Source: Bacteroidetes bacterium GWC2_46_850
GTDB taxonomy: Bacteria; Bacteroidota; Bacteroidia; Bacteroidales; Dysgonomonadaceae
Assembly: GCA_001768325.1 (NCBI GenBank)
Contig: MENQ01000004.1
Coordinates: 14,058-78,057, forward strand
Length of the DNA stretch: 64,000 bases
Direction of reading: 5' to 3'
How positions within the stretch are numbered: position 1 is the first letter of the stretch; each line of letters starts with the position of its first letter. The notes beneath the pieces are model-generated. The model did no database searches. It was given only the letters and a program-made list of their open reading frames with translations, and was not told the origin of the DNA. A program made the position numbers and the translations under genes. Positions 1-64,000 of the stretch are shown here, one piece after another.

Positions 1-201
1 TTCTAAACGATTAGCAAATGTAACGTAATTGTCAAACTTGTTACGAAAGAAAACAGTTACAAACTCTTTATGAATGACTTCAGACGTAATGATTTCTCCT
101 TTCATTAACGCTGAGTCAAAAGCCAAACTACTGACACTTTTTTTTAAAAGAAATGCACTTATAAGAGCATTTGTGTCAAATATAATCCTCTTCCTCTTCA
201 T
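1..201 (-). CDS. PIN-domain toxin (VapC / TIGR00305-like), 3' end cut by window edge
   Basis: This ORF is absent from the supplied track because it runs open to the window edge. A minus-strand ATG at 201..199 gives MKRKRIIFDTNALISAFLLKKSVSSLAFDSALMKGEIITSEVIHKEFVTVFFRNKFDNYVTFANRLE... The IFDTNALIS N-terminus matches the first acidic motif of PIN nucleases. The start overlaps the upstream small ORF by 26 nt, as is usual in type II TA pairs. Confidence 0.6.
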   Translation of the reverse strand, partial: MKRKRIIFDTNALISAFLLKKSVSSLAFDSALMKGEIITSEVIHKEFVTVFFRNKFDNYVTFANRLE

Positions 202-424
202 TGAGAATTTGATTAAGGATCTCTTCTGTAAGTCCATTTTTAGAGGCTTCGTCTCTAACTTGATCAACTGTTTTTTTAAATTCTGCCAGTTGTACCTCCT
301 TCAATCTTCTTTTTAGTTGAAAATTAATTTCCTTCTCAACTTGCAATTTAAAGTCGGGGGGAGAGTTTCGCCAAGCCTTAGCCGTATTGCCGTCCACTTC
401 TAAAACAATTCGTTCGTTGCTCAT
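176..424 (-). CDS. small antitoxin-like protein upstream of the PIN toxin
   Basis: 82-aa ORF from ATG 424 (MSNERIVLEVDGNTAKAW...EEEDYI) with an acidic C-terminus, overlapping the PIN ORF. The track start at 457 is a TTG lying inside the predicted promoter box, so I prefer ATG 424. I recognise no specific family. Confidence 0.5.
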   Translation of the reverse strand: MSNERIVLEVDGNTAKAWRNSPPDFKLQVEKEINFQLKRRLKEVQLAEFKKTVDQVRDEASKNGLTEEILNQILNEEEEDYI

Positions 425-454
425 TTTTAAATAGTTAATTGATGTGTGTTGAGA

Positions 455-462
455 CAAAAATA
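455..462 (-). promoter_or_regulatory. Bacteroidota -7 promoter box TAnnTTTG (TATTTTTG) for the TA pair
   Basis: Exact match to TAnnTTTG on the minus strand, 31 nt upstream of ATG 424, in a very AT-rich spacer. Confidence 0.45.
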
Positions 463-587
463 CATAAAAGATTTTTATAAAGTATATATTACAACAATTT
501 TTTTCTATTTGAGTTTATATTATCATTATCGATATATATAATGCCAAAAGGAAATCTCTGAAGAAAAGGTTTTTCAGGAAAATTTGC

Positions 588-595
588 TATTTTTG
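588..595 (+). promoter_or_regulatory. -7 promoter box TATTTTTG upstream of hutU
   Basis: Exact TAnnTTTG match 55 nt upstream of ATG 650. Confidence 0.4.
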
Positions 596-649
596 TTAAC
601 CGTATCCTCCGGATAGCGGATTATCTTTTATGGTTCAAAAAAATGCTGT

Positions 650-2635
650 ATGCAGATAACCTTAGACAATCAGTTACCCTCCTTTCCATCCTTTCAGGAG
701 GGCATCCGCCGTGCCCCGGACCGAGGATTCCGGCTCACGGAAACACAGACAATGACCGCTTTAAAAAATGCATTGCGTTATATTTCCACAGAGTTACATG
801 GGGCACTGGTACCGGAGTTTCTGAATGAGCTGAAAACGCGTGGCCGCATCTACGGATACCGCTATCGCCCAGAAGGGGATTTGCGGGCAAAACCCATCGA
901 TGCATACAAAGGAAGATGCGTGGAGGGAAAAGCTTTTCAGGTAATGATCGACAACAATCTCTCCTTCGACATCGCCCTCTATCCCTATGAACTGGTTACC
1001 TACGGCGAGACAGGACAGGTATGTCAGAACTGGATGCAGTACCGGCTTATTAAAAAATACCTGGAGGTGATGACACAGGAGCAGACGCTGGTGGTGGAGA
1101 GTGGCCACCCGCTGGGATTGTTCAGATCAAAACCCGATGCACCGCGGGTAATCATCACCAACTCGATGATGGTGGGGATGTTCGACAACCAGGCCGACTG
1201 GGAGATCGCCGCGCAGATGGGCGTGGCCAACTACGGACAGATGACTGCCGGCGGATGGATGTACATCGGCCCCCAGGGAATCGTGCACGGCACTTTTAAT
1301 ACGCTGCTGAATGCAGGGCGACTGAAGCTGGATATTCCGCATGACCGGGACCTCAGGGGGCACCTCTTTGTCTCGTCGGGACTGGGGGGCATGAGCGGTG
1401 CACAGCCCAAGGCAGCCGATATTGCCGGTGCGGTATCGGTGATTGCCGAGGTGGATCTCTCCCGCATTGAAACGCGGCGACAGCAGGGGTGGGTGCAGCG
1501 TGTCACGGCGGACAAACAGCAGGCATTCAACTGGGCACAGGAAGCTATGCAGGGTAGGGAACCTTTATCGGTGGCTTATCATGGAAACATCGTGGATCTG
1601 CTGGAGTATGCCTCAGAGAAGGATATTCATATAGAATTGCTGAGCGACCAGACTTCCTGTCATGAACCTTATACCGGGGGCTATTGTCCCGCCGACATCT
1701 CTTTTGAAGAACGTACACGCCTGCTGCACGAAGACCGGAATACCTTCCGTGAGAAGGTGGACGAATCGCTGCGGCGTCATTACCGGGTAATCAGGAAACT
1801 AACCGACCGGGGAACTTACTTTTTCGATTATGGAAACTCCTTTATGAAAGCAATTTACGATGCCGGCGTGAAGGAAATCTCGAGAAACGGGATCGACGAG
1901 AAAGAGGGTTTTATCTGGCCTTCCTACGTGGAAGATATCATGGGGCCGGAGCTGTTCGACTATGGCTACGGACCCTTCCGCTGGGTATGCCTGAGTGGGA
2001 AGCATGAGGACCTGATGAAGACCGACCGGGCAGCGATGGAATGTATCGACCCCAATAAGTGCGGACAGGATCGCGACAACTGGATCTGGATCCGCGATGC
2101 GGAACAGCACAACCTGGTGGTGGGCACCCAGGCGCGCATCCTCTACCAGGATGCGGAGGGAAGGCTCAGAATTGCACTGCGCTTCAACGAGATGGTGCGC
2201 CAAGGTGACATTGGCCCGGTGATGCTGGGACGTGATCACCACGATGTGAGCGGTACCGACTCCCCCTTTCGGGAAACAGCCAATATAAAGGATGGCAGCA
2301 ATGTAATGGCCGACATGGCGGTGCAGTGCTTTGCCGGCAACACGGCACGCGGCATGAGCCTGGTGGCCATTCACAATGGCGGTGGTGTGGGGATTGGAAA
2401 AGCCATCAACGGCGGCTTTGGCATGGTGTGTGATGGCAGCACCCGGGTGGATGAGATCCTCCGCTCAGCCATGACATGGGACGTGATGGGTGGCGTGGCA
2501 CGGCGAGCCTGGGCGCGCAATCCCAATGCAATCACTACGGTAAAGGAATTTAACACGATGCATGCAGACAGCTATCAAATCACTGAACCTTATCCGGTTG
2601 ATGAAGAAATGATCAGAAAGCACGTGCTTCCATAG
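650..2635 (+). CDS. hutU: urocanate hydratase (urocanase)
   Basis: 661 aa, the long Bacteroidota-type urocanase. It carries the GLGGMSGAQPKA NAD-binding region and the conserved ...NGGGVGIG... C-terminal core. It sits in a hut gene context. Confidence 0.95.
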   Translation: MQITLDNQLPSFPSFQEGIRRAPDRGFRLTETQTMTALKNALRYISTELHGALVPEFLNELKTRGRIYGYRYRPEGDLRAKPIDAYKGRCVEGKAFQVMIDNNLSFDIALYPYELVTYGETGQVCQNWMQYRLIKKYLEVMTQEQTLVVESGHPLGLFRSKPDAPRVIITNSMMVGMFDNQADWEIAAQMGVANYGQMTAGGWMYIGPQGIVHGTFNTLLNAGRLKLDIPHDRDLRGHLFVSSGLGGMSGAQPKAADIAGAVSVIAEVDLSRIETRRQQGWVQRVTADKQQAFNWAQEAMQGREPLSVAYHGNIVDLLEYASEKDIHIELLSDQTSCHEPYTGGYCPADISFEERTRLLHEDRNTFREKVDESLRRHYRVIRKLTDRGTYFFDYGNSFMKAIYDAGVKEISRNGIDEKEGFIWPSYVEDIMGPELFDYGYGPFRWVCLSGKHEDLMKTDRAAMECIDPNKCGQDRDNWIWIRDAEQHNLVVGTQARILYQDAEGRLRIALRFNEMVRQGDIGPVMLGRDHHDVSGTDSPFRETANIKDGSNVMADMAVQCFAGNTARGMSLVAIHNGGGVGIGKAINGGFGMVCDGSTRVDEILRSAMTWDVMGGVARRAWARNPNAITTVKEFNTMHADSYQITEPYPVDEEMIRKHVLP

Positions 2636-2689
2636 AAGCGTTCGATCTATCTTTTGTACACGAATTGAAGAATATTTATGAAATTTCAC

Positions 2690-2697
2690 TACTTTTG
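2690..2697 (+). promoter_or_regulatory. -7 promoter box TACTTTTG upstream of the formimidoyltransferase gene
   Basis: Exact TAnnTTTG match 23 nt upstream of ATG 2720, in the 84-nt hutU/ftcD spacer. It may be an internal promoter. Confidence 0.35.
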
Positions 2698-2719
2698 AAG
2701 TGATAGAATTTAATCGTTT

Positions 2720-3616
2720 ATGAACAAAATCATGGAATGTGTCCCCAACTTCAGCGAGGGACGCGACAGAGCAAAAGTTGAGAAAATAGCGGATGCCTTT
2801 CGGGGGAGAGAAGGAGTGAAGCTGCTGGATTACAGCAGTGATGCCGACCACAACCGTTCGGTGATTACCGTGGTGGGGGAACCGGAATCGCTGAAAAGAG
2901 CAGTGATCGATGCCATTGGTATTGCGGTGGAACTGATCGACCTCACACAGCACAAAGGCCAGCACCCCCGCATGGGATCCGTGGATGTGGTACCCTTCAT
3001 TCCAATTAAAAATGTGACGATGGAGGAGGCGATCACGCTCTCGAAAGAGGTGGCAGAAATGGCTGCAGAAAAGTATCAACTGCCGGTGTTCCTCTATGAG
3101 AAATCGGCCACGGCACCGCATCGTGAGAACCTGTCCTCGGTACGAAAAGGGGAGTTTGAGGGGCTGACAGAAAAGATGAAGCTGCCGGAGTGGCGGTCCG
3201 ACTACGGACCGTTAACACCTCATCCCACTGCCGGAGCAGTGGCCGTGGGTACACGCATGCCGCTGATCGCCTACAACGTGAACCTCGGTACCGATAACCG
3301 AGAGATCGCCGATGCCATCGCAAAAAAAGTACGGCATATTGGTGGGGGATTGCGTTACTGCAAAGCGATGGGGGTGACATTGCGTGAGCGTGGAATCACC
3401 CAGGTATCGATGAACCTGACCGACTATACCCACACAGCCATATACCGGGCTCATGAGATGGTACGTATGGAAGCGCAACGATACGGTGTACCCGTGGTGG
3501 GGGGCGAGGTGATTGGGCTGGTGCCCATGGCGGCACTGGTCGATTCGGCTGCTTATTACCTGGGACTTGAAAACTTCTCGATCAGCCAGGTGCTCGAAGC
3601 AAAACTGATGGAGTAG
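2720..3616 (+). CDS. glutamate formimidoyltransferase (FTCD N-terminal-type, stand-alone)
   Basis: 298 aa starting MECVPNFSEGRD, the hallmark N-terminus of formiminotransferases. hut context. Confidence 0.9.
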   Translation: MNKIMECVPNFSEGRDRAKVEKIADAFRGREGVKLLDYSSDADHNRSVITVVGEPESLKRAVIDAIGIAVELIDLTQHKGQHPRMGSVDVVPFIPIKNVTMEEAITLSKEVAEMAAEKYQLPVFLYEKSATAPHRENLSSVRKGEFEGLTEKMKLPEWRSDYGPLTPHPTAGAVAVGTRMPLIAYNVNLGTDNREIADAIAKKVRHIGGGLRYCKAMGVTLRERGITQVSMNLTDYTHTAIYRAHEMVRMEAQRYGVPVVGGEVIGLVPMAALVDSAAYYLGLENFSISQVLEAKLME

Positions 3617-3621
3617 ATGAG

Positions 3622-4203
3622 ATGAACTGGATTGAAGCGATTGCCGCGTTACTGGGTATACTCAGCGTATGGTACGCCCGCAAGGAGAACATCCTGGTCT
3701 TCCCGTTTGGTATTGCCAGCGTGGCCATCTACATCTACATCTGCTTTGCGGCACGTCTGTATGCCAATGCCGGCATCAATGCGGTCTACCTGATATCGAA
3801 CATCTTTGGATGGTATATGTGGGCGCGGAGCAGTGACGACAATGGCAAACTGCAGATCAGCAGGAACAGCCGCTTGCAGAACATCCTTTCCTGGGTTGCG
3901 GTGGTGGTGATCTATATCGCTGTGTTTTTCCTGTTGCGCCGGGTGAATAGCGGCGACAATGCCTACCTGCAATCCTGGTTGCCCTGGATCGATGCGTTCA
4001 ACACGTCCTTCTTCCTGGTAGCCACCATCCTCATGGCGATAAAAAAATTGGAGAACTGGCAGTTCTGGATCATCGGCAACATCATCTCCATACCAATCTA
4101 TGCTTCGCAGGGACTTTACTTTACAAGCATTCAGTATTCCGTTTTCCTGGTACTGGCCATCCTGGGCTGGAAGGAATGGAAAGCCAAAGTAAATAATTTA
4201 TGA
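3622..4203 (+). CDS. pnuC: PnuC-family (nicotinamide riboside transporter-like) membrane protein
   Basis: 193 aa with multiple transmembrane segments. It has the N-terminal ...WYARKENILVFPFGI... pattern and the W/Y-rich loops (GWYMW, GWKEW) typical of PnuC. The start is 5 nt after the upstream stop, and the stop overlaps the hutI ATG (ATGA). Confidence 0.8.
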   Translation: MNWIEAIAALLGILSVWYARKENILVFPFGIASVAIYIYICFAARLYANAGINAVYLISNIFGWYMWARSSDDNGKLQISRNSRLQNILSWVAVVVIYIAVFFLLRRVNSGDNAYLQSWLPWIDAFNTSFFLVATILMAIKKLENWQFWIIGNIISIPIYASQGLYFTSIQYSVFLVLAILGWKEWKAKVNNL

Positions 4204-5438
4204 GCAACCTGATCATCCATAACGCGGCACAGGTAGTGACCTGCAGCGGCTTCGCCGGAAAGCGTGGAAAAGAGATGTCCGATCTGCAGGTCATAGAAAA
4301 TGGAACGGTGATCGTGACAGATGGTCTTATCTCGCACATGCTGAAACAGGATGAACCTATTCCGGTCAAGAAGCAGAATTACAGAATTATCGATGCTACA
4401 GGTAAGACACTTTTGCCGGGCTTTGTGGATCCCCATACCCATTTTGTCTTTGGCGGATACCGGGAGGTGGAGTTCTCCTGGCGGATGCGCGGCGACAGCT
4501 ATATGGAGATCATGCAAAGGGGTGGAGGGATTGTCAGCACAACAAAATCCACCCGTGATGCGACAGAAGAGGAGCTGATGGCATCGAGCAGGCAACGCCT
4601 TGATGCGATGCTCCGGCTGGGCATCACCACCGTGGAGGGAAAGAGTGGATACGGACTGGACAAGGAGACCGAGTTGAAGCAGCTGTGTGTCATGCGGCGA
4701 CTGAATGAAAGTCACCCGGTGGATATCGTTCCCACCTACATGGGAGCACATGCTCTCCCACCGGAGTGGAAGGGCAGGGAAGAGGCATTTATCGATTTCC
4801 AGATTGAAGAGATGTTTCCCCTGGTCGCACAACAAAAGCTGGCCGAAGCGGTGGATATCTTCTGCGAGGAAGGCGTGTTCACAATAGCGCAGTCGCGCCG
4901 CTACTTGCAGGCAGCCCGTGAACAGGGTTTTCAGCTTAAAATGCATGCCGATGAGATCGTGCCACTGGGCGGTGCCGAGCTGGCAGCAGAACTGCACTGT
5001 CTCTCGGCGGACCACCTCCTGCAGGCCTCCGACGAAGGAATTCGTGCCCTGGCAGCATCGGAGACGGTGGCTACGCTACTGCCGCTGACGGCCTTCTCCT
5101 TGCGGGAAGAGTATGCCCGCGCACGGGAGATGATCGACGCGGGATGCATCGTGGCGCTGGCTACCGACCTGAATCCGGGCAGCTCATTCACCGCTTCGGT
5201 ACCACTGCTCTTTGCCCTGGCATGCATCTATATGCAGATGTCGCCGGAGGAGGCAGTGACTGCAATGACCATCAACAGTGCCGCAGCGCTGGGTCGTGCC
5301 GACCGTATCGGGAGCATCGACATTGGCAAGCAGGGCGACCTGATCCTGCTGCAGTTCCCCTCCTACAAGTTTCTGCCCTACCACGTGGGGATGAATATTG
5401 TGGAATGTGTGATTAAAAAGGGGAAAATCGTCAGTTGA
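4200..5438 (+). CDS. hutI: imidazolonepropionase
   Basis: 412 aa amidohydrolase fold with the PGFVDPHTHFVFGG metal-binding motif, in hut context. Confidence 0.95.
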   Translation: MSNLIIHNAAQVVTCSGFAGKRGKEMSDLQVIENGTVIVTDGLISHMLKQDEPIPVKKQNYRIIDATGKTLLPGFVDPHTHFVFGGYREVEFSWRMRGDSYMEIMQRGGGIVSTTKSTRDATEEELMASSRQRLDAMLRLGITTVEGKSGYGLDKETELKQLCVMRRLNESHPVDIVPTYMGAHALPPEWKGREEAFIDFQIEEMFPLVAQQKLAEAVDIFCEEGVFTIAQSRRYLQAAREQGFQLKMHADEIVPLGGAELAAELHCLSADHLLQASDEGIRALAASETVATLLPLTAFSLREEYARAREMIDAGCIVALATDLNPGSSFTASVPLLFALACIYMQMSPEEAVTAMTINSAAALGRADRIGSIDIGKQGDLILLQFPSYKFLPYHVGMNIVECVIKKGKIVS

Positions 5439-5511
5439 TGTGATGATTGATTAATGTGCAGATTTACAGATAAAATGATTGATTTACTAATTTGGTACAG
5501 CTGACCGCTAT

Positions 5512-5567
5512 GTCCCAAACCGCTGAATGTATAATAATTGCTCCTAAAAAGCTGATCGCTGAACGCT
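5512..5567 (-). repeat. intergenic repeat family, copy E (diverged, inverted relative to flanking genes)
   Basis: The reverse complement reads AGCGTTCAGCGATCAGCTTTTTAGGAGCAATTATTATACATTCAGCGGTTTGGGAC. It shares TTCAG-GATCAGCTTT at the head with copy A, and 13/13 nt of CAGCGGTTTGGGA at the tail. Confidence 0.5.
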
Positions 5568-5580
5568 AAAAATTTAAATA

Positions 5581-6207
5581 ATGAAACTACAAGACCTGAC
5601 CCTCAAACAATTTCTTGAAAAGACCGCTGCAAACGAAGCGTTACCTGGCGGTGGCAGCAGTGCCGCACTGAGTGCCGCCCTTGCTACGGCACTCACCGAG
5701 ATGGTGGCCGGCCTGACCATCGGAAAGAAAAAATATGTTGCCGTAGAAGAGCGAATGAAACAGATAGCCGCTGAGATGTCCGCCAACAGGGTTCATCTGG
5801 TGAACGACATTGACCGTGACGCGGATGCATACCGGTTGGTGATGGACGCGTACCGGATGCCGAAAGAAACGGAAGCAGAGATCGCCTTGCGCGAAGAAAA
5901 GATTGAGGAAGCCACAAAAATCGCTTCCCTGGTACCGATGGAAGTGGCGGAACGGACATACAGTCTGCTCGATACCATGAGTGAAGTACTGGAGACCGGA
6001 AACCGGAACGCGGTGACCGACGGCCTGGTCGGCCTGATGATCTGCCGCACCGCCATCATGGGGGCACTGCTCAATGTGCGTACCAACCTGGGAGGCATCC
6101 GCGACAAGGCGTTTGTTGTTGAAATGAGTGCAAAATGCGACACAATGGAAAAGGATACACTTGAAAAGGAGAGGCACGCAATACAATGGGTGAAGACAAT
6201 TCTTTGA
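5581..6207 (+). CDS. formimidoyltetrahydrofolate cyclodeaminase (FTCD C-terminal-type, stand-alone)
   Basis: 208 aa with the N-terminal ...FLEKTAANEALPGGGSSAALSAALATAL... motif typical of the cyclodeaminase/cyclohydrolase family. hut context. Confidence 0.85.
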   Translation: MKLQDLTLKQFLEKTAANEALPGGGSSAALSAALATALTEMVAGLTIGKKKYVAVEERMKQIAAEMSANRVHLVNDIDRDADAYRLVMDAYRMPKETEAEIALREEKIEEATKIASLVPMEVAERTYSLLDTMSEVLETGNRNAVTDGLVGLMICRTAIMGALLNVRTNLGGIRDKAFVVEMSAKCDTMEKDTLEKERHAIQWVKTIL

Positions 6208-6287
6208 ATGAAACAGATGCAATGCATGAAAAGGACGAAATAATCATTTTCACACTAGAGCATGATTAAATAAATAATTTTAATCGT

Positions 6288-7787
6288 ATGAAAAACATAT
6301 ACTATATCGGTCAGCGTGACCTGACCATCGATGATCTGGAGTGGATCATCAACGAGAACATCAGGGTGGAGTTGTCACCCGAAGCCAGGGAGCGGATTCA
6401 AAAGTGCCGCGACTACCTGGACCGGAAGATGGAAACACAGCAGGAACCTATCTACGGTATCACTACAGGCTTTGGATCGCTCTGCGAACGACCGGTCTCC
6501 ATTGAAGATCTGAGCACCTTGCAGGAGAACCTGGTGAAGTCACACGCCTGCAGCGTGGGTGAGGAGGTGGCGCCGCTCATCGTCAAGCTGATGTTCCTGC
6601 TCAAGGCCCATGCCCTCTCGCTGGGCTACAGCGGCGTGCAGGTGGCCACCGTACAGCGGATGCTCGACCTGTTCAACAACGACATCCTGCCTATCGTTTA
6701 CGACAAGGGGTCGCTGGGTGCCTCGGGCGACCTGGCACCGCTGGCCAATCTCTTCCTGCCGCTGATTGGGGTGGGGGACGTGTTTTACAAAGGCCAGAAA
6801 CGGGATATCGGCGACGTGCTGGATGAGTTTGGCTGGAAACCTATCCGGTTGAAAAGCAAGGAGGGGCTTGCCCTGCTCAACGGTACCCAGTTCATGTCGG
6901 CACATGGTGTCTTTGCCATCATGAAGGGCCAACGTCTCTCAAAGCGGGCCGACCTGATTGCGGCGCTTTCACTCGATGCCTACGACGGCCACCTGGAGCC
7001 ATTCGACGAACGGCTCCACCTGATCCGTCCCCACGCGGGACAGTTGGAGACAAGCCGGAATATCCGCAGTATCCTGGAAGGGAGCGAGCTGATATCCCGC
7101 AAGAAAGAGCATCTGCAGGATCCTTATTCCTTTCGTTGTGTGCCGCAGGTGCATGGCGCCACCAAAGATGCCATCGGCTATGTGCGGCAGGTGGTGGTAA
7201 CCGAGATCAACTCGGTGACCGACAACCCTACCATCTTTCCAGATGATGACGTGATCATCTCAGGGGGAAACTTCCACGGGCAGCCCCTGGCCATCGCCTT
7301 CGACTTCCTGGCTATCGCTCTGGCAGAGCTGGGTAATATCTCGGAACGACGCACGGCGCAGCTGATCCTCGGCAAGCGGGGTCTGCCGGAGTTTCTGGTG
7401 GCCAACCCCGGCCTCAACTCGGGCTTCATGATTCCACAGTATGTGGCAGCCTCGGTGGTGAGCCAGAACAAGATGTACTGCTACGCTGCCAGCAGCGACT
7501 CCATCGTCTCCTCCAACGGGCAGGAAGATCATGTGAGCATGGGCGCCACGTCGGCCATCAAGCTGATTAAGGTGATGGACAACCTCGATACCATTCTCTC
7601 CATTGAGCTGATGAACGGCGTGCAGGCACTCGAATTTCGTCGCCCCCTGCGCTCATCGCCCTTGATCGAAAAGGTGGTGAAAAAATATCGCAAAGAGGTT
7701 CCGTTTATCGATGAGGACATCGTCATGTATAAGGAGATCCGTAAAACGGTGGCATTTCTGAACAGACTGCATGCGGATGTAGACTGA
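6288..7787 (+). CDS. hutH: histidine ammonia-lyase
   Basis: 499 aa containing GSLGASGDLAPLA, which holds the Ala-Ser-Gly triad that forms the MIO cofactor. Confidence 0.95.
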   Translation: MKNIYYIGQRDLTIDDLEWIINENIRVELSPEARERIQKCRDYLDRKMETQQEPIYGITTGFGSLCERPVSIEDLSTLQENLVKSHACSVGEEVAPLIVKLMFLLKAHALSLGYSGVQVATVQRMLDLFNNDILPIVYDKGSLGASGDLAPLANLFLPLIGVGDVFYKGQKRDIGDVLDEFGWKPIRLKSKEGLALLNGTQFMSAHGVFAIMKGQRLSKRADLIAALSLDAYDGHLEPFDERLHLIRPHAGQLETSRNIRSILEGSELISRKKEHLQDPYSFRCVPQVHGATKDAIGYVRQVVVTEINSVTDNPTIFPDDDVIISGGNFHGQPLAIAFDFLAIALAELGNISERRTAQLILGKRGLPEFLVANPGLNSGFMIPQYVAASVVSQNKMYCYAASSDSIVSSNGQEDHVSMGATSAIKLIKVMDNLDTILSIELMNGVQALEFRRPLRSSPLIEKVVKKYRKEVPFIDEDIVMYKEIRKTVAFLNRLHADVD

Positions 7788-7834
7788 CATCTGATAAAAT
7801 GGAATTATTTTCCAAATAAATGGTGCAGATTGTT

Positions 7835-7842
7835 TATCTTTG
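7835..7842 (+). promoter_or_regulatory. -7 promoter box TATCTTTG upstream of the MFS gene
   Basis: Exact TAnnTTTG match 40 nt upstream of ATG 7882. Confidence 0.45.
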
Positions 7843-7881
7843 CAAATCTGAAATAAATCAATAACAGTTAAATATATTCTC

Positions 7882-9264
7882 ATGACAGAAGCAATAAGGA
7901 AATCGTTGCGGGACTCTCCGGCAGCGCGTTGGACTGCATTGTTCATTGTTTCGTTTACAATGATGTGCGGCTATTTTTTAACCGATATCATGGCGCCGCT
8001 GGCAGGATTACTGGAAGGCCAGCTAGGGTGGTCGCGTGCTGAATATGGCACATTCACAAGCTCTTACGGTTGGTTTAATGTTTTCCTGCTGATGCTGATC
8101 TTCGGCGGGATCATCCTCGACAAGCTGGGTGTGCGCATCACCGGGGTAGGTGCAGCCGCTGTGATGGTAGTCGGTGCCGCAATAAAGTACTGGGCCGTCT
8201 CTGATGGAGCATTGCGGGGACAGACACTTTTCGGTCTTGATGCGCAGGTATTCTGGGCCAGCATCGGCTTTGCTACTTTTGCCGTGGGTGTGGAGGTTGC
8301 CGGCATCACAGTCTCAAAGATTATCGTCAAATGGTTCAAAGGCAAGGAACTTGCTACTGCCATGGGTATGCAGGTCGCCATGGCCAGGATAGGTACTGCG
8401 CTGGCGTTGGGCTTTTCTGTCCCAATAGCCAAAGCAATGGGTGTGATCGATGTCTCCCGTCCGCTGTTGATCGCGCTGATAGGTCTCTGTATTGGCCTGA
8501 TCGCTTTCTTTGTCTATGTGGTAATGGACAGGAAACTCGATGCTTCTGAAGCTGCCATCACAGTGGAGGAGAAGAATCCGGAAGATGAATTCAAACTGTC
8601 GGATATCGGCAAGATCCTGGGTAACAGGGGCTGGTGGTATATTGCCATTCTATGTGTACTCTTCTACTCGGCTGTGTTTCCCTTTTTGAAATATGCTACG
8701 GACCTGATGGTGAATAAATTCGGTGTGAAAGAAGACCTCGCCGGTTTAATACCGATGTTGTTGCCGTTTGGAAATATTCTGCTGACACCCTTTTTCGGAG
8801 GTATTTACGACAAAAAAGGAAAAGGGGCAACCATCATGATCATCGGTGCCATCCTTTTAATTATCGTACACGCGCTTTTTTCTGTGCCGGTTTTTCATAG
8901 CTGGATCTTTGCGATGGTACTCGTCGTATTCCTGGGTATTGCCTTCTCGTTGGTGCCTTCGGCTATGTGGCCTTCAGTGCCCAAGATTGTACCGGAGAAG
9001 CGACTGGGAACTGCCTACTCGCTGATCTTCTGGGTACAGAACTGGGGACTTATGGGTGTGCCTCTGCTGATTGGCTGGGTGTTGGAGAAGTACTGCGTTA
9101 CGGGACAAACGGTGCGCGACGGGCTGACCGTCAACACCTACGATTACACCCTGCCGATGTTGATCTTTACAAGCTTCGGCGTGCTGGCTCTGATTTTTGC
9201 ATTCCTGCTGAAAGCGGAGGACAAAAGAAAAGGATACGGGTTGGAATTGCCGAATATACAGTAA
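7882..9264 (+). CDS. MFS transporter (substrate unknown; adjacent to hut operon)
   Basis: 460 aa with about 12 hydrophobic segments and a central charged loop (DRKLDASEAAITVEEKNPEDEFK), the typical MFS architecture. Confidence 0.8.
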   Translation: MTEAIRKSLRDSPAARWTALFIVSFTMMCGYFLTDIMAPLAGLLEGQLGWSRAEYGTFTSSYGWFNVFLLMLIFGGIILDKLGVRITGVGAAAVMVVGAAIKYWAVSDGALRGQTLFGLDAQVFWASIGFATFAVGVEVAGITVSKIIVKWFKGKELATAMGMQVAMARIGTALALGFSVPIAKAMGVIDVSRPLLIALIGLCIGLIAFFVYVVMDRKLDASEAAITVEEKNPEDEFKLSDIGKILGNRGWWYIAILCVLFYSAVFPFLKYATDLMVNKFGVKEDLAGLIPMLLPFGNILLTPFFGGIYDKKGKGATIMIIGAILLIIVHALFSVPVFHSWIFAMVLVVFLGIAFSLVPSAMWPSVPKIVPEKRLGTAYSLIFWVQNWGLMGVPLLIGWVLEKYCVTGQTVRDGLTVNTYDYTLPMLIFTSFGVLALIFAFLLKAEDKRKGYGLELPNIQ

Positions 9265-9270
9265 TCAGGT

Positions 9271-9330
9271 GGATTCAGGAATCAGCTTTCAGCTTGGGTA
9301 GTGAAAGGTTATTTGACAGCGGTTTGGGAG
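9271..9330 (+). repeat. intergenic repeat family, copy A
   Basis: GGATTCAGGAATCAGCTTTCAGCTTGGGTAGTGAAAGGTTATTTGACAGCGGTTTGGGAG. It fills almost the whole 67-nt spacer between the convergent MFS and VIT genes and starts 6 nt after the MFS stop. Confidence 0.75.
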
Positions 9331-9331
9331 A

Positions 9332-10045
9332 TTATACATTTACACCAAAAAGATAGCCCACAAGAGCAGATAATCCCATTGCCACGGTACCCCATATCAC
9401 AATCCGGAACACACCCTTCATGATCTGAGAACCTCCTGTTTTGGCAGATACCGCTCCCAGTACGGCAAGCGCTACAATTGTAAAGGCGTACAGAGAGTAA
9501 ACCATATTGGATATAGGGGTAAACAATACAACCAATAGAGGCAGTATTCCTCCTACGAGAAAAGAGGCACAGGAAGCCAGGGCAGCCTGAACAGGATTGG
9601 CCTGGCTCATTTCGTTGATGCCCAGTTCGTCTCTCACATGAGCGCTCAGCGCATCTTTTTCCGTCAATTCTTTGGCAACCAACATGGCTGTTTCTTTTTG
9701 TAGGCCGCGGCGCTCATATATTTCCGATAAAATCTTCAATTCTACATCGGGCATAGCTTCTAATTCCTGCCTCTCTCTTTCGATATCCGATTTTTCGATA
9801 TCCGTTTGTGAACTGACTGATACATACTCACCGGCAGCCATTGAAATTGCACCGGCAACCAAACCGGCGACAGTCGCCAGTAAGATAGGAGCTCTTTCTG
9901 AATTTGCAGCTGCCACACCAATGGCAAGACTTGAAATTGAAATTATTCCGTCATTTGCACCTAACACTGAAGCCCTAAGCCAGTTACTGCGACCTATGAA
10001 ATGGTTGTCTAAATAGTTGTCAATGGTAATTGATTTACTTCTCAT
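9332..10045 (-). CDS. VIT1/CCC1-family iron/manganese transporter
   Basis: 237 aa with NWLRASVLGANDGIISISSLAIGVAAA, an acidic central helix region and C-terminal transmembrane helices. Confidence 0.85.
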   Translation of the reverse strand: MRSKSITIDNYLDNHFIGRSNWLRASVLGANDGIISISSLAIGVAAANSERAPILLATVAGLVAGAISMAAGEYVSVSSQTDIEKSDIERERQELEAMPDVELKILSEIYERRGLQKETAMLVAKELTEKDALSAHVRDELGINEMSQANPVQAALASCASFLVGGILPLLVVLFTPISNMVYSLYAFTIVALAVLGAVSAKTGGSQIMKGVFRIVIWGTVAMGLSALVGYLFGVNV

Positions 10046-10096
10046 TGTCTATTATTTTCTTTTAATATTTTAATTGTCAGTATTCTAATCTTTTTT

Positions 10097-10753
10097 TTAT
10101 AACGGAATCAGGTATGCCGCGTAGATATGGCATGCCAATCCCAGCAGTACGAAGATATGAAAAATGGCATGGACAAACTCCCGCCTGGCTGTAGCATAGA
10201 TTACAGCACCGGCAATATAGAAAACTCCGCCTGCAATCAGCCAGATTACCGTATCCATGGTATCCTGTGCCCGAGCAACCCCAATCAATGGCTTAAAGGC
10301 GATCAGCACAATCAGTCCCATCAGAACATATGAGGAAGTCTTCAGATGGCTGTTTCGCTTCAGTGGGCGGAAGCTGATGATGATTCCGACGAGTGCGATG
10401 AACCAGACCAGCATAAAAATAAACCACCCCCAGAAAGGAATATCGCGTAACAGGATGAGCGTGAAGGGAGAATAGCTGGCTGCAATGAGCAGGTAGATGC
10501 TTGCGTGGTCGAAATGGCGTAGCTTTGACTTAAGCATTGGCTCCTGCACATAATGATAGACTGTGGATGAGCTCATGCATGCGATCATCCCGAAACCAAA
10601 AAGAGCATACCCCAGCAGGGCAGTGTCGTTGTCCGTCGCCAACGCACGGCTTAGCAGCAGCACCGTCGCTGCTACGCTCATCAGCGCGCCAAAACCGTGA
10701 GTCAGGTAGTTGATGCGCTCCTCACGCGATGTATAGAATTTATTTTTTGACAT
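10097..10753 (-). CDS. hemolysin III / PAQR-family membrane protein
   Basis: 218 aa with 7 transmembrane segments, an N-terminal SREERINYLTHGFG motif and C-terminal HxxxH-like histidines (HAIFHIFV). Its start codon overlaps the stop of the upstream anti-sigma gene (TAATG). Confidence 0.85.
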   Translation of the reverse strand: MSKNKFYTSREERINYLTHGFGALMSVAATVLLLSRALATDNDTALLGYALFGFGMIACMSSSTVYHYVQEPMLKSKLRHFDHASIYLLIAASYSPFTLILLRDIPFWGWFIFMLVWFIALVGIIISFRPLKRNSHLKTSSYVLMGLIVLIAFKPLIGVARAQDTMDTVIWLIAGGVFYIAGAVIYATARREFVHAIFHIFVLLGLACHIYAAYLIPL

Positions 10754-11919
10754 TACAATTCAATTTTCAACGTTACTTTCCGGTTTCCTTCCGACCATGG
10801 CGGCGAACCGAGTAGCAACCTTTTGATTTCAGTCTCCATTGCAGGACAGGAGTTCTCTTTAATTTGCACATTTAGCGGATGTCCATCGCTGTCAATGAAA
10901 AACGTTACAATAAATGATACAGGTTGTTCTTTGCAGATTTTTTCATCATAATTTTCCCTGAAATAACCGATAAATTCTTCTTTGTCGAAAACAGCTCGGT
11001 TTGTATTTGTTGTCGTGGAATCAACATTTTCGTGGGAACCTGTTTTCTCAGTAGAACCTATTCCTGTAACGGAACCCACTACGCTGCTCTTTTTCTGAGT
11101 TCCGAAACCCACAACAATCACTTCATTCAGTGCCATATCATCGGATTTCAGTGTAATATCACCCATATTTTCCTTCACCGGAATTTCCTGCGGTTTCATT
11201 CCAATAAATGAAGCCAACAGCGTAGAATCTGCATTGGCAGGGATATTTAAGTTGAATTTACCGTCCATATCAGACACTGTACCCAGATTGCTGTTCCTCA
11301 ATTGAATAGTGGCTCCGATAATCGGTTCACCTGTCTCGTCCACCACACGTCCGCTCGCCAGCAATGCCATGTCTGTCTCCTTCAAACCTTCGGGAATCGA
11401 TTTCTCTGTCACATTCTGCGATACTGCTGCCATCTGTACTTTCTCGTTCACGATGATCTGCATGACCGTATCGTCCGAAACGATCCTTTCTTTCCTGGCG
11501 GCCGACGGAAGAACAACGGGAGGCTGTTGTACGGGATTCTTCTCCACGACACCCGGATCTTTTGGTGCGGCAGTAGGAGTAACCTCTTTCACCTGTGGAT
11601 TATTTCCGGTTGTTGCAACCACAATTTCCTCTTTCGCTCCGGGGGAAAGCAGCAAAAGGGGAATCCCGACAAGAAGTATCAACACCGCTGCGGCACCCCA
11701 TATCCAGAGAGATTTGTGAATCCGTTTTTGGTTTGGCTGAACACTTTTTTCCAGCTTTTCAATGACAGAAGAGTGATCACCCTCCACCGAATCATAACCA
11801 TCGATGGCGTCACGCAGGAAAGGATCGTCCATCGTCTGACGTTCCAGTCGGTTGGCTTTCTTTCCGTGTCTTTGTCCCTGTATATACTCTTTCAAGCTTT
11901 CCTCTTCTGTCCTGTTCAT
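10753..11919 (-). CDS. putative ECF anti-sigma factor: cytoplasmic N-domain, 1 TM, SusC-type N-terminal-extension-like domain, TonB-box-like strand, TonB-C-like domain
   Basis: 388 aa. Its ATG overlaps the sigma factor stop (ATGA). It has an N-terminal DDPFLRDAIDGY motif and one transmembrane segment (LWIWGAAAVLILLVGIPLLLL). Residues ~188-262 (GRVVDETGEPIIGATIQLRNSNLGTVSDMDGKF...) resemble the carboxypeptidase-regulatory-like domain. NEVIVVGFGTQKK follows. The C-terminal ~75 aa (FIGYF...VSFIVTFFIDSDGHPLNVQI...PPWSEG...) show a TonB C-terminal-like pattern. Confidence 0.6.
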   Translation of the reverse strand: MNRTEEESLKEYIQGQRHGKKANRLERQTMDDPFLRDAIDGYDSVEGDHSSVIEKLEKSVQPNQKRIHKSLWIWGAAAVLILLVGIPLLLLSPGAKEEIVVATTGNNPQVKEVTPTAAPKDPGVVEKNPVQQPPVVLPSAARKERIVSDDTVMQIIVNEKVQMAAVSQNVTEKSIPEGLKETDMALLASGRVVDETGEPIIGATIQLRNSNLGTVSDMDGKFNLNIPANADSTLLASFIGMKPQEIPVKENMGDITLKSDDMALNEVIVVGFGTQKKSSVVGSVTGIGSTEKTGSHENVDSTTTNTNRAVFDKEEFIGYFRENYDEKICKEQPVSFIVTFFIDSDGHPLNVQIKENSCPAMETEIKRLLLGSPPWSEGNRKVTLKIEL

Positions 11920-12533
11920 TGCTTCGGTGCATATACGTGATGTAATTCGTCCCGGTCAGGTAGAGTTTTCAATATCCGGCTGACACAATTTTTCAAATTC
12001 CTTTTCCCGTTCTGAATGTAACTTTTTACTTTTGCAAGTGTGAACCCCGTCAAAGAAACAATGTCAGCGTATGATTTATCCTGATAGTAAAAATACTCGA
12101 TACTTTTCCGTTGTTCCACACTCAGCTCATTCATACAAACGATCAATGCCGATGCCTCTTCTTCGTTAGATTGACCGCTATCCAATAGAGTAAAAAAACT
12201 GCCGTTTTCCATAATATCCTCTCCACATAAAACAAAGAAAGTCTTGTTTTCTTTTTTTATACGCTGCAGGCAATGGTTTTTGGCAACGGTATAGAGCCAT
12301 GTATGAAAATTTTGTATCTCGTATTGTTTTATCTTTTGCGAAACTTCTTCGAACAAATCCATTACTGCATCTTCTGCATCAGCCCTGTTGGCAAGGTATT
12401 TCAGACACAATCCGTATACCATTGGAATATAGCGCCGGTATAACTCGCCGAAGAAGACCATCTGTTTTTCCTTTTTACAAAGTTCAAACAATGCGTTATC
12501 CGATAATTTTGATATGTCGGGTTTGTTAATCAA
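11916..12533 (-). CDS. RNA polymerase ECF-type sigma-70 factor
   Basis: 205 aa with region 2 (FGELYRRYIPMVYGLCLKYL...DAEDAVMDLF...HTWLYTVAKN) and region 4 (LSVEQRKSIEYFYYQDKSYADIVSLTGFTLAKVKSYIQNGKRNLK). The most upstream start is a TTG, so the exact start is uncertain. Confidence 0.85.
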   Translation of the reverse strand: MINKPDISKLSDNALFELCKKEKQMVFFGELYRRYIPMVYGLCLKYLANRADAEDAVMDLFEEVSQKIKQYEIQNFHTWLYTVAKNHCLQRIKKENKTFFVLCGEDIMENGSFFTLLDSGQSNEEEASALIVCMNELSVEQRKSIEYFYYQDKSYADIVSLTGFTLAKVKSYIQNGKRNLKNCVSRILKTLPDRDELHHVYAPKQ

Positions 12534-12656
12534 TCTGTTGCGCGAATATACTGGTAATCTCGTCTTACAAAATTAAAAAATTATTCGTTTGCTTATGGAA
12601 TTTGGGTTGTTTTTGTATCTATCATACAAAACATCATAATATAAAAAATAAATCGT

Positions 12657-14501
12657 ATGAAAACAACAATGCAAAGAGTCAGTCTATTTTTGATTACGAT
12701 GCTGCTGACAGTATCCGTTTATGGACAGCAGATTGAAGTGAGCGGAAAGGTATTTAATGAAGAGAAGCAGCCGATCATCGGTGCGACCATCATGAATAAA
12801 GTTACCCGCGACGGAACAGTCAGCGATATAGACGGAAAATTTCGTATCAAAACGAAGATTGGAGATACACTGGTCTTTATGTTTATCGGATATATGGCCC
12901 GTGAAATCGAAGTGAACAAAGCACAGCTTGATGTCTATATGAAGCCCGACCTTCGGTTGATGGAGGAGGTCACAGTGGTGGCCTTTGGAAATCAGAAACG
13001 GGCAAATGTCGTGGGTGCCGCCACTCAACGGGTAATCACAGTAAATGATTGGTCACACAGGCTGCCAATGCAACCTCAAAATTCAGAGGAGTACGAACCA
13101 TTCAGAGAAAATCGTTTTTTTTCAGTAAATAAAAATCCATTGTCCACCTTTTCGCTGGATGTGGATGCGGCGTCTTACGGTAACATTCGCCGGATGATTA
13201 ACCAGGGACAAATGCCAGAAAAAGATGCTGTGCGGGTGGAGGAGATGATCAATTATTTTAACTACGATTATCCACAGCCGAAGGATGGTCAACCGGTAAG
13301 TATCGTAGCCGAAACCGCCGGATGCCCCTGGAACCGGAATACACAGCTGGTACGCATTGGCATAAAGACAAAGGAGATCCCTTCGGAAATGCTTCCGGCA
13401 GGAAATTTTGTTTTCCTGATTGATGTGTCCGGGTCAATGATGGATGCCAATAAGCTCCCTTTGGTTAAAGCATCTATGAAGCTCCTGGTGAACAACCTGC
13501 GACCGAAAGACCGTGTGGCAATCGTCACCTATGCCGGTGCAGCGGGTGAAGTATTGCCTTCGACAAGCGGCGCCGACAAGCAAAAGATAACGGAAGCGCT
13601 GGATAATCTCCAGGCCGGAGGTACCACTGCGGGTGGTGCCGGCATCCAGCTGGCCTATAAAATAGCTGAAAAGAACCTGGTGAAAGGAGGCAATAACCGG
13701 GTGATTCTTTGTACTGATGGCGATTTTAATGTGGGTGTTTCCTCAACCGAAGGACTCGAGTCGTTGATTGAGCAAAAGCGTCAGTCGGGCATTTACTTGA
13801 CTGTGCTGGGTTATGGAATGGGAAATTACAAGGACAACAAACTACAGACGCTCGCACAAAAGGGCAATGGGAATCATGCCTATATCGATAACCTGCAGGA
13901 AGCCAATAAAGTGTTGGTTAACGAGTTTGGCAGTACGATGGCTGTCGTGGCCAAGGATGTAAAGCTCCAGGTGGAGTTCAATCCAATTTTTGTGAATGCC
14001 TACCGTTTGATTGGCTATGAATCGCGATTGCTGGAAGATGAAGATTTCAACGACGACACCAAGGATGCTGGTGAGCTTGGACCCGGACATACCGTTACGG
14101 CGCTTTATGAAATTGTTCCAGTGGGAGTTGATATTCCTGTTGGAAAAGTGGATCCATTGAAATATCAGCAACAGAAAACCGAACGTTTACCGTCCAAATT
14201 CAGCAATACCAAAGAGTTGTTAACCGTGAAGCTGCGCTATAAAAAGCCAGGTGAAGACATAAGCAGGAAGCTCGAGGTGCCCGTGCCTGCTTCGAAAACG
14301 AATCGGATGGCATCACCTGACTTCAATTTTGTGATGGCTGTCGCCATGTTCGGGCAGTTGCTGCGTGATTCAGATTATAAAGGAGACGGCACTTACAAGG
14401 ATGTGGTCGAGCTGGCCCTTAAGGGACTGGATAACGATCCCCATGGTTACCGACGCGAATTTATCCGTTTGGTGGAAGCGGTTCAACAACTGGAGATGTG
14501 A
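12657..14501 (+). CDS. secreted von Willebrand factor type A protein (YfbK-like) with SusC-type N-terminal module
   Basis: 614 aa with a signal peptide (LLTVSVYG/QQ). Residues ~26-120 form a CarboxypepD_reg-like domain followed by EEVTVVAFGNQKR. Next comes the vWA N-terminal region (PLSTFSLDVDAASYGN). The MIDAS motif is present (FLIDVSGSM ... GGTTAGGAG ... CTDGDFNVG). The C-terminus is DUF3520-like. Confidence 0.85.
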   Translation: MKTTMQRVSLFLITMLLTVSVYGQQIEVSGKVFNEEKQPIIGATIMNKVTRDGTVSDIDGKFRIKTKIGDTLVFMFIGYMAREIEVNKAQLDVYMKPDLRLMEEVTVVAFGNQKRANVVGAATQRVITVNDWSHRLPMQPQNSEEYEPFRENRFFSVNKNPLSTFSLDVDAASYGNIRRMINQGQMPEKDAVRVEEMINYFNYDYPQPKDGQPVSIVAETAGCPWNRNTQLVRIGIKTKEIPSEMLPAGNFVFLIDVSGSMMDANKLPLVKASMKLLVNNLRPKDRVAIVTYAGAAGEVLPSTSGADKQKITEALDNLQAGGTTAGGAGIQLAYKIAEKNLVKGGNNRVILCTDGDFNVGVSSTEGLESLIEQKRQSGIYLTVLGYGMGNYKDNKLQTLAQKGNGNHAYIDNLQEANKVLVNEFGSTMAVVAKDVKLQVEFNPIFVNAYRLIGYESRLLEDEDFNDDTKDAGELGPGHTVTALYEIVPVGVDIPVGKVDPLKYQQQKTERLPSKFSNTKELLTVKLRYKKPGEDISRKLEVPVPASKTNRMASPDFNFVMAVAMFGQLLRDSDYKGDGTYKDVVELALKGLDNDPHGYRREFIRLVEAVQQLEM

Positions 14502-14555
14502 TCGTTCAATTCCCGTAATAAATGTTTTAGCAGATAAATATTAAAACAGATTGAC

Positions 14556-16043
14556 ATGAGAGGTGATGTAATGTGGTACAGGATTATACTGGTCAAGCTT
14601 TTGTTACTGACAGTCCTGCATATTACCGGCATAAAAGCACAGCAAACAGAGCACAGGGTGACAGGTACGGTGATGGACCAGTCGGGTGAGACGTTTCCGG
14701 GTACGACGGTTATTGTGAAAGGAACTGTACAGGGGACCGTGACTGATATGGATGGAAGGTACGTTATTGCCGTACCAAAAGATGCTATTCTTCAATTTTC
14801 TTTCGTTGGCATGGAGAACCGGGAAATTGCAGTTGAGGGCCGCCAGAGGATCGACGTGGTGATGGAAGACAACATTTCAGAAGGAATAATGCCTGCGAAA
14901 CCGATCCTGTTGACTCCGAAGCAGCGCGAGAAGGCAGAGGCCGACAACAGGTTTTCGTTTAACGTTTTCTTGGAAATCTCAAGGTTGCAAGGACCCAATG
15001 CATTTTTTTCTCCTATAAGTCTTAATATGGCTCTCGGGACTCTCTACAACGGTTCTTCGGGTGATACCCGTACAGAAATGAACCAGATTTGGGGTATCAC
15101 TAACTTTTCAGAATCCGAACTTAACGACTATTATCGAACCATAAACCGGAGATTATTGGAAGCAGATCGGTTCACGGATATTGCTATCGCCAATTCCATC
15201 TGGTATCGTAGTGATTTTTCAATCAAAGAAGCGTTTAAAGAAACCAGTAAGAGATATTTTGATACGGATATAAAAGCGCTCGATTTCAATGATTCCAATG
15301 CGGCCAATGTTATCAACAAATGGTGCCTTGATAAAACAAATGGCAAGATCAATCATATTGCTGCCACTCCGATGCCAGGAGATATGATGATGTATCTGGC
15401 AAATGCCATCTATTTCAAGAGTAAATGGCAGATGGAGAAAAGGTTCAGGAAAGAGCAAACAAAACCGGACGATTTTATTCAGTCCGACGGCAAAACATTG
15501 AGGGTGGAGATGATGGAACAAACCACCTCCCTGCCTTATTATAGCGACTCATATCTTCAATGTGTTGAATTACCATATGGGAACGGAGCGTACAGCATGA
15601 TGGCAGTTCTTCCACCCGACAATGAAAATATCAGTCAACTGATTGAATACCTGAGTAGTGCTCATTGGGAGCGTATTGTCAATCAGATGAAGAGTGAACG
15701 AGTATGGTTGAAATTACCCCGTTTAAGGATAGAATGCAATATACCTTTCAATCAGCCATTGAAAAATGTGGGGATGCAAAAAATTTTCAGCGGAGGTTTC
15801 GCACATCTTTCAGATGATGCTTTCAATGTCTCCAATATTAGACAGAAAGCATTTATAGAAGTGAATGAAGAGGGTACAGAGGTTGCCGCTGTTACATCCA
15901 TGATGATAGTGGGTTACGGAGTTATGAAGACATCGAATGAACCCGTCCACTTTTTTGCCAATCGCCCGTTTATGCTGCTGATCAGGGAGAAAAGTACAGG
16001 GGTAATACTCTTTATTGGCAGAATTGATGATCCCCGCAGTTAA
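14556..16043 (+). CDS. secreted serpin with N-terminal CarboxypepD_reg-like domain
   Basis: 495 aa with a signal peptide (ITGIKA/QQ). Residues ~34-104 read VTGTVMDQSGETFPGTTVIVKGTVQGTVTDMDGRY... The serpin core carries the canonical hinge and reactive-centre loop, FIEVNEEGTEVAAVTS...PVHFFANRPFMLLIRE. Confidence 0.85.
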   Translation: MRGDVMWYRIILVKLLLLTVLHITGIKAQQTEHRVTGTVMDQSGETFPGTTVIVKGTVQGTVTDMDGRYVIAVPKDAILQFSFVGMENREIAVEGRQRIDVVMEDNISEGIMPAKPILLTPKQREKAEADNRFSFNVFLEISRLQGPNAFFSPISLNMALGTLYNGSSGDTRTEMNQIWGITNFSESELNDYYRTINRRLLEADRFTDIAIANSIWYRSDFSIKEAFKETSKRYFDTDIKALDFNDSNAANVINKWCLDKTNGKINHIAATPMPGDMMMYLANAIYFKSKWQMEKRFRKEQTKPDDFIQSDGKTLRVEMMEQTTSLPYYSDSYLQCVELPYGNGAYSMMAVLPPDNENISQLIEYLSSAHWERIVNQMKSERVWLKLPRLRIECNIPFNQPLKNVGMQKIFSGGFAHLSDDAFNVSNIRQKAFIEVNEEGTEVAAVTSMMIVGYGVMKTSNEPVHFFANRPFMLLIREKSTGVILFIGRIDDPRS

Positions 16044-16297
16044 ATTATATATTTAAAAGTTGTATCGACTTACCCGTGGTGCATGCACTCATTGATGGGA
16101 GAACTGTCAAAACGTCAGCGTGGGTGGTTTGGCAAAGATTTTGACGATATCCTGGTGTAAATCTGCGATTCATGGATGGTTGAGTAAGAAAGAACAGAGG
16201 AGCACTAACTTTATGGCTTGTTTCTTTGTTCATGTGAAAAGATCATTGATGGAATGAATTCAGATTCCAATTATAAAGATATTAAAAAAGGAAAAAT

Positions 16298-18886
16298 ATG
16301 AATTTCAATAACTTTACCATCAAGGCGCAGGAAGCGGTACAGAAGGCCATTGAGATTGCGCAGGGAAATAAGCAGCAGATGATTGAGCCGGCTCACCTGT
16401 TGAAAGGGGTGATGCAGGTGGGCGAGAACGTGACCAGCTTCCTGTTTCAGAAGCTGGGTGTAAATGCATCGAATCTGGAAAAGGTGGTCGACGGCGAAAT
16501 CGAATCCTATCCACGTGTGTCGGGCGGTGAACCTATGCTGAGCAGGGAGACCAATGCCGTTTTCCAAAAAGCAACGGATCTTACCGGTAAGATGGGCGAT
16601 CAGTTTGTCTCCATCGAACATCTGCTGTTGGCCCTGGTGCAGGAGAACAACAATGCTTCCCGCATGATGCGCGATGCCGGTATCACACCGGCTGAGCTGC
16701 AAAAGGCCATCGATGAACTGCGAAAAGGGGAGAAGGTGACCAGTCAGACGGCGGAAGATACCTACCAGGCACTGGGCAAGTACGCTGTAAATCTGATTGA
16801 GCGTGCCCGCAGCGGCAAACTGGATCCGGTCATCGGTCGCGACGAGGAGATACGCCGCGTATTGCAGATACTGAGCCGGCGCACGAAAAACAACCCGATC
16901 CTGATCGGAGAACCGGGAACCGGTAAGACCGCCATCGCCGAAGGACTGGCACACCGCATCGTGCGGGGTGACGTGCCGGAGAACCTGCGCAGCAAACAGC
17001 TTTTTTCACTCGACATGGGTGCGCTGATTGCCGGAGCCAAATACAAAGGTGAATTTGAGGAACGACTGAAATCGGTGGTCAACGAAGTGGTAAAGGCGGA
17101 GGGAGAGATCATCCTCTTCATCGACGAGATTCATACGCTGGTGGGCGCCGGCAAGAGCGAGGGTGCAATGGATGCTGCCAACATCCTGAAACCAGCCCTG
17201 GCAAGGGGTGAACTGCGTGCCATCGGGGCGACCACACTCGATGAATACCAGAAGTATTTTGAAAAGGATAAAGCGCTGGAAAGACGATTTCAGATGGTGA
17301 TGGTGGAGGAACCCAATGAGTCGGACAGCATCTCCATCCTGCGTGGACTGAAAGAACGGTACGAGAATCACCACAAGGTGCGCATCATGGATGAGGCGAT
17401 CATCGCGGCGGTGCAGCTGTCGCATCGATACATCACTGATCGGTTTCTGCCCGATAAGGCCATCGACCTGATGGATGAGGCTGCTGCCAAGTTGCGTATG
17501 GAGGTAGACTCTGTTCCGGAGGAGCTGGATGAGATCATGCGGCGCGTGAAGCAGCTTGAGATTGAGCGGGAGGCCATAAAACGTGAGAATGACCAGCCGA
17601 AAGTGGAGCTGCTGACCCGTCAGATTGAGGACCTGAAAGCGGAGGAGGCCGACTACAAGGCAAAGTGGCAATCGGAGAAGGAGTTGATCAACCAGATTCA
17701 GCAAAATAAAATAGAGATAGAGGACGCGAAGTTCGAAGCGGACCGGGCCGAACGGGAGGGCGACTACGGAAAGGTGGCCGAACTACGTTACGGCAGGATC
17801 AAAGAGATGGAGAACACGATTGAGGCGCTGCAGAAGGAGTTGCATGTGCGTCAGGGTACCCGCGCCATGATCAAGGAGGAGGTGGATGCTGAGGATATTG
17901 CCGATGTGGTGTCACGCTGGACTGGTATTCCTGTGAGCAAGATGCTCCAGAGCGAGCGGCAGAAGTTGCTTCATCTGGAGGAGGAACTGCACAAGCGCGT
18001 AGTCGGACAGGATGAGGCCATCACGGCAGTCTCCGACGCGGTGAGGCGCAACCGGGCGGGATTGAGTGACCCGAAGCGGCCGATTGGTTCTTTTATCTTT
18101 CTGGGTACCACGGGTGTCGGAAAGACCGAACTGGCCAAAGCCCTTGCGGAGTACCTGTTTGATGATGAAAATATGATGACCCGCATCGACATGAGCGAGT
18201 ATCAGGAAAAGTTCAGTGCCACCCGACTGATTGGCGCCCCTCCGGGATATGTGGGGTACGATGAGGGAGGTCAGCTTACAGAGGCAATACGGCGCAAACC
18301 CTATTCGGTGGTACTGTTCGACGAGATTGAAAAAGCACATCCCGATGTGTTCAACATCCTGCTGCAGGTGCTGGACGACGGAAGGCTGACCGATAACAAG
18401 GGAAGGGTGGTGAACTTCAAGAATACAATCATCATCATGACCTCAAACCTGGGATCGAACATGATTCGGGAGAACTTTGAAAAAATTACACCCACGAACA
18501 GGGAAGAAATCATTGAGAAAACGAAGAACCTGGTGATGGATATGTTGAAAAAGACGATCCGCCCTGAGTTTCTGAACCGGATAGACGACATCATCATGTT
18601 TTCTCCGCTGAAAGAATCGGAGATTGAACAGATCGTCCGCATACAACTTGAGGGTGTACGGAAGATGCTGGCTGAAAACGGCATCGAACTGCAATTTACG
18701 GAAGAAGCATTGAAGAGCATTTCGGTGGCAGGTTTTGATCCCGAGTTTGGGGCTCGTCCCGTGAAGCGGGTTATTCAGAATAAGGTGCTGAACCAGTTGT
18801 CGAAAGATCTGCTCGGAGGTACGCTCGATAAAACAAGACCGATCTCCATCGATGCGATCGACGACACCATCTTCTTTCGCAACTGA
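16298..18886 (+). CDS. clpB: ATP-dependent chaperone ClpB
   Basis: 862 aa with two AAA+ modules ([15 protein letters not shown] and [15 protein letters not shown]), a long coiled-coil middle domain and a Clp N-domain. Confidence 0.97.
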
Positions 18887-18900
18887 CCGTTGCCCACCAA

Positions 18901-18960
18901 CTTCGGAACCGCTGCCCTTGGCAACATTCCATTACCGGAGCTGACTCCTGACTCCTGACC
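18901..18960 (-). repeat. intergenic repeat family, copy D
   Basis: The reverse complement reads GGTCAGGAGTCAGGAGTCAGCTCCGGTAATGGAATGTTGCCAAGGGCAGCGGTTCCGAAG. It lies in the 80-nt spacer between convergent clpB and trkH, is oriented with trkH, and starts 6 nt after the trkH stop. Confidence 0.7.
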
Positions 18961-18966
18961 TCTTCT

Positions 18967-20433
18967 TCACCTCTTCCAGAAGCTGGGGACGAAGAGTGAA
19001 AGGATGGTGAACACCTCGAGGCGGCCGACCAGCATGAGGAAGCAAAGATAATATTTGGCGAAGACTGAAGCCGACTCATAGGTGCCGCTGGGGCCATAGG
19101 ATCCCAATCCGAAGCCGTAGCTGCTGATGGAGGAGATGGAAACGCCGATGGACTCGTCGAAAGACATGCCGGTGAAGCTTAGCACCACCGCACTGAAAGC
19201 AGCCAGTGAAAGATAGAGAAAGACGAATGCCAGAATCTTCGAAGAGGTGTTGTCGCTGATGACCTTGCCATTCATCTTCACGCGGTAGAGTGCATTGGGA
19301 TGTACCTGCTTTTTAAATACCAGCAGCGTATTCTTTGTGAGTACTACCAGACGCGATACTTTCATTCCTCCCGAAGTGGAACCTTCACAACCACAAAAGA
19401 GGATCATCGCCAGAAACAGAAGCCAATAAACCTCTCCCCACATCTGATAGTCTGCTGTGGCATATCCGGTGGTGGTGACTGCTGCCACCACCTGAAAAAG
19501 TGCCATACGGAAAGTATATTCCACATCGTTCATCTTCCCGGAAGAGAGCAGCATTGCCGAGATACCGAGTGTAAAAATCAGGATGATGGAGACGTACCAG
19601 CGGAACTCTTCCTCCTGGAAGGTTCTGAGGCGAAAACGGGTGAAGAAAGTGTAAAGCAGCATAAAGTTGGTTCCGCCGAAAAACATAAGCGCCGTTATCA
19701 CATACTCAGTGTACGCTGAATCAAAATAGGAAATGCTGGCCTGTTTGGTGGAGAAGCCTCCCGTAGAAATAGCAGAGAGCGTGTGACAGGCTGCATCAAA
19801 TGCATCCATGGGACCTGCCCAGAGAAAGAAAAAACCGACAATGGTCAGTGCGATATAGGTCAGTGCCATGTTTGCGGTGATCACGCTGATGCGTGGACGC
19901 ACCATATCTTCTGATATACCTGTAGCCTCGGCATCGAAGAATTGTCCCGAATTCCCTCCAAATACAGGCACAAACGACATGACAAAGATGATGATGCCAA
20001 TGCCGCCGATCCACTGTGTAAAGCTACGCCAGAAATGGAGGGACCGGGGAAAAGCTTCGATGTTGAGCAAGGTGGAGCTGCCTGTGGTGGTAAAACCGCA
20101 GATGGATTCGAAAAAGGCATTGGTGAATGAGGGGATGGCGCCGCTGAGCAGGAAGGGGAGCGTTCCGTAGAGTGCCATCATGATCCACGCGGTAGTAACG
20201 GTGAGATAAACTTCCCGTTTGGTGATATGCCCCGACGTGGCTTCATTTCTCCTTCCCAGAAACAGGAATAATGCCCCGGAGATAAATGTAATGACGCCCG
20301 AAAGATAAATGCCTCGAACGGCATGTTCATGAAAATATTCACCCACCAATGCAGAAAATAACATAAAGATCGCTTCAATCAGCAGCAGAATTCCAATGCT
20401 GCTCAGTACAATCCGATAGTTAAATTTCCGCAT
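18967..20433 (-). CDS. trkH: TrkH-family potassium uptake membrane subunit
   Basis: 488 aa polytopic protein with repeated selectivity-filter-like segments (TTTGSS, ISTGGFS, TTTGYAT, STSGGMK). It lies downstream of trkA. Confidence 0.9.
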   Translation of the reverse strand: MRKFNYRIVLSSIGILLLIEAIFMLFSALVGEYFHEHAVRGIYLSGVITFISGALFLFLGRRNEATSGHITKREVYLTVTTAWIMMALYGTLPFLLSGAIPSFTNAFFESICGFTTTGSSTLLNIEAFPRSLHFWRSFTQWIGGIGIIIFVMSFVPVFGGNSGQFFDAEATGISEDMVRPRISVITANMALTYIALTIVGFFFLWAGPMDAFDAACHTLSAISTGGFSTKQASISYFDSAYTEYVITALMFFGGTNFMLLYTFFTRFRLRTFQEEEFRWYVSIILIFTLGISAMLLSSGKMNDVEYTFRMALFQVVAAVTTTGYATADYQMWGEVYWLLFLAMILFCGCEGSTSGGMKVSRLVVLTKNTLLVFKKQVHPNALYRVKMNGKVISDNTSSKILAFVFLYLSLAAFSAVVLSFTGMSFDESIGVSISSISSYGFGLGSYGPSGTYESASVFAKYYLCFLMLVGRLEVFTILSLFVPSFWKR

Positions 20434-20495
20434 GTTTCATCCCTTTATGCCACGGCTATTAAATGGCTGTTATACGATGAGGTGACGCTTTTCTG

Positions 20496-21833
20496 TCAAT
20501 TAAACATTTTCTCGATGCTTTTCAGTGATTTATTCAGGAAGAAAACCACCACCTGGTCATAGGGCTCAATCAGCGTGTCACCGTCGATGAGCATCGGCTC
20601 TCCGTTTCTGATGAGTGCTCCGAAAGTAATATCCGGCGGCAGGTCGAGGTTCTTGATCAATTTCTTGGTGACCCGCGAGTTGGGTTTGGCAATGACCTCT
20701 CCCACGTTGGCGTCGGCAAAGGTGAGACTCTTGATGTTGGAGGCGTCTGCCTTCAGCAGCAGTTCATATATTTTGCTGGCTGAGATCAGTTTTTTGTTGA
20801 TGACGGTACCAATATCGAAGCGTTCTGCCATCGATATATAGTCGATATTTTCCACTTCGGCCACTGTTTTCTTTACACCGTAGCGCTTGGCCATCATACA
20901 TCCCAGAATGTTGGCTTCAGAATTATCGGTCAGTGCCAGAAAGGCATCGGCATCGGCGATCCCTTCCCGTACGAGAAACTCGGCATTGCGCCCATCTTCC
21001 ACAAAAATGGTCACATTGGGTGGCACCAACTCAACCAGTTTTTCTGCACGCTCCCTGTCTTGTTCGATGATCTTGACGTTGATACTTTGGGGAAGCTGTT
21101 GGATCGTGCGCATGGTGATGCGACTGCCTCCCATGATGATGATGCGTTTGGTTTCAAACGATTTTTTTCCGAGTAACTCCGGCAATACCTGTACATGCTT
21201 GCGCATTGTTGTGAAGTAAAGGATGTCGTTTGCCAGCACCTGATCGCTACCTTTGGGTATTAGCGTATGTGTATCCCTTTTGATGGCCACCAGGTGAAAC
21301 TGTTTGTTCTCCTGCGTTAACTCGTGCAGATATTTGTTGACGATGGGGGCGTTTTCCCGCACTTTGGCGCCGACAAGGATCACAGTTCCGTTACAAAGCT
21401 CCCACCAAAAACGGGTCCAGGGCGTTTTAAGCGCCATCGCGATCTCGCGGGCAGCGCTCAGCTCGGGATAGATCATGGAATGAATACCCAGCTTCTCAAA
21501 AAAATCCGTATTTTTGGGTAGCAAGTATTCATAGTTATCGATGCGGGCGAGCGTTTTCTTTGCACCCAGATTGGTCGCGAGCATGCAGGATGTGATGTTT
21601 CTGGATTCCTCCGGTGTTACACCGATGTATAGGTCGGTATTGCTTACTCCTGCTTCGGTCAGATCCTTCAGGGAAGTACAGTTTCCAATATAAGTGAGAA
21701 TATCGGTGTTATCGCGCGTGATGGCCAGTCGTTCCCTGTCGCCATCCATGAGCGTTATCTCGTGATCTTCCTGTCCCAGAAGTTTAGCGAGGTGTGTTCC
21801 AACGGCGCCGGCACCGGCAATTAAAATCTTCAT
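20496..21833 (-). CDS. trkA: Trk system NAD-binding subunit TrkA
   Basis: 445 aa with two RCK/Rossmann halves (MKILIAGAGAVGTHLA and RIIIMGGSRITMRT). Confidence 0.9.
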   Translation of the reverse strand: MKILIAGAGAVGTHLAKLLGQEDHEITLMDGDRERLAITRDNTDILTYIGNCTSLKDLTEAGVSNTDLYIGVTPEESRNITSCMLATNLGAKKTLARIDNYEYLLPKNTDFFEKLGIHSMIYPELSAAREIAMALKTPWTRFWWELCNGTVILVGAKVRENAPIVNKYLHELTQENKQFHLVAIKRDTHTLIPKGSDQVLANDILYFTTMRKHVQVLPELLGKKSFETKRIIIMGGSRITMRTIQQLPQSINVKIIEQDRERAEKLVELVPPNVTIFVEDGRNAEFLVREGIADADAFLALTDNSEANILGCMMAKRYGVKKTVAEVENIDYISMAERFDIGTVINKKLISASKIYELLLKADASNIKSLTFADANVGEVIAKPNSRVTKKLIKNLDLPPDITFGALIRNGEPMLIDGDTLIEPYDQVVVFFLNKSLKSIEKMFN

Positions 21834-21861
21834 CGAAGTGGATATTGGTTATTTCTTTCTG

Positions 21862-23823
21862 TTAACGGTTGTGTATGAGTTCTATGGGATTGACGGGGTC
21901 GGGTGTAGATTCAGCATCGGTTTGATCGTTTCTGATGGAATGATACTGTTTGACAATTTGACGCAGGATACCCTCTTCGTCGATTTCGGCTATCTGTTGC
22001 AACTCCTTGATTGATCCGTGGGTGATAAATTCATCCGGAATGCCGATGCGATGTACCTGAACGTCTGTGAAATGATTCTCTCCCAGAAACTCAAGGACAG
22101 CACTCCCCAGTCCCCCCTTGATCACGCCATTCTCAACCGTGATGATCTGTTTGAATTTTGTGGCTACTTTCCTGAGCAAATCCTCATCTATCGGCTTCAG
22201 AAAAACCATGTCGTAATGAGCGACACTGATTCCCATTTTCTCTGCCTCTGCAATGGCTTTTGCTGCATTGTTGCCAATGGCGCCGATGCTGAGCAGGGCC
22301 ATATCTTTTCCCTTTTTCAGTTTTCTGCCTTTACCAATGGTAAGGAGATGGGGTTCGTTTTTCCATTCGCTTAGTTCTCCCTGTCCACGGGGATATCGGA
22401 TAACAAAGGGACCCTCGTTCCCATAGGCGGCGGTGAACATCAGGTTGCGCAACTCATGCTCATTAAAAGGTGCGGAAATCACCAGATTGGGGATTGGTCG
22501 CAGGTAGGCCAGGTCGAATACACCATGGTGCGTGGGTCCGTCGGGACCTACCAGTCCTGCCCTGTCGAGGCACATGATTACCTTCGACTTTTGAAGTGCC
22601 ACATCATGAATCACCTGGTCATAGGCACGCTGCATAAAGGAAGAATATATATTACAAAAGGGAATGAGTCCCTCTTTTGCCATGCCGGCGGAGAAGGTGA
22701 CAGCATGTGCTTCGGCAATACCCACATCGAACGCCCTGTTGGGAAATGCTTCCATCATGTAGGTCATGGAACAGCCCGTAGGCATGGCCGGTGTGACGCC
22801 CACTATTTTGTCGTTTTGTCCGGCCATCTCCACCAGGGTATGTCCGAACACATCCTGGTAGGGTAACGGTTGATTCTTCTGATCTTTCAGGATTCGCTCG
22901 CCGGTATCTTTGTTGAATAAACCCGGAGCATGCCAGATGGTGGCAGATTTTTCTGCCGGTTTATATCCTTTGCCCTTTACGGTTTTGATGTGGAGCAACC
23001 GGGGTCCCTCCATGTTCCTGATGTTGCGGAGGATACGGATCAATCCCGGCAGATCGTGGCCGTCTACCGGACCAAAATAACGGATGTTGAACCCCTCAAA
23101 GAGATTTTGTTCCTTGGTGATGAGTGCTTTCATGCTGTTGTTAAAACGAAGCACGATATTTTTCTCTTCTTCCGTAATCAGGTTACGCCGTTTGAAACCC
23201 TGATAAAGGGAATTCCGAAAACGGTTGTACTTGAAAGATGTAGTCAGCTTCACCAGATAATCCTGCATGCCTCCCACGTTGTTGTCGATGGACATGTTGT
23301 TGTCGTTCAGGATGATGAGTAGGTTGTTGGGCTGTGAACATGCGTTGTTGAGCCCTTCATAGGCCAATCCACCTGTCATGGACCCGTCGCCGATGACTGC
23401 CACCACATGACGATCTTTCTCTTGGTTGATTGTGGCTGCCACAGCCATGCCCAGCGCTGCAGAGATGGAGGTGGAGGCGTGGCCCGCAATAAAAGTGTCA
23501 TATTCACTCTCGGCGGGATTGGTGAATCCAGAAAGACCGCCCAGCTTGCGGTTGGTGGGAAAACGATCGCGTCGCCCCGTGAGTATCTTGTGGCTGTATG
23601 CCTGATGCCCTACGTCCCACACGATGCGGTCGTAAGGAGTATTGTAAAGATAATGCAGCGCCACAGTCAACTCCACCGTCCCCAGGCTTGAACCAAAATG
23701 TCCGGGGTTGTGGGAGAGCTGCTCAATGATAAATTCTCGTAGTTCGTCACACACGGCCTCAAGCTGCTCGATGCTGAGCTTCTTCAGGTCGTCTGGACTA
23801 TTAATCTCTTGTAAATATTGCAT
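21862..23823 (-). CDS. dxs: 1-deoxy-D-xylulose-5-phosphate synthase
   Basis: 653 aa with the [14 protein letters not shown] motif, the ThDP motif [16 protein letters not shown] and a transketolase-like C-terminus. Confidence 0.95.
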
Positions 23824-23876
23824 ATTGAACCCCCTTGTCCATGTATAACGACAGCGGTGTAAAATAGTTTATCCCA

Positions 23877-26075
23877 TTAATTCGCCATGTCGGAGAAAAA
23901 CTTGATGCGCACCATCCTGATTTCGGTATCGGTATAGTCGGAAAGCTCTTCCTGCGCCTTTTCCAGATCGTCGGTTTCGGTTTCCTTGAAGTAGGAGTAA
24001 ATGTCTTGTATCACATCCTGATCCATCACTTCATTGAGGAAATAATCGATGTTGATCTTTGTACCCGAATAAACAATGGCTTCAACCTCCGACAGCATTT
24101 CATTGAAATCGATGCCTTTCGATTCAGCCAGATCGTCGAGTGCCACTTTGCGGTCAATGGCCTGTACAATGGAAACCTTGAGCTTCGATTTGTTGGCGAC
24201 AGTCTTCACGCGCAGATCCTCCGGGCGGGTGATGTCGTTCTCCTCTACATGCTTCTTGATCAGTTCCACGAATTCTTTGCCGTACCGCTTTGCTTTACCT
24301 GCTCCCACACCGGGGATATTCTGCAGTTCATCCAGCGTGATGGGGTAGGAAGTAGCCATTGCCTCAAGCGAGGAGGGCTGAAAAATAACGTAGGGAGGAA
24401 CATTCAATTTTTTTGAGATCTTTTTCCGGAGATCTTTCATCATGGAGAAGAGCACCGGATCTGCTGCGCCACCACTTCCGGCAGATGCAATAACATCTGA
24501 ATCATCACTTTCCAAATCGGACATATCGTCTTCATCTTCATCATCTTTGGTGACTTTGAATGAGACGGGATTTTTTAAAAATTCTTTTCCTTTCTTGGTA
24601 ATTTTGAGGATGCCGTAATTCTCGATGTCCTTTCTCAGGTAGTTGTCGAGTAAAGCCTGACGTATAAGGGCTTCCCAGGTGCTTGCTTCTTCATCAGCAC
24701 CCGACCCAAACTCTTCCAGTTTGTTGTGTCCGTATGTTTCTATATCGGATGACTCTTTTCCGACGAGGAAATCGACCAGGTAATCGGCTTTTTGTTTTTC
24801 TTTTAAAGCAATAATTGCTTCTAACAGAGTAATGAGTAATTCTTTCGCTTCCACTTTTTTCTTTGGATTTAAACAATTATCACAGTGTGCACAGTTCGGT
24901 TCGTGGTAATCTTCACCGAAATAGTGCAACAATACTTTTCTGCGGCATACAGATGTCTCTGCATATGCAGCTGTCTCCAGCAACAGCTGTTTGCCTATTT
25001 CCTGTTCGGATACGGGTTTACCCTGCATGAAACGTTCCAGTTTCTGCAGGTCCTTCTCGGAGTAGAAGGCAATGCATCGGCCTTCTCCTCCGTCGCGGCC
25101 GGCGCGGCCTGTTTCCTGATAGTATCCTTCCAGGCTTTTGGGTATATCGTAATGAATGACGTATCGTACATCGGGTTTGTCGATTCCCATCCCGAAAGCG
25201 ATGGTGGCGACAATCACATCTGCTTTCTCCATCAGGAAGGCGTCCTGGTTGTTGCTCCGGTTGGCGGCATCCATGCCGGCGTGGTATGGTAACGCCCTGA
25301 TGTTATTGGCTTGCAGTATTTCGGCAAAGTCATCCACCTTCTTGCGGCTCAGACAGTAGACGATGCCTGATTTGCGTCCCTGCGAGAGGATGAATCTGAT
25401 GATCTCGCGATCGATCTGGTCTGTTTTATTTTTAACCTCGTAATGAAGATTGGGTCGATTGAAGGATGATTTGTATACAACCGCCTCGTTCATGCCGAGA
25501 TTTTTCTGTATATCGTGTTGTACCTTGGGCGTGGCTGTAGCAGTCAGTGCGATGATGGGGCGCGGGCAGATCTCCGAGATAATGGGTCTGATGCGACGAT
25601 ATTCCGGTCGGAAATCGTGACCCCATTCAGAAATACAATGAGCCTCGTCAACCGCGTAGAACGAGATTTTAATGTTGCGCAGAAACTCGATATTTTCCTG
25701 TTTTGTGAGTGATTCGGGAGCCACATACAGCATTTTCGTCTTCGCTGAAACCACATCTTTCTTTACCTCCTCGATCTCCTGCTTGCTGAGTGATGAGTTG
25801 AGAAAGTGGGCGATACCATCTTCTTCGCTGTAATTGCGCATGGCATCCACCTGGTTCTTCATCAGTGCGATTAACGGAGAGATGATGATGGCAGTACCCT
25901 CCGACAGTAGGGCGGGAAGCTGATAACAGAGTGATTTCCCGCCGCCGGTGGGCATCAGTACAAAAGTATCCTTTCCGGATAAGATACTTTGCATAATGGC
26001 TTCCTGATTGCCTTTAAACGTATCGAATCCGAAATATTTCTTTAACCCTTTGTATAGATGATCTTGTTCTTTCAT
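23877..26075 (-). CDS. recQ: ATP-dependent DNA helicase RecQ
   Basis: Motifs seen: MPTGGGKSLCYQLPA, DEAH box (AVDEAHCISEWGHDFRPEY), Zn-binding CRRKVLLHYFGE...C..CDNC, and an HRDC-like C-terminus. The track start at 26096 is a TTG, so I prefer ATG 26075 (MKEQDHLYKGLKKYFG). Confidence 0.93.
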   Translation of the reverse strand: MKEQDHLYKGLKKYFGFDTFKGNQEAIMQSILSGKDTFVLMPTGGGKSLCYQLPALLSEGTAIIISPLIALMKNQVDAMRNYSEEDGIAHFLNSSLSKQEIEEVKKDVVSAKTKMLYVAPESLTKQENIEFLRNIKISFYAVDEAHCISEWGHDFRPEYRRIRPIISEICPRPIIALTATATPKVQHDIQKNLGMNEAVVYKSSFNRPNLHYEVKNKTDQIDREIIRFILSQGRKSGIVYCLSRKKVDDFAEILQANNIRALPYHAGMDAANRSNNQDAFLMEKADVIVATIAFGMGIDKPDVRYVIHYDIPKSLEGYYQETGRAGRDGGEGRCIAFYSEKDLQKLERFMQGKPVSEQEIGKQLLLETAAYAETSVCRRKVLLHYFGEDYHEPNCAHCDNCLNPKKKVEAKELLITLLEAIIALKEKQKADYLVDFLVGKESSDIETYGHNKLEEFGSGADEEASTWEALIRQALLDNYLRKDIENYGILKITKKGKEFLKNPVSFKVTKDDEDEDDMSDLESDDSDVIASAGSGGAADPVLFSMMKDLRKKISKKLNVPPYVIFQPSSLEAMATSYPITLDELQNIPGVGAGKAKRYGKEFVELIKKHVEENDITRPEDLRVKTVANKSKLKVSIVQAIDRKVALDDLAESKGIDFNEMLSEVEAIVYSGTKINIDYFLNEVMDQDVIQDIYSYFKETETDDLEKAQEELSDYTDTEIRMVRIKFFSDMAN

Positions 26076-26348
26076 TCTGCAAATGCCCCGCGGCAAAAGT
26101 CGTCACCGAAAGGCTGACACAAAATTAGAAAAGTATTTCATATTTCCAAGCATAAAACCACGTTTGTAAATGTGTCGCCCGCACCTTCCCGGTAATAAAT
26201 TCCCCAAACCCTGTAACCGGGCAGATAAATTTACATCCAAGATAGCTGATTAATATTATCCTTGCAAATAAATTTGTAGAAAGTCCGTTTTTTTTTCTCT
26301 GAAAAATCGTATTAAAAAAACGCAGGGTATACATGCGTTTTCAATAAA

Positions 26349-26376
26349 CCGCCGGACGATTTTCAGTGACCGGCGG
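26349..26376 (-). terminator. GC-rich hairpin downstream of clpX (CCGCCGG-N14-CCGGCGG) flanked by A/T runs
   Basis: Perfect 7-bp GC stem. On the minus strand it is followed by TTTATTG, and on the plus strand by ATTTTTTTA. It sits 24 nt after the clpX stop. Confidence 0.5.
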
Positions 26377-26399
26377 ATTTTTTTATGGCAGAGCGGAAA

Positions 26400-27641
26400 T
26401 CAGGCTACCCGCAAGTGGTGAAGATCAGAATTTTCCAATTGATGTGTAGCGTACTCACGCGTCACATGCAATTTCTTCTTCTCTTCGGAGGGGAGCGTGA
26501 ACATGGCATCGATCATGATGGCTTCCACAATGGAACGTAATCCACGTGCTCCCAGCTTGAATTCAATGGCTTTATCCACGATATATTCATAGGTTCCCTG
26601 ATCGAACGTGAGTGTCACGCCATCCATTTCAAACAACTTCTGATATTGTTTGACGATGGAGTTCTTCGGTTCTGTCAGTATGCGCAACAAAGCATCCCTG
26701 TCCAGTGGCTCCAGGTAGGTGAGGATGGGAAGTCGACCGATGATCTCCGGAATCAGTCCGAACGATTTCAGGTCGAGGGGAGTGATATATTTCAACAGGT
26801 TACTCCGGTCGATGTTGGCCTTATCGCTGCTGGCTGCATATCCCACCACACGCGTGTTGAGGCGTTGTGCTATTTTTTTCTCAATGCCGTCGAATGCACC
26901 GCCGCAGATAAACAAAATGTTCTTGGTGTTGACGGCGATCATGCGTTGTTCGGGATGCTTGCGACCACCCTGGGGTGGCACGTTGACCACTGAACCTTCC
27001 AGCAGTTTTAGCAAACCCTGTTGCACACCCTCGCCACTTACGTCGCGGGTGATTGAGGGATTGTCGCTCTTGCGGGCTATCTTGTCGATCTCATCGATAA
27101 ATACGATGCCTCTTTCGGCCGCATTCACGTCGTAGTCGGCAACCTGCAGCAACCGGGTGAGGATGCTTTCAATATCTTCTCCCACGTACCCTGCCTCGGT
27201 GAGCACGGTGGCGTCCACAATGGTGAAGGGAACATGCAACATCTTGGCAATGGTACGGGCCAGCAACGTTTTACCGGTGCCTGTGGAGCCCACCATGATG
27301 ATGTTCGATTTCTCTATTTCAACCTCATCTTTTACTGTTTTCTGCAGAATACGTTTATAGTGATTGTAGACCGAGACCGATAAGAAACGTTTGGCATTGT
27401 CCTGCTTGATCACATACTGATCCAGAAATTCCTTGATTTGTGCCGGCTTGGGCAACGTTGCAAGGGAAATACCGGGATCTGTCTTGGAGTTGCTTTTGAA
27501 GGTGTCATTCACGATTTCGTGAGCCTGTTCGGCACACATGTCGCAGATATAACCGGTCATGCCCGATATCAACAGGTTGACTTCCTGTTCACTTCTTCCG
27601 CAAAAACTGCAGTGATTGCTACTATTCGCTTTTTTTGCCAT
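26400..27641 (-). CDS. clpX: ATP-dependent Clp protease ATP-binding subunit ClpX
   Basis: 413 aa with the N-terminal zinc ribbon CSFCGR...CDMC and the Walker A motif [15 protein letters not shown]. Confidence 0.97.
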
Positions 27642-27653
27642 CCTCTGTTGATT

Positions 27654-28328
27654 TTATCCCTTTCTGGTCAAGACATCATCCACCATCCCGTATTCTTTGG
27701 CTTCGGATGCAGTCATCCAGAAGTCGCGGTCTGAGTCGCGTGCCACCTCTTCAATGGGCTTACCCGAATGTTTGGAAATGATGGTGTATAGTTCCTGTTT
27801 TATCTTGGCGATCTCGCGGGCGGTTATCTCAATATCGGAAGCTTGCCCCTGTACACCGCCCAGCGGCTGATGTATCATCACGCGGGAGTGGGTGAGGGCG
27901 TAACGTTTCTTTTCGGAACCTGCAACCAGCAGGACGGCTGCCATGGAGGCGGCAATGCCGGTACAGATGGTGGATACGTTGCTTGAGATGAACTGCATTG
28001 TATCGTATATGCCCAGTCCTGCATATACTGATCCTCCGGGGGAGTTGATGTAGATGGAGATATCCTTGCCGGGATCAGCTGAGTCGAGATAAAGCAGCTG
28101 TGCCTGAATGACGTTGGCCGCATAGTCATCGATGGCGGTACCGAGGAAGATGATGCGGTCCATCATCAACCTTGAAAAAACATCCATTTGGGCCACGTTG
28201 AGCTGACGTTCCTCGATGATCGTCGGAGAGATATAGCCTCCCTGACTGGTGATGTTCATGTAACTATCAAGCCTGCCGCCGCTCATACCCAGATGCTTTA
28301 CCGCATATTTTCTAAAATCGTCTTTCAT
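27654..28328 (-). CDS. clpP: ATP-dependent Clp protease proteolytic subunit ClpP
   Basis: 224 aa with catalytic-triad context (GIAASMAAVLL ... MIHQPLGG). Confidence 0.97.
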   Translation of the reverse strand: MKDDFRKYAVKHLGMSGGRLDSYMNITSQGGYISPTIIEERQLNVAQMDVFSRLMMDRIIFLGTAIDDYAANVIQAQLLYLDSADPGKDISIYINSPGGSVYAGLGIYDTMQFISSNVSTICTGIAASMAAVLLVAGSEKKRYALTHSRVMIHQPLGGVQGQASDIEITAREIAKIKQELYTIISKHSGKPIEEVARDSDRDFWMTASEAKEYGMVDDVLTRKG

Positions 28329-28507
28329 ACGATGATAATTTAATCAATTGTTGTTTCTTTATTTGTCAAAAGAGGTTATTGCAAATAAAGTGCCAAGATT
28401 ACACGCAGGCATTGATGCTGCAGAATTAATTCATAAAACAAAATTATAACGAATTGTTGAATTACAAAATAAAATCCTGAAAAACAGTCTTTTTTTGCCT
28501 GAACAGA

Positions 28508-29944
28508 TTACTCTGCCGTTTCCTCGTTTTCTTCGGAAATTTCTTCATGTGTATGATCTTCAGCATGTTCCCCATGTAGATGGGAATGCTCATGCATCAT
28601 TTCATTGAAATCTTTCGATGAGATTTCTTTTTCTGTCACCGTGACATTTTCTTTCAGCCAGCTGATGATCTTATCCTCGGTTGCTCTTTCATACAGATTC
28701 TGGATTGTTTCTTCCTTCTCGAGCAGGCTTTTTGTGTAGTTCTGCAACACATCAGCCGGCAGGTTGGTCATTCCATACTGGGCAAATTGTGCTTTGGCTA
28801 CTTCGGTAGCCAGCGCTTCAATGTCCTGGAATTCAACCTTGATCTCATTCTCTTCCACAATCTTCTGTTTGGCAATATGGAACTTGAGATCCTCCAGAAT
28901 GGCCGGATAATCTTCCTCCACCTGCTCGGCCGTTTTCTTGTCGTTCGATTCGAGCAGCCAACGTTTCAAAAACGCGTCGGGGAACTGTACATCTTTCATT
29001 TTCTCTACGATGATATCCTTTGCTTCGTGGATAAAAAGATGATCGGTGTTGGGTTTAAACTGATTGCTGAGCTCTGTTGCTACCCTGGCGCGAAACTCCT
29101 CTTCGGTGGTGACCACTCCTTCACCCAGGACACGGTCGAACAGTTCCTGGTTCAGTTCCGCTTCCTGATAACGGGTCACCTCTGCGATGTCGAAACGGAA
29201 ATCGGCATTCATCTCTTTTACGTGCTCTTTGGTTGTCTGCAACAAGGAAGCAACCTCGGCTTCGTTGTTATCGTAAGCACGCATCGGGTTGAAAACCACA
29301 CTGTCACCCACCCTGGCTCCGATGAAGCGAGTCTTCACTGCTTCTTCCTTCACGTAGGATGGCATCAGGATGGCATTTTCAATCACTTGCCCATTTTCTT
29401 TCTCCTGGTCACCTTCCATCTCGGTGAGTGTTCCCTTGATCAGGTCGGTATCTTTTGTCTCTTCCTCAATGGAGGCATAGGTGCCATAATTTTGTTTGTA
29501 GGCATCCATCTGTTTTTCCAGAAGATCTTCCTCCAGCCTTACCTGATAATAGGTCAGTTCGGTATTTTTATCGATTGGCAGGTCAAACTCAGGTGTAAGT
29601 GCCACGTCGAAATAAAATGTAAGAATCTCATCCTTGTCGAGATCAACCCGTTTCTCTTCGCTGTCGTCGGAAATGGGTTCGCCCAGGATTTTCAGTTTGT
29701 TCTCCCGAATGAAACTGGTCAGCTCGTCTGTGACAATCTTGTTGACCTCGTCAACCAGCACTGCTTTGCCATACATCCGCTGAATAACGCTTTTGGGTAC
29801 TTTTCCCTGGCGAAAACCAGGGATATTGGCTTTCTGTCGGAATTGATTCAATGACTTATCTACCTTTTCCTGATAATCTGCTTTCTCCAGTTCGATGACG
29901 ATGGTTCCGTTGACATCGTCTTTTTTATTCAGTGTTGACTTCAT
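28508..29944 (-). CDS. tig: trigger factor, with unusual His/Glu-rich C-terminal tail
   Basis: 478 aa with the ribosome-binding signature GFRQGKVP near the N-terminus. It sits upstream of clpP-clpX, the classical arrangement. Confidence 0.9.
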   Translation of the reverse strand: MKSTLNKKDDVNGTIVIELEKADYQEKVDKSLNQFRQKANIPGFRQGKVPKSVIQRMYGKAVLVDEVNKIVTDELTSFIRENKLKILGEPISDDSEEKRVDLDKDEILTFYFDVALTPEFDLPIDKNTELTYYQVRLEEDLLEKQMDAYKQNYGTYASIEEETKDTDLIKGTLTEMEGDQEKENGQVIENAILMPSYVKEEAVKTRFIGARVGDSVVFNPMRAYDNNEAEVASLLQTTKEHVKEMNADFRFDIAEVTRYQEAELNQELFDRVLGEGVVTTEEEFRARVATELSNQFKPNTDHLFIHEAKDIIVEKMKDVQFPDAFLKRWLLESNDKKTAEQVEEDYPAILEDLKFHIAKQKIVEENEIKVEFQDIEALATEVAKAQFAQYGMTNLPADVLQNYTKSLLEKEETIQNLYERATEDKIISWLKENVTVTEKEISSKDFNEMMHEHSHLHGEHAEDHTHEEISEENEETAE

Positions 29945-30162
29945 TTAGAATGCGTGATTTGTTTTTGTGGAAAGTCGGTTAATTTCAACCGATTGAATTA
30001 TTTTTTTTAAATAAGAGTGCAAAATTAGTGTTATTCTTTTAATTTGCAAAAAATATTTTCCTGGCTTTAGGAAATCGCGAGATTCCGGCAGGATTGTTCA
30101 TCCTTTTATATTTTTCCGTTTTTTTCACGCCGGTAATCTGTTTTATTTGATGGTGAAAACCC

Positions 30163-30170
30163 TATCTTTG
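30163..30170 (+). promoter_or_regulatory. -7 promoter box TATCTTTG upstream of the CPBP protease gene
   Basis: Exact TAnnTTTG match located inside the 5' end of the track ORF (start 30147). This argues for the ATG at 30189 as the real start. Confidence 0.45.
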
Positions 30171-30188
30171 CACTTCAAAACTGAAGAA

Positions 30189-31097
30189 ATGCAACCAATA
30201 TTCAGATCAGCTTCACCCGGATTCCGGATTGCTTTCCTTTTTTTACTGCTGTTTGTCGGTGTAATCGTGGCCGCTATACTCACCCGGCTGCTGTTGCTGA
30301 TTCCCGAAGTGGGTGACGCAGGAGAAGTCGTGTCAATATATGTGGGCTCCATCATGCAATCGGTTTTCGCAATCGGACTGCCGGCATACCTGGCAGTTGC
30401 TCTCACTGCGGACCGGCCAACACATTATCTGAAAATAAATAAAAACAGGAAGCTGGGACAAAAAATTGTCTTTGCCATACTGATATTTTGTGTCTCCTAT
30501 CCGTTTGCCTCCTTCCTGGCCCGATGGAACAGCGCCATGGAACTGCCCGAGCTGATGCGTGGCATTGAAGAGGTCATGCGCTCCATGGAGGATACCGCCA
30601 TGGAGACAACAGAGTTGCTGCTTTCCGGAAGTACAATCGGCTCTTTGGCATTAAACCTTTTTATCGTTGCAGCCATGGCAGCCATTTCTGAAGAGTTGTT
30701 TTTCAGGGGTGCCCTGCAACAGTTCCTGATGGAGAAATACCGGAACGGTCATGCTGCAGTATGGATCACGGCACTATTATTCAGTGTCGTGCATTTTCAG
30801 TTTTACGGATTCTTGCCGAGGCTGGTGCTGGGCGCGCTGCTGGGATACCTGTTCCTCTACACGAGAAACCTCTGGGTGCCCGTGATCTTTCACTTTGTAA
30901 ACAATGCCACCGTGATCCTGTTACGCTTTTTCTGGGGCGAAACCGAGTGGTTCAGCCGTGTGGAAGAGATGCCGGTTACCTTTTCTTATCTCACTGCTGC
31001 AATCGTGAGTGCACTGATTACCCTGCTTCTGTTTCGGATCTACCTGAAGAAAGATCCGAAACCTGTCACAATGAATAATATAACAGACTCATATTAA
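30189..31097 (+). CDS. CPBP-family (CAAX/Abi) intramembrane glutamic metalloprotease
   Basis: Polytopic protein with the family motifs EELFFRG and FSVVH...HFVNN. The start is moved to ATG 30189 (MQPIFRS...) because of the promoter box. Confidence 0.8.
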   Translation: MQPIFRSASPGFRIAFLFLLLFVGVIVAAILTRLLLLIPEVGDAGEVVSIYVGSIMQSVFAIGLPAYLAVALTADRPTHYLKINKNRKLGQKIVFAILIFCVSYPFASFLARWNSAMELPELMRGIEEVMRSMEDTAMETTELLLSGSTIGSLALNLFIVAAMAAISEELFFRGALQQFLMEKYRNGHAAVWITALLFSVVHFQFYGFLPRLVLGALLGYLFLYTRNLWVPVIFHFVNNATVILLRFFWGETEWFSRVEEMPVTFSYLTAAIVSALITLLLFRIYLKKDPKPVTMNNITDSY

Positions 31098-31673
31098 ATG
31101 ATACAGATACAGAATACACTTATTTCCGACGATATATTCGAAGAGCAGTTTATTTGCGACCTTTGTAAATGCAAGGGACAATGCTGTGTGGAGGGAGAAT
31201 CGGGAGCCCCCATTACCCGGGAGGAGTTTGAACAGATAAATGAGATTTTACCCCAAATACGGAAAGATCTTTCGACCAAAGCATTGGAGGTGATCGATCG
31301 GCAGGGGATCGCCTATACCGACACCGATGGGGAACTGGTCACCTCCATCATCGATGGCAGAGAGTGTGTTTTTGCCAGCTTCGATGCCGACGGTGTATGT
31401 AAATGCACCATAGACAGCGCTTTTCGGGAAGGACGCATCTCTGTTCAGAAACCAATTTCGTGCCATCTCTATCCGATCAGGCTGCATGAATATGCAGATT
31501 TTACGGCCGTGAACTACCACCGCTGGTCGGTCTGCCGGCCTGCTCAGAAACTAGGCCGCAAAGAAGGGTTGCCTCTTTACCGGTTTTTAAGGGAGCCGTT
31601 GATCCGAAAATTCGGTGAAGCGTGGTACCAGGAAATGTGCGAAGCAGCGGCGTTGCTCAAAGAAAAAAAGTGA
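31098..31673 (+). CDS. DUF3109-family Cys-rich protein
   Basis: 191 aa with an N-terminal FICDLCKCKGQCCVEGESGAP cysteine cluster plus later C..C/CH residues, as I recall for Bacteroides DUF3109 proteins. The ATG directly abuts the upstream stop. Confidence 0.7.
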   Translation: MIQIQNTLISDDIFEEQFICDLCKCKGQCCVEGESGAPITREEFEQINEILPQIRKDLSTKALEVIDRQGIAYTDTDGELVTSIIDGRECVFASFDADGVCKCTIDSAFREGRISVQKPISCHLYPIRLHEYADFTAVNYHRWSVCRPAQKLGRKEGLPLYRFLREPLIRKFGEAWYQEMCEAAALLKEKK

Positions 31674-31722
31674 GGTATTGATATTTTTATTACAATAGCT
31701 TCGGGATTTAAAATCTTTATTC

Positions 31723-31730
31723 TATTTTTG
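31723..31730 (+). promoter_or_regulatory. -7 promoter box TATTTTTG upstream of the TetR gene
   Basis: Exact TAnnTTTG match 19 nt upstream of the GTG at 31749. It overlaps the left arm of the palindrome listed next. Confidence 0.45.
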
Positions 31731-31755
31731 CACATATATAAATAAAATGTGCAAA
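31727..31755 (+). promoter_or_regulatory. perfect 9-bp inverted repeat TTTGCACAT-N11-ATGTGCAAA (candidate TetR operator)
   Basis: Arms lie at 31727..31735 and 31747..31755. The repeat overlaps both the -7 box and the start codon of the TetR gene. Confidence 0.55.
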
Positions 31756-32351
31756 ACAAAGTGACTTCAGCCATTTCAAAGACAAAAAATAATTTAATTG
31801 ACGTAGCCCGGCAGCTTTTCGCTAAAAAAGGTGTCGAGAATACGACGATGAACGATATTGCCGAAGCGTCCCAGCGGGGTAGACGTACCCTGTACACCTA
31901 TTTTAGCAGTAAAAATGAGATTTATAAAGCCGTTATCGAGTCGGAACTCAATGTGCTGTATGGTAGGCTGGAGGAGGTTACCCATCGCGATATTCCTGCA
32001 GACGAGAAACTTATCCTGCTTGCTTTTACCCGTTTAAATGCCATCAAGGAGGTGGTTACGCGCAACGGTACCCTCCGGGCCGATTTTTTCAGGGATATCT
32101 GGAAAGTGGAAAATGTACGTAAAGAGTTCGACAAGAAAGAGATACACTATCTGGAGACCATTATCCGGGATGGGTGCGACAAGGGAATCTTTCGGCTCAA
32201 GGATATCAGACAAACAGCCGAAATATTGCATTATGCATTCAAGGGGCTCGAGGTACCCACCATCCGTGGTGCAATGAAACTAGACTACAATAAAAAGGAA
32301 GACCGGGAGATTATTTCTGGTATTTTGTTCAAAGGGTTGTATGCGAAATAG
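31749..32351 (+). CDS. TetR/AcrR-family transcriptional regulator
   Basis: 200 aa with an N-terminal HTH (LIDVARQLFAKKGVENTTMNDIAEASQRGRRTLYTYF). The start is a GTG at 31749 or 31761 and is uncertain. Confidence 0.85.
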   Translation: MQNKVTSAISKTKNNLIDVARQLFAKKGVENTTMNDIAEASQRGRRTLYTYFSSKNEIYKAVIESELNVLYGRLEEVTHRDIPADEKLILLAFTRLNAIKEVVTRNGTLRADFFRDIWKVENVRKEFDKKEIHYLETIIRDGCDKGIFRLKDIRQTAEILHYAFKGLEVPTIRGAMKLDYNKKEDREIISGILFKGLYAK

Positions 32352-32413
32352 GATTCAGGTGTCAGCTATCAGCTTTGGTAGTGGAAGGTTGTGATATAGA
32401 GCGGTTACTAGGA
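32351..32413 (+). repeat. intergenic repeat family, copy B
   Basis: GGATTCAGGTGTCAGCTATCAGCTTTGGTAGTGGAAGGTTGTGATATAGAGCGGTTACTAGGA. Its first G is the last base of the TetR TAG stop codon. Confidence 0.75.
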
Positions 32414-32461
32414 TAAAAATTGGAGATAAGTTGAAATTATTATAGTATTAAAAATAATTGT

Positions 32462-33208
32462 ATGAAGTTATTAGAAGGAAAAACAGCGCTGATTACCGGT
32501 GCTGCCCGCGGGATTGGTAAGGCCATTGCTATGAAATTTGCAACGGAAGGTGCAAACATCGCATTCACCGATCTGGTGATCGATGAGACCGGTGAAGCAA
32601 CCGAGCATGAAATAGCCTCCCTGGGCGTGAAGTGTAAAGGTTATGCCTCCAATGCAGCCAATTTTGAAGAAACACACAAAGTGGTGGATCAGATCATGCA
32701 GGATTTCGGACGCATCGATATTCTGATTAACAATGCCGGCATCACCAAGGACGGTCTGATGATGCGGATGAGTGAACAGCAATGGGATGCGGTTATCAAC
32801 GTGAACCTGAAGTCGGCATTCAATTTTGTACATGCCGTAACGCCCGTGATGATGCGTCAGAAATCGGGTAGCATCGTAAACATGAGTTCCGTTGTGGGTG
32901 TATCGGGAAATGCCGGACAGGCAAATTACGCTGCATCCAAAGCCGGTATGATCGGACTGGCCAAATCGGTGGCCAAAGAGTTGGGATCGAGGGGTATTCG
33001 TGCCAATGCCATTGCTCCCGGTTTCATCATTACCGAGATGACCGGACAGCTGTCTGAAGAAGTGCGCAACGAGTGGGCCAAACAGATACCACTGCGCCGC
33101 GGTGGGACACCCGAAGATGTTGCGAATGTGGCGCTTTTTCTCGCTTCAGACCTGTCTTCGTATGTAAGTGGTCAGGTGATCAACGTCTGTGGCGGGATGA
33201 ATACCTGA
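32462..33208 (+). CDS. fabG: 3-oxoacyl-[acyl-carrier-protein] reductase
   Basis: 248 aa SDR with TGAARGIGKAIA, NNAG and YAASKAG motifs. Confidence 0.9.
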   Translation: MKLLEGKTALITGAARGIGKAIAMKFATEGANIAFTDLVIDETGEATEHEIASLGVKCKGYASNAANFEETHKVVDQIMQDFGRIDILINNAGITKDGLMMRMSEQQWDAVINVNLKSAFNFVHAVTPVMMRQKSGSIVNMSSVVGVSGNAGQANYAASKAGMIGLAKSVAKELGSRGIRANAIAPGFIITEMTGQLSEEVRNEWAKQIPLRRGGTPEDVANVALFLASDLSSYVSGQVINVCGGMNT

Positions 33209-33233
33209 TTCTGAAATATAAAAATAATGATCG

Positions 33234-33270
33234 GAGGCACACAGGAAATCCTATGTGCCTCTGAACTTTT
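33234..33270 (+). terminator. hairpin terminator after fabG
   Basis: GAGGCACACAGG-AAAT-CCTATGTGCCTC forms a 12-bp stem with one mismatch, followed by TGAACTTTTG. Confidence 0.55.
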
Positions 33271-33291
33271 GAAAGCATCTTGACCAATCAT

Positions 33292-33969
33292 ATGAAAGTC
33301 TTATACGAAGACAACCATCTTATCATCATCAACAAGGCGGCCGGAGAAATCGTGCAGGGCGATAAAACGGGCGACGAACCATTGTCGGACAAGGTAAAAG
33401 CCTATCTGAAGGAGAAGTATCACAAGCCGGGTAATGTCTTTTGCGGTGTGACGCACCGGCTCGACCGACCCACGAGCGGGGCGGTGATGTTTGCGAAAAC
33501 CAGCAAGGCGCTCACGCGGCTCAACGATATGTTTCGGAACGGAGAGGTGAAAAAAACATATTGGGCCATTGTGAAAAAAAGACCAGCTATGGAGGAAGAT
33601 ACATTGACCCATTACCTGATTAAGAACGAGAAGACCAACAAGTCGGTAGCTTACGACGTCGAAAAACCACATACCAGGCGGGCGGTGCTTCACTACCGGC
33701 TGATCGCCGCCTCACAGAACTATTACCTGTTAGAAATTGACCTGGAGACGGGGAGGCATCATCAGATACGCTGTCAGCTGGCTAAAATTGGTTCTCCACT
33801 CAAGGGTGATCTCAAATACGGTGCCGAACGGTCGAATCCCGATGGCAGCATCAGCCTGCATGCGCATACAATATCCTTTGTTCATCCCGTATCGAAGGAG
33901 AATATATCCGTCATTGCTCCAATTCCTGAAGATCCCTTGTGGAATGCCTTTTCGCAAATAAATCAGTGA
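33292..33969 (+). CDS. RluA-family pseudouridine synthase
   Basis: Contains the HRLDRPTSG catalytic motif and an N-terminal MKVLYEDNHLIIINKAAG. The track start at 33280 is a TTG, so I prefer ATG 33292. Confidence 0.85.
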   Translation: MKVLYEDNHLIIINKAAGEIVQGDKTGDEPLSDKVKAYLKEKYHKPGNVFCGVTHRLDRPTSGAVMFAKTSKALTRLNDMFRNGEVKKTYWAIVKKRPAMEEDTLTHYLIKNEKTNKSVAYDVEKPHTRRAVLHYRLIAASQNYYLLEIDLETGRHHQIRCQLAKIGSPLKGDLKYGAERSNPDGSISLHAHTISFVHPVSKENISVIAPIPEDPLWNAFSQINQ

Positions 33970-34026
33970 GACCGGCAATTTGACTCTTTTTCATTTCCTC
34001 CGTAACTGTAAAAATCCTATATTTGT

Positions 34027-34034
34027 GAGATAAA
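34027..34034 (+). promoter_or_regulatory. -7 promoter box TATATTTG upstream of the nucleotidyltransferase gene
   Basis: Exact TAnnTTTG match 24 nt upstream of ATG 34058. Confidence 0.45.
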
Positions 34035-34057
34035 AGTAAAATCAATAAACACAAAGA

Positions 34058-34960
34058 ATGAAACCTACATTATTTGTACTGGCTGCAGGGATGGGAAGCC
34101 GTTATGGCGGATTGAAACAACTTGATGGCCTGGGTCCTGCCGGAGAGACCATCATGGATTATTCCATTTTTGACGCCGTGAACGCCGGATTCGGCAAGCT
34201 GGTTTTCGTAATTAGAAAATCATTTGAAGCTGACTTCCGCGAAAAAATCGTCAGCAAATATGAGAAAAAAATACCGGTCGAACTGGTATTCCAGGAACTC
34301 GACAATCTGCCCGAGGGATTTACGCCACACCCCGAGAGGGTAAAGCCGTGGGGCACCAATCACGCGGTGATGATGGGAAAAGAGGTGATTCACGAACCGT
34401 TTGCAGTGATTAATGCCGACGACTTCTACGGAAGAGAAAGTTTTAGCGTGCTGGCCGACTTCCTTTCGGGTCTCGGCGACAGTGAGAACAGGTATTGCAT
34501 GGTGGGCTACCGTGTGGGAAATACCCTCTCTGAAAGCGGCACCGTGGCGCGTGGTGTCTGTGAGACCGACGCGGAAGGTAACCTCACTGGCGTGGTGGAA
34601 CGGACGCAGGTGATGCGTGTCGATGGCAAAGTGTCATATAAGGATGAAAACAACCAATGGGTCGCTATCGGGGATCATACTCCCGTGTCAATGAACATGT
34701 GGGGTTTCACTCCCGACTATTTCCGCTATTCGGATGATTATTTTGTACAGTTCCTGAAGGAGAATGCTGAAAATATCAAGGCAGAGTACTTTATTCCTTT
34801 GCTGGTGAATCACCTCACCGTGAACGGCCAGGTGACCGTGAAGGTGCTCGACACCCCCTCGAAATGGTTTGGCGTGACTTATGCCGAAGATCGTCCCGAT
34901 GTGGTGGCCAAACTGAAAGAGCTTGCTGAAAGGGGTGACTACCCCTCCCCGTTGTGGTAA
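34058..34960 (+). CDS. sugar-phosphate nucleotidyltransferase-family protein
   Basis: 300 aa with the N-terminal LAAGMGSRYGGLKQL signature of NTP_transferase enzymes. Substrate unknown. Confidence 0.7.
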   Translation: MKPTLFVLAAGMGSRYGGLKQLDGLGPAGETIMDYSIFDAVNAGFGKLVFVIRKSFEADFREKIVSKYEKKIPVELVFQELDNLPEGFTPHPERVKPWGTNHAVMMGKEVIHEPFAVINADDFYGRESFSVLADFLSGLGDSENRYCMVGYRVGNTLSESGTVARGVCETDAEGNLTGVVERTQVMRVDGKVSYKDENNQWVAIGDHTPVSMNMWGFTPDYFRYSDDYFVQFLKENAENIKAEYFIPLLVNHLTVNGQVTVKVLDTPSKWFGVTYAEDRPDVVAKLKELAERGDYPSPLW

Positions 34961-34997
34961 TATCGCCCGGGAGACGTTCACGTAAATATGTTACCCT

Positions 34998-36320
34998 ATG
35001 TGGATAGATATCATTATTGTTTTCCTGCTGATCCTGCTAAACGGGTTCTTTGCCCTGTCGGAGATTGCGATCGTCTCGGCAAAGAAAAACAAACTGGAGC
35101 GGGAGCGAAAACAGGGAAAGAAGGGGGCCCGGCGTGCACTCAGATTGCAGGCCGACCCCGACAACTTCCTGTCGTCCGTACAGGTGGGAATCACGCTGAT
35201 TGGTATCATCAACGGAGCATTCGGTGGACAGGCCTTTGCCGCCTATCTGGTTCCTTTCTTCAACCAGTTTACGGCTACGGCACCTTTTGCGGAAGCTATC
35301 TCCATGGTGATCGTAGTCTTCCTGATTACCTATGTCTCCATTGTAATCGGTGAACTGGTACCCAAGACTATTGCACTCAACAACGGGGAAAAAATGGCCA
35401 TCGCCGTCGCACCGGCCATACATGTGGTGAGCATCATCTTTTACCCCTTTGTGAAGCTTCTTGCTGTTTCCACCAGCTTTATCACCCGGTTGATCGGCCT
35501 GAAACCAAGGAATGAGGTGATCTCGGAAATGGAGCTGCGTGCCATGTTGAAAACAGCTTCACACGAAGGAATCATCGATGTGGAAGAAAACATCATCCAC
35601 GAACAGGTATTCTACTTCTCCGATAAAAGAGCCATTCACCTGATGACCCACCGCACCGACGTGGAGTGGGTGGACATCAGCAAAAGCAGGGAGGAGATCA
35701 TCCATGACTTGCTCCGGACAAAACACAGCAAGATTCTTGCCTGCCGGAAGAAAATAGATGAATTTACCGGCATCATCTCCATGCGGGATTTTCTGTTGCG
35801 TTTAAATACCGGTGAACCCTTTGAGATTGAAGACCTCATCATGGAGCCGATCATCGTGCCCAACACACTACGTGCACAAAAGGTGCTGGAAAACTTCAAA
35901 AACAACCACAAGTTTGTGGCTGTGGTTGTGGATGAGTATGGCAGCATCGATGGCATCATCACCATGCACGACATTTTCGAGAATCTGGTTGGCACAATAC
36001 CCGAAGAGACAGGTGACGCCTCGGCCGAACCGCTTCTGTATATGCGCGACGATCATTCGGCGCTGGTGAGCGGAGAAGCACCCATTGAGATATTGACTCA
36101 GCTGGATGAAGATTTCATCGTTGACTTCGACAAGATCGATTATTCCACCGTAGCGGGTTTCGTTTTTGCTTGCATCAATAAGATTCCTTATGTAGGAGAT
36201 CAGTTTGATTACGACAAGCTTCATTTTGAAATTGTGGATATCGATGGAAATAAAATTGATAAATTATTAGTAACAAAGAAAATAAAAGATGTTGATGAAA
36301 TAACAGGTAAGTTTGAATAA
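34998..36320 (+). CDS. CNNM/CorC-family protein (DUF21 + CBS pair + CorC_HlyC)
   Basis: 440 aa with an N-terminal 4-TM DUF21 domain (LNGFFALSEIAIVSA), a CBS pair and the C-terminal transporter-associated domain. Confidence 0.85.
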   Translation: MWIDIIIVFLLILLNGFFALSEIAIVSAKKNKLERERKQGKKGARRALRLQADPDNFLSSVQVGITLIGIINGAFGGQAFAAYLVPFFNQFTATAPFAEAISMVIVVFLITYVSIVIGELVPKTIALNNGEKMAIAVAPAIHVVSIIFYPFVKLLAVSTSFITRLIGLKPRNEVISEMELRAMLKTASHEGIIDVEENIIHEQVFYFSDKRAIHLMTHRTDVEWVDISKSREEIIHDLLRTKHSKILACRKKIDEFTGIISMRDFLLRLNTGEPFEIEDLIMEPIIVPNTLRAQKVLENFKNNHKFVAVVVDEYGSIDGIITMHDIFENLVGTIPEETGDASAEPLLYMRDDHSALVSGEAPIEILTQLDEDFIVDFDKIDYSTVAGFVFACINKIPYVGDQFDYDKLHFEIVDIDGNKIDKLLVTKKIKDVDEITGKFE

Positions 36321-36457
36321 ATGAATAACCACGGAATTTATGTTTTATAACACAACTTTTTTTTGGGTTATTTGTAAAATCTGTGTTAATTTTACACGAA
36401 TTTTATTCAAAGATCAATCTTCATCAATATCTTATTTTTTAAAACCAAGAAAATTAC

Positions 36458-37531
36458 ATGAACAAATTGTATAGCAAGTCCGGTTTGCTGGTTGAAGCTT
36501 TTGAAAAAATCGTCGATGGCAAGCAAACCGGATTATACACACTAACAAACAAATCGGGTTGCGAAGTGACCATCACCAATTACGGAGCGAAGATTGTTTC
36601 GCTCATGGTACCCGACAAAAAAGGTGTTTTCACCGACGTGGTGCTGGGTCATCCTTCAATCGATGAATACCTTACATCCCAAGAACCCTATTTCGGGGCA
36701 GTATGCGGCCGCACAGCAAACAGAATTGCAGGAGGCCGTTTTTCATTGGAAGGAAAAGAATATCCATTGGCCGTGAACAACGGTCCCAACTCACTTCATG
36801 GAGGCATAAAAGGGTACAATGCCGTGGTATGGGACGTAAAACAGATCACCCCCAACAGTATTGAACTCTTTTATCTGTCGCCCGACGGCGAGGAAGGTTT
36901 TCCCGGCAACCTATCGGTGACGATTATTTATTCGCTTACCGAGGATAATTCCCTTGAGATCTGCTACAGGGCTACCACTGATAAGACAACCATCCTGAAC
37001 CTGACCAATCATTCCTATTTCAACCTGTCGGGACAGGGTGATGCATCTATCGGTGACCACCTGCTGGTTCTCAATGCGGACTACTATCTCCCTACCGATG
37101 ATACGGCTATACCGTACGGCGAGGCTGCACCGGTGAAAGGGACACCGATGGATTTTGCCGAGCCGCATGCCATAGGAGAACGGATCGATGATGATTCTGA
37201 ACAATTGGTATTCGGAAACGGATATGATCATACCTTCATTTTAAACAAGAATAGGGAGGATGAATATGCCTACGCCGGTATCTGTGAATCTCCCAAAACA
37301 GGAATCAAAATGGAAATATATACAACGGAACCGGGTGTGCAGGTTTATACCGGCAATTGGATGACCGGTAATTTTGCCGCAAAACAGGGCAGGCATTATC
37401 CCCGGCGATCGGCCGTCTGCTTCGAAACACAGCACTACCCAGATAGTATCCATCAACCTGATTACCCTTCGGTGATCCTACGCCCGGATGAAGTTTTCAA
37501 CTCAAGAACAATCTACAAATTCTCAGTATAG
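36458..37531 (+). CDS. galM: aldose 1-epimerase (galactose mutarotase)
   Basis: 357 aa with NSLHGG, the catalytic-His region HSYFNL and the C-terminal CFETQHYPDS. Confidence 0.9.
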   Translation: MNKLYSKSGLLVEAFEKIVDGKQTGLYTLTNKSGCEVTITNYGAKIVSLMVPDKKGVFTDVVLGHPSIDEYLTSQEPYFGAVCGRTANRIAGGRFSLEGKEYPLAVNNGPNSLHGGIKGYNAVVWDVKQITPNSIELFYLSPDGEEGFPGNLSVTIIYSLTEDNSLEICYRATTDKTTILNLTNHSYFNLSGQGDASIGDHLLVLNADYYLPTDDTAIPYGEAAPVKGTPMDFAEPHAIGERIDDDSEQLVFGNGYDHTFILNKNREDEYAYAGICESPKTGIKMEIYTTEPGVQVYTGNWMTGNFAAKQGRHYPRRSAVCFETQHYPDSIHQPDYPSVILRPDEVFNSRTIYKFSV

Positions 37532-37587
37532 CACGGAAATGTTTTTATATATCATATTAAATTAACATACTAATAAATTTAAAAAGA

Positions 37588-38937
37588 ATGAATACGATTA
37601 CTGATCAGAAAAAGAATCGATTAGTGCCGATCATTATGATGATTGCACTTTTTGGTATGATCTCATTTGTGACCAACCTGGCAGCACCAATGGGACAAGT
37701 ATTAAAAGAACAATTCGGAGCTTCCAATTTTCAGGGATTGCTGGGTAATGCGGCGAACTTCATCGCTTACGCTGTCATGGGAATACCCGGTGGTATCTTA
37801 TTGCAGCGTGTGGGGTATAAAAAGACGGCGCTGATTGCTATTGCCGTCGGGTTCGTAGGTGTCTTCATTCAATATCTGTCAGGACATGCCGATCAGAGCA
37901 TGGCATTTGGCGTTTATCTGCTCGGTGCTTTCGTTGCCGGTTTCTCCATGTGTCTGTTGAATATCGTGGTAAATCCCATGCTGAACACATTAGGCGGGGG
38001 TGGTAACAAGGGAAATCAGCTTATTCAGGTGGGTGGCTCCTTTAACTCGGTGATGGCCACCTTCACACCTGCCTTCGTGGGTATTCTGATTGGTGAAGCC
38101 ACCAAGGCCAATATCAAGGATGTCTTCCCCGTGATGTACATCGCCATGGGCGTATTTGCAGTGGTATTCTTCGTGTTGCTTGCCGTGAACATTCCGGAAC
38201 CCTATATCACAAAAAACAAAGAGTCATTGAAACAACTCATGACGGGTGCACTTAAGTTCAGACATTTTGTGCTGGGTGCCATCGCTATCTTCGTCTATGT
38301 AGGCGTGGAAGTGGGTACTCCTGGTGTGATGATTTACTGGCTCTCCGATCATCCTGAAGTAGGTAAGACAATAGCTGGCGTTGTGGCCGGTACATACTGG
38401 CTCCTTATGCTGGCAGGGCGACTCATTGGCGCCTCCATCGGCAGCAAGGTTTCCAGTAAAGCGATGCTTACTGTTACCTCTTTTGTGGGAATGGTACTGA
38501 TCTTACTGGCTATCTTTTCTCCCACATCGACCATGGTCTCGCTGCCTGTACTGGAGCGTAGTGCCGGCGCACTCTCCTTCGGGTTGGCCGAGGTACCCAT
38601 CAACGCGATGTATATCGTACTGGTTGGTCTCTGCACCTCGATCATGTGGGGCGGTATCTTCAACCTGGCTGTAGAAGGGCTGGGTAAATACACGGCAGCC
38701 GCTTCCGGTATATTTATGGTACTTGTCTCCGGTGGTGGAATCCTTCCTGCCATCCAGGGTGGAGTGGCTGATGCTGCCGGCTATTTGTCCAGTTACTGGG
38801 TTGTTTTTATCTGTCTGGGTTACCTCTTCTTTTATGCTGTGATCGGTTCCAGGAATGTGAACCGTAACATCTCCGTAGAAGATGTCGATGATGTGCCCCT
38901 GGAAACAGCGCCTCAGAGCATGCCCGTCGAAGATTAA
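37588..38937 (+). CDS. sugar MFS transporter (GluP/FucP glucose-galactose family)
   Basis: 449 aa with 12 transmembrane segments, located between galM and galK. The FucP/GluP-like N-terminus reads FVTNLAAPMG. Confidence 0.85.
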   Translation: MNTITDQKKNRLVPIIMMIALFGMISFVTNLAAPMGQVLKEQFGASNFQGLLGNAANFIAYAVMGIPGGILLQRVGYKKTALIAIAVGFVGVFIQYLSGHADQSMAFGVYLLGAFVAGFSMCLLNIVVNPMLNTLGGGGNKGNQLIQVGGSFNSVMATFTPAFVGILIGEATKANIKDVFPVMYIAMGVFAVVFFVLLAVNIPEPYITKNKESLKQLMTGALKFRHFVLGAIAIFVYVGVEVGTPGVMIYWLSDHPEVGKTIAGVVAGTYWLLMLAGRLIGASIGSKVSSKAMLTVTSFVGMVLILLAIFSPTSTMVSLPVLERSAGALSFGLAEVPINAMYIVLVGLCTSIMWGGIFNLAVEGLGKYTAAASGIFMVLVSGGGILPAIQGGVADAAGYLSSYWVVFICLGYLFFYAVIGSRNVNRNISVEDVDDVPLETAPQSMPVED

Positions 38938-38955
38938 TCTATAAATACATGTGCT

Positions 38956-40104
38956 ATGACCAAAAACGAAATAATATCGATCTTTCAAAAGAAATTTGGG
39001 AGTGACACCCCTGCGGTGTACAGCTCCCCTGGCAGGGTCAACCTGATCGGGGAGCACACCGATTATAATGGCAGCTTTGTATTTCCCGGTGCCATCGACA
39101 AAGGAATGACCGCGGCCATCCGTTTCAACGGAACTGACAAGGTGAGAGCCTACGCAATCGATCTGGATGAAAGCTCCGAGTTCGGACTCAATGAAGCCGA
39201 TCTTCCGAAGGAAGGATGGGCCAAATATATATTCGGTGTCTGCCGCGAGATCATCAAAAGAGGCGGTAGCGTGAAAGGATTCGATACCGTCTTTACGGGT
39301 GATGTGCCCCTGGGAGCGGGAATGTCTTCCTCTGCGGCGCTCGAAAGCACGTTTGCCTTTGCGCTGAACGACCTGCTGAATCTGGGCATCGACAAGTTTG
39401 AACTGGCCCGCATCGGACAAAGCACGGAACATAACTACGTGGGTGTAAAGTGCGGCATCATGGATCAGTTTGCATCCATCTTCGGAAAGAAGGGCCACCT
39501 GATCCGTCTCGACACCAAATCGATGGAATATGCCTATTTCCCTTTCGATCCCAAAGGTTACAAGCTGGTGCTGCTCGACACGGTGGTGAAGCATGAACTG
39601 GCCTCCTCTGCCTACAACAAACGTCGTGAATCGTGTGAACATGCTGCGCGCACCATTGCTAAACGTCATCCCGAAGTGGAATTTCTGCGGGATGCCTCGC
39701 TGGAGATGCTCGACGAGGTGAAGGGTGAGATATCCCAAGAGGATTATATGCGTGCGAAGTATGTGATCGAGGAAACCCAACGGGTAAGAGACGTGAGCGA
39801 TGCCCTGGAGCGTGGAGATTACGAAACAGTGGGTGAGAAGATGTATGAAACACACCACGGTATGAGCAAACTTTACGAGGTGAGCTGCGAAGAGCTGGAT
39901 TTCCTCAACGATGTGGCCCGTGCACATGGTGTGACCGGCTCACGCGTGATGGGTGGAGGCTTTGGCGGATGTACCATCAACCTGGTGAAGGATGATCTTT
40001 ACGACTCGTTTATCCGGGATGCCAAGGCACAGTTCAGCGCCAAATACGGCCATGAGCCGAAGGTGTATGACGTGGTCATCAGCGACGGAGCACGCAGGCT
40101 CTGA
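38956..40104 (+). CDS. galK: galactokinase
   Basis: 382 aa with the galactokinase signature GRVNLIGEHTDYNG and the GHMP motif PLGAGMSSSAALE. Confidence 0.95.
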   Translation: MTKNEIISIFQKKFGSDTPAVYSSPGRVNLIGEHTDYNGSFVFPGAIDKGMTAAIRFNGTDKVRAYAIDLDESSEFGLNEADLPKEGWAKYIFGVCREIIKRGGSVKGFDTVFTGDVPLGAGMSSSAALESTFAFALNDLLNLGIDKFELARIGQSTEHNYVGVKCGIMDQFASIFGKKGHLIRLDTKSMEYAYFPFDPKGYKLVLLDTVVKHELASSAYNKRRESCEHAARTIAKRHPEVEFLRDASLEMLDEVKGEISQEDYMRAKYVIEETQRVRDVSDALERGDYETVGEKMYETHHGMSKLYEVSCEELDFLNDVARAHGVTGSRVMGGGFGGCTINLVKDDLYDSFIRDAKAQFSAKYGHEPKVYDVVISDGARRL

Positions 40105-40127
40105 TTGCGGTCACCGCACAGCAAGTT

Positions 40128-40177
40128 GGAAGCAGGATAACTTATGATGCCTGCTTCCGACTTTAAATCTTTTTTTA
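40128..40177 (+). terminator. hairpin terminator after galK
   Basis: GGAAGCAGG-N13-CCTGCTTCC is a perfect 9-bp stem, followed by GACTTTAAATCTTTTTTTA. It overlaps the first 15 codons of the track ORF that starts at 40144. Confidence 0.55.
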
Positions 40178-40191
40178 TACCTTCTATTGCT

Positions 40192-40884
40192 ATGTCTGAC
40201 ATTTTTTACCAAAACAATGTTCACTTTTTGATTGCGGTAGATTGCATCATCTTTGGATTTCATAACAAAGAACTGCATCTGCTGCTTACACGCCGACCGG
40301 TAGAACCGCTGAAAAACGAATGGTCCCTCATGGGTGGATTCATGGAAGAGAATGAAAGTCTCAACCAGGCTGCAGAGAAAGTGCTTTATCGCTATACCCG
40401 GCAGAAAGGTATTTACATGGAACAGGTGGGAGCTTACGGAGAGATGAACAGGGATAGTGGTGGCAGGGTTATTTCTGTGGCATTTTATGCCTTGGTGCAG
40501 ATGGAGAAGTTCAATACCTCACAGGCTCAGGATTTTGATGCCCGCTGGATCAACATCAACGAGCTGCCTGAGTTGGTCTTCGACCACAACCGGATGGTCG
40601 CCGATGCACTCATGCTGTTGCAGTATAAAGTATCGAGGGAACCGGTCATCTTTCATTTTTTCGATGGAAAGTTTACGCTTCCCGCCCTGCAGGACCTTTA
40701 TGAGACGATATACCAGATGCCGCTCGACAAACGGAATTTCCGCAAGAAGCTGGCCACAATGAACATCCTGGACAGGCTAGGGGTGAAAGATAAGGAGAGT
40801 TCGAAGCGGGGAGCTTTCTACTATTCATTTAATCCGAAGAAATACGAGGAATACCTGGAGACAGGCAAACGCTTCTCTCTCTGA
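40192..40884 (+). CDS. NrtR-like regulator: degenerate Nudix domain + C-terminal winged-helix domain
   Basis: Starts MSDIFYQNNVHFLIAVDCIIFGF. The Nudix-box region GGFMEENESLNQAAEKVLYRYTRQKG lacks the REx2EE catalytic glutamates. The C-terminal ~90 aa (LQDLYETIYQMPLDKRNFRKKL) resemble NrtR DNA-binding domains. I chose the start downstream of the galK terminator. Confidence 0.7.
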   Translation: MSDIFYQNNVHFLIAVDCIIFGFHNKELHLLLTRRPVEPLKNEWSLMGGFMEENESLNQAAEKVLYRYTRQKGIYMEQVGAYGEMNRDSGGRVISVAFYALVQMEKFNTSQAQDFDARWININELPELVFDHNRMVADALMLLQYKVSREPVIFHFFDGKFTLPALQDLYETIYQMPLDKRNFRKKLATMNILDRLGVKDKESSKRGAFYYSFNPKKYEEYLETGKRFSL

Positions 40885-40942
40885 GATGGAAGTCGGTTGG
40901 TAATCCTACTTCCGCTCCATGATGTCGGTCGGCTGCCGCTGC

Positions 40943-41650
40943 TTATTTTTTGAGATAATAATTTACGGTGGTCACCACCCGCACATTTTTGATGTAGGGA
41001 GTATTTGCATCCCGGTCGGTGATGGTGAACTGTCCCTGCGACGCATTGCGGATTTTACCCAGCTTACTGCCCGAGTCCATGGCAAATTTTTCGGCCGCCT
41101 CACGGGCATTCTTTGTCGCATCTTCGATCATGGCCGGCTTGATGTTGTTTAACCCGGTGAATTCATAGAGTGTGTTATACCGATAGTCGCCACCTGTAAT
41201 GGCTACTCCCTGTTTCAACAATTCTGTCTGTTCTGAAATCAGTTTGCGTATTTTGTCCACATCGGAGGAGGTAACTGTAATGACCGACGTGGCATTGTAC
41301 CGATACTGAATGGCCTGATTCGTGTATCGTTCTGCCTCCATATCAATGATCTCGGGAGGGGCAACACTGATTTCTTCGCGGTTGATGCCATTCGACTGTA
41401 AAAAATCGATGATGGTTCTGTTTTTAGTCTGAATGTTGGTGTAGAGCGTTGTCAAATCATTTCCAAGATCTTTATACATCAACGGCCAAATCACCTTATC
41501 GGCTGGTACCTCCATCTCGGCAAGTCCCTTCACGGTTACCAGACGGTCACGATTGGTAAAGTTGTTGAAGGCAGTGCTCAGTATGATACCTGTCACCACC
41601 AAACCTGCGGCAAGGATGGCCGCTTCCATAATCCGGTTTTTTATATTCAT
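40943..41650 (-). CDS. SIMPL-domain (DUF541/YggE-like) protein
   Basis: 235 aa with an N-terminal membrane anchor and the SIMPL-like pattern (...VTVKGLAEMEVPADK ... ARE AAEKFA ... LGKI ...). Confidence 0.8.
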   Translation of the reverse strand: MNIKNRIMEAAILAAGLVVTGIILSTAFNNFTNRDRLVTVKGLAEMEVPADKVIWPLMYKDLGNDLTTLYTNIQTKNRTIIDFLQSNGINREEISVAPPEIIDMEAERYTNQAIQYRYNATSVITVTSSDVDKIRKLISEQTELLKQGVAITGGDYRYNTLYEFTGLNNIKPAMIEDATKNAREAAEKFAMDSGSKLGKIRNASQGQFTITDRDANTPYIKNVRVVTTVNYYLKK

Positions 41651-41678
41651 ATCATCCTTCTTTTGTTGTTTATTCCGT

Positions 41679-41686
41679 CAAAGTTA
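41679..41686 (-). promoter_or_regulatory. -7 promoter box TAACTTTG upstream of the SIMPL gene
   Basis: Exact TAnnTTTG match on the minus strand, 29 nt upstream of ATG 41650. Confidence 0.4.
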
Positions 41687-41717
41687 AGAACTTTTGAGCT
41701 ATCTGCATTATTTGCGG

Positions 41718-43163
41718 TCATTCGTTTCTCATTTCAGACAATAGATCGTCTATCCTGATCGTGGCAAATGTGGTAACCACATCACCAACGGCGTAAGGTA
41801 GCACCAGTGTACGGTTTACTACCAGGGCTCCGCAGGTGTAAATCACATTGGGTACATAACCTGAGCTCTCTTCTTTTGAAGGGGTGAGCAAAGGCTCTTT
41901 CAATCGCCCGATCACCTCCAGGGGATTTTCTTTATCAAGCAGTATGGCACCGAGAGAGTAGGTGCGTACCGGTCCCACACCGTGCGTAATTACCAGCCAT
42001 CCCTCATCAATTTCAATTGGAGAACCGCAATTCCCTATCTGAATCAGTTCCCAATCGTAGGTTGGTTTCAACAGTGGTTGGTATTCATACCAGAAATAGA
42101 GATTGTCTGATTTCATGATGTAAAGCGACTCATTATCCTGACGTCCCAACATCATGTAACTTCCATTGATTTTACGCGGAAAAAGTGCCATACCCTTATT
42201 GCTTGCACCGGGACCATTCAGAGTAGCTATCTTGAAGGATTTAAAATCTGATGTCTCAAGGAACTCAGGCATGATGGTCTTTCCGTTGTAGGCAGTGAAT
42301 GTTGCATAGTAAACCACACGCTGATCGTCATGTACGAACTGCACAAAACGAGCGTCTTCCAATCCGTTGCTTTGTGAGGGGGAAGCAGGGTAAATAGCCC
42401 GCTCGGTAAGATCGTCGGTCGTGAAGTCAAGCGAAAAGTTGGAGAGTGCCAGTGAACGAATGTTGTTCATGGATACTTCCAGCTCTTCGGTGCTCACGGT
42501 AGTATTTTCCTTGAAAGTACGATTGATCGCTTTGGTTAGTTCCACATAGGAGAACTCATCGGGCATGTTATTAAACAATTCCCTGTTGAGATTGGTGAGG
42601 ATGCCCAACTCGTGAGCCTTCTTTACCATAAGTTCTTTTTCGTAATGATGCTCAAACCGCTCCGGTTCATATACCACAGGAGAGTTTTCGGCTACCGATA
42701 TATTAAGGTCGGCATCGATCTCACCCTCCATGAAAGTGATGGAGGATATATGTCCCTCACCAACAGCCCGCAAGCTGATGATAAAACGGAGTACACCTTC
42801 CTTATCCTGCACGGGATGGGGTATGATGGAGGGATTGAATAGGGCTGTGGATTCAAGTGCATACTGCTGCGTAAAGAAAGCGCCGATGAATCTTTTGTCA
42901 TCATTGGTGAGTTCTATGTTGGAAGGAATACGATGCTCAACATGACCGAAGTGTCGGAGAAAGATACGCTGAATGACCTCCGGCGATACTTCAATCCGCT
43001 CGCATGCACTCTGAAGGATTTGTTTTCTCTTCTTTTTGGGGATCGCAAAAGCCCGGAACAGAATATGTTCTACCTGATATTTGCTTGCCGGTATAAAGGG
43101 ACGTACCAGCGTGCGCCTCGAGGAGGGCACGATCTGGATGGAATGTCTTTGCATTTCTATCAT
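41718..43163 (-). CDS. GH130-like (DUF377 beta-propeller) glycosidase/phosphorylase with ~240-aa unknown N-terminal domain
   Basis: 481 aa. The C-terminal part carries GH130-like motifs (NGLEDARFVQF, YYATFTAYNG, ...NKGMALFPRK..., ...VPNVIYTCG...). There is no signal peptide. The ATG overlaps the stop of the upstream GT gene (ATGA). Confidence 0.7.
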   Translation of the reverse strand: MIEMQRHSIQIVPSSRRTLVRPFIPASKYQVEHILFRAFAIPKKKRKQILQSACERIEVSPEVIQRIFLRHFGHVEHRIPSNIELTNDDKRFIGAFFTQQYALESTALFNPSIIPHPVQDKEGVLRFIISLRAVGEGHISSITFMEGEIDADLNISVAENSPVVYEPERFEHHYEKELMVKKAHELGILTNLNRELFNNMPDEFSYVELTKAINRTFKENTTVSTEELEVSMNNIRSLALSNFSLDFTTDDLTERAIYPASPSQSNGLEDARFVQFVHDDQRVVYYATFTAYNGKTIMPEFLETSDFKSFKIATLNGPGASNKGMALFPRKINGSYMMLGRQDNESLYIMKSDNLYFWYEYQPLLKPTYDWELIQIGNCGSPIEIDEGWLVITHGVGPVRTYSLGAILLDKENPLEVIGRLKEPLLTPSKEESSGYVPNVIYTCGALVVNRTLVLPYAVGDVVTTFATIRIDDLLSEMRNE

Positions 43164-45391
43164 GACAGTATATTATTTTTATTTCGTATATAGAATGAAA
43201 TATTTAACAGAGAGAGAAGCCATGAGAGGGTCGACTCGGCACCCTGGTTCAGGTTCACCCCATCTTTGTGAAGCCCATCGCGGCAACCTCCCGTTGAGAA
43301 GTCGTACAGGGGTCGTGCAGAGTCGTTATCGCCAGTGAACCAATAGAAAGCTTTCAATGCATAATTGCCATAGGTACCATCCTTTGTGAATCCTTCGGCT
43401 TCCAGGCAAGCATCAATCATGCCATTGGCTTCCAGTGGCTGTTGATCGAATTGTGTCTTTTCCTGTGGGGTGAACCACCCCATATTACCGACGGGCGAGA
43501 AGATACCATGATGGAACTGATGGGCAATAAGCCAGTTCAAAATCTTCAATCCCCGCTGAACCCATGCGTCGTTGTTTAAAAACATGCCTGCCTGGATCAT
43601 TGCCTGGGGAATGCGGCTGTTGGCATAGCTTACCTTTTCATCAAACCATTGCCAATCACTGTCTATATTTTGTTCAAAGAGATCGTATAGTTTTCCGGCA
43701 CAATACTTCACCTTTTCAATCACCTCATGTGATTCGTATGTTTTGGCATAATAGACCAATCCCATGACAGCATATGCCAGTGCACGGGGATGGGTCAGAT
43801 CATCCAGCGAGGGAAGCATCTTTTCAAACAGGTGATTGGCATGATGTTGAAAATTGGCTACATGGGTGTTGGAGACGGTATATCCCAAAGCCCAGGCTGC
43901 TCTGCCCGTTGTATCCTCCGACCCCTCCTCATCAAGCCATTCCCGCTGATAGTTCATGAAGTTTCTGAATTTTCCGTTTGCGGGATTGTATGCATGATCA
44001 ATAAAGGATAGGTAGATCCCCGTAAGCCGGTTCACTTCGTCCATATCCTGTACCTCATTTTCCAGTATCACGGAAAGCAGCAGCGCGCGGGTGTTGTCGT
44101 CGGTACAGTAACCATGGTTGCGGTCGGGTACATTGTATTTGGCATGCTGCAGCATGCCGGTATAGTCGGTCATCCCCCTGAGGTGATCCAGCTTGAGCGG
44201 AGGAAGGATGAAATTGGGTTCAATCACCTCTGCCGTCGTCTTGAAGCTCTCTGACCTGTCTTCCGCAATAAGGAAATCGGCCAGCTCATAATACTGCCTG
44301 CTGATGAGCGGCCAGTAACATGTTCTGGCCAGGTCGAAAGCATTTTGGGAGATGGCGCTACATTTTTCCTCATCGTCAAGCAGTTCATTGATCAAATCCC
44401 CCAGTTGTGATGAGTTCATGAAGTCGAATAACAGACCACGGTTGTCGGCAAGCATTTCCCGGGCGTACCAGAAAGGGGTGGAGATAATTGGTTTTGCTGC
44501 ACCCATGGTATAAATCAGTGTGCCGGAAGAAATCTGTTTTTCTCCCAGATAAGGGATCACATAGATATCGCACAATGCCAGGAAGCTGAAAAGCTCCTCA
44601 TTGGAAACAAAACGATTGATGAATATGACATTTTTTTCCAGCTTCAGCTTATTGATCAGCCTGATAAGGCTGAGCCGATAATCTTCACCTTCCTGTTTCA
44701 TTACGTGAGGATGGGTAGCCCCCAACACGACATATACCGTGTCGGGGTGTTTTTTTACTACTTCGGGTAACGCATTGATAACTACTTCGATTGATTTGTT
44801 CCGGGAGAGGAGGCCGAAAGTGAGTAGGATCTTCTTGTTTTCCACGCCCAGTTTTTTTCTGAGTCCTGAGACATTGATGGGTGCAATCTGATGTACGCCA
44901 TGATGAATGTGAACACATTGTTCATCCGGTAAGCCATACACGTCACAGAGCAACTCAATACCCTTTTGGGAAATGGAGACAAGTTTGCGGGAGAAGCGTG
45001 CAATTTCAGTCACTACTCTGCGTTGGTTTTTGGTAGGATTATCGATTACTGTATGAAATGTGGTGAGAACGGGCATGCGCAAACGCATTAACAGCTGGAT
45101 GATGTACATACCGTCGTCTCCTCCGAAAATGCCAAACTCATGCTGCAGAATCACTGCATCAAAATCATTGGTATTCAGGAACTGAGCTGCGTGGATGTAG
45201 GAGGGTATCACATTTTGTTCAATCTCAAAAACAACCTCTTCGGGATAATCGTACCGGATCAGTCCGTCATTCATCGCCACCACAGCAGTTGATACACCAA
45301 TATCTTTAAATCCGTCATTCAGATCCTTTGTAAATGTGGCAATACCACACTGACGGGGAGGATAGTTTCCGATAATAGCAATTTTATTCAT
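43160..45391 (-). CDS. GT4-family glycosyltransferase fused to a ~370-aa C-terminal domain of unknown function
   Basis: 743 aa. The N-terminal half is GT-B/GT4-like (IAIIGNYPPRQCGIATFTKDL ... VYVVLGATHP ... EKQISSGTLIYTMGAAKPIISTP). The C-terminal half (DDNTRALLL, GRAAWALGY, W-rich repeats) suggests an alpha/alpha-toroid, but I did not recognise it securely. No signal peptide. Confidence 0.75.
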   Translation of the reverse strand: MNKIAIIGNYPPRQCGIATFTKDLNDGFKDIGVSTAVVAMNDGLIRYDYPEEVVFEIEQNVIPSYIHAAQFLNTNDFDAVILQHEFGIFGGDDGMYIIQLLMRLRMPVLTTFHTVIDNPTKNQRRVVTEIARFSRKLVSISQKGIELLCDVYGLPDEQCVHIHHGVHQIAPINVSGLRKKLGVENKKILLTFGLLSRNKSIEVVINALPEVVKKHPDTVYVVLGATHPHVMKQEGEDYRLSLIRLINKLKLEKNVIFINRFVSNEELFSFLALCDIYVIPYLGEKQISSGTLIYTMGAAKPIISTPFWYAREMLADNRGLLFDFMNSSQLGDLINELLDDEEKCSAISQNAFDLARTCYWPLISRQYYELADFLIAEDRSESFKTTAEVIEPNFILPPLKLDHLRGMTDYTGMLQHAKYNVPDRNHGYCTDDNTRALLLSVILENEVQDMDEVNRLTGIYLSFIDHAYNPANGKFRNFMNYQREWLDEEGSEDTTGRAAWALGYTVSNTHVANFQHHANHLFEKMLPSLDDLTHPRALAYAVMGLVYYAKTYESHEVIEKVKYCAGKLYDLFEQNIDSDWQWFDEKVSYANSRIPQAMIQAGMFLNNDAWVQRGLKILNWLIAHQFHHGIFSPVGNMGWFTPQEKTQFDQQPLEANGMIDACLEAEGFTKDGTYGNYALKAFYWFTGDNDSARPLYDFSTGGCRDGLHKDGVNLNQGAESTLSWLLSLLNISFYIRNKNNILS

Positions 45392-45562
45392 ACATTGATA
45401 GAATTTTATGTTTCACTGCGCATAAATGTTTATCATAATACTTCTTAAACAGATTAAACCAATTTAGTTTCGTTAAAAATGTAAAAATGACAGATAAAAA
45501 TCCTTTTAACATCCAGATTATTGATTTTTGTGTGATGTGTATCGCAGTTTCATTTTTTTTCC

Positions 45563-45570
45563 TATCTTTG
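45563..45570 (+). promoter_or_regulatory. -7 promoter box TATCTTTG upstream of carA
   Basis: Exact TAnnTTTG match 48 nt upstream of ATG 45618. Confidence 0.45.
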
Positions 45571-45617
45571 TGCCCTAATATCATACGATATCAACTCATC
45601 AAACCAATAGTGGCACT

Positions 45618-46703
45618 ATGCACAGATACAAACCGGTGCGGTTGATCCTTGAAAACGGGACGGTTTTTCACGGACAATCGTTTGGAGCCGAAAAGGCAAC
45701 ATCGGGAGAGGTCGTTTTCAGTACAGCAATGGTCGGTTATCCCGAAAGTCTGACAGACCCCTCCTACGAAGGACAGATTTTAACACTCACATATCCCATC
45801 ATCGGAAATTACGGAGTTCCCGCACAAAGCGAAACAGACGGAATTTCCGATTTTTTTGAGTCCGCACGGATCCATGCCGCCGGCCTCATCGTACAGGATT
45901 ATTGCGACGATTACTCACACTGGAATGCGCAGGAGAGTCTGAGCGACTGGCTGCGACAGAACGGAGTCCCCGGCATCTCCGGCATTGATACCCGACAGCT
46001 CACAAAGGTATTGCGGGAAAAAGGATCCATGCTGGGAAAGATTGTCTTTGAGGAAGAGGATGAAATTGATTTTTACGATCCGGAAAGCGAAAACCTGGTT
46101 GCAAGGGTAAGTTGCAAAGAGCCGGTAGAGTATGGATATGGGGATAAGAAAGTAGTACTGATCGATTGTGGTGCGAAGTTGAATATCGTACGCGAGCTGA
46201 TCAAACGAAATATACATCTGGTCAGGGTGCCCTGGGATTATGATTTTTCAGGGATCGATTACGACGGGCTCTTTATCTCCAATGGACCGGGAAATCCCGG
46301 CTACTGTGAAGTCACCGTGGAGCATATCCGGGAGGCGATGCAGCGGAATAAACCGATCTTTGGCATCTGTATGGGAAACCAGTTGCTGGCCAAGGCAGCA
46401 GGGGCAAACACCTACAAGCTGAAATACGGACACCGCAGCCACAATCAGCCCGTGCGAAGAGTAGGAGGCAGCTCATGCTTTATTACTTCGCAAAATCACG
46501 GTTATGCGGTGGATGAATCACTCCTGGGTGACGAATGGGAACCCTGGTTTATCAATATGAACGACGGCACCAATGAAGGAATCCGGCACAAAACAAAACC
46601 GTTTTTTTCGGTACAGTTTCACCCGGAGGCAACGGGTGGACCGACCGATACACGGTTTTTCTTTGATGAATTTGTGAAGTCAGTAATCAGTAATCAATCG
46701 TAG
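45618..46703 (+). CDS. carA: carbamoyl-phosphate synthase small (glutaminase) subunit
   Basis: 361 aa. The class-I amidotransferase nucleophile is in GICMGNQLL, and the His-Glu pair is in FSVQFHPEA. Confidence 0.95.
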   Translation: MHRYKPVRLILENGTVFHGQSFGAEKATSGEVVFSTAMVGYPESLTDPSYEGQILTLTYPIIGNYGVPAQSETDGISDFFESARIHAAGLIVQDYCDDYSHWNAQESLSDWLRQNGVPGISGIDTRQLTKVLREKGSMLGKIVFEEEDEIDFYDPESENLVARVSCKEPVEYGYGDKKVVLIDCGAKLNIVRELIKRNIHLVRVPWDYDFSGIDYDGLFISNGPGNPGYCEVTVEHIREAMQRNKPIFGICMGNQLLAKAAGANTYKLKYGHRSHNQPVRRVGGSSCFITSQNHGYAVDESLLGDEWEPWFINMNDGTNEGIRHKTKPFFSVQFHPEATGGPTDTRFFFDEFVKSVISNQS

Positions 46704-46712
46704 TAGAATAAT

Positions 46713-49700
46713 ATGACAGATCAAATAACAGGAATAAAAAACAGAGAGCCAAATAGCATGCCGAACGTCAGGAAGGTACTTCTTTTGGGATCAGGTGCTC
46801 TCAAGATCGGCGAGGCTGGAGAGTTCGATTATTCCGGTTCTCAGGCATTGAAAGCACTGCGCGAGGAGGGAGCAGAGACGATCCTGATCAACCCGAATAT
46901 CGCCACGGTGCAAACCTCCGAAGGGGTAGCCGATAAAATATACTTTCTGCCGGTCACTCCCTATTTCGTGGAGAAGGTGATTGCCCGTGAACGGCCCGAC
47001 GGCATCATGCTCGCCTTTGGCGGACAGACGGCATTAAACTGTGGGGTTGCTCTTTATCAGTCGGGTGTGTTTGAAAAATATAACCTGCAGGTGTTGGGAA
47101 CACCCGTGCAGGCGATCATGGATACCGAAGACCGGGAGCTGTTTGTGAAGAAACTCGATCAGATCGACGTAAAGACCATCCAAAGCTTTGCCGTCTCTAC
47201 CCTTGACGATGCGTTACAGGCTGCCGGCAGGTTGGGTTACCCCATCATCGTGCGGGCTGCCTATGCACTGGGCGGACTCGGGTCGGGTTTCTGTAACGAT
47301 GAATCGGAGCTGCAAACGCTCGCAGGTAAGGCTTTTAACTACTCAGACCAGCTGTTGATTGAAAAGTCGTTGAAAGGTTGGAAGGAGATTGAATATGAGG
47401 TGGTGCGTGACCGGTACGACAACTGTATCACGGTCTGTAACATGGAAAACTTCGATCCGCTGGGTATCCATACCGGAGAGAGCATTGTGGTGGCTCCCTC
47501 GCAGACGCTCACCAACTCGGAATATCACAAGCTGCGAGAGCTGGCCATTCAGATTGTCCGTCACATCGGTATCGTGGGTGAGTGTAACGTACAGTATGCT
47601 TTTGACCCGGAGTCGGAAGATTACCGCGTGATAGAGGTGAATGCCCGCCTGAGCCGTTCTTCGGCACTGGCTTCCAAGGCAACCGGATATCCATTGGCCT
47701 TTGTCGCGGCCAAACTCGGATTGGGATACGGACTCTTCGACCTGAAAAATTCGGTTACAAAATCGACCAGCGCCTTCTTTGAGCCGGCGCTCGACTATAT
47801 CGTGGTGAAGATACCCCGATGGGATCTGGGTAAGTTCAGCGGCGTCTCCAAAGAGATCGGTTCCAGCATGAAGTCGGTCGGTGAGATCATGGCCATCGGC
47901 CGCACCTTTGAAGAGGCCATCCAAAAAGGGCTTCGCATGATCGGACTGGGCATGCATGGCTTCGTGGAGAACAAGGAACTTATCATCGATGACATCGACA
48001 AAGCACTCAGGGAGCCGACAGATCAGCGCATTTTCGTAATCAGCAAGGCTTTCCGCAAAGGATATACGGTGGATCAGATTCATGAACTGACAAAGATAGA
48101 CCGCTGGTTTCTTCATAAACTCTACCGGATTGTGCTGACCGCCGAAACACTGGAAGGATACACACCTTCTTCGTTAGATTTTGAAAAAAACGGGAATAGC
48201 GGTTTTGACGAAATACTGAAGAGAGCCAAGCAACAGGGTTTCTCTGATTTTCAGATTGCCAGGGCCCTCTGGAAAGATCAGGTAGACGATGCGGCACCGG
48301 CAATCATTCGCACTTACAGAAAGAAAAGGGGGATACGGCCGGTGGTAAAACAGATCGACACGCTGGCAGCAGAATATCCCGCACAGACAAACTATCTTTA
48401 TCTCACCTATAACGGGTCGGAGAACGACGTGCAGTACCTGGGCGACCACCGCTCGGTGATCGTACTGGGGTCGGGAGCTTACCGCATCGGCTCGTCGGTG
48501 GAGTTCGACTGGTGTTCGGTAAATGCACTGAACACGGTTCGCAAAGAAGGATATCGTTCGGTAATGATCAACTACAACCCGGAGACGGTGTCGACTGATT
48601 ATGATATGTGCGACCGGCTCTACTTCGATGAGCTGACGTACGAGCGGGTGATGGACATCATTGAACTGGAGAACCCGCATGGCGTAATTGTCTCCGTGGG
48701 GGGGCAGATACCCAACAACCTGGCTGTGAGGTTGGATGAGTCTGGAGTAAATATACTGGGGACATCTGCCAAAAGCATTGATAATGCCGAGGACCGGCAT
48801 AAGTTTTCCTCCATGCTTGACAGGCTGGGAATAGACCAGCCGAGATGGAGGGAGCTGACCACACTCGGTGAAATTCATCATTTCGCCAATGAGGTGGGTT
48901 TTCCGCTACTGGTAAGACCTTCCTACGTGCTCTCCGGAGCAGCAATGAACGTCTGTTCAAACAATAGTGAACTGGAACGTTTCCTGACTCTTGCCACCGA
49001 GGTTTCAAGCAGGTATCCGGTGGTCGTCTCCGAATTTATTGAAGAATCAAAGGAAATTGAGATGGATGCCGTCGCACAGAACGGAGAGCTGGTGGCATAT
49101 GCCATATCGGAGCATGTGGAATTCGCGGGAGTACACTCCGGCGATGCCACCATTCTGTTTCCTGCTCAGAAAATTTATGTGCAGACCGCCCGCAGAATTA
49201 AGCAGATCACACGGCAGATCGCCAAAGCATTGAATATTACAGGTCCGTTCAACATTCAGTTCCTGGCAAAAGACAATGACATCAAGGTGATAGAATGTAA
49301 CCTGAGAGCATCGAGATCATTTCCATTCGTGTCTAAAATACTGAAAATAAATTTTATAGAGCTCGCAGCAAAAGTGATGCTTGAAGTTCCGGTTGAAAAA
49401 CCTGAAAAATCGGCGTTCGAGCTCGACTATGTGGGAATAAAAGCATCGCAGTTTTCCTTCACCAGGCTGCAGAAGGCCGATCCGGTGCTGGGCGTGGATA
49501 TGGCTTCTACCGGTGAGGTGGGTGCCATTGGGAACCATTTCGACGATGCTTTACTCACGTCGATGCTGGCAGTGGGCTATCGCGTCCCCGAAAAAAACAT
49601 CATGATATCCTCCGGCGGAACGAAATCGAAGGTAGACCTGCTCGATCCGTGCCGGCTTTTGCAGAAAAACGGATATGCATTGTATGCCACTGGCGGGACA

Positions 49701-49997
49701 CAAAAGTTTCTGGAAGAAAACGGCGTGAACAGTACCTTTGTGGCATGGCCCGATGATGAGCATGCCACGCTGAAGGTAAACGACATGATTGCAGAAAGAA
49801 AATTCGACCTGATTATCAACATCCCGAAGAATCTGACAGAGCGGGAGCTGACCAACGGTTACCGGATTCGTCGTGGTGCCATCGATTACAACATCCCGCT
49901 CATCACCAATGCCCGGTTGGCAAGCGCTTTCATCAAAGCCTTCTGCAGGATCACACGCGATGACATAGAGATTAAACATTGGGAAGAATATAATTAA
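46713..49997 (+). CDS. carB: carbamoyl-phosphate synthase large subunit, paralog 1
   Basis: 1094 aa with two ATP-grasp halves, an oligomerisation domain and an MGS-like allosteric domain. It has a 15-aa N-terminal extension relative to paralog 2. The alternative start ATG 46758 (MPNVRKVLLLGSG) may be the real one. Confidence 0.93.
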   Translation: MTDQITGIKNREPNSMPNVRKVLLLGSGALKIGEAGEFDYSGSQALKALREEGAETILINPNIATVQTSEGVADKIYFLPVTPYFVEKVIARERPDGIMLAFGGQTALNCGVALYQSGVFEKYNLQVLGTPVQAIMDTEDRELFVKKLDQIDVKTIQSFAVSTLDDALQAAGRLGYPIIVRAAYALGGLGSGFCNDESELQTLAGKAFNYSDQLLIEKSLKGWKEIEYEVVRDRYDNCITVCNMENFDPLGIHTGESIVVAPSQTLTNSEYHKLRELAIQIVRHIGIVGECNVQYAFDPESEDYRVIEVNARLSRSSALASKATGYPLAFVAAKLGLGYGLFDLKNSVTKSTSAFFEPALDYIVVKIPRWDLGKFSGVSKEIGSSMKSVGEIMAIGRTFEEAIQKGLRMIGLGMHGFVENKELIIDDIDKALREPTDQRIFVISKAFRKGYTVDQIHELTKIDRWFLHKLYRIVLTAETLEGYTPSSLDFEKNGNSGFDEILKRAKQQGFSDFQIARALWKDQVDDAAPAIIRTYRKKRGIRPVVKQIDTLAAEYPAQTNYLYLTYNGSENDVQYLGDHRSVIVLGSGAYRIGSSVEFDWCSVNALNTVRKEGYRSVMINYNPETVSTDYDMCDRLYFDELTYERVMDIIELENPHGVIVSVGGQIPNNLAVRLDESGVNILGTSAKSIDNAEDRHKFSSMLDRLGIDQPRWRELTTLGEIHHFANEVGFPLLVRPSYVLSGAAMNVCSNNSELERFLTLATEVSSRYPVVVSEFIEESKEIEMDAVAQNGELVAYAISEHVEFAGVHSGDATILFPAQKIYVQTARRIKQITRQIAKALNITGPFNIQFLAKDNDIKVIECNLRASRSFPFVSKILKINFIELAAKVMLEVPVEKPEKSAFELDYVGIKASQFSFTRLQKADPVLGVDMASTGEVGAIGNHFDDALLTSMLAVGYRVPEKNIMISSGGTKSKVDLLDPCRLLQKNGYALYATGGTQKFLEENGVNSTFVAWPDDEHATLKVNDMIAERKFDLIINIPKNLTERELTNGYRIRRGAIDYNIPLITNARLASAFIKAFCRITRDDIEIKHWEEYN

Positions 49998-50000
49998 TGA

Positions 50001-50060
50001 GGAGTCAGGAATCAGCTGTGAGCTTCGGTAGTAAAAAGTTGTCACCGGCAGCCATTAGCA
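50001..50060 (+). repeat. intergenic repeat family, copy C
   Basis: GGAGTCAGGAATCAGCTGTGAGCTTCGGTAGTAAAAAGTTGTCACCGGCAGCCATTAGCA. It starts 3 nt after the carB paralog 1 stop. Confidence 0.75.
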
Positions 50061-50064
50061 AGTA

Positions 50065-50104
50065 ATTGGCATATTAGCATATTATCACATCAACAAATCA
50101 ATAA
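50065..50104 (+). repeat. five tandem degenerate octamers directly abutting the carB paralog 2 start codon
   Basis: ATTGGCAT ATTAGCAT ATTATCAC ATCAACAA ATCAATAA, where the last A is the A of ATG 50104. A further ATTAGCA sits at 50054..50060. Confidence 0.6.
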
Positions 50105-53100
50105 TGGATCAGTCAATCAAGAAAGTTATTTTACTGGGTTCCGGCGCCCTGAAGATCGGACAGGCGGGAGAATTTGATTATTCCGGTTCACAAGCGCTGA
50201 AAGCAATGCGGGAAGAGGGAATAGAAACCGTACTCATCAACCCGAATATTGCTACGATACAAACATCGGAGGGGGTGGCCGACAAGGTTTATTTCCTACC
50301 GATCACGCCGTACTTCGTGGAAAAGGTGATTCAAAAAGAAAAACCGGATGGTATCCTGCTCGCCTTTGGCGGTCAGACAGCGCTGAACTGCGGAACAGAA
50401 CTGTACCAAAGCGGCACGCTGGAGAAGTATGGCGTAAAGGTACTGGGGACTTCTGTGGAAGCCATCATGATCACGGAGGACCGTGACCTGTTCGTGAAGA
50501 AACTGAATGAGATTGATGCAAAGACGCCGCAATCTCATGCGGTAGAATCGCTGGAAGACGCATTGGTTGCGGCTCGCGAGATAGGTTTTCCCATCATGGT
50601 ACGCTCTGCCTACGCACTGGGGGGACAAGGTTCGGGCATCTGTGAAAATGAGACTGAATTCATTGAACTCTGCAAAAGTGCCCTCTCCTTTTCAAGCCAG
50701 ATCCTGGTGGAGGAGAGCCTCAAGGGATGGAAGGAGATTGAGTTTGAGGTGATCCGCGACAAAAACGACCACTGCTTCACGGTGGTGCCGATGGAGAACT
50801 TCGATCCGCTGGGCATTCATACAGGCGAGAGCATCGTGGTGGCACCCATCATCACGCTCACAAAAGAGCAGATATCCCTGCTGGAGGATATCGCCGGAAA
50901 GGTTGTTCGCCACATAGGCATCGTGGGTGAGTGTAACATACAATATGCCTTCAATGCAGCAACCAACGACTACCGGATCATCGAGATCAATGCCCGTCTG
51001 AGTCGTTCCTCGGCACTGGCCTCCAAGGCATCGGGCTATCCGCTCGCCTTCGTGGCTACCAAGCTGGCGTTGGGTTATACCCTCGACCAGATCGGTGAAC
51101 TGGGAACGCCCAACTCGGCCTATATAGCACCTGTGGTGGACTACATGATTGTAAAGATACCGCGTTGGGATCTGAATAAATTCTATGGCGTGAGCCACGA
51201 AATCGGCTCCTCCATGAAGTCGGTGGGTGAGATCATGTCAATTGGTCAGTCGTTCGAAGAGATCATTCAGAAAGGTTTGCGCATGATCGGACAGGGAATG
51301 CACGGCTTTGTGGGCAACAGGGAGATCATCTTCGAGCATGTGGAAGAGTCGCTAGCAAAACCGACCGACCTCCGCATCTTCGCCATTGCCGATGCGTTCG
51401 AAAAAGGATACAGCGTGGCTCAGATAGGGGAACTCACAAAAATTGATCCCTGGTTTCTGGGAAAGCTGGAAAATATATACAATTATTCAAAGGTACTCGC
51501 TGATTACAATAAAATAGAAGAGTTACCCGGGGAAGTGCTCAAAGAGGCCAAAAGGCTGGGTTTCTCCGATTTCCAGATCGCACGTTTTGTGGAAGAACCG
51601 GTCGGCACGGTGGAAAATGAGCTGATCAGGGTAAGAAACCACCGGAAAAAGATGGGGATTAGGCCGATAGTACGCCGGATCAACACCGTGGCTTCGGAGC
51701 ATCCCGAAAAAACAAACTACCTCTATTTCACCTACGGATCGGAGAAAGCCTATACGCCACATAAGGAGGACAAAGAGCCGGTTGTTGTGCTGGGATCGGG
51801 TGCCTACCGCATCGGCTCGTCGGTTGAGTTCGACTGGTGTTCGGTAAATGCGGTGCAGACCGCACGCGACCTGGGATACGCCTCGGTGATGATCAACTAC
51901 AATCCCGAAACGGTGTCGACCGACTATGATATGTGCGACCGCCTTTATTTTGACGAACTCACTTTTGAACGGGTGATGGATGTCATCGACATCGAAGAGC
52001 CCAAGGGTGTCATCGTCTCCGTTGGGGGGCAGATACCCAATAATCTGGCAATGAAGCTTCACCGCCAGCAGGTGCCCATACTGGGAACTTCGCCTCTCTC
52101 CATCGACCGCGCCGAAAACAGGCACAAGTTCTCGGCCATGCTCGATGAGCTGGGTATCGACCAGCCACGCTGGACAGAGGCCGGCAGCATTGCGGAGATC
52201 GATGCGTTTATCAATGAAGTGGGCTTCCCCTTGCTGATCCGTCCCTCCTATGTACTCTCCGGCGCTGCCATGAATGTGTGTTACGACCGGGAGCAGATGC
52301 AAGTCTTTCTGAAGATGGCGGTCAACGTGTCGAAGGAATATCCCGTGGTGGTCTCCAGCTTCATGCAGAATGCCAAGGAAATCGAGTTTGATGCAGTGGC
52401 CAGGAATGGGGAAGTGGTGGAATATGCCATCTCCGAACATGTGGAGTTTGCCGGGGTGCACTCAGGCGATGCCACACTGGTATTCCCTGCGCAAAAGATC
52501 TATTTCGAGACCATGCGCCGTGTGAAGAAGATCTCGAAGCAGATTGCCCGCGAGCTGAAAATAAGCGGCCCCTTCAACATTCAGTACCTGGCCAAGAACA
52601 ACGACATCAAGGTGATTGAATGCAACCTGCGGGCATCCCGCTCTTTCCCGTTTGTATCGAAGGTGCTGAAACACAACTTTATTGAGACCGCCACCCGCGT
52701 CATGCTGGATGCACCTTACACAAAGCCGGACAGCTCGGTATTCGACCTGGATTACATCGGAGTAAAAGCATCGCAGTTTTCTTTCTCCCGCCTGCAGAAT
52801 ACCGATCCGGTGCTGGGCGTGGATATGTCATCCACTGGTGAGGTGGGCTGCATTGGTGAAGACTTTTCGGATGCCATCCTCAAGTCGATGCTCTCCGTGG
52901 GATATAAAATACCGAAAAAGGGTATTCTGATCTCTTCGGGAGAGATGAAGTCGAAGGTCGATCTGCTGGAAGCCTGCAAGCTGCTGGGCGAGAAAGGGTA
53001 TGATCTGTATGCCAGTCATGGTACCTGCAGGTTTTTGGAAGACAATGGAATCAAAGCCACCGATGTGAACTGGCCCGATGAGGATGGGAAAAACAACATC

Positions 53101-53316
53101 GGGCAGATGATTGCCGACAAGCAGTTCGACCTGATCATCAACATTCCCAAGGATGTGACACGCAGGGAATTGACCAACGGCTACATCATCCGGCGTGGGG
53201 CAGTTGATTATAACATCCCGCTCATCACCAACGCCCGTCTGGCAAGTGCCTTTATTACTGCCTTCTGCAAACTGGGACTGGAGGATATCGAAATAAAGAG
53301 CTGGAATGAGTATTGA
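50104..53316 (+). CDS. carB: carbamoyl-phosphate synthase large subunit, paralog 2
   Basis: 1070 aa, collinear over its full length with paralog 1 and roughly two-thirds identical by eye. All domains are present. Confidence 0.93.
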   Translation: MDQSIKKVILLGSGALKIGQAGEFDYSGSQALKAMREEGIETVLINPNIATIQTSEGVADKVYFLPITPYFVEKVIQKEKPDGILLAFGGQTALNCGTELYQSGTLEKYGVKVLGTSVEAIMITEDRDLFVKKLNEIDAKTPQSHAVESLEDALVAAREIGFPIMVRSAYALGGQGSGICENETEFIELCKSALSFSSQILVEESLKGWKEIEFEVIRDKNDHCFTVVPMENFDPLGIHTGESIVVAPIITLTKEQISLLEDIAGKVVRHIGIVGECNIQYAFNAATNDYRIIEINARLSRSSALASKASGYPLAFVATKLALGYTLDQIGELGTPNSAYIAPVVDYMIVKIPRWDLNKFYGVSHEIGSSMKSVGEIMSIGQSFEEIIQKGLRMIGQGMHGFVGNREIIFEHVEESLAKPTDLRIFAIADAFEKGYSVAQIGELTKIDPWFLGKLENIYNYSKVLADYNKIEELPGEVLKEAKRLGFSDFQIARFVEEPVGTVENELIRVRNHRKKMGIRPIVRRINTVASEHPEKTNYLYFTYGSEKAYTPHKEDKEPVVVLGSGAYRIGSSVEFDWCSVNAVQTARDLGYASVMINYNPETVSTDYDMCDRLYFDELTFERVMDVIDIEEPKGVIVSVGGQIPNNLAMKLHRQQVPILGTSPLSIDRAENRHKFSAMLDELGIDQPRWTEAGSIAEIDAFINEVGFPLLIRPSYVLSGAAMNVCYDREQMQVFLKMAVNVSKEYPVVVSSFMQNAKEIEFDAVARNGEVVEYAISEHVEFAGVHSGDATLVFPAQKIYFETMRRVKKISKQIARELKISGPFNIQYLAKNNDIKVIECNLRASRSFPFVSKVLKHNFIETATRVMLDAPYTKPDSSVFDLDYIGVKASQFSFSRLQNTDPVLGVDMSSTGEVGCIGEDFSDAILKSMLSVGYKIPKKGILISSGEMKSKVDLLEACKLLGEKGYDLYASHGTCRFLEDNGIKATDVNWPDEDGKNNIGQMIADKQFDLIINIPKDVTRRELTNGYIIRRGAVDYNIPLITNARLASAFITAFCKLGLEDIEIKSWNEY

Positions 53317-53355
53317 TGAATGTACCGATAGCCAATGAACTAATGTGGCAATGAA

Positions 53356-55011
53356 TTATCCCTGGTATTTGAACCGTTTGATGCTTCGTTTGGGCGTTTT
53401 CTCAAACTCTTCGGTGTGGATGCGAAAAGAAGCTATTTTGCTGTATGCAGGTAGTTTGGTGTTTATCTCACCAATGACTTTCCCGAAGAAATCCGTCAGA
53501 TGATCATCGGCAATGCTCTCTGCCTGCAATGCTTCGTAATCGGGGTAAATCAATGCCACAATTTTTTGGTTCTCTTCAATAGCCAGTGACTCACTGACAA
53601 ACGGGGAGCCGTTGATCCTTGCTTCTATGTCTTCGGGGTAAATATTCTGCCCCGAGGCCCCCAGGATCATATTTTTATTCCTTCCCCTGATAAATACGAA
53701 GTTATCCCGGTCGAGGGTGCCCAAATCGCCGGTCTTCAACCAGCCATCCTGGGTGAAGGTCTGCTTTGTGGCCTCCCCGTTCTTGTAATAACCCAGCATC
53801 AGGTTACGCCCTTTGGTCAGTATCTCTCCGACAATGTTTTCTGGGTCTGCAGAATCAATCTTTACCTGCATCCGCTCTACCACTTTCCCGCTGGATCTCA
53901 TTTTATAATCTGTCCAGAAGGAATAGGAGATGAGAGGACCACACTCGGTCATGCCGTAACCCACGGTATAAGGGAATCTGATTTTTCGAAGAAACTTTTC
54001 CACGTCGCCATTTAACGCTGCGCCGCCGATCACCACTTCCACCAGACTTCCACCAAAGAAGTCGATCATCGATTTGCGTACCTTGTTGTATACAATCCTG
54101 TTGAGCAAAGGTATTTTGGTCATTACAGCTGCAGCTCCCCGGCTTATTTTGGGAAAAACGTTCCGGGTGACAATTTTCTCGATGATGAGCGGCACGGCCA
54201 GCACCAGCTTGGGTTGGACACGGGCAAACGCTTCCAGCAATATTTTGGGTGAAGGTGTCTTTCCCAGAAAATGAATGTGACAGCCCATCGAGATGGAATT
54301 GAGTATTTCGAAGGCAAGCCCGTAGGTATGTGCCATGGGAAGCATGCAGACAATATTGTCGCCAGCTTGTATGAATTGGAGGTTGTCGTTGGCAAATTTG
54401 GTGTTCGACCACAAGCTACGGTAGGGTAACATCACCCCTTTGGGGCTGCTGGTGGTACCCGATGTATAGTTAATCACCGCCAGCTCCTCGGGTTTGTCCG
54501 TGCGAAACGAGAGATCATTGACAAAGAATCCGTTTTCATATTTCTTCTCAAAATAGGCCGGAGCAGCGTTGACAAAGGCACCCACTGCATCGGATGCGCT
54601 TTTCATCAGCGTAAGGTCGTCGAGTGAAAACACATGCTCCAACTTGGGTAGGGTGGTGTCATCGATCTGTTTCCATATGCTTTCATCGACAAAGAACATC
54701 TTCGAATCGGAATGATCCACGATAAACTGTACACTCTCCCTGTCAAATTCATGGAGAATGCTTACCGCCACTGCTCCATAGGAAAGTGTGGCAAAGAAAA
54801 CGATTGCCCAGTGGGCGGAGTTCTTTCCGCAGACCGCAATCTTATCGCCCCGTTGTATGTTGGCAGCATGGAAGTAATCGTGCAGCTGGTCTATTTCACG
54901 GGCAAAATCTTTGTAAGAAAAAGTCTTTCCCTCAAAATCGGTCATCGCAGGCGCCAGCCAGTTATTGCGGATGCTCTGTTCAATTAAGCCTAAAAAAGTG
55001 TTCTGGTTCAT
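53356..55011 (-). CDS. AMP-dependent synthetase/ligase (long-chain acyl-CoA synthetase-like)
   Basis: 551 aa with the AMP-binding motif YTSGTTSSPKGV and the later GYGMTE and GWLKTGD motifs. Confidence 0.85.
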   Translation of the reverse strand: MNQNTFLGLIEQSIRNNWLAPAMTDFEGKTFSYKDFAREIDQLHDYFHAANIQRGDKIAVCGKNSAHWAIVFFATLSYGAVAVSILHEFDRESVQFIVDHSDSKMFFVDESIWKQIDDTTLPKLEHVFSLDDLTLMKSASDAVGAFVNAAPAYFEKKYENGFFVNDLSFRTDKPEELAVINYTSGTTSSPKGVMLPYRSLWSNTKFANDNLQFIQAGDNIVCMLPMAHTYGLAFEILNSISMGCHIHFLGKTPSPKILLEAFARVQPKLVLAVPLIIEKIVTRNVFPKISRGAAAVMTKIPLLNRIVYNKVRKSMIDFFGGSLVEVVIGGAALNGDVEKFLRKIRFPYTVGYGMTECGPLISYSFWTDYKMRSSGKVVERMQVKIDSADPENIVGEILTKGRNLMLGYYKNGEATKQTFTQDGWLKTGDLGTLDRDNFVFIRGRNKNMILGASGQNIYPEDIEARINGSPFVSESLAIEENQKIVALIYPDYEALQAESIADDHLTDFFGKVIGEINTKLPAYSKIASFRIHTEEFEKTPKRSIKRFKYQG

Positions 55012-55056
55012 GATGCTATTCTTTCATCCATTATTTTCATTCATTGTAAAAGTAAG

Positions 55057-55064
55057 CAAATTTA
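55057..55064 (-). promoter_or_regulatory. -7 promoter box TAAATTTG upstream of the acyl-CoA ligase gene
   Basis: Exact TAnnTTTG match on the minus strand, 46 nt upstream of ATG 55011. Confidence 0.4.
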
Positions 55065-55233
55065 TGGCTTTCGGTGATCGTTTGTCTATTTTTGATAAAG
55101 TATTTGTATTTTTTAAATCATTCTTGTCTAATTCTGTCGTTAAAATTTCGTTTTAGTTTTTTTTTATCTTACTTTTACGACACTTTTATTTCAATGGAGG
55201 AGAAAATCTAATTAGTCATTTTACAAAGAAAAG

Positions 55234-55716
55234 ATGCAATCATTTCAATATAGCAAACTGCAACTTTATGCATTGTTCATACTGCGCGTGTTCATCGGAT
55301 GGTATTTTTTATACGAAGGATTGGCAAAGCTATTAACTCCCAACTGGTCAGCCTATGGTTATCTGATCGACTCGAAAGGAGTTTTTGCCCCCTTGTTTGT
55401 ACAACTGGCTGGAAATGCCGCACTGCTTGACGTTGTTAACATCATCAATGCGTGGGGGCTTACACTGGTCGGCTTGTCGCTGATTTTGGGATTATTCACC
55501 AAAATAGGATACTTCAGCGCCATCTTTTTTATGCTGATGTTTTATCTTTCTCATCCCCCCCTCTTGCACGCAGAATATATCCTGCCGAGAGAAGGCTCCT
55601 ACCTGTGGATCGATAAAAACCTGATCATGCTGGCGTCAACTGTTGTATTGGTGCTGTTTCCCACTTCCGGAATCATCGGACTTGACAGTTTGCTGGTTCG
55701 CAAAAGAAAATCATAA
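55234..55716 (+). CDS. DoxX-family membrane protein
   Basis: 160 aa with 4 transmembrane segments. The N-terminal ALFILRVFIGWYFLYEGLAKL matches the DoxX pattern. Confidence 0.8.
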   Translation: MQSFQYSKLQLYALFILRVFIGWYFLYEGLAKLLTPNWSAYGYLIDSKGVFAPLFVQLAGNAALLDVVNIINAWGLTLVGLSLILGLFTKIGYFSAIFFMLMFYLSHPPLLHAEYILPREGSYLWIDKNLIMLASTVVLVLFPTSGIIGLDSLLVRKRKS

Positions 55717-55789
55717 TTCAGGCCGACGGTTTGAAGTGTTGCTTACACCTTTCAACCAGAAGACGAAGCATTAAGGATGTTTAATTTTT

Positions 55790-57451
55790 ATGAGCGAAGA
55801 AAAAAACGACATACAGAAAGAAAACGCAGATAAACCGGATAAAAAGGTTTCTCAGGGCCGCCGTGATGCCCTCAAAGCGATGGTAGCGGTACCCGTACTG
55901 GGGGCAATGGCCTATGGTGTATATCAAAAGAAGAAAACGGAGTTTACCAACCGCACTGCGGCTGAAATGTTCCGTTTTAAGGGTGATGTGGCTGCTTATA
56001 CGCCTACCATCTCCGATGCACCGATCCTCCGATTGGGCATTATTGGTTACGGAATAAGGGGTGCACAACTAATGCAGGCACTGGGCTTCGCAACACCCGC
56101 CTACGTGGAAAATCTGAAAGAGCAGGCACGGATTAACTCGGAAAATACCCGCTATCAGGATTTTCTTGAACAGGAAGACCTGCGGATACAGATTACGGGT
56201 GTATGCGACATTTTTGATGTATATGCTGAAAATGCGATCAGTGCCGGATCAAATACCTTTCGTGAAGGGTTGAACGGTAAGTATGGTCCTCAGCCAAAGC
56301 GTTATTTGCATTACCGTGAGTTGCTGGCCGCACCCGATGTGGATGCGGTGGTGATTGCGGCTCCCGATCATTGGCATGGTACCATGGCCATGGATGCCAT
56401 CAGGGCAGGGAAGCATGTATATGTGGAGAAACCGATGACATGGACTGTTCCGGAGACCTATGCACTCCGTACGCTCGTTAAGGAAAATCCGCATCTCGTT
56501 TTTCAGTTGGGGCATCAAAACAGACAGATTGAAGCCTATGAGCGTGCTCGTCAGATTATAGAGAAGGGACTGTTGGGTAAAATAACCCTGATTGAGACCG
56601 GCACCAACCGGAACGATCCCAATGGCGCCTGGGTCTATCCGATCCACGAACAGGCCAGTCCGGAGAATATCGACTGGAAACAGTTTGAGGGAGATCCGGA
56701 GCGCATCAAAGAATATATGGATTACATGACCTCTGCGGGCGTAATGAAATACGTAGGTCCGGAGTCTCGCGATAAATTTAAACTGGAGCGTTTTTTCCGT
56801 TGGCGTTGCTGGTGGGATTATAGCACCGGTCTGAGTGGCGATCTGCTCACGCATGAATATGACGCGATGAACCAGATACTCAACCTGGGTATTCCCTCAT
56901 CGGCCAGTTCCTCCGGTGGTGTTTATTTTTTTAAGGACGGACGTACGGTACCCGATGTGCTGCAAACGGTATTTGAATATAAGGACAAGGATCTGACCAT
57001 GCTTTATTCTGCCACACTAGCCAACCAGTTCAGCCGGAGCAGGAAGATCATGGGGCATGATGCAACCATGGAGGTAGGCAACACGCTCACGGTGACCGTA
57101 GATCCGCGTACCGAACAATACCGCCAGAAAGTTGATCAGGGTATCATCAAACCGGGCGAACCATTTTATACCTACGTGCCGGGGAAAAGTGTAGATGCTG
57201 TTTCCACGGCTACAGAACGTTATTTCGCCGAACGTGGATTGCTTTATTCCTTTATCAGCGGCAAACGTTATAATACCACTTTTCTGCATCTGAAGGAGTG
57301 GATCGACTGCATCCGCAAAGGAAAACAGCCATCGTGCAACATTGACCGGGGCTTTGAGGAGGCCATCTCGGCACACATGGGAACACGGGCATACCTGGAA
57401 GGGAGAACCATGTACTGGGACAAAGACAAAGAAGAAATTACCAGAGAATAA
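55790..57451 (+). CDS. Tat-exported Gfo/Idh/MocA-family oxidoreductase
   Basis: 553 aa with a twin-arginine leader (SQGRRDALKAMVAVPVLGA), a Rossmann start LRLGIIGYGIRG and the EKP motif (HVYVEKPM). Confidence 0.85.
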   Translation: MSEEKNDIQKENADKPDKKVSQGRRDALKAMVAVPVLGAMAYGVYQKKKTEFTNRTAAEMFRFKGDVAAYTPTISDAPILRLGIIGYGIRGAQLMQALGFATPAYVENLKEQARINSENTRYQDFLEQEDLRIQITGVCDIFDVYAENAISAGSNTFREGLNGKYGPQPKRYLHYRELLAAPDVDAVVIAAPDHWHGTMAMDAIRAGKHVYVEKPMTWTVPETYALRTLVKENPHLVFQLGHQNRQIEAYERARQIIEKGLLGKITLIETGTNRNDPNGAWVYPIHEQASPENIDWKQFEGDPERIKEYMDYMTSAGVMKYVGPESRDKFKLERFFRWRCWWDYSTGLSGDLLTHEYDAMNQILNLGIPSSASSSGGVYFFKDGRTVPDVLQTVFEYKDKDLTMLYSATLANQFSRSRKIMGHDATMEVGNTLTVTVDPRTEQYRQKVDQGIIKPGEPFYTYVPGKSVDAVSTATERYFAERGLLYSFISGKRYNTTFLHLKEWIDCIRKGKQPSCNIDRGFEEAISAHMGTRAYLEGRTMYWDKDKEEITRE

Positions 57452-57489
57452 TCATTATTAACTGAGAGTTAACACCTAAAAAATTACTT

Positions 57490-58959
57490 ATGTCATCAAA
57501 AATTTCAAGAAGAAGATTCTTAGAAACCGGGGCTATTGCAGCAGCCGGTCTTACAGTAGTACCTTCATCGGTACTGGGGAAGAGTATGGGCTATACGGCT
57601 CCGAGTGATAAGTTGAATATTGCCGGGGTAGGTGTGGGCGGAATGGGTTTTGCTAACCTGAAAAATCTGGAAAGCCAGAACATTGTCGGGTTGTGCGATG
57701 TGGACTGGAAATACAGCCAACGTGTTTTTGATCATTTTCCCAAAGCTAAGAAATACTACGATTACAGAAAGATGTATGAAGAGTTGGGTAAGAGCATCGA
57801 TGCGGTGGTTGTAGCTACTGCCGACCATACCCACGCACTGATTGCTGCCGAGGCCATGACCATGGGCAAACATGTTTATGTTCAAAAGCCGCTTACACAC
57901 AGCGTGTATGAATCGCGTTTACTCACCAATCTGGCCAAAAAACACAAGGTCGCCACCAGCATGGGCAACCAGGGTTCATCCGGTCCTGGCGTGCGTCAGG
58001 TGATCGACTGGATCAGCGACGGACAGATAGGGGAAGTAACCAAGGTGGAAACATTTACCGACCGGCCCATCTGGCCACAGGGACTGATGACGCCGCAAAA
58101 GGCCGATAAGGTACCCTCTACCCTGAATTGGGATCTTTTCATCGGGCCGGCCAAAAACCGTCCCTTCAACAATATCTATCATCCCTGGAACTGGCGTGGA
58201 TGGTGGGATTTTGGTACAGGTGCCCTCGGTGATATGGCCTGCCACATCCTTCATCCCGTATTCAAGGGGTTGAACCTGGGTTATCCCACAAAGGTGCAGG
58301 GATCATCTACCATGCTGCTGAACGACTGCGCTCCCAACGCCCAGATGGTGAAGTATGTGTTCCCACAGCGTGACAACCTGCCGAGGGTAGGTATGCCCGA
58401 AGTGGAAGTGTACTGGTACGACGGCGGCCTGGTGCCCATGCGTCCTGAAGGTGTGCCGGCCGGCAAAAACCTGAATGATCAGGGTGGCGGCGTAATCTTC
58501 CATGGAACAAAAGACACCCTGATCTGCGGATGTTACGGTGTGAACCCATGGTTGGTATCGGGTCGTAAGCCCAGCTCGCCCAAGACACAGCGTGAAGTGA
58601 CCCTTTCGCACGAAATGGACTGGGTGCGTGCCTGCAAGGAAACACCGTCGAACCGTGTGGAAACAGCTTCTCCTTTCTCCGAAGCAGGGCCATTCAACGA
58701 AATGGTGGTCATGGGCGTTCTCGCCGTGAGACTGCAATCATTGAATCAGGAACTTGAATGGGATGGCGTAAACATGCGCTTCACCAATATTCCTGCTGAT
58801 GCTACCATCAAAACCATCATTGAAGACGGCTTCAAGATCACTGACGGCCATCCTACTTTCAACAAGACCTGGACTGAGCCGGTGAATGCCGTAGAATATG
58901 CAAATGAGCTCATCAAGCACACATACAAAAATGGTTATCAATTACCAGCCATGCCGTAA
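57490..58959 (+). CDS. Tat-exported Gfo/Idh/MocA-family oxidoreductase (second, divergent)
   Basis: 489 aa with a twin-arginine leader (SRRRFLETGAIAAAGL), a Rossmann start LNIAGVGVGGMG and HVYVQKPL. Confidence 0.85.
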   Translation: MSSKISRRRFLETGAIAAAGLTVVPSSVLGKSMGYTAPSDKLNIAGVGVGGMGFANLKNLESQNIVGLCDVDWKYSQRVFDHFPKAKKYYDYRKMYEELGKSIDAVVVATADHTHALIAAEAMTMGKHVYVQKPLTHSVYESRLLTNLAKKHKVATSMGNQGSSGPGVRQVIDWISDGQIGEVTKVETFTDRPIWPQGLMTPQKADKVPSTLNWDLFIGPAKNRPFNNIYHPWNWRGWWDFGTGALGDMACHILHPVFKGLNLGYPTKVQGSSTMLLNDCAPNAQMVKYVFPQRDNLPRVGMPEVEVYWYDGGLVPMRPEGVPAGKNLNDQGGGVIFHGTKDTLICGCYGVNPWLVSGRKPSSPKTQREVTLSHEMDWVRACKETPSNRVETASPFSEAGPFNEMVVMGVLAVRLQSLNQELEWDGVNMRFTNIPADATIKTIIEDGFKITDGHPTFNKTWTEPVNAVEYANELIKHTYKNGYQLPAMP

Positions 58960-58970
58960 TTGAAAGTCTT

Positions 58971-59011
58971 ATAGGGAACAGCGACGGATTAGTGACATCG
59001 TTGTTCCCTAT
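58971..59011 (+). terminator. long hairpin between the second oxidoreductase and the DUF1080 gene
   Basis: ATAGGGAACAGCGA-N13-TCGTTGTTCCCTAT forms a 14-bp stem including one G-T pair. No strong T-run follows (CTTGTAAAAG), so it could be a terminator, attenuator or processing site. Confidence 0.45.
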
Positions 59012-59054
59012 CTTGTAAAAGTCAACCGTCAGTTTAATTAAAAAGAAAATAGTT

Positions 59055-59831
59055 ATGAAAAAAGTGTTTTATTTGTTTAGTTTACTCATTATGTCAGGAA
59101 TGATTTTCTCGTCTTGCACAAACGCCAGCAAACAATCGAAGGCCACCGATGGTGTTGATTCTACCGAAGTGGTTGCAGCCGATGAGGACTGGATCACCCT
59201 TTTTGATGGGACCGATTTTACAGGCTGGCGTGGTTACAATCGTGCCGACATGCCTGCAGCATGGACCATTGAAGATGGCGCCATCAAGATCAACGGTTCG
59301 GGTATGGGTGAAGCCGGAGCAAAAGATGGTGGCGACATCATCTATGATCAGAAGTTCAAGAATTTTGAGCTTACCTTCGAATGGAAAGTATCGGAAGGTG
59401 GCAACAGCGGTGTCTTTTACCTGGCTCAGGAGGTAGAAGGAAAACCCATATATGAATCATCACCCGAATATCAGGTTCTGGACAACGAAAGACATCCCGA
59501 TGCCAAATTAGGAAAGGATGGAAACCGTCAGTCGGCCTCTCTTTATGATTTGGTTCCTGCCGTTCCACAGAATTCAAAACCTGCTGGAGAGTGGAATACC
59601 GGGGGAATCATGGTATACAGGGGAACCGTTATTCACTCCCAGAATGGAGAGAATGTGGTAGAGTATCATCTGTGGACAGACGCCTGGAAAGAAATGGTTG
59701 CCGCAAGCAAATTCAAAGACTGGCCTAACTTCCTGAATGCAGGTGGCGAGAACCAGGAAGGTTTCATCGGCTTGCAGGATCATGGCGATGATGTATGGTA
59801 TAGAAACATCAAAATTAAAATATTGGATTAA
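59055..59831 (+). CDS. DUF1080 (3-keto-disaccharide hydrolase-like, concanavalin-type) lipoprotein
   Basis: 258 aa with a lipobox (MIFSSC). DUF1080 landmarks are present: WITLFDGTDFTGWRGY, NSGVFY, EYQVLDN, GLQDHGDDVWYRNIKIK. Confidence 0.85.
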   Translation: MKKVFYLFSLLIMSGMIFSSCTNASKQSKATDGVDSTEVVAADEDWITLFDGTDFTGWRGYNRADMPAAWTIEDGAIKINGSGMGEAGAKDGGDIIYDQKFKNFELTFEWKVSEGGNSGVFYLAQEVEGKPIYESSPEYQVLDNERHPDAKLGKDGNRQSASLYDLVPAVPQNSKPAGEWNTGGIMVYRGTVIHSQNGENVVEYHLWTDAWKEMVAASKFKDWPNFLNAGGENQEGFIGLQDHGDDVWYRNIKIKILD

Positions 59832-59842
59832 TCATTACCCAC

Positions 59843-59880
59843 AAAGGATATTTCTGCCCAGGGGTGGAAATATCCTTTTA
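59843..59880 (+). terminator. perfect 12-bp hairpin between the DUF1080 and TIM-barrel genes
   Basis: AAAGGATATTTC-N12-GAAATATCCTTT followed by TATAAAAAC, placed 12 nt after the DUF1080 stop. Confidence 0.45.
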
Positions 59881-59894
59881 TAAAAACAGATACA

Positions 59895-60791
59895 ATGAAA
59901 AAACAGTCTATGTTATTCGGTACAGCGCTTCTGTGCAGCTTGGTTATCTTCTCAGGCTGTGTTCAGGGAAAGCAAAAAGATGAAGCTGCGCCTGCAGCAA
60001 AAAAGGACATTTATTTGCAGTTATATTCGGTGCGCGATGATATCAAGGCCGACTATGCCGCTACCATTGCCAAAGTGGCTGAAATAGGTTACACCGGTGT
60101 GGAAGCTGCCGGTTACAACGATGGAAAATTCTATGGTATGGCTCCTGCCGATTTCAAAAAATCGATTGAAGATGCCGGTATGGTCGTATTGTCATCGCAT
60201 GCCGGTAGACCGCTGGCTGAACCTGCTGCCGATACCAACTGGGACGAAACATGGGCATGGTGGGATACTGCCATACAGGCACACAAAGATGCCGGGATGA
60301 AGTATCTGGTGGTTGCCTGGATACCGACGCCAAAGACACTGGCCGACTTGAAGGCCTACTGTGATTACTTCAACCAGATCGGTGAGAAATGCAATGCAGC
60401 AGGCATTCGTTTCGGTTATCACAACCACAACTTCGAGTTTACCGAAGTGGAAGGTGAACTGATGTACGATTACATGCTTAAAAATACCGATCCTGCAAAG
60501 GTATTCTTCCAGATGGATGTGTACTGGGTAGGTGAGGGTGGCAAAAATCCGGTAGACTATTTTAATAATTATCCCGGTCGCTACGAAGTGCTGCATATCA
60601 AAGATGAACTTGAGCTGGGTAAAAGCGGAAAGGTTGATTTTGAAAGTATTTATAATAATGCTGATAAAGCCGGTGCCAGATACATGGTCGTGGAAGTGGA
60701 AAGATACACCGGAACGCCTTTCGAAGGTATAAAGGAAAGCTACGATTATTTGAACAATGCAGCTTTTGTGAAAGAGAGCTATTCCAAATAA
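59895..60791 (+). CDS. xylose-isomerase-like TIM-barrel (sugar phosphate isomerase/epimerase family) lipoprotein
   Basis: 298 aa with a lipobox (VIFSGC). The family pattern is present: ...IGYTGVEAAGY ... FGYHNHNFEF ... LHIKD... Confidence 0.85.
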   Translation: MKKQSMLFGTALLCSLVIFSGCVQGKQKDEAAPAAKKDIYLQLYSVRDDIKADYAATIAKVAEIGYTGVEAAGYNDGKFYGMAPADFKKSIEDAGMVVLSSHAGRPLAEPAADTNWDETWAWWDTAIQAHKDAGMKYLVVAWIPTPKTLADLKAYCDYFNQIGEKCNAAGIRFGYHNHNFEFTEVEGELMYDYMLKNTDPAKVFFQMDVYWVGEGGKNPVDYFNNYPGRYEVLHIKDELELGKSGKVDFESIYNNADKAGARYMVVEVERYTGTPFEGIKESYDYLNNAAFVKESYSK

Positions 60792-60816
60792 CGTTTCACC
60801 TGTTATCGTTACAAAG

Positions 60817-60850
60817 GACCCGGGACAGACTGTTCCGGGTCTTTTGTTTT
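60817..60850 (+). terminator. rho-independent terminator after the TIM-barrel gene
   Basis: GACCCGG-N11-CCGGGTC followed by TTTTGTTTT. Confidence 0.7.
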
Positions 60851-60984
60851 ATGCAGGTTGCTGCAGATGACCCTGTAGCCTTCCATCGACACATTTTTAC
60901 CTTGGCTCAAATGTATGAGTTTGTGACAAAAAACAAGAAAGAAGTGGAAAGAAGTAGAAGGCTTTAACAGCCTCAAACCCGCAT

Positions 60985-61014
60985 GGACAAAAGAAAAGCC
61001 GCTAATTAAGCGGC
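60985..61014 (-). terminator. rho-independent terminator after tRNA-Gln
   Basis: The minus strand reads GCCGCT-TAATT-AGCGGC followed by TTTTCTTTTGTCC, about 20 nt downstream of the tRNA 3' end. Confidence 0.6.
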
Positions 61015-61033
61015 CTTTAAAATTTGACAAAAG

Positions 61034-61104
61034 TTGTCCCACAAGGATTCGAACCTTAACTGGCTGAACCAAAATCAGATGTGCTACCGTTACACCATGG
61101 GACA
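61034..61104 (-). tRNA. tRNA-Gln (anticodon TTG)
   Basis: The minus-strand sequence is TGTCCCATGGTGTAACGGTAGCACATCTGATTTTGGTTCAGCCAGTTAAGGTTCGAATCCTTGTGGGACAA, and it folds as a cloverleaf. Acceptor stem TGTCCCA/TGGGACA. D stem GTGT/GCAC with GG in the loop. Anticodon stem CTGA/TCAG with loop TTTTGGT. T stem TAAGG/CCTTG with loop TTCGAAT. Length is 71 nt and no CCA is encoded. Confidence 0.85.
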
Positions 61105-61131
61105 ATCCTTACTGCTTCGTGAAAAGCAGTG

Positions 61132-61163
61132 CAAAAGTAGTATAATAATTTTAACGTTGCAAA
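61132..61163 (-). promoter_or_regulatory. Bacteroidota promoter for tRNA-Gln (-33 TTTG, 20-nt spacer, -7 TACTTTTG)
   Basis: On the minus strand, TTTG (61163..61160) and TACTTTTG (61139..61132) lie 28 nt upstream of the mature tRNA 5' end. A 7-bp leader hairpin (61111..61130) lies in between. Confidence 0.5.
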
Positions 61164-61206
61164 TTTTTCCCCTTCAATTTGGGTGTGAAAATCAGCTTTA
61201 ACAGCT

Positions 61207-62505
61207 TTATTCTGCAATGAGCAGGAAATAGTTCTTTTTTCCCCGTTGTGCCAGGATATATTTGTTTCCGATCAGATGTGAGTGGTCGATCTGTTCATCA
61301 AATATTTCCAGTTTCTCTTTGTTGATCATCACGCCGCCAGCCTGCACCGTTTTGCGCATCTCACCCTTGGAAGGAAAGACTGCCGCATCGTCGGTCAGCA
61401 GATCCACTGCTTTGATTCCTGCGGCCAGTTTTTCTTTTGAGATGCCAAATTGCGGTACTCCTTCAAATACCTGCAGGAATGTTTCCTCGTCGATGGCATG
61501 CAGTGCCTGTGAGGTGGATTTCCCAAAGAGAATCTCCGAAGCATCCACGGCCATGTTGTAATCTTCCCGTGAGTGAACCATCACTGTAATCTCTTCAGCC
61601 AGTTTTTTCTGTAACGGACGCAGATGGGGAGCCGACTGTTGTTCTGCCACCAGCACCTCAATCTCTTCTTTTGAGAGAGAGGTGAATATCTTGATATATT
61701 TCTCGGCATCGGTGTCGCTCACATTCAACCAGAACTGATAAAACTTATAGGGAGATGTATAACGCCGGTCGAGCCACACGTTGCCGCTCTCGGTCTTTCC
61801 GAATTTGCCGCCATCGGCTTTGGTGATCAGTGGACAGACCAGGGCAAAAGCTTCACCACCTTCCACACGACGTATCAGTTCGGTTCCGGTCGTTATGTTT
61901 CCCCACTGGTCTGATCCTCCCAGTTGCAGGCGGCAACCTTTTTCCCTGTATAGATGCAGAAAATCATAACCCTGCATCAGCTGATAAGAGAACTCGGTGA
62001 ACGACATTCCTTCACTCGATTCACCGCTCAGTCGTTTTTTTACAGAGTCTTTCGCCATCATGTAGTTTACAGTGATGTGCTTCCCGATATCACGGATGAA
62101 GTTCAGAAAGCTGTAATCTTTCATCCAGTCGTAGTTGTTCACCAGGATGGCCTTGTTGGGTATGTCGCTCTCAAAATCGAGAAATTTGGCCAGCTGTATT
62201 TTAATGGCTTCCTGGTTGTGGCGCAATGTCTCTTCATCGAGCAGATTGCGCTCGGCCGATTTCATGGAGGGATCGCCAATCATTCCTGTGGCACCGCCCA
62301 CCAGTGCGACGGGAGTATGTCCGGCACGTTGAAAGTGTTTTAACATCATTACACCCACCAGATGACCGATATGCAAAGAATCGGCAGTGGGGTCTATTCC
62401 CAGATAACCCGCGGTTTGTTCTTTCATTAACTGTTCTTCCGTGCCGGGCATTACATCTTGTATCATGCCGCGCCAACGGAGTTCTTCCACAAAGTTCATC
62501 ATCAT
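61207..62505 (-). CDS. tyrS: tyrosine--tRNA ligase
   Basis: 432 aa with the HIGH motif (SLHIGHLV), the KMSKS variant KFGKT and a C-terminal S4-like domain. Three consecutive ATGs sit at the start. Confidence 0.95.
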
Positions 62506-62535
62506 TTAAGCAGTCAGTTGTTTAAAAAAGTGTCG

Positions 62536-62543
62536 CAAAGATA
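62536..62543 (-). promoter_or_regulatory. -7 promoter box TATCTTTG upstream of tyrS
   Basis: Exact TAnnTTTG match on the minus strand, 31 nt upstream of ATG 62505. Confidence 0.45.
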
Positions 62544-62601
62544 CGAAAAGTAAACGGCATTTCGTTCCGGGCAGGTTGCCAATATCATCAAACTGCCTGC
62601 C

Positions 62602-64000
62602 TCAACCTTTCCTTTTTAACGACAACATCATAAAGAGTGCGAACACATTCATGATCTCGAGACGTCCCAGTAGCATGTTGAAAGAAAGGACATATTTGGC
62701 AGCATCGGGTAAATGGCCGTAGTTAGCCATTGAACTTACTCCGCCAAATCCCGGACCTACATTTCCAATAGTTGCAATGGATGCAGAGAACGCAGTTAAC
62801 AAATCAATACCCATAACGGAAAGTAAGAGTGCAGTTAGCGAGAATGTAAGGATATAGAGAATAATAAAAACCATAATTTGCAACTGTAGGTTTTGATCGA
62901 TCATTTGTTTGTTTATTTTCACAGCGAAGACTCCTTCGGGGTGTAAAATAAGTTTTAATTGTTTCTTTACTGAAATGAAAAATAGATAAATACGGTCAAA
63001 TTTTATTCCTCCGGCAGTAGAACCGACCATTCCGCACTGAATGGAAAAATAGAGAAGCAGAATGATTGAAAATACAGGCCAGTTCGCAGTGTCTACCGTT
63101 GCGTAACCGGTGGTACTTCCCAAAGAGATAACCTGAAAAGCAGCATACCGGAGTGATTCCCAAAATCCGTAAAAATTTTCTCCTGTCAGTTGCAGTGTTA
63201 TTAAAATGATGCCAGTAAGCATCACCAATAAATATAAGCGGGCCGGACGTGAGGAGAAAATATTGTTTTTCTTTCTGGTGATTGTAGCGTAAATCAATCC
63301 GAAATGGATACTGCTGATAAACATAAAAAACATGATAATTATCTCTACCCATATACTATCAAAAGCAGCAATGCTTAAGTTTTTGGTGGAAAATCCAGAG
63401 GTAGCCACCGTGGTGAAAGAATGACAGACAGCATCGAAGAAACTAACTCCCAATAACGTTAACAAGGTTGTTTCTACAATAATCAGGCTGAAATACACAG
63501 TCGCAATGATTCTGATAATCTGTCTTGATCTCGTTAGAAAACTCATTTTTGATAAGTCTGACACCTCTGAGCGGTAAAAGCTCATCATGACTCCCTTTTT
63601 TTCAGGAAGCACCAGCAATACAAATAGAACAATGCCCACGCCCCCAATAAATGAGGTGGAAGAACGCCAGAATAGCAATCCCTTGGGCAGTGCTTCTATA
63701 TCATTTAAAATACTGGCGCCAGTAGTCGTAAAACCTGATACACTTTCAAAAAAAGCATTGGCTATTGTGTCGAATTCTCCTCCCCATATTAAATAAGGAA
63801 GCATGCCTGCGATACAGGTCACAAACCATCCGATCACGCTGATGGCGAGTCCTTCATGAAATTGGACTTCCCCTGTTTTTCCAATAAATAACCGCGGCAG
63901 AATACCTGCTACAGCACATATTATAGTACTGATCGTTAGGGGGATTAAAGATGTTTCGTTGTTAAATAGTGAGATGGCTGCTGAGATAAACAGAAACAGC
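62602..64000 (-). CDS. trkH: second TrkH-family potassium transporter subunit, 5' end beyond window
   Basis: The track ORF begins at an internal GTG (63837), but the frame stays open to the window edge (...LFLFISAAISLFNNETSLIPLTISTIICAVAGILPRLFIGKTGEVQFHEGLAISVIGW...). TrkH filter-like segments are present: TTTGAS, ATSGFST, STTGYAT, STAGGIK. Confidence 0.85.
   Translation of the reverse strand, partial: LFLFISAAISLFNNETSLIPLTISTIICAVAGILPRLFIGKTGEVQFHEGLAISVIGWFVTCIAGMLPYLIWGGEFDTIANAFFESVSGFTTTGASILNDIEALPKGLLFWRSSTSFIGGVGIVLFVLLVLPEKKGVMMSFYRSEVSDLSKMSFLTRSRQIIRIIATVYFSLIIVETTLLTLLGVSFFDAVCHSFTTVATSGFSTKNLSIAAFDSIWVEIIIMFFMFISSIHFGLIYATITRKKNNIFSSRPARLYLLVMLTGIILITLQLTGENFYGFWESLRYAAFQVISLGSTTGYATVDTANWPVFSIILLLYFSIQCGMVGSTAGGIKFDRIYLFFISVKKQLKLILHPEGVFAVKINKQMIDQNLQLQIMVFIILYILTFSLTALLLSVMGIDLLTAFSASIATIGNVGPGFGGVSSMANYGHLPDAAKYVLSFNMLLGRLEIMNVFALFMMLSLKRKG

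Follow-up and report, generated by a model that had tools for sequence, protein, structure and literature searches.

A previously undescribed heptamer-array repeat at gene boundaries in a small Proteiniphilum-like group

The window analysed here, a stretch of 64,000 nucleotides from Bacteroidetes bacterium GWC2_46_850, carries five intergenic copies (A to E) of a short repeat. Four of them follow the MFS, TetR, carB1 and trkH genes, named from Pfam matches and synteny, and the fifth lies next to FTCD_C. A copy is laid out as a variable number of tandem heptamers (TCAGSNN), a 23-nt core (CGGTAGTGGAAnGTTGT...), a heptamer-like box (CAGCGGT) and an optional tail, which holds short tandem repeats of its own. 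Arrays range from 3 to 24 units (TRF period 7) and have TCAGCTT as their last heptamer, with TCAGCTC listed last for copy D; this array architecture went unrecognised in the first-pass annotation. Besides the 7-base array, the conserved part is a core of about 45 bases. There are two subtypes, type 1 and the G-poor type 2 (T2), which has its own core. A GGTAGT box is conserved in the family. Terminal inverted repeats are absent: the left end consists of TCAGSNN units and the right end of CAGCGGT, and these are direct repeats. Sequence variation is not evenly spread but sits in one 8-nt block with conserved scaffold blocks on both sides, and the block is locus-specific, yet kept between orthologues. 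The features in the window are as follows.

5498..5569, minus strand: copy E, type 2, antisense to the neighbouring genes on both sides
5569-5549, minus strand: copy E heptamers TTAGCGT, TCAGCGA and TCAGCTT, 11 nt from the FTCD_C ATG at 5581
5548-5526 and 5525-5519, minus strand: copy E core TTTAGGAGCAATTATTATACATT and CAGCGGT, followed by TTGGGA and two more units to 5498
9258-9264, plus strand: in-phase unit ACAGTAA upstream of copy A, holding the final codon and TAA stop of MFS
9265..9331, plus strand: copy A, type 1, occupying all of the spacer before the VIT stop (9332)
9265-9295, plus strand: copy A heptamers, TCAGGTG-GAT-TCAGGAA-TCAGCTT-TCAGCTT
9296-9331, plus strand: copy A core and CAGCGGTTTGGGAG
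18887..18966, minus strand: copy D, type 1, same orientation as trkH and opposite to clpB
18958-18938, minus strand: copy D heptamers TCAGGAG, TCAGGAG and TCAGCTC
18937-18915, 18914-18908 and 18907-18887, minus strand: copy D core, CAGCGGT and tail
32348..32424, plus strand: copy B, type 1, with a conserved extension to 32424
32348-32375, plus strand: copy B heptamers ATAGGAT (with the TetR TAG stop), TCAGGTG, TCAGCTA and TCAGCTT
ending at 32413, plus strand: copy B core and AGAGCGGT
46677..46712, plus strand: decayed copy in the carA 3' end, TCAGTAA TCAGTAA TCAATC GTAGTAGAATAAT (nhmmer E = 1.9)
49998..50103, plus strand: copy C, type 1 with tail, flanked by carB paralogues 1 and 2; repeat proper at 49998-50060
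49998-50025, 50026-50048 and 50049-50055, plus strand: copy C heptamers, core and CAGCCAT
up to the carB2 ATG at 50104, plus strand: copy C tail GCAAGTAATTGGCATATTAGCATATT..., short tandem 8-mers
53317..53355, minus strand: possible tail-module fragment TTCATTGCCACATTAGTTCATTGGC, directly 3' of the stop of the gene at 53356..55011, a weak match made by eye

Copies A to D were proposed to be one family in the first-pass annotation, and nhmmer agrees (E of 1e-17 to 1e-19 each in the window, values that are partly circular as the HMM was built from A to D). The same HMM finds about 45 additional copies in other genomes. A repeat search of the window also grouped A, B and C as a family (D7), and TCAGGNNTCAGCT was counted 7 times where 0.96 would be expected, a total that 0 of 100 shuffles reached. 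The blocks described earlier as shared, and the 13/13 match between A and E (CAGCGGTTTGGGA), are correct. Copy E, then listed as a diverged member, scores E = 0.99 with the A-D model, yet is a genuine T2 copy whose core is identical at the orthologous site of a relative, L026. A fragment suspected at 16055-16135 does not appear among the nhmmer hits with E <= 100, and the tail-like sequence pointed out at 53317-53355 keeps a weak resemblance to the tail module.

Among 185,579 species genomes searched, the family pattern occurs in 23 stretches of 4 MAGs, and one metagenome contig also carries it. None of the viral contigs searched had a match to the pattern, and no phage or plasmid match was found for the repeat. 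Rfam at the gathering threshold gave tRNA-Gln as its sole match in the window, with none at the copies, and nothing at E <= 1 at three copy-rich loci. Only a few Proteiniphilum/Dysgonomonadaceae metagenome genomes, all close relatives, carry the family.

The heptamer end always adjoins a gene boundary. Type 1 copies are sense and directly follow a stop codon; type 2 copies are antisense and lie just upstream of a start codon. With gene calls at the repeat loci made by our own ORF heuristic, 19 type 1 copies come after same-strand stops versus one at an opposite-strand start, while for type 2 the corresponding counts are 0 and 5. In the window, the distance from the MFS, TetR, carB1 and trkH stops to the array start is -4 to +10 nt, as the earlier placement of A to D directly after same-strand stops had it. 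Many array-adjacent stops share the phase of the heptamers, and 15 of 24 array-adjacent genes end in TAG versus 33 of 189 ORFs overall. The MFS C-terminus is one residue shorter in element-bearing genomes (PNIQR* becoming PNIQ*, with ACAGTAA in phase). On the far side of copy D the tail adjoins the clpB stop, and the reverse complement of that stop region reads TCAGTTG.

Comparison with relatives shows gain, loss or replacement of copies at otherwise syntenic sites, with indels bounded by TCAG units. The trkH/clpB spacer is 80 nt in the window versus 14-15 nt in three relatives and 28 nt in a fourth lineage, copy D being absent from L026, L027/L032, L028, L029 and L031 (spacers 14-28 nt). The empty sites read TCAGGAG/TCAGTTG in L026 and TCAGCGA/TCAGTTG in L031, and in the window 65 nt are inserted exactly between such units. 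TCAG heptamers flank the insertion on both sides and are already paired in the empty sites, a configuration in which target-site duplication and microhomology look alike. Three syntenic relatives (L027, L028 and L029, TrkH identity 75-84%) are free of copies over 21 kb apiece, and L026 has copies at the A and E sites and none at D. The E site is empty in L028 and holds a type 1 core in another genome, UBA4084; type 1 and type 2 cores are exchanged at the same locus between genomes. The A locus is polymorphic, copy A being replaced in metagenome strain contigs. Array length also varies between strains, in 7-nt steps. The A array has 3 units in the window versus 6 in UBA4084, copy B and its UBA4084 orthologue differ by one extra heptamer, and alleles of the C locus include one longer by 14 nt (two heptamers) in a metagenome contig as well as a 7-nt difference.

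Orthologous copies change less than synonymous sites do, with constraint measured as mismatches observed versus those expected from flanking third-codon divergence. Copy B has 0/56 mismatches versus 6.4 expected (UBA4084 orthologue), and its spacer outside the element diverges. Copy D has 0/46 versus 13.9 (bin.24, flanking third-codon identity ~0.70), copy E has 0/37 versus 8.6, and copy A, compared between L026 and UBA4084, has 4/38 versus 11.4. For B, D and E, conservation over flanking synonymous sites is significant at P = 1e-3 to 7e-8; for C it is marginal (P = 0.11), and it is absent from two orthologous pairs, A between the window and L026, and L004 versus L013 past box 1. The conservation could stem from recent lateral exchange or gene conversion instead of selection. 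Copy D is common to the window and bin.24, though the bin.24 trkH is nearer to that of L026, which has no D.

The first-pass annotation saw no convincing conserved helix, and for single copies this holds. RNAalifold on 32 cores gave no consensus structure, the value observed for a candidate hairpin (GTTGYN-N3-NRCAGC) was matched by 34-36 of 500 shuffles, and fold z-scores of single copies A to D on both strands ranged from -1.3 to +1.0. Inverted pairs of copies fold strongly (z = -3.4 to -4.9). A scan for intrinsic terminators (G+C hairpin plus U-run) found none at copies A, D and E. The classical terminators described earlier at other operon ends are not borne out for positions 1-20000, where 14 terminator-like sites were found versus 19.3 expected, every one of them inside an ORF. 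The core of copy C is found in RNA-derived contigs, which are low-depth, break at repeats and may include DNA contamination.

Several known systems share some of these properties. REPINs have as their hallmark a cognate RAYT (Y1 HUH transposase) gene, typically flanked by repeats. The REP/BIME and REPIN sequences of Enterobacteria and Pseudomonas are short, high-copy, intergenic and co-transcribed (PMC3184786, PMC3116915). The heptamer family resembles them in these respects and in often lying just after stops, in occurring as single, tandem and inverted copies, in being mosaic and in lineage-specific expansion; unlike them, it has a unit that is no palindrome and forms no stem-loop, includes a heptamer array that varies in length, keeps strictly to the sense strand of the gene upstream and has no known RAYT. 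The imperfect-palindrome stem-loop that defines REPs did not emerge from RNAalifold, the shuffles or the fold z-scores. Some inverted doublets, the REPIN arrangement, fold strongly, yet 35 of 43 clusters contain just one copy and the arms of inverted pairs are often of unlike subtypes (type 1 with type 2). MITEs are small repeats that lie near genes, do not move autonomously and are present in some relatives but not in others (PMC3184786). Those of the Correia/NEMIS and Nezha kinds are like the heptamer family in size, in gene adjacency and in polymorphism between relatives, but the family has no terminal inverted repeats, clear target-site duplication or related IS element, and nothing found fits a known IS or MITE with terminal inverted repeats, the identity that the first-pass annotation had named as telling against its reading. 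Pneumococcal BOX elements are built from modules, their internal subunits varying in number, and show a similar 3'-end bias; BOX and SPRITE are both predicted to form stable RNA structures, SPRITE resembling a Rho-independent terminator, whereas single heptamer-family copies do not fold, and both are unrelated to the family in sequence and host phylum. Integron attC sites, imperfect inverted repeats (R''-L''/L'-R') that follow cassette ORFs in an array beside an integrase, were also considered and rejected, there being no inverted repeat and the neighbours (trkH, clpB, carB, rpsJ) being core genes in synteny rather than cassettes. In cyanobacteria, STRR are heptanucleotide repeats, reportedly described by Mazel et al. 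in 1990. Like these, the family has tandem 7-nt units in non-coding DNA in strain-variable number, head to tail, with alleles that differ by 7 or 14 nt. STRR differ in unit sequence (CCCCAGT and others) and in phylum, and lack a conserved core joined to the array; no rule on stop-codon phase or orientation has been reported for them. They have been used as a strain fingerprint (PMC5088731).

We tentatively favor the view that this previously undescribed short DNA repeat of a small Proteiniphilum-like group is a clade-specific, modular, non-palindromic REP/BIME-like element that turns over via its heptamer arrays, is co-transcribed and is under some constraint, with a putative function. The original suggestion of a REP/MITE-like element at 3' ends survives in its clade restriction, presence/absence, polymorphism and clusters, and fails on the palindrome of REPs and the terminal inverted repeats of MITEs. 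The family may have no transposase dedicated to its spread and turnover, these proceeding instead through ectopic recombination, template switching or slippage from one heptamer array to another. The seeds could be stop codons, TAG on the same strand and CTGA, which is TCAG on the other, with arrays advancing into gene ends up to the point where a CAG to TAG change fixes a stop. The copies would be co-transcribed as 3'UTRs or intercistronic spacers, their forward RNA being predicted to be G/U-rich, C-poor and unstructured with an NAG-N4 periodicity. It may be retained because it is a putative protein-binding or 3'-end-modulating module, not a hairpin terminator. HutP recognizes NAG triplets 4 nt apart with a period of 7, TRAP sites consist of regularly spaced GAG/UAG triplets in RNA, and the (U)CAG-N4 repeats in the sense RNA of the arrays recall HutP/TRAP targets by analogy only, those being single regulatory sites in one operon leader whereas the heptamer family is dispersed. 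Inverted pairs might act like BIME/REPIN hairpins.

A purely selfish, non-autonomous element of the REPIN/MITE type, mobilised in trans (e.g., by a RAYT-like HUH transposase through ssDNA hairpins), seems to us rather unlikely. Single copies such as A to E would then be decaying remnants, their orientation would reflect insertion-strand preference or purifying selection, and their conservation recent spread. Clade-restricted expansion, presence/absence at syntenic sites, the tandem and inverted clusters and the long hairpins of inverted pairs are consistent with such an element, as are the GGTAGT box, which resembles the GTAG characteristic of REPs (REP/RAYT), and copy D, near-identical in two genomes despite a 13-16% difference between their flanks. 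The unit, however, lacks a palindrome and terminal inverted repeats and ends in direct heptamer-like repeats, inverted arms are often of unlike subtypes, most clusters are single, variation is concentrated in the 8-nt block, and no transposase adjoins any copy in the loci read (~350 kb, with a handful of ORFs checked by Pfam). It is improbable that the element is a factor-dependent, strand-specific terminator or insulator that replaces intrinsic hairpins in the clade, by a protein roadblock on the heptamer array or by Rho loading on C-rich, unstructured antisense convergent RNA. At the MFS/VIT junction L027 and L028 carry a bidirectional hairpin terminator with a T-run where the window has the element alone, A and D take up the spacers where gene pairs converge, gene ends in positions 1-20000 have no classical terminator, the forward strand is G-rich (G 33%, C 14%), and the reverse-strand RNA of A and B is C-rich and nearly unfolded (-2.3 to -4.8 kcal/mol). 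But sense copies lie between rpsJ/rplC and between rpsN/rpsH in a relative, and between carB1/carB2; such neighbours usually share a transcript, so efficient termination at a sense copy is excluded. The earlier idea of a protein-dependent termination or 3'UTR signal may hold, with indirect support from sense orientation, conservation and the MFS/VIT hairpin replacement, but the ribosomal-operon copies speak against a strong terminator.

We give little credence to an array of DNA-level sites, either a Chi-like recombination hotspot or a binding region for nucleoid or replication proteins, with orientation following replication. Strong strand asymmetry, exchange of cores between copies and the identity between the window and bin.24, which passes from 92% to 82% right at copy D, point that way, and AGCGG is the Chi of Bacillus subtilis; however, both orientations occur within 13 kb of the window (E and D on the minus strand, A on the plus), each tracking the local gene. 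A small-RNA locus, also proposed earlier, is very improbable, whether as an independently transcribed gene or as a 3'UTR-derived sRNA with the 8-nt block as seed. The conserved scaffold around a locus-specific block that is kept between orthologues would suit it, but no promoter-like or terminator-like signal, conserved fold or Rfam match was found at the copies, and these overlap stop codons and fill spacers completely.

The decayed copy at the carA 3' end is additional to the five of the first-pass annotation. The carA ORF reads through its heptamers (TRF period 7 at 46680-46696), and the GTAG box gives the TAG stop (46701-46703).

All five copies claimed by the first-pass annotation were read and aligned.

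Copy A, 9265-9331, plus strand, after the MFS gene and facing VIT
Copy B, 32348-32424, plus strand, after the TetR gene
Copy C, 49998-50103, plus strand, between carB1 and carB2
Copy D, 18887-18966, minus strand, between trkH and clpB
Copy E, 5498-5569, minus strand, near the FTCD_C gene

With an HMM built from A-D, each of these four scores E = 1e-17 to 1e-19. Copy E, previously described as more diverged, reaches just E = 0.99 against the same HMM; it is nevertheless a genuine member, belonging to a second subtype (type 2) with a G-poor core. A repeat search of the window places A, B, and C in one direct-repeat family with 85-88% identity over 40 nt, TCAGGNNTCAGCT occurs 7 times against 0.96 expected, and the A-D model finds an extra weak match at 46674-46708 (E = 1.9).

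The architecture of the repeat was deduced from about 55 copies printed with their flanks. The shared blocks described earlier are real, but the 5' part of the element is a tandem heptamer array that had been overlooked. The units are TCAGGAT, TCAGGAA, TCAGCTA, TCAGCTG, TCAGCGA and similar, 3 to 24 per array, and the final unit is almost always TCAGCTT. In type 1 (A-D) the array is followed by a 23-nt core (CGGTAGTGGAAnGTTGT plus a variable block), a heptamer-like CAGCGGT box and usually TTGG. The type 2 core is of equal length and G-poor (TTTAGGAGCAAT...). The cores align without gaps, with an 8-nt variable block between conserved blocks. G makes up 33% of the sense strand and C 14%, and on the forward strand the heptamers are free of stop codons in every frame. 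A tail, GCAAGTAATTGGCACAT, is present in some copies, among them copy C, and tandem 8-mers fill the distance from it to the next start codon. These 8-mers (ATTAGCAT, CACATCAT, ACATCATT) vary in number, lie directly upstream of start codons (window 50065-50084; L008, L019, L024:4253 and L025:2843 in other genomes) and represent, besides the heptamers, another kind of short tandem repeat in the intergenic DNA.

The family is confined to a narrow clade. When one genome from each of 185,579 species was scanned for the pattern, four MAGs contained the motif, in 23 stretches altogether.

Proteiniphilum sp. UBA4084
'Porphyromonadaceae bacterium' bin.24
Bacteroidales UBA5762
Proteiniphilum sp. 5_8_m_bin25

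One part of a bin.24 contig matches the window at 99.6% identity, and UBA4084 matches it at about 93%. Element-bearing sequences include UBA4084 (DFYK01), bin.24 (JAJFTO01) and the 439-kb contig Ga0209212_1000011, while GCA_002411555.1 and JGI 2124908004 are relatives free of the element. In the metagenome collection the core pattern was found in one further contig only, with 12 copies in 16.7 kb. Viral contigs gave no match to the core pattern, phage BLAST gave none, and the sole plasmid BLAST match to the array is an unrelated, non-coding microsatellite, a perfect (CAGCGAT)10 in Agrobacterium salinitolerans (NZ_CP074400.1, 378237-378310); a phage or plasmid origin was rejected on these grounds. 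Rfam returned only a tRNA-Gln on the window at the gathering threshold and nothing on three copy-rich loci even at E <= 1, so a known RNA family was also rejected; the heptamer-core family matches no listed one. Searching the literature for the heptamer and core strings, and for repeats in Proteiniphilum, brought up nothing of relevance.

ORFs were called by a simple method in every locus except those orthologous to the window, and position and orientation were scored for copies whose array lies within 30 nt of a gene boundary. Type 1 arrays adjoin a same-strand stop in 19 cases and an opposite-strand start in 1; for type 2 arrays the counts are 5 opposite-strand starts and no stop. The distance from array to stop ranges from -11 to +17 nt. 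TAG makes up 15 of the 24 array-adjacent stops, compared with 33 of 189 among all ORFs, and is often in phase with the heptamers (copy B, ATAGGAT TCAGGTG). At locus A, the MFS protein ends in PNIQ through an in-phase ACAGTAA when the element is present, but in PNIQR in element-free relatives. The carA ORF continues through decayed heptamers at 46677-46712 and stops at a GTAG box. Arrays would appear to intrude into gene ends, with a heptamer unit often providing or seeding the stop codon. The car region itself (45618-53316) comprises carA and two tandem full-length carB paralogues, 46713-49997 and 50104-53316, which are 70-81% identical in DNA over the stretches paired by the repeat search and have copy C as their spacer. 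Two promoter candidates were discarded: a Bacteroidetes promoter (TTTG / TAnnTTTG) within type 2 copies had no consistent match by eye, and a Sigma-54-like TGGCAC in the tail is wrongly spaced. Separately, a GH92 glycoside hydrolase gene has as its leader a coreless array of 24 units in reverse orientation (CTGATAG...; L003:3008-3175), with a perfect Bacteroidetes -7 box (TATCTTTG) immediately before the array.

Syntenic loci in graded relatives were reached via TrkH homologues. L027/L032, L028, and L029 (TrkH identity 84, 82, and 75%) have no copies in 21 kb, and L026 (88%) has copies at A and E and none at D. The trkH/clpB spacer is 80 nt in the window, 14-15 nt in L026, L028, L029, and L031, and 28 nt in L027. 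The empty D sites read TCAGGAG/TCAGTTG (L026), TCAGCGA/TCAGTTG (L031) and TCAGCAA/TCAGTTT (L028), with the reverse-complemented clpB stop in the second unit, and in the window 65 nt are inserted exactly between two TCAG-type units. At the MFS/VIT junction the window has the element only, whereas L027 and L028 have textbook bidirectional hairpin terminators.

L027:19760-19888, MFS/VIT bidirectional terminator, AAAAGCGCTGCTCTGACGAGTAGCGCTTTTT
L028:15694-15803, MFS/VIT bidirectional terminator, AAAAAGGCGCTACTTGTAAGAGAAGCGCCTTATT

Locus E of L028 is a copy-free spacer of 66 nt. Variation is also seen among metagenome contigs: compared with the window, the A spacer has given way to 27 unrelated bases in one strain and has added heptamers in another, locus C alleles show 14 additional nt (two units) or a 7-nt gap, and locus E is variable. 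At locus E, UBA4084 has a type 1 core, and the window and L026 have type 2 cores; L006:7095 and L008:1615 differ likewise. Such gain and loss, with variation in length and core, is the behavior of a recently expanded repeat undergoing turnover by recombination. Two observations concern neighboring sequence. Between copy A and the VIT stop, L026 (17100-17130) and UBA4084 (L005:4900-4930) have a separate 8-14 bp palindrome, GTAAGCTT...AAGCTTAC, composed of AGCT-containing heptamer-like units, which is missing from the window. The bin.24 contig JAJFTO010000019.1, aligned to 8004-23871, is 99.6% identical over 8004-16002, 92% over clpB and 82% on the trkH side, the shift to 82% falling exactly at copy D; these steps could mark a recombination mosaic, or the MAG contig may be chimeric.

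In contrast to this picture of turnover, individual copies are strikingly stable. Orthologous copies, with element sequences verified, were compared using third-codon identity in 150 flanking codons as the yardstick.

Mismatches in orthologous copies, observed and expected
Copy B, window vs UBA4084: 0/56 mismatches, 6.4 expected, P 0.0012
Copy D, window vs bin.24: 0/46 mismatches, 13.9 expected, P 7e-8
Copy E, window vs L026: 0/37 mismatches, 8.6 expected, P 5.5e-5
Copy A, L026 vs UBA4084: 4/38 mismatches, 11.4 expected, P 0.004
Copy C, window vs UBA4084: 6/56 mismatches, 9.9 expected, P 0.11

The B spacer outside the element is diverged. Conservation above the synonymous rate is a concrete hint of function. 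The trkH of bin.24 is closer to that of the D-less L026 than to that of the window, so the identity at D may reflect lateral exchange or repeated insertion from one donor, and not only selection.

The explanation best supported by these results is a clade-specific, modular, non-palindromic intergenic repeat. The TCAG-bounded indels, 7-nt polymorphism and core swaps suggest that the repeat spreads, expands, is deleted and has its core replaced by way of microhomology in the arrays. The repeat would settle at gene boundaries, where stop codons could act as heptamer-like seeds, and would be co-transcribed and retained with some constraint on its sequence; a plausible role is that of a protein-binding module in 3'UTRs or between cistrons. 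If so, a microsatellite-like array can ferry a conserved core between gene ends without a transposase, and such insertions can displace classical terminators and even remodel the last codons of genes. A bolder proposal, to which we give little credence, is that array and core form a self-propagating gene-boundary module: a multimeric protein would read NAG-N4 periodicity in sense RNA or DNA, and in this clade the module would have replaced hairpin terminators and 3'-end protectors and would spread by array recombination and stop-codon seeds.

Four other explanations stay in contention. The likeliest of them is a REPIN- or MITE-like element moved by an unseen transposase. Inverted pairs give long imperfect hairpins (z = -3.35, -4.59, -4.85), likewise a feature of BIMEs and REPINs; 35 of 43 clusters found with the type 1 model are single copies, and the family lacks the palindrome that defines REP and the terminal inverted repeats that define MITEs. 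Another is an sRNA family. The earlier statement that there is no convincing conserved helix holds for single copies: neither strand folds more stably than its shuffled counterparts (z from -1.3 to +1.0). For A and B, the antisense RNA is C-rich and nearly unfolded. A core hairpin spotted by eye (GTTGYN-N3-NRCAGC) pairs in 82.8% of cells, but 34-36 of 500 shuffles equal it and RNAalifold gives no pairs; a second helix (CTTY/RAAG around GGTAGTG) lacks covariation. G-quadruplexes (GG every 7 nt) and a CsrA sponge (CAGGA units) were set aside; one unit in two is TCAGCNN, and the core shows no conservation in its GG columns. A site array acting at the DNA level is a further candidate. Analogies with attC, DGR and CRISPR were rejected on architecture and core-gene context.

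The last is a factor-dependent terminator. By the defining test the family is not an intrinsic terminator. Ribosomal-protein and car operons are generally co-transcribed in bacteria. In UBA4084, the rpsJ-rplC spacer (177 nt; L020:4089-4270) and the rpsN-rpsH spacer (275 nt; L004:2657-2936) consist almost wholly of a type 1 sense copy and an inverted partner, each pair giving a long hairpin (z = -3.4 and -4.6, respectively). These copies, and C between the carB paralogues, make it unlikely that sense copies are strong terminators. Copy C is probably transcribed, since its core is present in RNA-derived contigs from three runs (low-depth assemblies, broken at the repeat). Terminator-like sites number 24 against 14.9 expected in L028 and 14 against 19.3 in the window (1-20000), a contrast that is suggestive only, as the scan misses long-loop hairpins.

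The heptamer-core family belongs among the small dispersed bacterial repeats, elements little described in its phylum: to our knowledge, the dispersed intergenic repeats of Proteobacteria, Firmicutes and cyanobacteria have received much study and those of Bacteroidota hardly any. It works like REP/BIME, BOX/SPRITE, and STRR elements (PMC3184786, PMC3049150, PMC3116915, PMC5088731). It stands apart from textbook repeats in several respects: it has neither palindrome nor terminal inverted repeats, a heptamer array that varies in length is part of the element, its strand rule is strict, and its arrays are linked in phase to TAG stops.

In practice, short-read assemblies evidently break at this family. 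Contigs from both RNA and DNA often stop at the repeat, and N runs and contig ends occur within arrays; scaffold gaps of UBA4084 fall inside arrays at L011:7430-7450 and L014:2240-2250. The arrays are also candidate strain markers. Finally, two type 1 copies in direct orientation flank a small gene whose product is a 23S rRNA intervening-sequence protein (PF05635, a bAvd-like four-helix bundle; L003:1947-2315), as if the gene had entered the repeat or arrived together with it.

Follow-up and report, generated by a model that had tools for sequence, protein, structure and literature searches.

A conserved ECF sigma/anti-sigma/vWA module of Bacteroidota with SusC-type N-terminal extensions, joined by a serpin in a few Proteiniphilum-like genomes

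Introduction

The 64-kb stretch of DNA analyzed here (the window) encodes an anti-sigma factor, a vWA protein, and a serpin that all carry the N-terminal extension (NTE) of SusC-type transporters, which raises the question of why three proteins with otherwise different domains share this module and whether they belong to one system. In the ORF list, the anti-sigma factor gene (10753-11919, minus strand, 388 aa) has its start overlapped by 4 nt by the stop of the ECF sigma factor gene (11916-12533, minus strand), and the genes of the vWA protein (12657-14501, plus strand, 614 aa) and the serpin (14556-16043, plus strand, 495 aa) are divergent from this pair. The four ORFs are as a preliminary description of the locus gave them, with every peptide quoted there found in the translations, and the three named proteins are the only NTE-bearing ORFs of the window.

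Results

The preliminary description had taken a shared module of ~75 aa for the SusC NTE, and this identification stands because PF13715 (CarbopepD_reg_2) matches above its gathering score in the anti-sigma factor (5e-19), the vWA protein (9e-16), and the serpin (4e-14), and all three align with N-terminal positions of TIGR04056 (SusC/RagA, 981 positions), the anti-sigma factor covering positions 1-112, the vWA protein 1-100, and the serpin 2-74 only. The anti-sigma and vWA modules are identical at 44 of 97 positions, and the serpin module has only the beta-sandwich in common with the other two (24/61 and 25/73). A TonB-box strand follows the module in the anti-sigma factor and the vWA protein and is absent from the serpin, which belongs to the 58 of 59 NTE-serpins without the box. 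TonB-box regions in the former two proteins are predicted to be flexible, like the SusC NTE, for which flexibility has been reported by NMR (PMC7782687). TonB7 and TonB11 carry an NTE as well (PMC10350073), and the module was also seen on a BamP-like protein (NF053692 match; 9n2d_E in Foldseek) and on T9SS cargo (L071/L072).

The anti-sigma factor, as seen in an AF2 model and two family alignments (A1 and A2), consists of a cytoplasmic helical domain, one TM helix, a disordered linker, the NTE, a TonB box, and a TonB_C-like domain; related loci number >531 in species-representative genomes. The presumed sigma-binding domain is a four-helix N-terminal domain (residues 1-60; 11740..11919, minus strand) with helices at residues 3-13, 20-30, 33-44, and 49-60 (pLDDT 64-75), a conserved motif (LE..AMDDPFL.DAIDGY), and invariant or near-invariant E26, D32, F34, L35, and G41. 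This domain has no match to any Pfam anti-sigma model, so its assignment draws on context and topology, and weak DUF4179 matches occur in only 3 of 85 family members. It is followed by the single TM helix (WIWGAAAVLILLVGIPLLLL, residues 70-89; 11653..11712, minus strand; AF2 helix), which has no His/SHLS motif, and by the Ig-like NTE (residues 185-269; 11113..11367, minus strand; pLDDT >90), whose AF2 model fits the crystal NTE of SusCdex 9hfj with a TM of 0.85 and an rmsd of 1.2 Å (Foldseek). Residues 186-291 align with residues 32-136 of B. theta SusC 8aa4_A (E 5e-20), and this alignment extends over the TonB box into the start of the plug, pairing the TonB-box-like strand and first plug-like residues of the anti-sigma factor (LNEVIVVGFGTQKK, residues 264-277; 11089..11130, minus strand) with the VVVVGYGTMKK region of SusC. 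L264, E266, V267, V269, and G273 vary little or not at all in the family alignments, the motif is retained in 57 of 71 family members, and AF2 predicts the box to be disordered and not docked in cis onto the protein's own C-terminal domain.

The C-terminal domain (residues 308-388; 10756..10998, minus strand) had been suspected of being TonB_C-like and is a divergent domain of this type, with an alpha-beta-beta-alpha-beta topology in the AF2 model (pLDDT >92). Its profile (A3) gave 19 PDB matches with E <= 10, of which 14 (best E 0.002) belong to C-terminal domains of TonB, and PF03544 (TonB_C) is matched by 10 of 85 family members (best 1.6e-6), with no Pfam TonB_C match in the window's own protein; on these profile matches, the homology to TonB_C is remote. 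The profile was found in 77 of 78 anti-sigma factors, C329 and C358 are near-invariant, and the YP motif is lost in the window's protein and its clade. By architecture, the counterpart of the anti-sigma factor in B. theta is BT4460, which is catalogued as the TonB homologue TonB11 and adjoins the sigma factor BT4461 (PMC10350073, PMC10434189).

The domains outside the module agree with the preliminary description. The ECF sigma factor (205 aa from the earliest start, a TTG, or 181 aa from the first ATG at 12461) matches Sigma70_r2 (1e-15), Sigma70_r4_2 (8e-10), and NCBIfam TIGR02937 sigma70-ECF (1e-20), and no r3 domain was found in the Pfam search. The vWA protein is of the periplasmic YfbK type and contains a signal peptide (cleavage near the junction of VYG and QQ), the NTE, a TonB box, and vWF_A (1e-41), VWA (6e-22), and YfbK_C (formerly DUF3520; 2e-70) domains, an architecture found in all of its best 120 homologues, and the MIDAS motif (DVSGS) of its VWA domain is intact. 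The vWA NTE (residues 28-107) and TonB-box-like strand (LMEEVTVVAFGNQKR, residues 101-115) lie at 12738..13001 on the plus strand, as placed by PF13715 and TIGR04056; the NTE matches SusC 8aa4_A (E 7e-18), and the box is retained in 45 of 49 NTE-bearing vWA orthologues. Residues 100-151 have a pLDDT <35 in the AF2 model, which suggests that the TonB box lies in a flexible, exposed linker. The likeness to inter-alpha-trypsin inhibitor proposed earlier reflects generic VWA similarity only (ITIH4, E 4e-7). In ECF289, the anti-sigma factors themselves bear vWA and DUF3520 domains (PMC7826278).

An ECF-type promoter-like motif (12590..12623, plus strand, in vWA sense) precedes the vWA gene and is made up of TGGAAT (12596-12601) and, 36 nt from the ATG, GTATCTA (12615-12621). 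The consensus ahead of vWA is bipartite with fixed spacing (TTTATGGAAT-N13-GyATCTA), and the motif (PWM score 35.5) is the sole match scoring >=10 in the 64-kb window, both strands included, with a shuffled maximum of 13.4. The identical motif and spacing occur 5' of vWA in ~45 loci from several orders, in non-coding DNA and always in the vWA sense, and a scan of both strands of 1.5 Mb gave only 4 off-target matches scoring >=14. Chitinophagales loci have a variant motif (TTTATGTAAT...GCATC) with a PWM score that is weak or below threshold, and in one lineage (L040) a canonical TonB gene (PF03544 2e-21) and a second motif copy directly follow vWA. This conserved promoter ahead of vWA makes the earlier claim that the vWA operon is under the sigma factor a well-founded prediction of its regulon. 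The PWM scan found no such motif upstream of the sigma operon in the window, a departure from what is typical of autoregulated ECFs.

Conservation was assessed in 80 loci, taken at species level and centered on the anti-sigma factor; they were chosen via its N-domain motif, independently of NTE or vWA, and, being related, are not phylogenetically independent. A homologous sigma factor lies immediately 5' of the anti-sigma factor in 78 of the 80, and, of the 66 loci with >=2.7 kb of upstream flank, 45 have a divergent vWA gene within 1 kb and another 3 have one within 2.5 kb. Both partners carry the NTE in 49 of 51 paired loci, and 4 of the 5 anti-sigma factors without an NTE have no adjacent vWA or an NTE-less one. 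The other 18 of the 66 loci, which mostly retain the NTE, box, and C-terminal domain, have no adjacent vWA, so vWA is not the sole partner unless it is encoded elsewhere. The sigma factor, anti-sigma factor, and divergent vWA protein are a conserved core that is widespread in Bacteroidota, occurring in Bacteroidales, Flavobacteriales, Sphingobacteriales, Cytophagales, and Chitinophagales, with hosts including Bacteroides, Paludibacter, Capnocytophaga, Pedobacter, Mucilaginibacter, Cyclobacteriaceae, Chitinophagaceae, and Saprospiraceae. The dedicated neighborhood proposed in the preliminary description thus extends for these three genes far beyond the genome, and the serpin is no general member of it.

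The serpin is miropin-like (5ncs, E 1e-79; Serpin PF00079 4e-98) and has a type-I signal peptide and the NTE (residues 35-103) where the lipobox would be; its nearest relatives have a lipoprotein anchor at the place of the NTE. Its hinge and reactive-center loop (EEGTEVAAVTSMMIVGYGVMKTSNEP, residues 438-463; 15867..15944, plus strand), located by the miropin alignment, is of the inhibitory type, with Gly at P15, Thr at P14, and small P12-P9 residues, and the serpin family shows no variation at E438, G440, and E442. P1 is ambiguous, canonical counting giving Tyr454 and the miropin alignment Lys458-Thr459. The gene follows vWA after 54 nt, and neither a terminator-like site in this gap nor, in the PWM scan of the window, a separate ECF-type motif for the serpin was found. 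Only the window's own genome among the 80 loci has the serpin, and a vWA gene precedes the NTE-serpin in just one of 22 metagenomic loci, that of the closest relative (78% identity). NTE-serpins with 49-52% identity were found in unrelated contexts. Serpins behind vWA are confined to a single syntenic type of Proteiniphilum-like locus, where 1 to 3 NTE-serpins occupy this position in a Proteiniphilum acetatigenes assembly (L081) and in related contigs from genomes and metagenomes (L084-L086); in L081, a PDZ/S41 peptidase gene, which is split, lies beside the serpin. The serpin is a local add-on of a few Proteiniphilum-like genomes, and the NTE-serpin family is mostly found elsewhere.

Discussion

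These observations would fit a three-component ECF module, to which we give an even chance of being correct, in which the sigma factor drives vWA and, at this locus, the serpin, and the TonB-like domain of the anti-sigma factor reads the exposed TonB-box handle of the vWA protein. The sigma factor would be co-transcribed with, and bound by, a single-pass anti-sigma factor whose TonB-like periplasmic part combines a long disordered spacer and C-terminal domain with a SusC-type NTE and TonB-box handle. From the conserved ECF-type promoter, the sigma factor would transcribe the divergent target, a soluble periplasmic YfbK-type protein that has its own NTE and TonB-box handle on a linker predicted to be flexible. 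The TonB-like domain may then capture the vWA TonB-box strand by pairing of beta-strands, in the way TonB binds transporters, with the anti-sigma factor's own box competing in cis; a signal of how much vWA sensor is present, or in what state, would thereby cross the inner membrane and set the sigma factor free. Direct fusion of vWA-YfbK_C to the anti-sigma factor in other phyla argues that both proteins work as one sensor. In the Proteiniphilum-like lineage, 1-3 NTE-serpin genes would have been inserted behind vWA and are probably co-expressed as lineage-specific cargo for periplasmic protease inhibition.

The handles might instead be grasped by a canonical ExbBD-energized TonB in FecA/FecR-type signaling, where a pull on the anti-sigma factor would expose it to proteolysis and its TonB-like domain would do another job, such as binding a transporter's TonB box or competing with TonB. 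SusC TonB boxes are of proven TonB dependence (PMC7782687, PMC10350073), the anti-sigma and vWA handles resemble genuine SusC handles as much as one another, and the TonB gene of L040 behind vWA comes with the same promoter motif; we nevertheless consider this rather unlikely, as it leaves the nearly universal TonB_C-like domain unexplained, ExbB/ExbD and TonB genes are not conserved neighbors in the module loci, and L040 is a single lineage. It is far less probable still that the 388-aa protein is no anti-sigma factor and functions as a TonB paralogue ("TonB11"), energizing some transporter, with the sigma factor only regulating its expression. The TonB_C-like C-terminus, the long spacer, and the listing of the B. 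theta protein of the same architecture as a TonB homologue (PMC10350073) would suit such a role, but a conserved 60-residue cytoplasmic helical domain stands where TonB has a short N-terminus, the TM helix and the loss of the YP motif in the clade are unlike TonB, the start overlaps the stop of an almost invariably adjacent sigma gene, ExbBD genes were not found nearby, and no polysaccharide phenotype was reported for TonB11 (PMC10350073).

For the serpin, a lineage-specific feedback role can be envisaged, in which sigma-driven expression would shut the signal off, the NTE-docked serpin inhibiting the site-1 serine protease of the anti-sigma factor or shielding vWA from proteolysis. Its place close behind vWA with neither terminator nor promoter motif of its own, the recurrence of 1-3 copies there, the inhibitory hinge and miropin-like loop, and the adjoining peptidase gene of L081 are in keeping with this idea, which we still regard as quite improbable, since the arrangement, limited to one syntenic locus type, has to be counted as one evolutionary event, almost all other genomes with the module are without the serpin, most NTE-serpins are elsewhere, and the S41 gene of L081 is split. 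Inhibition of S41 Ser-Lys proteases by serpins is also not known. Somewhat less improbable, though again on the unlikely side, is that there is no dedicated complex, the NTE being a generic Bacteroidota periplasmic module involved in sorting or stability or in docking to a shared envelope partner, vWA a mere regulon member, and the three NTEs never in touch. The occurrence of the NTE on SusC transporters, TonB7/TonB11 (PMC10350073), the BamP-like protein, T9SS cargo, and scattered serpins agrees with this, and its taking the place of a lipoprotein anchor in serpins indicates a role in localization. Against it stand the NTE that both proteins carry in almost every paired locus, the weak association of NTE loss, and the TonB-box strand that soluble vWA proteins keep despite having no barrel to open, and the ECF289 vWA-anti-sigma fusions argue for physical coupling (PMC7826278).

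Organization of the locus

The ECF sigma factor ORF (positions 11916–12533, minus strand) is followed by the anti-sigma factor gene (10753–11919, minus strand), which encodes a single-pass membrane protein of 388 aa and shares 4 nt at its start with the end of the sigma ORF. The vWA gene (12657–14501, plus strand; 614 aa) is divergent from the sigma gene, and the serpin gene (14556–16043, plus strand; 495 aa) begins 54 nt past it. The closest relatives of the window proteins come from Proteiniphilum and Petrimonas. The sigma factor matches PF04542 (1e-15) and PF08281 (8e-10), that is, regions 2 and 4, with no region 3 or region 1 match in Pfam, and scores 73.8 bits on TIGR02937 against a cut-off of 42.9; with regions 2 and 4 only, in ∼200 aa, it is an ECF (group 4) sigma factor. 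The vWA protein matches vWF_A (PF12450, 1e-41), VWA (6e-22), and YfbK_C (PF12034, 2e-70) in Pfam and has an intact MIDAS motif, DVSGS at residues 256–260, which is invariant in the family, so that it belongs to the YfbK type.

[quoted passage not shown] In their combination, a TonB-like anti-sigma factor with its own TonB box, a soluble vWA protein bearing a handle (NTE plus TonB-box strand), and a conserved ECF promoter occur together phylum-wide. In the literature searched (YfbK, BT4460–62, and related), neither this combination nor a function for the module is described.

SusC-type handles on proteins without a barrel

PF13715, the NTE family, is matched above threshold in the anti-sigma factor, the vWA protein, and the serpin, and the 64-kb window holds no further NTE-bearing ORF. 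The three proteins match only the first ∼74–112 of the 981 positions of the NCBIfam SusC/RagA model (TIGR04056), with scores of 80–124 bits that are far under the family cut-off of 368, and none of them has a Pfam match to PF07715 or PF00593, the plug and 22-strand barrel. Residues 186–291 of the anti-sigma factor align with residues 32–136 of Bacteroides thetaiotaomicron SusC (8aa4_A; E 5e-20), and vWA residues 7–124 align with the same structure (E 7e-18), both alignments reaching beyond the TonB box into the first residues of the plug. Similarly, superposition of the anti-sigma NTE, as modeled by AlphaFold2 (AF2), on the crystal structure of the SusCdex NTE (9hfj) gives a TM-score of 0.85 and an rmsd of 1.2 Å. 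The handles of the anti-sigma factor and the vWA protein are identical at 44 of 97 positions; the serpin has the β-sandwich alone in common with them (∼35–39% identity) and carries an NTE with no TonB box. The proposal in the preliminary description that the three extracytoplasmic proteins share one SusC-type module is borne out by these matches, alignments, and superposition, and the families expected there were recovered for PF13715, VWA, YfbK_C (DUF3520), and PF00079, but not for TonB_C, which has no Pfam match on the window anti-sigma factor. The AF2 models predict flexible, exposed TonB-box segments in the anti-sigma factor and the vWA protein, and neither model shows cis-docking of the box on a neighboring domain; both regions are predicted to be disordered, and therefore ligand-gated sequestration of the box finds no support.

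A probable TonB-like anti-sigma factor

The AF2 model of the anti-sigma factor, built from 85 homologues, consists of four cytoplasmic helices (residues 3–60; pLDDT 64–75), a transmembrane (TM) helix (70–89), a disordered spacer (98–182), the NTE (185–256; pLDDT >90), a disordered TonB-box segment (269–307), and a compact α-β-β-α-β domain (313–387; pLDDT >92). ECF anti-sigma factors hold their sigma factor through an N-terminal cytoplasmic domain. The 4-nt overlap, a sigma gene directly upstream in 78 of the 80 fetched loci, and an N-in single-pass topology make the 388-aa protein a probable anti-sigma factor by context and topology, with putative sigma binding; Pfam anti-sigma models (zf-HC2/RskA-type) have no match on the N-terminal domain of the window protein, and a weak DUF4179 match occurs in 3 of the 85 members.

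The C-terminal domain is, as judged from profiles and the model, probably a divergent TonB C-terminal domain with a putative capacity to pair with TonB boxes. PF03544 (TonB_C) matches 10 of the 85 aligned relatives (best 1.6e-6), and in the window protein the YP motif is replaced. When a profile of the C-terminal domain alone (A3) was compared with the PDB, TonB C-terminal domains made up 14 of the 19 matches with E ≤ 10, at a best E of only 0.002. This restricted profile was needed because the whole-protein profile returned NTE matches, with TonB at E 1.7; in a Foldseek search with the full model, the NTE likewise dominates and TonB is absent from the top 50. Two cysteines of the TonB_C-like domain, C329 and C358 (10843–10935, minus strand), are near-invariant (at least 90% across the 85 homologues) and could be linked by a disulfide in the periplasm or act as a redox-sensitive site; no such feature is known of canonical TonB domains.

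Conservation across Bacteroidota

A locus scan of species-representative genomes, anchored on a motif in the anti-sigma cytoplasmic domain and hence independent of the NTE and the vWA protein, yielded >531 related loci, and 80 of these were retrieved for comparison. The hosts include Bacteroidales, Flavobacteriales (Capnocytophaga), Sphingobacteriales (Pedobacter and Mucilaginibacter), Cytophagales, Chitinophagales, and Saprospiraceae. A YfbK-type vWA gene is divergent within 1 kb in 45 of the 66 loci whose upstream flank reaches 2.7 kb, lies within 2.5 kb in three more, and is absent in 18. Both the anti-sigma factor and the vWA protein bear an NTE in 49 of 51 pairs, a TonB-box-like strand is kept in 57 of 71 anti-sigma factors and, on the vWA side, in 45 of 49 orthologues, and 77 of 78 anti-sigma factors have the TonB_C-like domain. 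In the fetched loci, the neighborhood includes no conserved transporter and no conserved gene downstream of vWA, where neighbors vary. Conservation of the gene neighborhood, which the preliminary description had put forward as a check for all four genes, therefore holds for sigma, anti-sigma, and vWA but not for the serpin, present among the 80 anti-sigma-anchored loci in the window's own genome only. The orthologous Bacteroides loci in the comparison set are L022, L026, and L033; in the first of these (Bacteroides finegoldii JCM 13345, 5204–6973, minus strand), vWA is broken into three ORFs, with extra genes between it and sigma, and is a probable pseudogene beside an intact sigma and anti-sigma pair.

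A conserved, putative ECF-type promoter

ECF promoters have a GGAAT −35 element with a short C/T-rich −10 element. K-mer enrichment in 47 sigma–vWA intergenic regions yielded one bipartite motif of this form with fixed spacing, cgTTTATGGAATtt-N10-tG[C/T]ATCTa, always in the vWA sense; its median distance to the vWA start is ∼70 nt. On a matrix built from 32 sites, the window site (12590–12623) scores 35.5 and is the sole match of at least 10 on either strand of the 64 kb; the maximum in shuffled sequence is 13.4, and outside two recurrent positions, only four off-target matches of at least 14 occur in 1.5 Mb of fetched loci scanned on both strands. The motif extends from Dysgonomonadaceae as far as Pedobacter and Cyclobacteriaceae, in which the flanking DNA is not alignable, and some Chitinophagales loci have a low-scoring variant, TTTATGTAAT...GCATC, with others giving no match above threshold. 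The conserved ECF-type motif before vWA gives computational support to the earlier suggestion that the vWA operon is the regulon of this sigma factor.

In the window, no ECF-type motif is found upstream of the sigma operon, as autoregulation would have it, or directly before the serpin, and a scan of 10500–16400 for sigma-70 consensus promoters and terminators, which does not cover Bacteroidota promoters, gave nothing above shuffle. The sequence TAATTTTG at 12568–12575 (minus strand), ∼35 nt ahead of the earliest start of the sigma ORF, fits TAnnTTTG, the Bacteroides housekeeping −7 box consensus. The sigma/anti-sigma operon may be constitutive and not autoregulated, the short −7 match being possibly due to chance in AT-rich DNA. 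In 19 loci (L021–L026, L028, L031–L034, L037, L048, L053, L055, L059, L066, L067, and L070; at ∼9745, plus strand), a second matrix match scoring 14–29 lies on the sense strand inside the sigma gene, ∼250 nt before the anti-sigma start, where a conserved linker peptide of the sigma factor, V/I-M-E-S-D-x-F-L-H-L-L (also given as V/I-M-E-S-x-x-F-L-H-L), is encoded. This match may mark a sigma-dependent promoter within the sigma gene that serves the anti-sigma gene or, since the conserved peptide is encoded there, be a by-product of coding; the window sigma factor has IMENGSFFTLL at the linker position and gives no match there.

Relation to known systems

The SusC/RagA transporters (BT1763, PDB 6YTC; SusCdex NTE, PDB 9HFJ) have the Ig-like NTE fold and sequence family in common with the window proteins, and a D/E-E-V-V-V-G-Y/F-G-T-Q-K-K strand follows the NTE on a flexible linker in both. 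Here, however, plug and barrel are missing, and the handle is found on a soluble vWA protein and an inner-membrane anti-sigma factor, with the NTE alone on the serpin. Deletion of the NTE abolishes growth on levan in B. thetaiotaomicron (PMC7782687). In FecI/FecR/FecA systems, including the SusC-STN/FecR-like pairs of Bacteroides PULs, an ECF sigma factor and a single-pass anti-sigma factor are also paired, and the periplasmic part of the latter contacts an N-terminal signaling handle beside the TonB box, with TonB-type β-strand pairing implicated, as is proposed for the present module. In contrast to these systems, the handle here is an NTE and not an STN domain, the TonB-like domain is on the anti-sigma factor itself, and no FecR or STN domain is matched in any of the four proteins in Pfam. 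In ECF289-type anti-sigma factors, the vWA domain and DUF3520/YfbK_C are fused in the anti-sigma factor (Casas-Pastor et al., 2021; PMC7826278), which couples an ECF sigma factor to a YfbK-type vWA sensor as here, whereas the window vWA protein is separate, secreted, and encoded on the opposite strand, both proteins bear the NTE and TonB box, and the anti-sigma factor also has TonB_C. The module therefore resembles both cell-surface signaling and ECF289 yet is neither, since FecR, STN, and barrel are absent and vWA is not fused to the anti-sigma factor, and it connects vWA–anti-sigma sensors of the split (Bacteroidota) kind with those of the fused (ECF289) kind.

B. thetaiotaomicron BT4460 (TonB11; 449 aa), with PF13715 at residues 228–309 and TonB_C at 379–440, was presented as a candidate TonB near a regulator, with neither a vWA partner nor a promoter described, and BT3192 (TonB7) is a TonB homologue with PF13715 in the same species (Pollet et al., 2023; PMC10350073). 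The adjoining BT4461 is a sigma-70 family factor, and BT4460–BT4462 have values of −2.8 to −3.1 in an iron-dependent stimulon table (PMC10434189). The architecture and sigma neighbor of BT4460 match those of the window anti-sigma factor, with orthology inferred from architecture, and TonB homologues of the BT4460/TonB11 type are thereby reclassified as probable anti-sigma factors; unlike the window, the B. thetaiotaomicron locus has an acyltransferase (BT4462) and not a vWA gene. Dma, a Bacteroidota-specific ECF anti-sigma factor, likewise has a long tether, disordered and periplasmic, that leads to an unusual envelope domain at the C-terminus, but there the domain is an outer-membrane β-barrel, whereas that of the window protein is a small TonB_C-like domain.

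A possible transporter-free circuit and its rivals

β-Strand pairing is the mode in which the C-terminal domain of TonB engages TonB boxes. In the circuit proposed here as the most likely one, the split Bacteroidota version would rejoin sensor (vWA) and anti-sigma factor non-covalently, with the TonB-like domain capturing the vWA TonB box, the NTE domains contributing to the pairing, and the anti-sigma factor's own box acting as a cis-competitor. A change in the vWA protein (MIDAS ligand, abundance, or cleavage) would then release the sigma factor, which in turn would raise vWA, plus the serpin in the window lineage. That the handle is portable in this way, and that the box of a soluble vWA sensor is read by an anti-sigma factor derived from TonB, whose own box competes in cis, so as to free sigma, is a doubtful proposition that we put forward tentatively. 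If true, it would provide a minimal, genetically tractable model for NTE binding in hundreds of SusC transporters and the first TonB-box recognition in signaling without an outer-membrane barrel. The vWA/anti-sigma pair also offers a simple two-protein system for what the SusC NTE handle binds, with a concrete promoter and regulon predicted.

The handles may instead serve a canonical energized TonB, which is favored by a Bacteroidales MAG (L040, 6577–7336, minus strand) where a second ECF-type motif (25.1) just past vWA precedes a 229-aa canonical TonB (PF03544, 2e-21), so that a real TonB may join the sigma regulon there; ExbBD is not seen as a conserved neighbor in the fetched loci. That the 388-aa protein is itself a true TonB is unlikely because its N-terminus is a conserved cytoplasmic domain of ∼60–68 residues, as against the short one of TonB, and its TM sequence, WIWGAAAVLILLVGIPLLLL, has no His (SHLS) motif of the kind through which the TonB N-terminus couples to ExbB/ExbD. 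The NTE may also be a generic localization module with no dedicated complex. Five anti-sigma factors are without an NTE, three having no adjacent vWA, one an NTE-less vWA, and one a normal vWA, which is suggestive of linked NTE loss on the two proteins in few independent events.

The serpin and other NTE-bearing proteins

The serpin (PF00079, 4e-98) has miropin of Tannerella forsythia (PDB 5NCS) as the closest solved structure to its core (E 1e-79), and the reactive-loop region is similar, with a loop two residues longer in the window protein. Its hinge EEGTEVAAVT, aligned to EEGTEAAAVT of miropin, is of the inhibitory type (P15 Gly, P14 Thr/Ser, and small P12–P9), and inhibition is predicted. 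The NTE-serpin family comprises at least 59 clusters (47–83% identity), 58 of the 59 lacking a TonB box, and no functional description of them is found in the literature searched. They have type-I signal peptides, and the NTE stands where the lipoprotein anchor sits in their nearest non-NTE relatives (..NYAC|NKED..). In those relatives (P0179–P0201, loci L112–L170, mostly from one JGI metagenome series), the acidic residues that come after the Cys (C-N-K-E-D...) resemble the Bacteroidota surface-export signal.

Serpin genes behind vWA occur as one copy in a Proteiniphilum acetatigenes assembly (L081), as one 78% identical to the window serpin on a metagenomic contig (L092), and as three tandem NTE-serpins of 534, 499, and 513 aa with gaps of ∼20 nt in a Proteiniphilum-related lineage (L084, 8376–13062; L085, 8001–12687), the triple reflecting local multiplication of the serpin cargo. 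These cases represent one locus type because the flanking genes are shared. NTE-serpins at 49–52% identity lie in unrelated contexts, vWA is absent in 21 of 22 metagenomic NTE-serpin loci, and in close relatives (L005, L017, and L036), ClpB comes next after vWA or is set off from it by one or two unrelated genes, and a serpin is lacking. Since most NTE-serpins are found elsewhere and the relatives are serpin-free, the serpin has been inserted between vWA and clpB in this lineage specifically, as a passenger that belongs to a family of its own, the NTE-tagged periplasmic serpins of miropin-like type, and its standing as a general member of the module is accordingly downgraded. It is probably co-transcribed with vWA in the window, as judged from the 54-nt gap and the lack of a terminator-like site or a motif of its own. 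In L081, a PDZ ORF (330 aa) and an S41 peptidase fragment (126 aa), convergent to the serpin (11594–12974, minus strand), look like one split tail-specific protease gene, with no counterpart between serpin and clpB in the window.

NTE-like domains also appear in other proteins. Residues 1–107 of the vWA protein (12657–12977) weakly match NCBIfam BamP (NF053692, 5e-6), and the anti-sigma model aligns structurally to chain E of the Flavobacterium johnsoniae BAM complex (PDB 9n2d), so that BamP, a BAM accessory protein, seems to share an NTE-like N-terminal domain; B. thetaiotaomicron TonB7 (249 aa, NTE plus TonB_C) is similar to BamP in size. In two Chitinophagaceae loci (L071, 5998–7095, minus strand; L072, 11879–12955, plus strand), a ∼360-aa protein encoded directly after vWA combines an NTE-like domain in its interior with a C-terminal T9SS sorting domain (Por_Secre_tail), and the NTE fold is therefore also present on secreted T9SS cargo.

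Follow-up and report, generated by a model that had tools for sequence, protein, structure and literature searches.

A TonB box together with a TonB_C-family domain in the periplasmic chain of a putative Bacteroidota anti-sigma factor

How might an ECF sigma factor be controlled when its putative anti-sigma factor is built, on the periplasmic side, from parts of the TonB system? To our knowledge, the input mechanisms of most ECF sigma/anti-sigma pairs of the Bacteroidota are not known, and the one role in which we know strand pairing between a TonB box and a TonB C-terminal (TonB_C) domain is in nutrient import, where this contact transmits force. ECF pairs are the most abundant regulators in this phylum, with about 22 per genome (PMC7826278). 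The locus that raises the question lies in the 64-kb stretch of DNA analysed here (the window). In it, both halves of the best-known periplasmic β-augmentation pair, the TonB box and the TonB_C domain, sit inside one signalling protein, which is linked to a conserved vWA/YfbK_C partner bearing the same box. A search of the literature for an anti-sigma factor with a SusC-type NTE, a box and a TonB_C domain found nothing specific, and the combination of box and TonB_C domain in one sigma regulator looks like an undescribed mode of control, the mechanism of which is putative.

The open reading frame on the minus strand encodes 388 residues and reproduces exactly the protein quoted in the preliminary description, whose positions 10756-11358 correspond to residues 188-388 and span the NTE, the box and the C-terminal domain (C-domain). 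From N to C terminus, the chain comprises a helical region, one transmembrane helix, a disordered linker of ~95 residues and three periplasmic elements, namely a SusC-type NTE, a TonB box and a TonB_C-family domain (Table 1). The structural claims made earlier for these three elements were all borne out by profile searches and by AF2 models compared with Foldseek. The same architecture of NTE, box and TonB_C domain extends from Dysgonomonadaceae (Proteiniphilum, Petrimonas) to Ferruginibacter (Chitinophagales), and occurs in other distant lineages as well. Among the strains that possess the locus are Proteiniphilum acetatigenes DSM 18083 and Petrimonas sulfuriphila DSM 16547.

Table 1. Features of the locus, with positions counted from the first letter of the window
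Feature	Residues	Positions	Strand	Basis
Putative anti-sigma factor gene, 388 aa	1-388	10753..11919 (including stop codon)	-	ORF read from sequence
N-terminal helical region, predicted cytoplasmic	1-65	11725..11919	-	AF2 helices, motif conservation
Transmembrane helix LWIWGAAAVLILLVGIPLLLL	71-91	11647..11709	-	sequence; AF2 helix 69-89
Disordered periplasmic linker	93-185	11365..11643	-	pLDDT <50 over 100-181 (AF2)
SusC-type NTE domain	186-262	11134..11364	-	PF13715 E 5e-19; Foldseek
TonB box LNEVIVVGFGTQKK	264-277	11089..11130	-	TIGR04056 match, conservation
Variable disordered linker from box to C-domain	278-309	10993..11088	-	pLDDT <50 (AF2)
TonB_C-family domain	310-388	10756..10992	-	profiles, AF2, Foldseek
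ECF sigma factor gene		11916..12533	-	Pfam, TIGR02937
TAATTTTG, upstream of sigma operon		12568..12575	-	conserved block AAATTAAAAAATTATTCG
ECF-like promoter motif TGGAAT-N12-TGTATC, upstream of vWA gene		12596..12619	+	conserved intergenic motif
vWA/YfbK_C partner gene		12657..14501	+	Pfam, TIGR04056
TonB box of vWA partner, LMEEVTVVAFGNQKR	101-115	12957-13001	+	TIGR04056
Serpin gene, N-terminal NTE, no TonB box		14556..16043	+	Serpin 4e-98, CarbopepD_reg_2 4e-14

The upstream neighbour encodes an ECF sigma factor, as judged by Sigma70_r2 (E 1e-15) and Sigma70_r4_2 (E 8e-10) in Pfam and by 73.8 bits against TIGR02937 (sigma70-ECF; cut-off 42.9). Its stop codon overlaps the start codon of the anti-sigma candidate in an ATGA at 11916-11919, and wherever a related locus extends far enough upstream (34 loci), the gene directly before the anti-sigma gene encodes a sigma factor. 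Having an adjoining, co-transcribed sigma gene and a single-pass, N-in topology, which is indicated by the KRIHK preceding the transmembrane helix, the candidate has the general properties of an ECF anti-sigma factor. A recognisable anti-sigma domain was not found in its N terminus: neither an anti-sigma model (for example zf-HC2/RskA-type class I ASD) nor any other Pfam model matched this region, and its family profile retrieved no anti-sigma structure from the PDB. Residues 1-65, which are presumed to be the sigma-binding domain, form four helices in the AF2 model (H3-13, H20-30, H33-44 and H49-60) and conserve the motifs Y12, G15, E26, DPFL and DA..G. The N-terminal profile mostly matched proteins or fragments of 90-180 residues without Pfam domains, some of them on long contigs, which shows that short anti-sigma-like proteins contain the module as well. 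We base the name anti-sigma factor on gene context and topology, and it is, like the sigma binding that it implies, putative.

The linker that follows the membrane helix differs in sequence and length among homologues. It had been described as containing a TonB-like Pro/Val-rich spacer, and such a stretch does exist (KDPGVVEKNPVQQPPVVLPS, residues 120-139), but it falls outside the positions given in that description and lacks the (EP)n/(KP)n repeats of TonB.

Residues 189-269 match CarbopepD_reg_2 in Pfam, and the SusC/RagA model TIGR04056 aligns over its positions 4-112 with residues 189-297 (E 9e-36), the part that holds NTE and TonB box in this order. The best PDB match of the NTE in Foldseek is 9hfj, the NTE of the SusC protein BT3090 (42% identity, TM 0.85, E 2.5e-8), and the second is 6ytc, the NTE of BT1763. 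Judged by these matches, the segment is a genuine SusC-type NTE with its TonB box, in agreement with the earlier proposal of a SusC-type N-terminal domain followed by a box strand. The SusC/RagA proteins Bt1763 and BT3090 share the NTE in fold and sequence and likewise have an EVVVxGxG box directly after it; unlike them, the anti-sigma candidate has neither a plug nor a 22-strand barrel. It reaches 123.6 bits against TIGR04056, well short of the cut-off of 368.25 for a full-length SusC/RagA protein, Pfam finds no Plug or TonB_dep_Rec match in it, and the chain stops at residue 388. The NTE and box are thus internal to an inner-membrane protein, whereas in SusC they form the mature N terminus of an outer-membrane protein. 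In Bt1763, the counterpart of LNEVIVVGFGTQKK (VDEVVV/DEVVVTG) has been shown by experiment to be required for transport (PMC7782687). Across 78 family members, conservation is 90% or higher at the box positions L264, E266, V269 and G273, and the conservation of the box core L-x-E-V-V-V at this level across classes, within a segment predicted to be disordered, argues for a function in binding.

The C-domain has ~80 residues and a conserved Cys pair. The expectation that it would score with TonB_C models held for the family, in which 15 of 25 C-domains match PF03544 at E <1 (best 1e-7), but not for the window's own sequence, whose C-terminal 80 residues alone give E 0.27 and 12.1 bits, below the cut-off of 24.6. 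When the family profile was run against PDB sequences, TonB C-domains made up 15 of its 20 matches; among 1.8 billion proteins it matched 30,406 representatives and recovered bona fide PF03544 proteins with E-values as low as 1e-62, the top matches being multi-copy PF03544 proteins in which Pfam itself detects TonB_C at 1e-51 to 1e-93. These top matches carry three to six TonB_C copies each, and in some the copies are fused to M56/BlaR1. AF2 models the C-domain with high confidence (pLDDT about 95) as an α-β-β-α-β fold, in which RKVTLKIEL is the last β-strand. With a separate AF2 model of residues 258-388 (131 residues) as the Foldseek query, the top 22 PDB neighbours were exclusively C-domains of TonB, HasB, FusB and TolA (E 8e-3 to 0.8, target-normalised TM up to 0.62), including 2gsk and 2grx, the complexes of TonB with BtuB and FhuA; the full-length model as query gave mainly NTE and transthyretin-like matches and no TonB. 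The fold that had been anticipated for the C terminus was thereby recovered, and from profiles and models we regard its membership of the TonB_C family as real.

The C-domain shares with those of TonB, HasB and FusB (PF03544) the α-β-β-α-β fold and, at the level of the family, sequence homology, and as in TonB it forms the C-terminal end of an inner-membrane protein with one transmembrane helix, to which a disordered linker containing proline connects it. Unlike TonB, the candidate begins with a helical, predicted cytoplasmic domain of about 65-70 residues, is translationally coupled to an ECF sigma gene and carries an NTE and a box of its own. A bona fide TonB transducer couples to ExbB/ExbD through a His/SHLS helix; the helix LWIWGAAAVLILLVGIPLLLL contains no His, no Ser and no SHLS motif.

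Divergently from the sigma operon runs the gene of the vWA/YfbK_C partner. The protein is composed of a signal peptide, an NTE, a TonB box, vWF_A, a VWA domain with a DxSxS MIDAS motif and YfbK_C, in this order (Pfam: YfbK_C 2e-70, vWF_A 1e-41, VWA 6e-22, CarbopepD_reg_2 9e-16). The second box-like strand that had been noticed in it, EEVTVVAFGNQKR, proved to be a SusC-type box, lying within a match to TIGR04056 positions 1-100 (E 2e-29). In every Dysgonomonadaceae locus with enough upstream DNA (29 of 29) the divergent vWA gene is present, forming with the sigma and anti-sigma genes a trio in which it alone lies on the opposite strand; the trio also occurs at two of four distant loci, the adjacent vWA gene being absent from the other two. 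These counts are biased towards Dysgonomonadaceae, as the related loci were found with a set of close homologues. All vWA orthologues, in 31 loci, retain signal peptide, NTE and box. The intergenic region contains TATGGAAT-N12-TTG(T/C)ATC in 27 of 29 cases, including the distant locus L002, and in the window this ECF-like promoter motif occurs only once, in front of the vWA gene. Upstream of the sigma operon, on the other strand, lies TAATTTTG, a Bacteroidota housekeeping -7 box of the TAnnTTTG type.

Two known systems help to place this trio. In FecR/FecA signalling, as in the arrangement envisaged here, the anti-sigma factor that governs an ECF sigma factor crosses the membrane once and communicates through its periplasmic part with a box-bearing protein; here, unlike there, the partner is a soluble vWA/YfbK_C protein and the TonB-like domain is within the anti-sigma factor itself. 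Pfam gave no FecR or STN match at E up to 1 in the candidate or its neighbours, which sets the system apart from the classical FecR/SusC route; together with the lack of TBDT genes in related loci, this upholds the earlier view that the system differs from it. The second system is ECF289 (Casas-Pastor et al. 2021, PMC7826278), in which vWA and DUF3520 (=YfbK_C) belong to the same chain as the anti-sigma factor. The same vWA/YfbK_C module is there tied to an ECF sigma/anti-sigma pair, and by the Rosetta-stone argument this fusion suggests that anti-sigma factor and vWA/YfbK_C protein act as a unit. Unlike in ECF289, the vWA/YfbK_C protein of our locus is separate and secreted; NTE and box are present in both proteins, and the anti-sigma factor has a TonB_C domain in addition. 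By analogy, the set of NTE, box and TonB_C looks like a non-covalent docking device that may replace the ECF289-type fusion.

We propose that the locus encodes a Bacteroidota-specific ECF sigma/anti-sigma module whose sensing would rely on elements taken over from the TonB system. The cytoplasmic N terminus of the anti-sigma factor would hold the sigma factor, which probably drives the divergent vWA/YfbK_C gene, the product of which would be periplasmic and present NTE and box at its mature N terminus. The TonB_C-like domain may bind a TonB box by β-strand augmentation in the manner of TonB, with two alternative ligands for the one site, the box within the anti-sigma factor and the box of the vWA protein; the candidate peptides for the C-domain (residues 305-388) are ALNEVIVVGFGTQKKS and LMEEVTVVAFGNQKRA. 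Box occupancy, which would be set by the amount of vWA protein and the ligand state of its MIDAS site, would alter the anti-sigma factor in its conformation or in its exposure to proteases, and would thereby set the level of free sigma factor. The vWA/YfbK_C protein would then be a detachable sensor subunit that feeds back on its own expression. A partner switch or auto-inhibition through pairing of box and C-domain is plausible. We lean, tentatively and with something less than even confidence, towards a sensing module in which own box and vWA box compete for the TonB_C-like domain, with putative contacts, sigma binding and direction of regulation. A self-contained periplasmic partner switch, in which the C-domain would pick either its own box (the closed state) or the vWA box and so set sigma activity, is a more far-reaching reading, and a doubtful one. 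The conserved vWA partner, the ECF-like promoter in front of its gene and the likeness kept between the two boxes speak for the switch. Against it count the undocked box in the models, the lack of covariation, the signs of gene conversion, the modest identity of the window's own boxes, the two distant loci without the vWA gene and an N terminus unlike known anti-sigma domains. Binding in cis would be sterically possible, since in all members the conserved box Gly and the first C-domain helix are at least 18 residues apart (about 18 to 80 among homologues); in the full-length and the 131-residue AF2 models the box is disordered and undocked (pLDDT <50), which we count as a weak negative.

Between the two boxes of one genome (cognate pairs), identity is 0.557 vs 0.422 in non-cognate pairs, a value reached by none of 10000 permutations, whereas the NTE bodies show hardly any excess (0.335 vs 0.321). 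An AF/GY dipeptide is the same in both boxes in 22 of 28 genomes, and the tree shows at least four switches of its state, which run parallel in the two proteins. Evolution of the boxes is concerted. Micro gene conversion explains part of this similarity: in 5 of 28 genomes, identical stretches of 20-39 nt fall precisely on the box, the non-cognate maximum being 20 nt. The window's own boxes have 44% identity and an identical run of 7 nt. Such conversion tracts suit an account that we consider unlikely, in which the periplasmic elements are reused scaffolding without any pairing of box and TonB_C domain; the NTE and TonB_C-like domains would bind peptidoglycan, an outer-membrane component or another ligand, and the likeness of the boxes would be a by-product of conversion. 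The undocked box in the AF2 models fits this account, as does the spread of its parts, for TonB_C-like domains are very common and often repeated in Bacteroidota proteins, as the number of representatives above illustrates, and an NTE is also found in unrelated proteins such as the box-less serpin of this locus. It does not readily explain why the box core is so conserved across classes despite its predicted disorder, nor why the boxes of locus L001 are alike in protein while differing at many synonymous positions, a pattern that points to selection and not to recent conversion.

No C-domain column covaries with box state above the noise of linker columns, and the C-domain is nearly invariant in Dysgonomonadaceae, whereas the boxes vary. 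This would suit an alternative that seems to us somewhat unlikely, in which both boxes are handles for the cell's TonB-ExbBD: pulling would unfold the anti-sigma factor or make it accessible to site-1/site-2 proteolysis, releasing the sigma factor, and the TonB_C-like domain would be a decoy or competitor that tunes TonB access. NTE and box faithfully copy the N terminus of SusC, a proven TonB client, and an undocked box is what AF2 should return if its partner is another protein. The NTE has moreover been proposed to confer specificity for TonB paralogues (PMC7782687), and vWA proteins tethered to the inner membrane have been proposed as force transducers (PMC12204202). How pulling could generate force is hard to see, however, since the inner membrane anchors TonB as well as the anti-sigma factor; no tonB/exbBD gene was found at the locus and no further TonB_C-like domain in the window; and a housekeeping TonB with many different SusC boxes to serve should not keep just these two matched to each other genome by genome.

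A further comparison concerns the Dma anti-sigma factors of the Bacteroidota, which are similar in layout: a short region at the N terminus for binding the sigma factor is followed by a single transmembrane helix and a long disordered periplasmic linker that leads to a C-terminal module. In Dma this module is an 8-strand outer-membrane β-barrel, where here it is NTE, TonB box and TonB_C; Pfam finds no OMP_b-brl_2 barrel in the candidate, which is not of the Dma type. Dma factors bridge both membranes by their disordered linker (PMC10927553), and the ~95-residue linker of our candidate is long enough to span the periplasm. With its confirmed TonB_C fold, the C-domain might then reach the outer membrane, bind the boxes of substrate-loaded SusC/TBDT proteins and report their occupancy or the state of the envelope, with the internal NTE and box as an auto-inhibitory pseudo-substrate and the vWA protein as a mere member of the regulon. 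The two lineages that have the architecture without an adjacent vWA gene agree with this scheme. We nevertheless hold it to be distinctly unlikely: neither the window nor the related loci have a TBDT gene linked to the system, and the scheme does not account for the NTE and box that every vWA protein retains, or for boxes that evolve in concert.

Should the pairing of box and C-domain be real, it would amount to a new signalling logic made of transport parts, and it would suggest a possible role for thousands of orphan TonB_C-like domains in the Bacteroidota, including those in BlaR1/M56 fusions. The NTE of SusC is essential in Bt1763, with no function assigned to it (PMC7782687). A real pairing would offer a small soluble system, an 80-residue domain and peptides, in which the role of the SusC NTE could be studied; if the partner switch is true, the NTE would for the first time be given a defined role, that of a module making box recognition specific.

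Within the window, NTE domains occur in three proteins only, the anti-sigma candidate, the vWA protein and the serpin. Two ORFs of 1,070-1,094 residues that were suspected to encode SusC are carbamoyl-phosphate synthase paralogues instead. The serpin gene is probably co-transcribed with the vWA gene, and its NTE match covers positions 2-75 of the HMM only. Found in only three related loci, the serpin is an accessory gene outside the core of the system.

The putative anti-sigma factor is encoded by an open reading frame whose ATG shares bases, in an ATGA motif, with the stop codon of the upstream ECF sigma gene. Its database name is only 'carboxypeptidase-like regulatory domain-containing protein', and the span 10756–11358 treated in the preliminary description corresponds to residues 188–388. 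The closest relatives carry the labels Proteiniphilum, Petrimonas or Dysgonamonadaceae, and one related locus, L005 of the MAG 'Porphyromonadaceae bacterium bin.24', is 99% identical. The KRIHK sequence ahead of the transmembrane helix and the acidic residues behind it indicate a predicted N-in topology. The Pro/Val-rich spacer reported to follow this helix is present at residues 120–139, inside the first disordered linker.

Features of the anti-sigma locus and its surroundings (window positions, or residues of the anti-sigma factor)
Feature	Location	Strand	Description
VIT1-family gene	9332-10045	-	iron/manganese transporter-like
HlyIII-family gene	10097-10753	-	membrane protein
Anti-sigma factor gene	10753-11919	-	388-aa ORF
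ECF sigma gene	11916-12533	-	Sigma70_r2, Sigma70_r4_2 and TIGR02937 matches above cut-off
TATGGAAT-N12-TTG(T/C)ATC motif, window copy	12596-12619		single occurrence in 64 kb
vWA protein gene, window copy	12657-14501		box reads LMEEVTVVAFGNQKR
Serpin gene	14556-16043	+	Pfam E 4e-98; N-terminal SusC-type NTE, without box
ClpB-type disaggregase gene	16298-18886	+	AAA_2, Clp_N, ClpB_D2-small
Carbamoyl-phosphate synthase large-subunit-like gene	46713-49997	+	1,094 aa
Carbamoyl-phosphate synthase large-subunit-like gene	50104-53316	+	1,070 aa
N-terminal region	residues 1-65		four short helices (AF2); conserved Y12, G15, E26, DPFL, DA..G signature
Transmembrane helix	residues 71-91		single, hydrophobic
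Linker	residues 93-185		predicted disordered, pLDDT < 50 (AF2)
CarbopepD_reg_2 domain (NTE)	residues 186-262		E 5e-19
Box, LNEVIVVGFGTQKK	residues 264-277		
Second linker	between box and C-domain		variable, disordered
C-domain	residues 310-388		compact, pLDDT ~95, alpha-beta-beta-alpha-beta (AF2)

The SusC-type N-terminal domain and box-like strand ascribed to this protein proved genuine. Residues 189–297 align to positions 4–112 of TIGR04056 (NCBIfam SusC/RagA; E 9e-36), a stretch that comprises the N-terminal extension (NTE) and the TonB box and includes neither plug nor barrel; the protein carries a SusC N-terminus but is no transporter. The best PDB structural neighbours of the full-length model are both SusC NTEs: that of BT3090, as a crystal structure (9hfj, the top neighbour; 42% identity, TM 0.85, E 2.5e-8), and that of Bt1763, solved by NMR (6ytc). 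Despite the predicted disorder of the box segment, conservation among 78 family members reaches at least 90% at L264, E266, V269 and G273. In Bt1763 the box (VDEVVV/DEVVVTG) lies right behind the NTE and is needed for growth on levan, and the NTE is essential too (PMC7782687).

We regard the fold of the C-terminal domain (C-domain) and its membership of the TonB_C family as settled. Foldseek searches with a model of residues 258–388 bore out the proposed TonB_C-like fold, returning HasB, TonB, FusB and TolA C-domains as all of the top 22 PDB matches, including the BtuB and FhuA complexes of TonB (2gsk, 2grx), with modest values (E 8e-3 to 0.8; target-normalised TM up to 0.62). The expected match to PF03544 held for 15 of 25 representative C-domains (best 1e-7), but not for the window C-domain alone (12 bits, E 0.27; cut-off 24.6); among the full-length homologues, more distant ones in other Bacteroidota (P0104–P0109, P0114) already carry a precomputed PF03544 annotation. 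When a C-domain profile was compared with PDB sequences, 15 of 20 matches were TonB C-domains from many species. The same profile found 30,406 matches (E <= 1e-3) among 1.84 billion representative proteins, the best of which have three to six tandem domains each, with Pfam TonB_C scores of 1e-51 to 1e-93, and include a fusion to a BlaR1/M56 peptidase (P0241). Such tandem arrangements, some fused to this sensor peptidase, recur in very many Bacteroidota-type proteins (P0241–P0384); TonB_C seems widespread as a signalling or sensor module, a role on which we found no study in the literature. Cysteines at residues 332 and 358 (..KIC.., ..NSCP..; DNA ~10846–10926) are invariant in 16 aligned representative Dysgonomonadaceae C-domains, and some distant members (P0103, P0115) also have Cys at similar positions. 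To our knowledge a pair of this kind is absent from canonical TonB C-domains; the two residues might form a disulfide in the periplasm or act as a redox-sensitive element.

The anti-sigma factor has a TonB_C domain but is not a TonB: no His/SHLS coupling motif occurs in its transmembrane helix, and a cytoplasmic, sigma-coupled domain forms its N-terminus. The system resembles cell-surface signalling in outline but, by the domain search, is not of the FecR/STN type, in agreement with the proposed departure from the FecR/SusC route. In the Bacteroides Dma/Reo anti-sigma factors a disordered linker spans the periplasm and a beta-barrel is present (PMC10927553); the present system has the linker in common with them but not the barrel. 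Full-text literature searches found no description of an anti-sigma factor combining NTE, TonB box and TonB_C. The structural observation is solid, and we rate the system as ECF sigma/anti-sigma signalling with a previously undescribed sensory architecture. The observation would surprise specialists in TonB or ECF systems and renders NTE function testable.

The order of parts (N-terminal motif, transmembrane helix, variable linker, NTE, box and TonB_C) is common to Proteiniphilum, Petrimonas and Fermentimonas, and extends to distant lineages including one Ferruginibacter genome (Chitinophagales). Four short proteins on long contigs (P0126, P0162, P0204 and P0216; 137–170 aa) share the N-terminal DPFL..A.EG motif and the transmembrane helix but have no periplasmic domains, and are apparently minimal forms of the same anti-sigma module, mainly from Chitinophagaceae. 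We searched the ORFs of 36 related loci with the window's proteins. The sigma gene lies immediately upstream of the anti-sigma gene in all 34 loci reaching that far, and a divergent vWA/YfbK_C gene is present in 29/29 Dysgonomonadaceae loci whose upstream DNA extends far enough, as well as in two of four distant loci (L001 and L002, not L003 and L004). The box-like strand claimed for this divergent protein is there in the window and kept in every orthologue found: all start with a signal peptide, an NTE and a box of type LEEVVVVAFGTQKK. The window protein continues with vWF_A, VWA and YfbK_C, and the DxSxS motif of its VWA domain is intact; in L029 and L036, two tandem NTE domains precede the box.

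A strongly conserved intergenic motif, TATGGAAT-N12-TTG(T/C)ATC, points to the vWA gene in 27/29 loci, distant L002 included, and in its two-block form we see a resemblance to ECF promoters, with a GGAAT-like block at -35, a spacer and a short block at -10. On the opposite strand, ahead of the sigma operon, lies a conserved TAATTTTG, a Bacteroidota housekeeping -7 box of the TAnnTTTG type. Most simply read, the sigma/anti-sigma operon would be expressed constitutively and the vWA gene would be the target of the sigma factor.

The two boxes of one genome tend to resemble one another. Box-region identity is 0.557 in cognate pairs versus 0.422 in non-cognate pairs (0/10000 label permutations reach the observed value), with nearly no excess in the NTE bodies (0.335 versus 0.321). 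On a tree of the vWA body, both proteins show parallel switches of the box dipeptide A-F/G-Y, at least four in all, and the dipeptide is identical between the two boxes in 22/28 genomes. The Ferruginibacter boxes, AVVVTAMGQVRQKSSVGYSS and SVVVTALGAVRQKAAIGYSS, are similar as protein yet carry many synonymous differences, which indicates selection. Elsewhere, identical nucleotide runs between the two neighbouring genes occur at the box codons only (39 nt in L021, 32 in L032, 26 in L033, 24 in L002 and 20 in L014; non-cognate 99th percentile 16 nt, maximum 20 nt), and codon identity at identical residues is 0.47 in the box versus 0.39; micro gene conversion therefore contributes to box similarity. 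This concerted evolution demonstrates that the two boxes are kept interchangeable, and says nothing on their binding partner. It is unlikely that the parts are reused as mere scaffolding without pairing, the likeness of the boxes stemming from gene conversion, since the L-x-E-V-V-V core is strongly conserved across classes though disordered.

We tentatively favour a partner switch, in which the C-domain would take either the internal box or that of the sigma-induced vWA/YfbK_C sensor, the choice determining how stable the anti-sigma factor is or which conformation it adopts. This proposal needs only module-encoded parts and accounts for the matching of the boxes as well as for the fusion in ECF289, whose anti-sigma factor is itself joined to a vWA and DUF3520 (=YfbK_C) domain (PMC7826278). 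That fusion speaks for joint action of anti-sigma factor and vWA/YfbK_C module as one unit, and NTE, box and TonB_C might here form a docking device in its place; the likeness of cognate boxes, the parallel dipeptide switches and the Ferruginibacter selection likewise speak for an interplay of box and C-domain. Against it, or neutral, are gene conversion, the window's own two boxes (44% identity, longest identical run 7 nt), the AF2 models, neither of which docks the low-confidence box, and the covariation check within the family, where no C-domain column tracks box state; the C-domain is nearly invariant (EIKRLLLGSPxW) and the boxes are variable. The idea that both boxes are handles for the real TonB motor agrees with how faithfully SusC is mimicked and with the absence of predicted cis docking, but seems somewhat improbable, as it leaves genome-specific box matching unexplained and gives no account of how force arises. 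Sampling of the TonB boxes of outer-membrane transporters by the C-domain is quite improbable, the locus having no linked transporter.

The serpin gene follows the vWA gene after a gap of 54 nt and, being present at this position in only three related loci (L005, L020 and L025, the last with two), is accessory; as a periplasmic protease inhibitor near the anti-sigma factor, its product might bear on regulated proteolysis. Beyond these genes lies that of a ClpB-type disaggregase, with an orthologue on the same side in ~16 related loci, which may reflect either simple synteny or a link to a stress regulon. On the other flank, the HlyIII gene begins at the final base of the anti-sigma stop codon (1-nt overlap, 10753) and is followed by the VIT1 gene; the former lies immediately 3' of the anti-sigma gene in ~20 related loci, the latter occurs in a few, and both may belong to the same operon as the anti-sigma gene. 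Further along the window, the two carbamoyl-phosphate synthase large-subunit-like genes are tandem paralogues with very similar N-termini.
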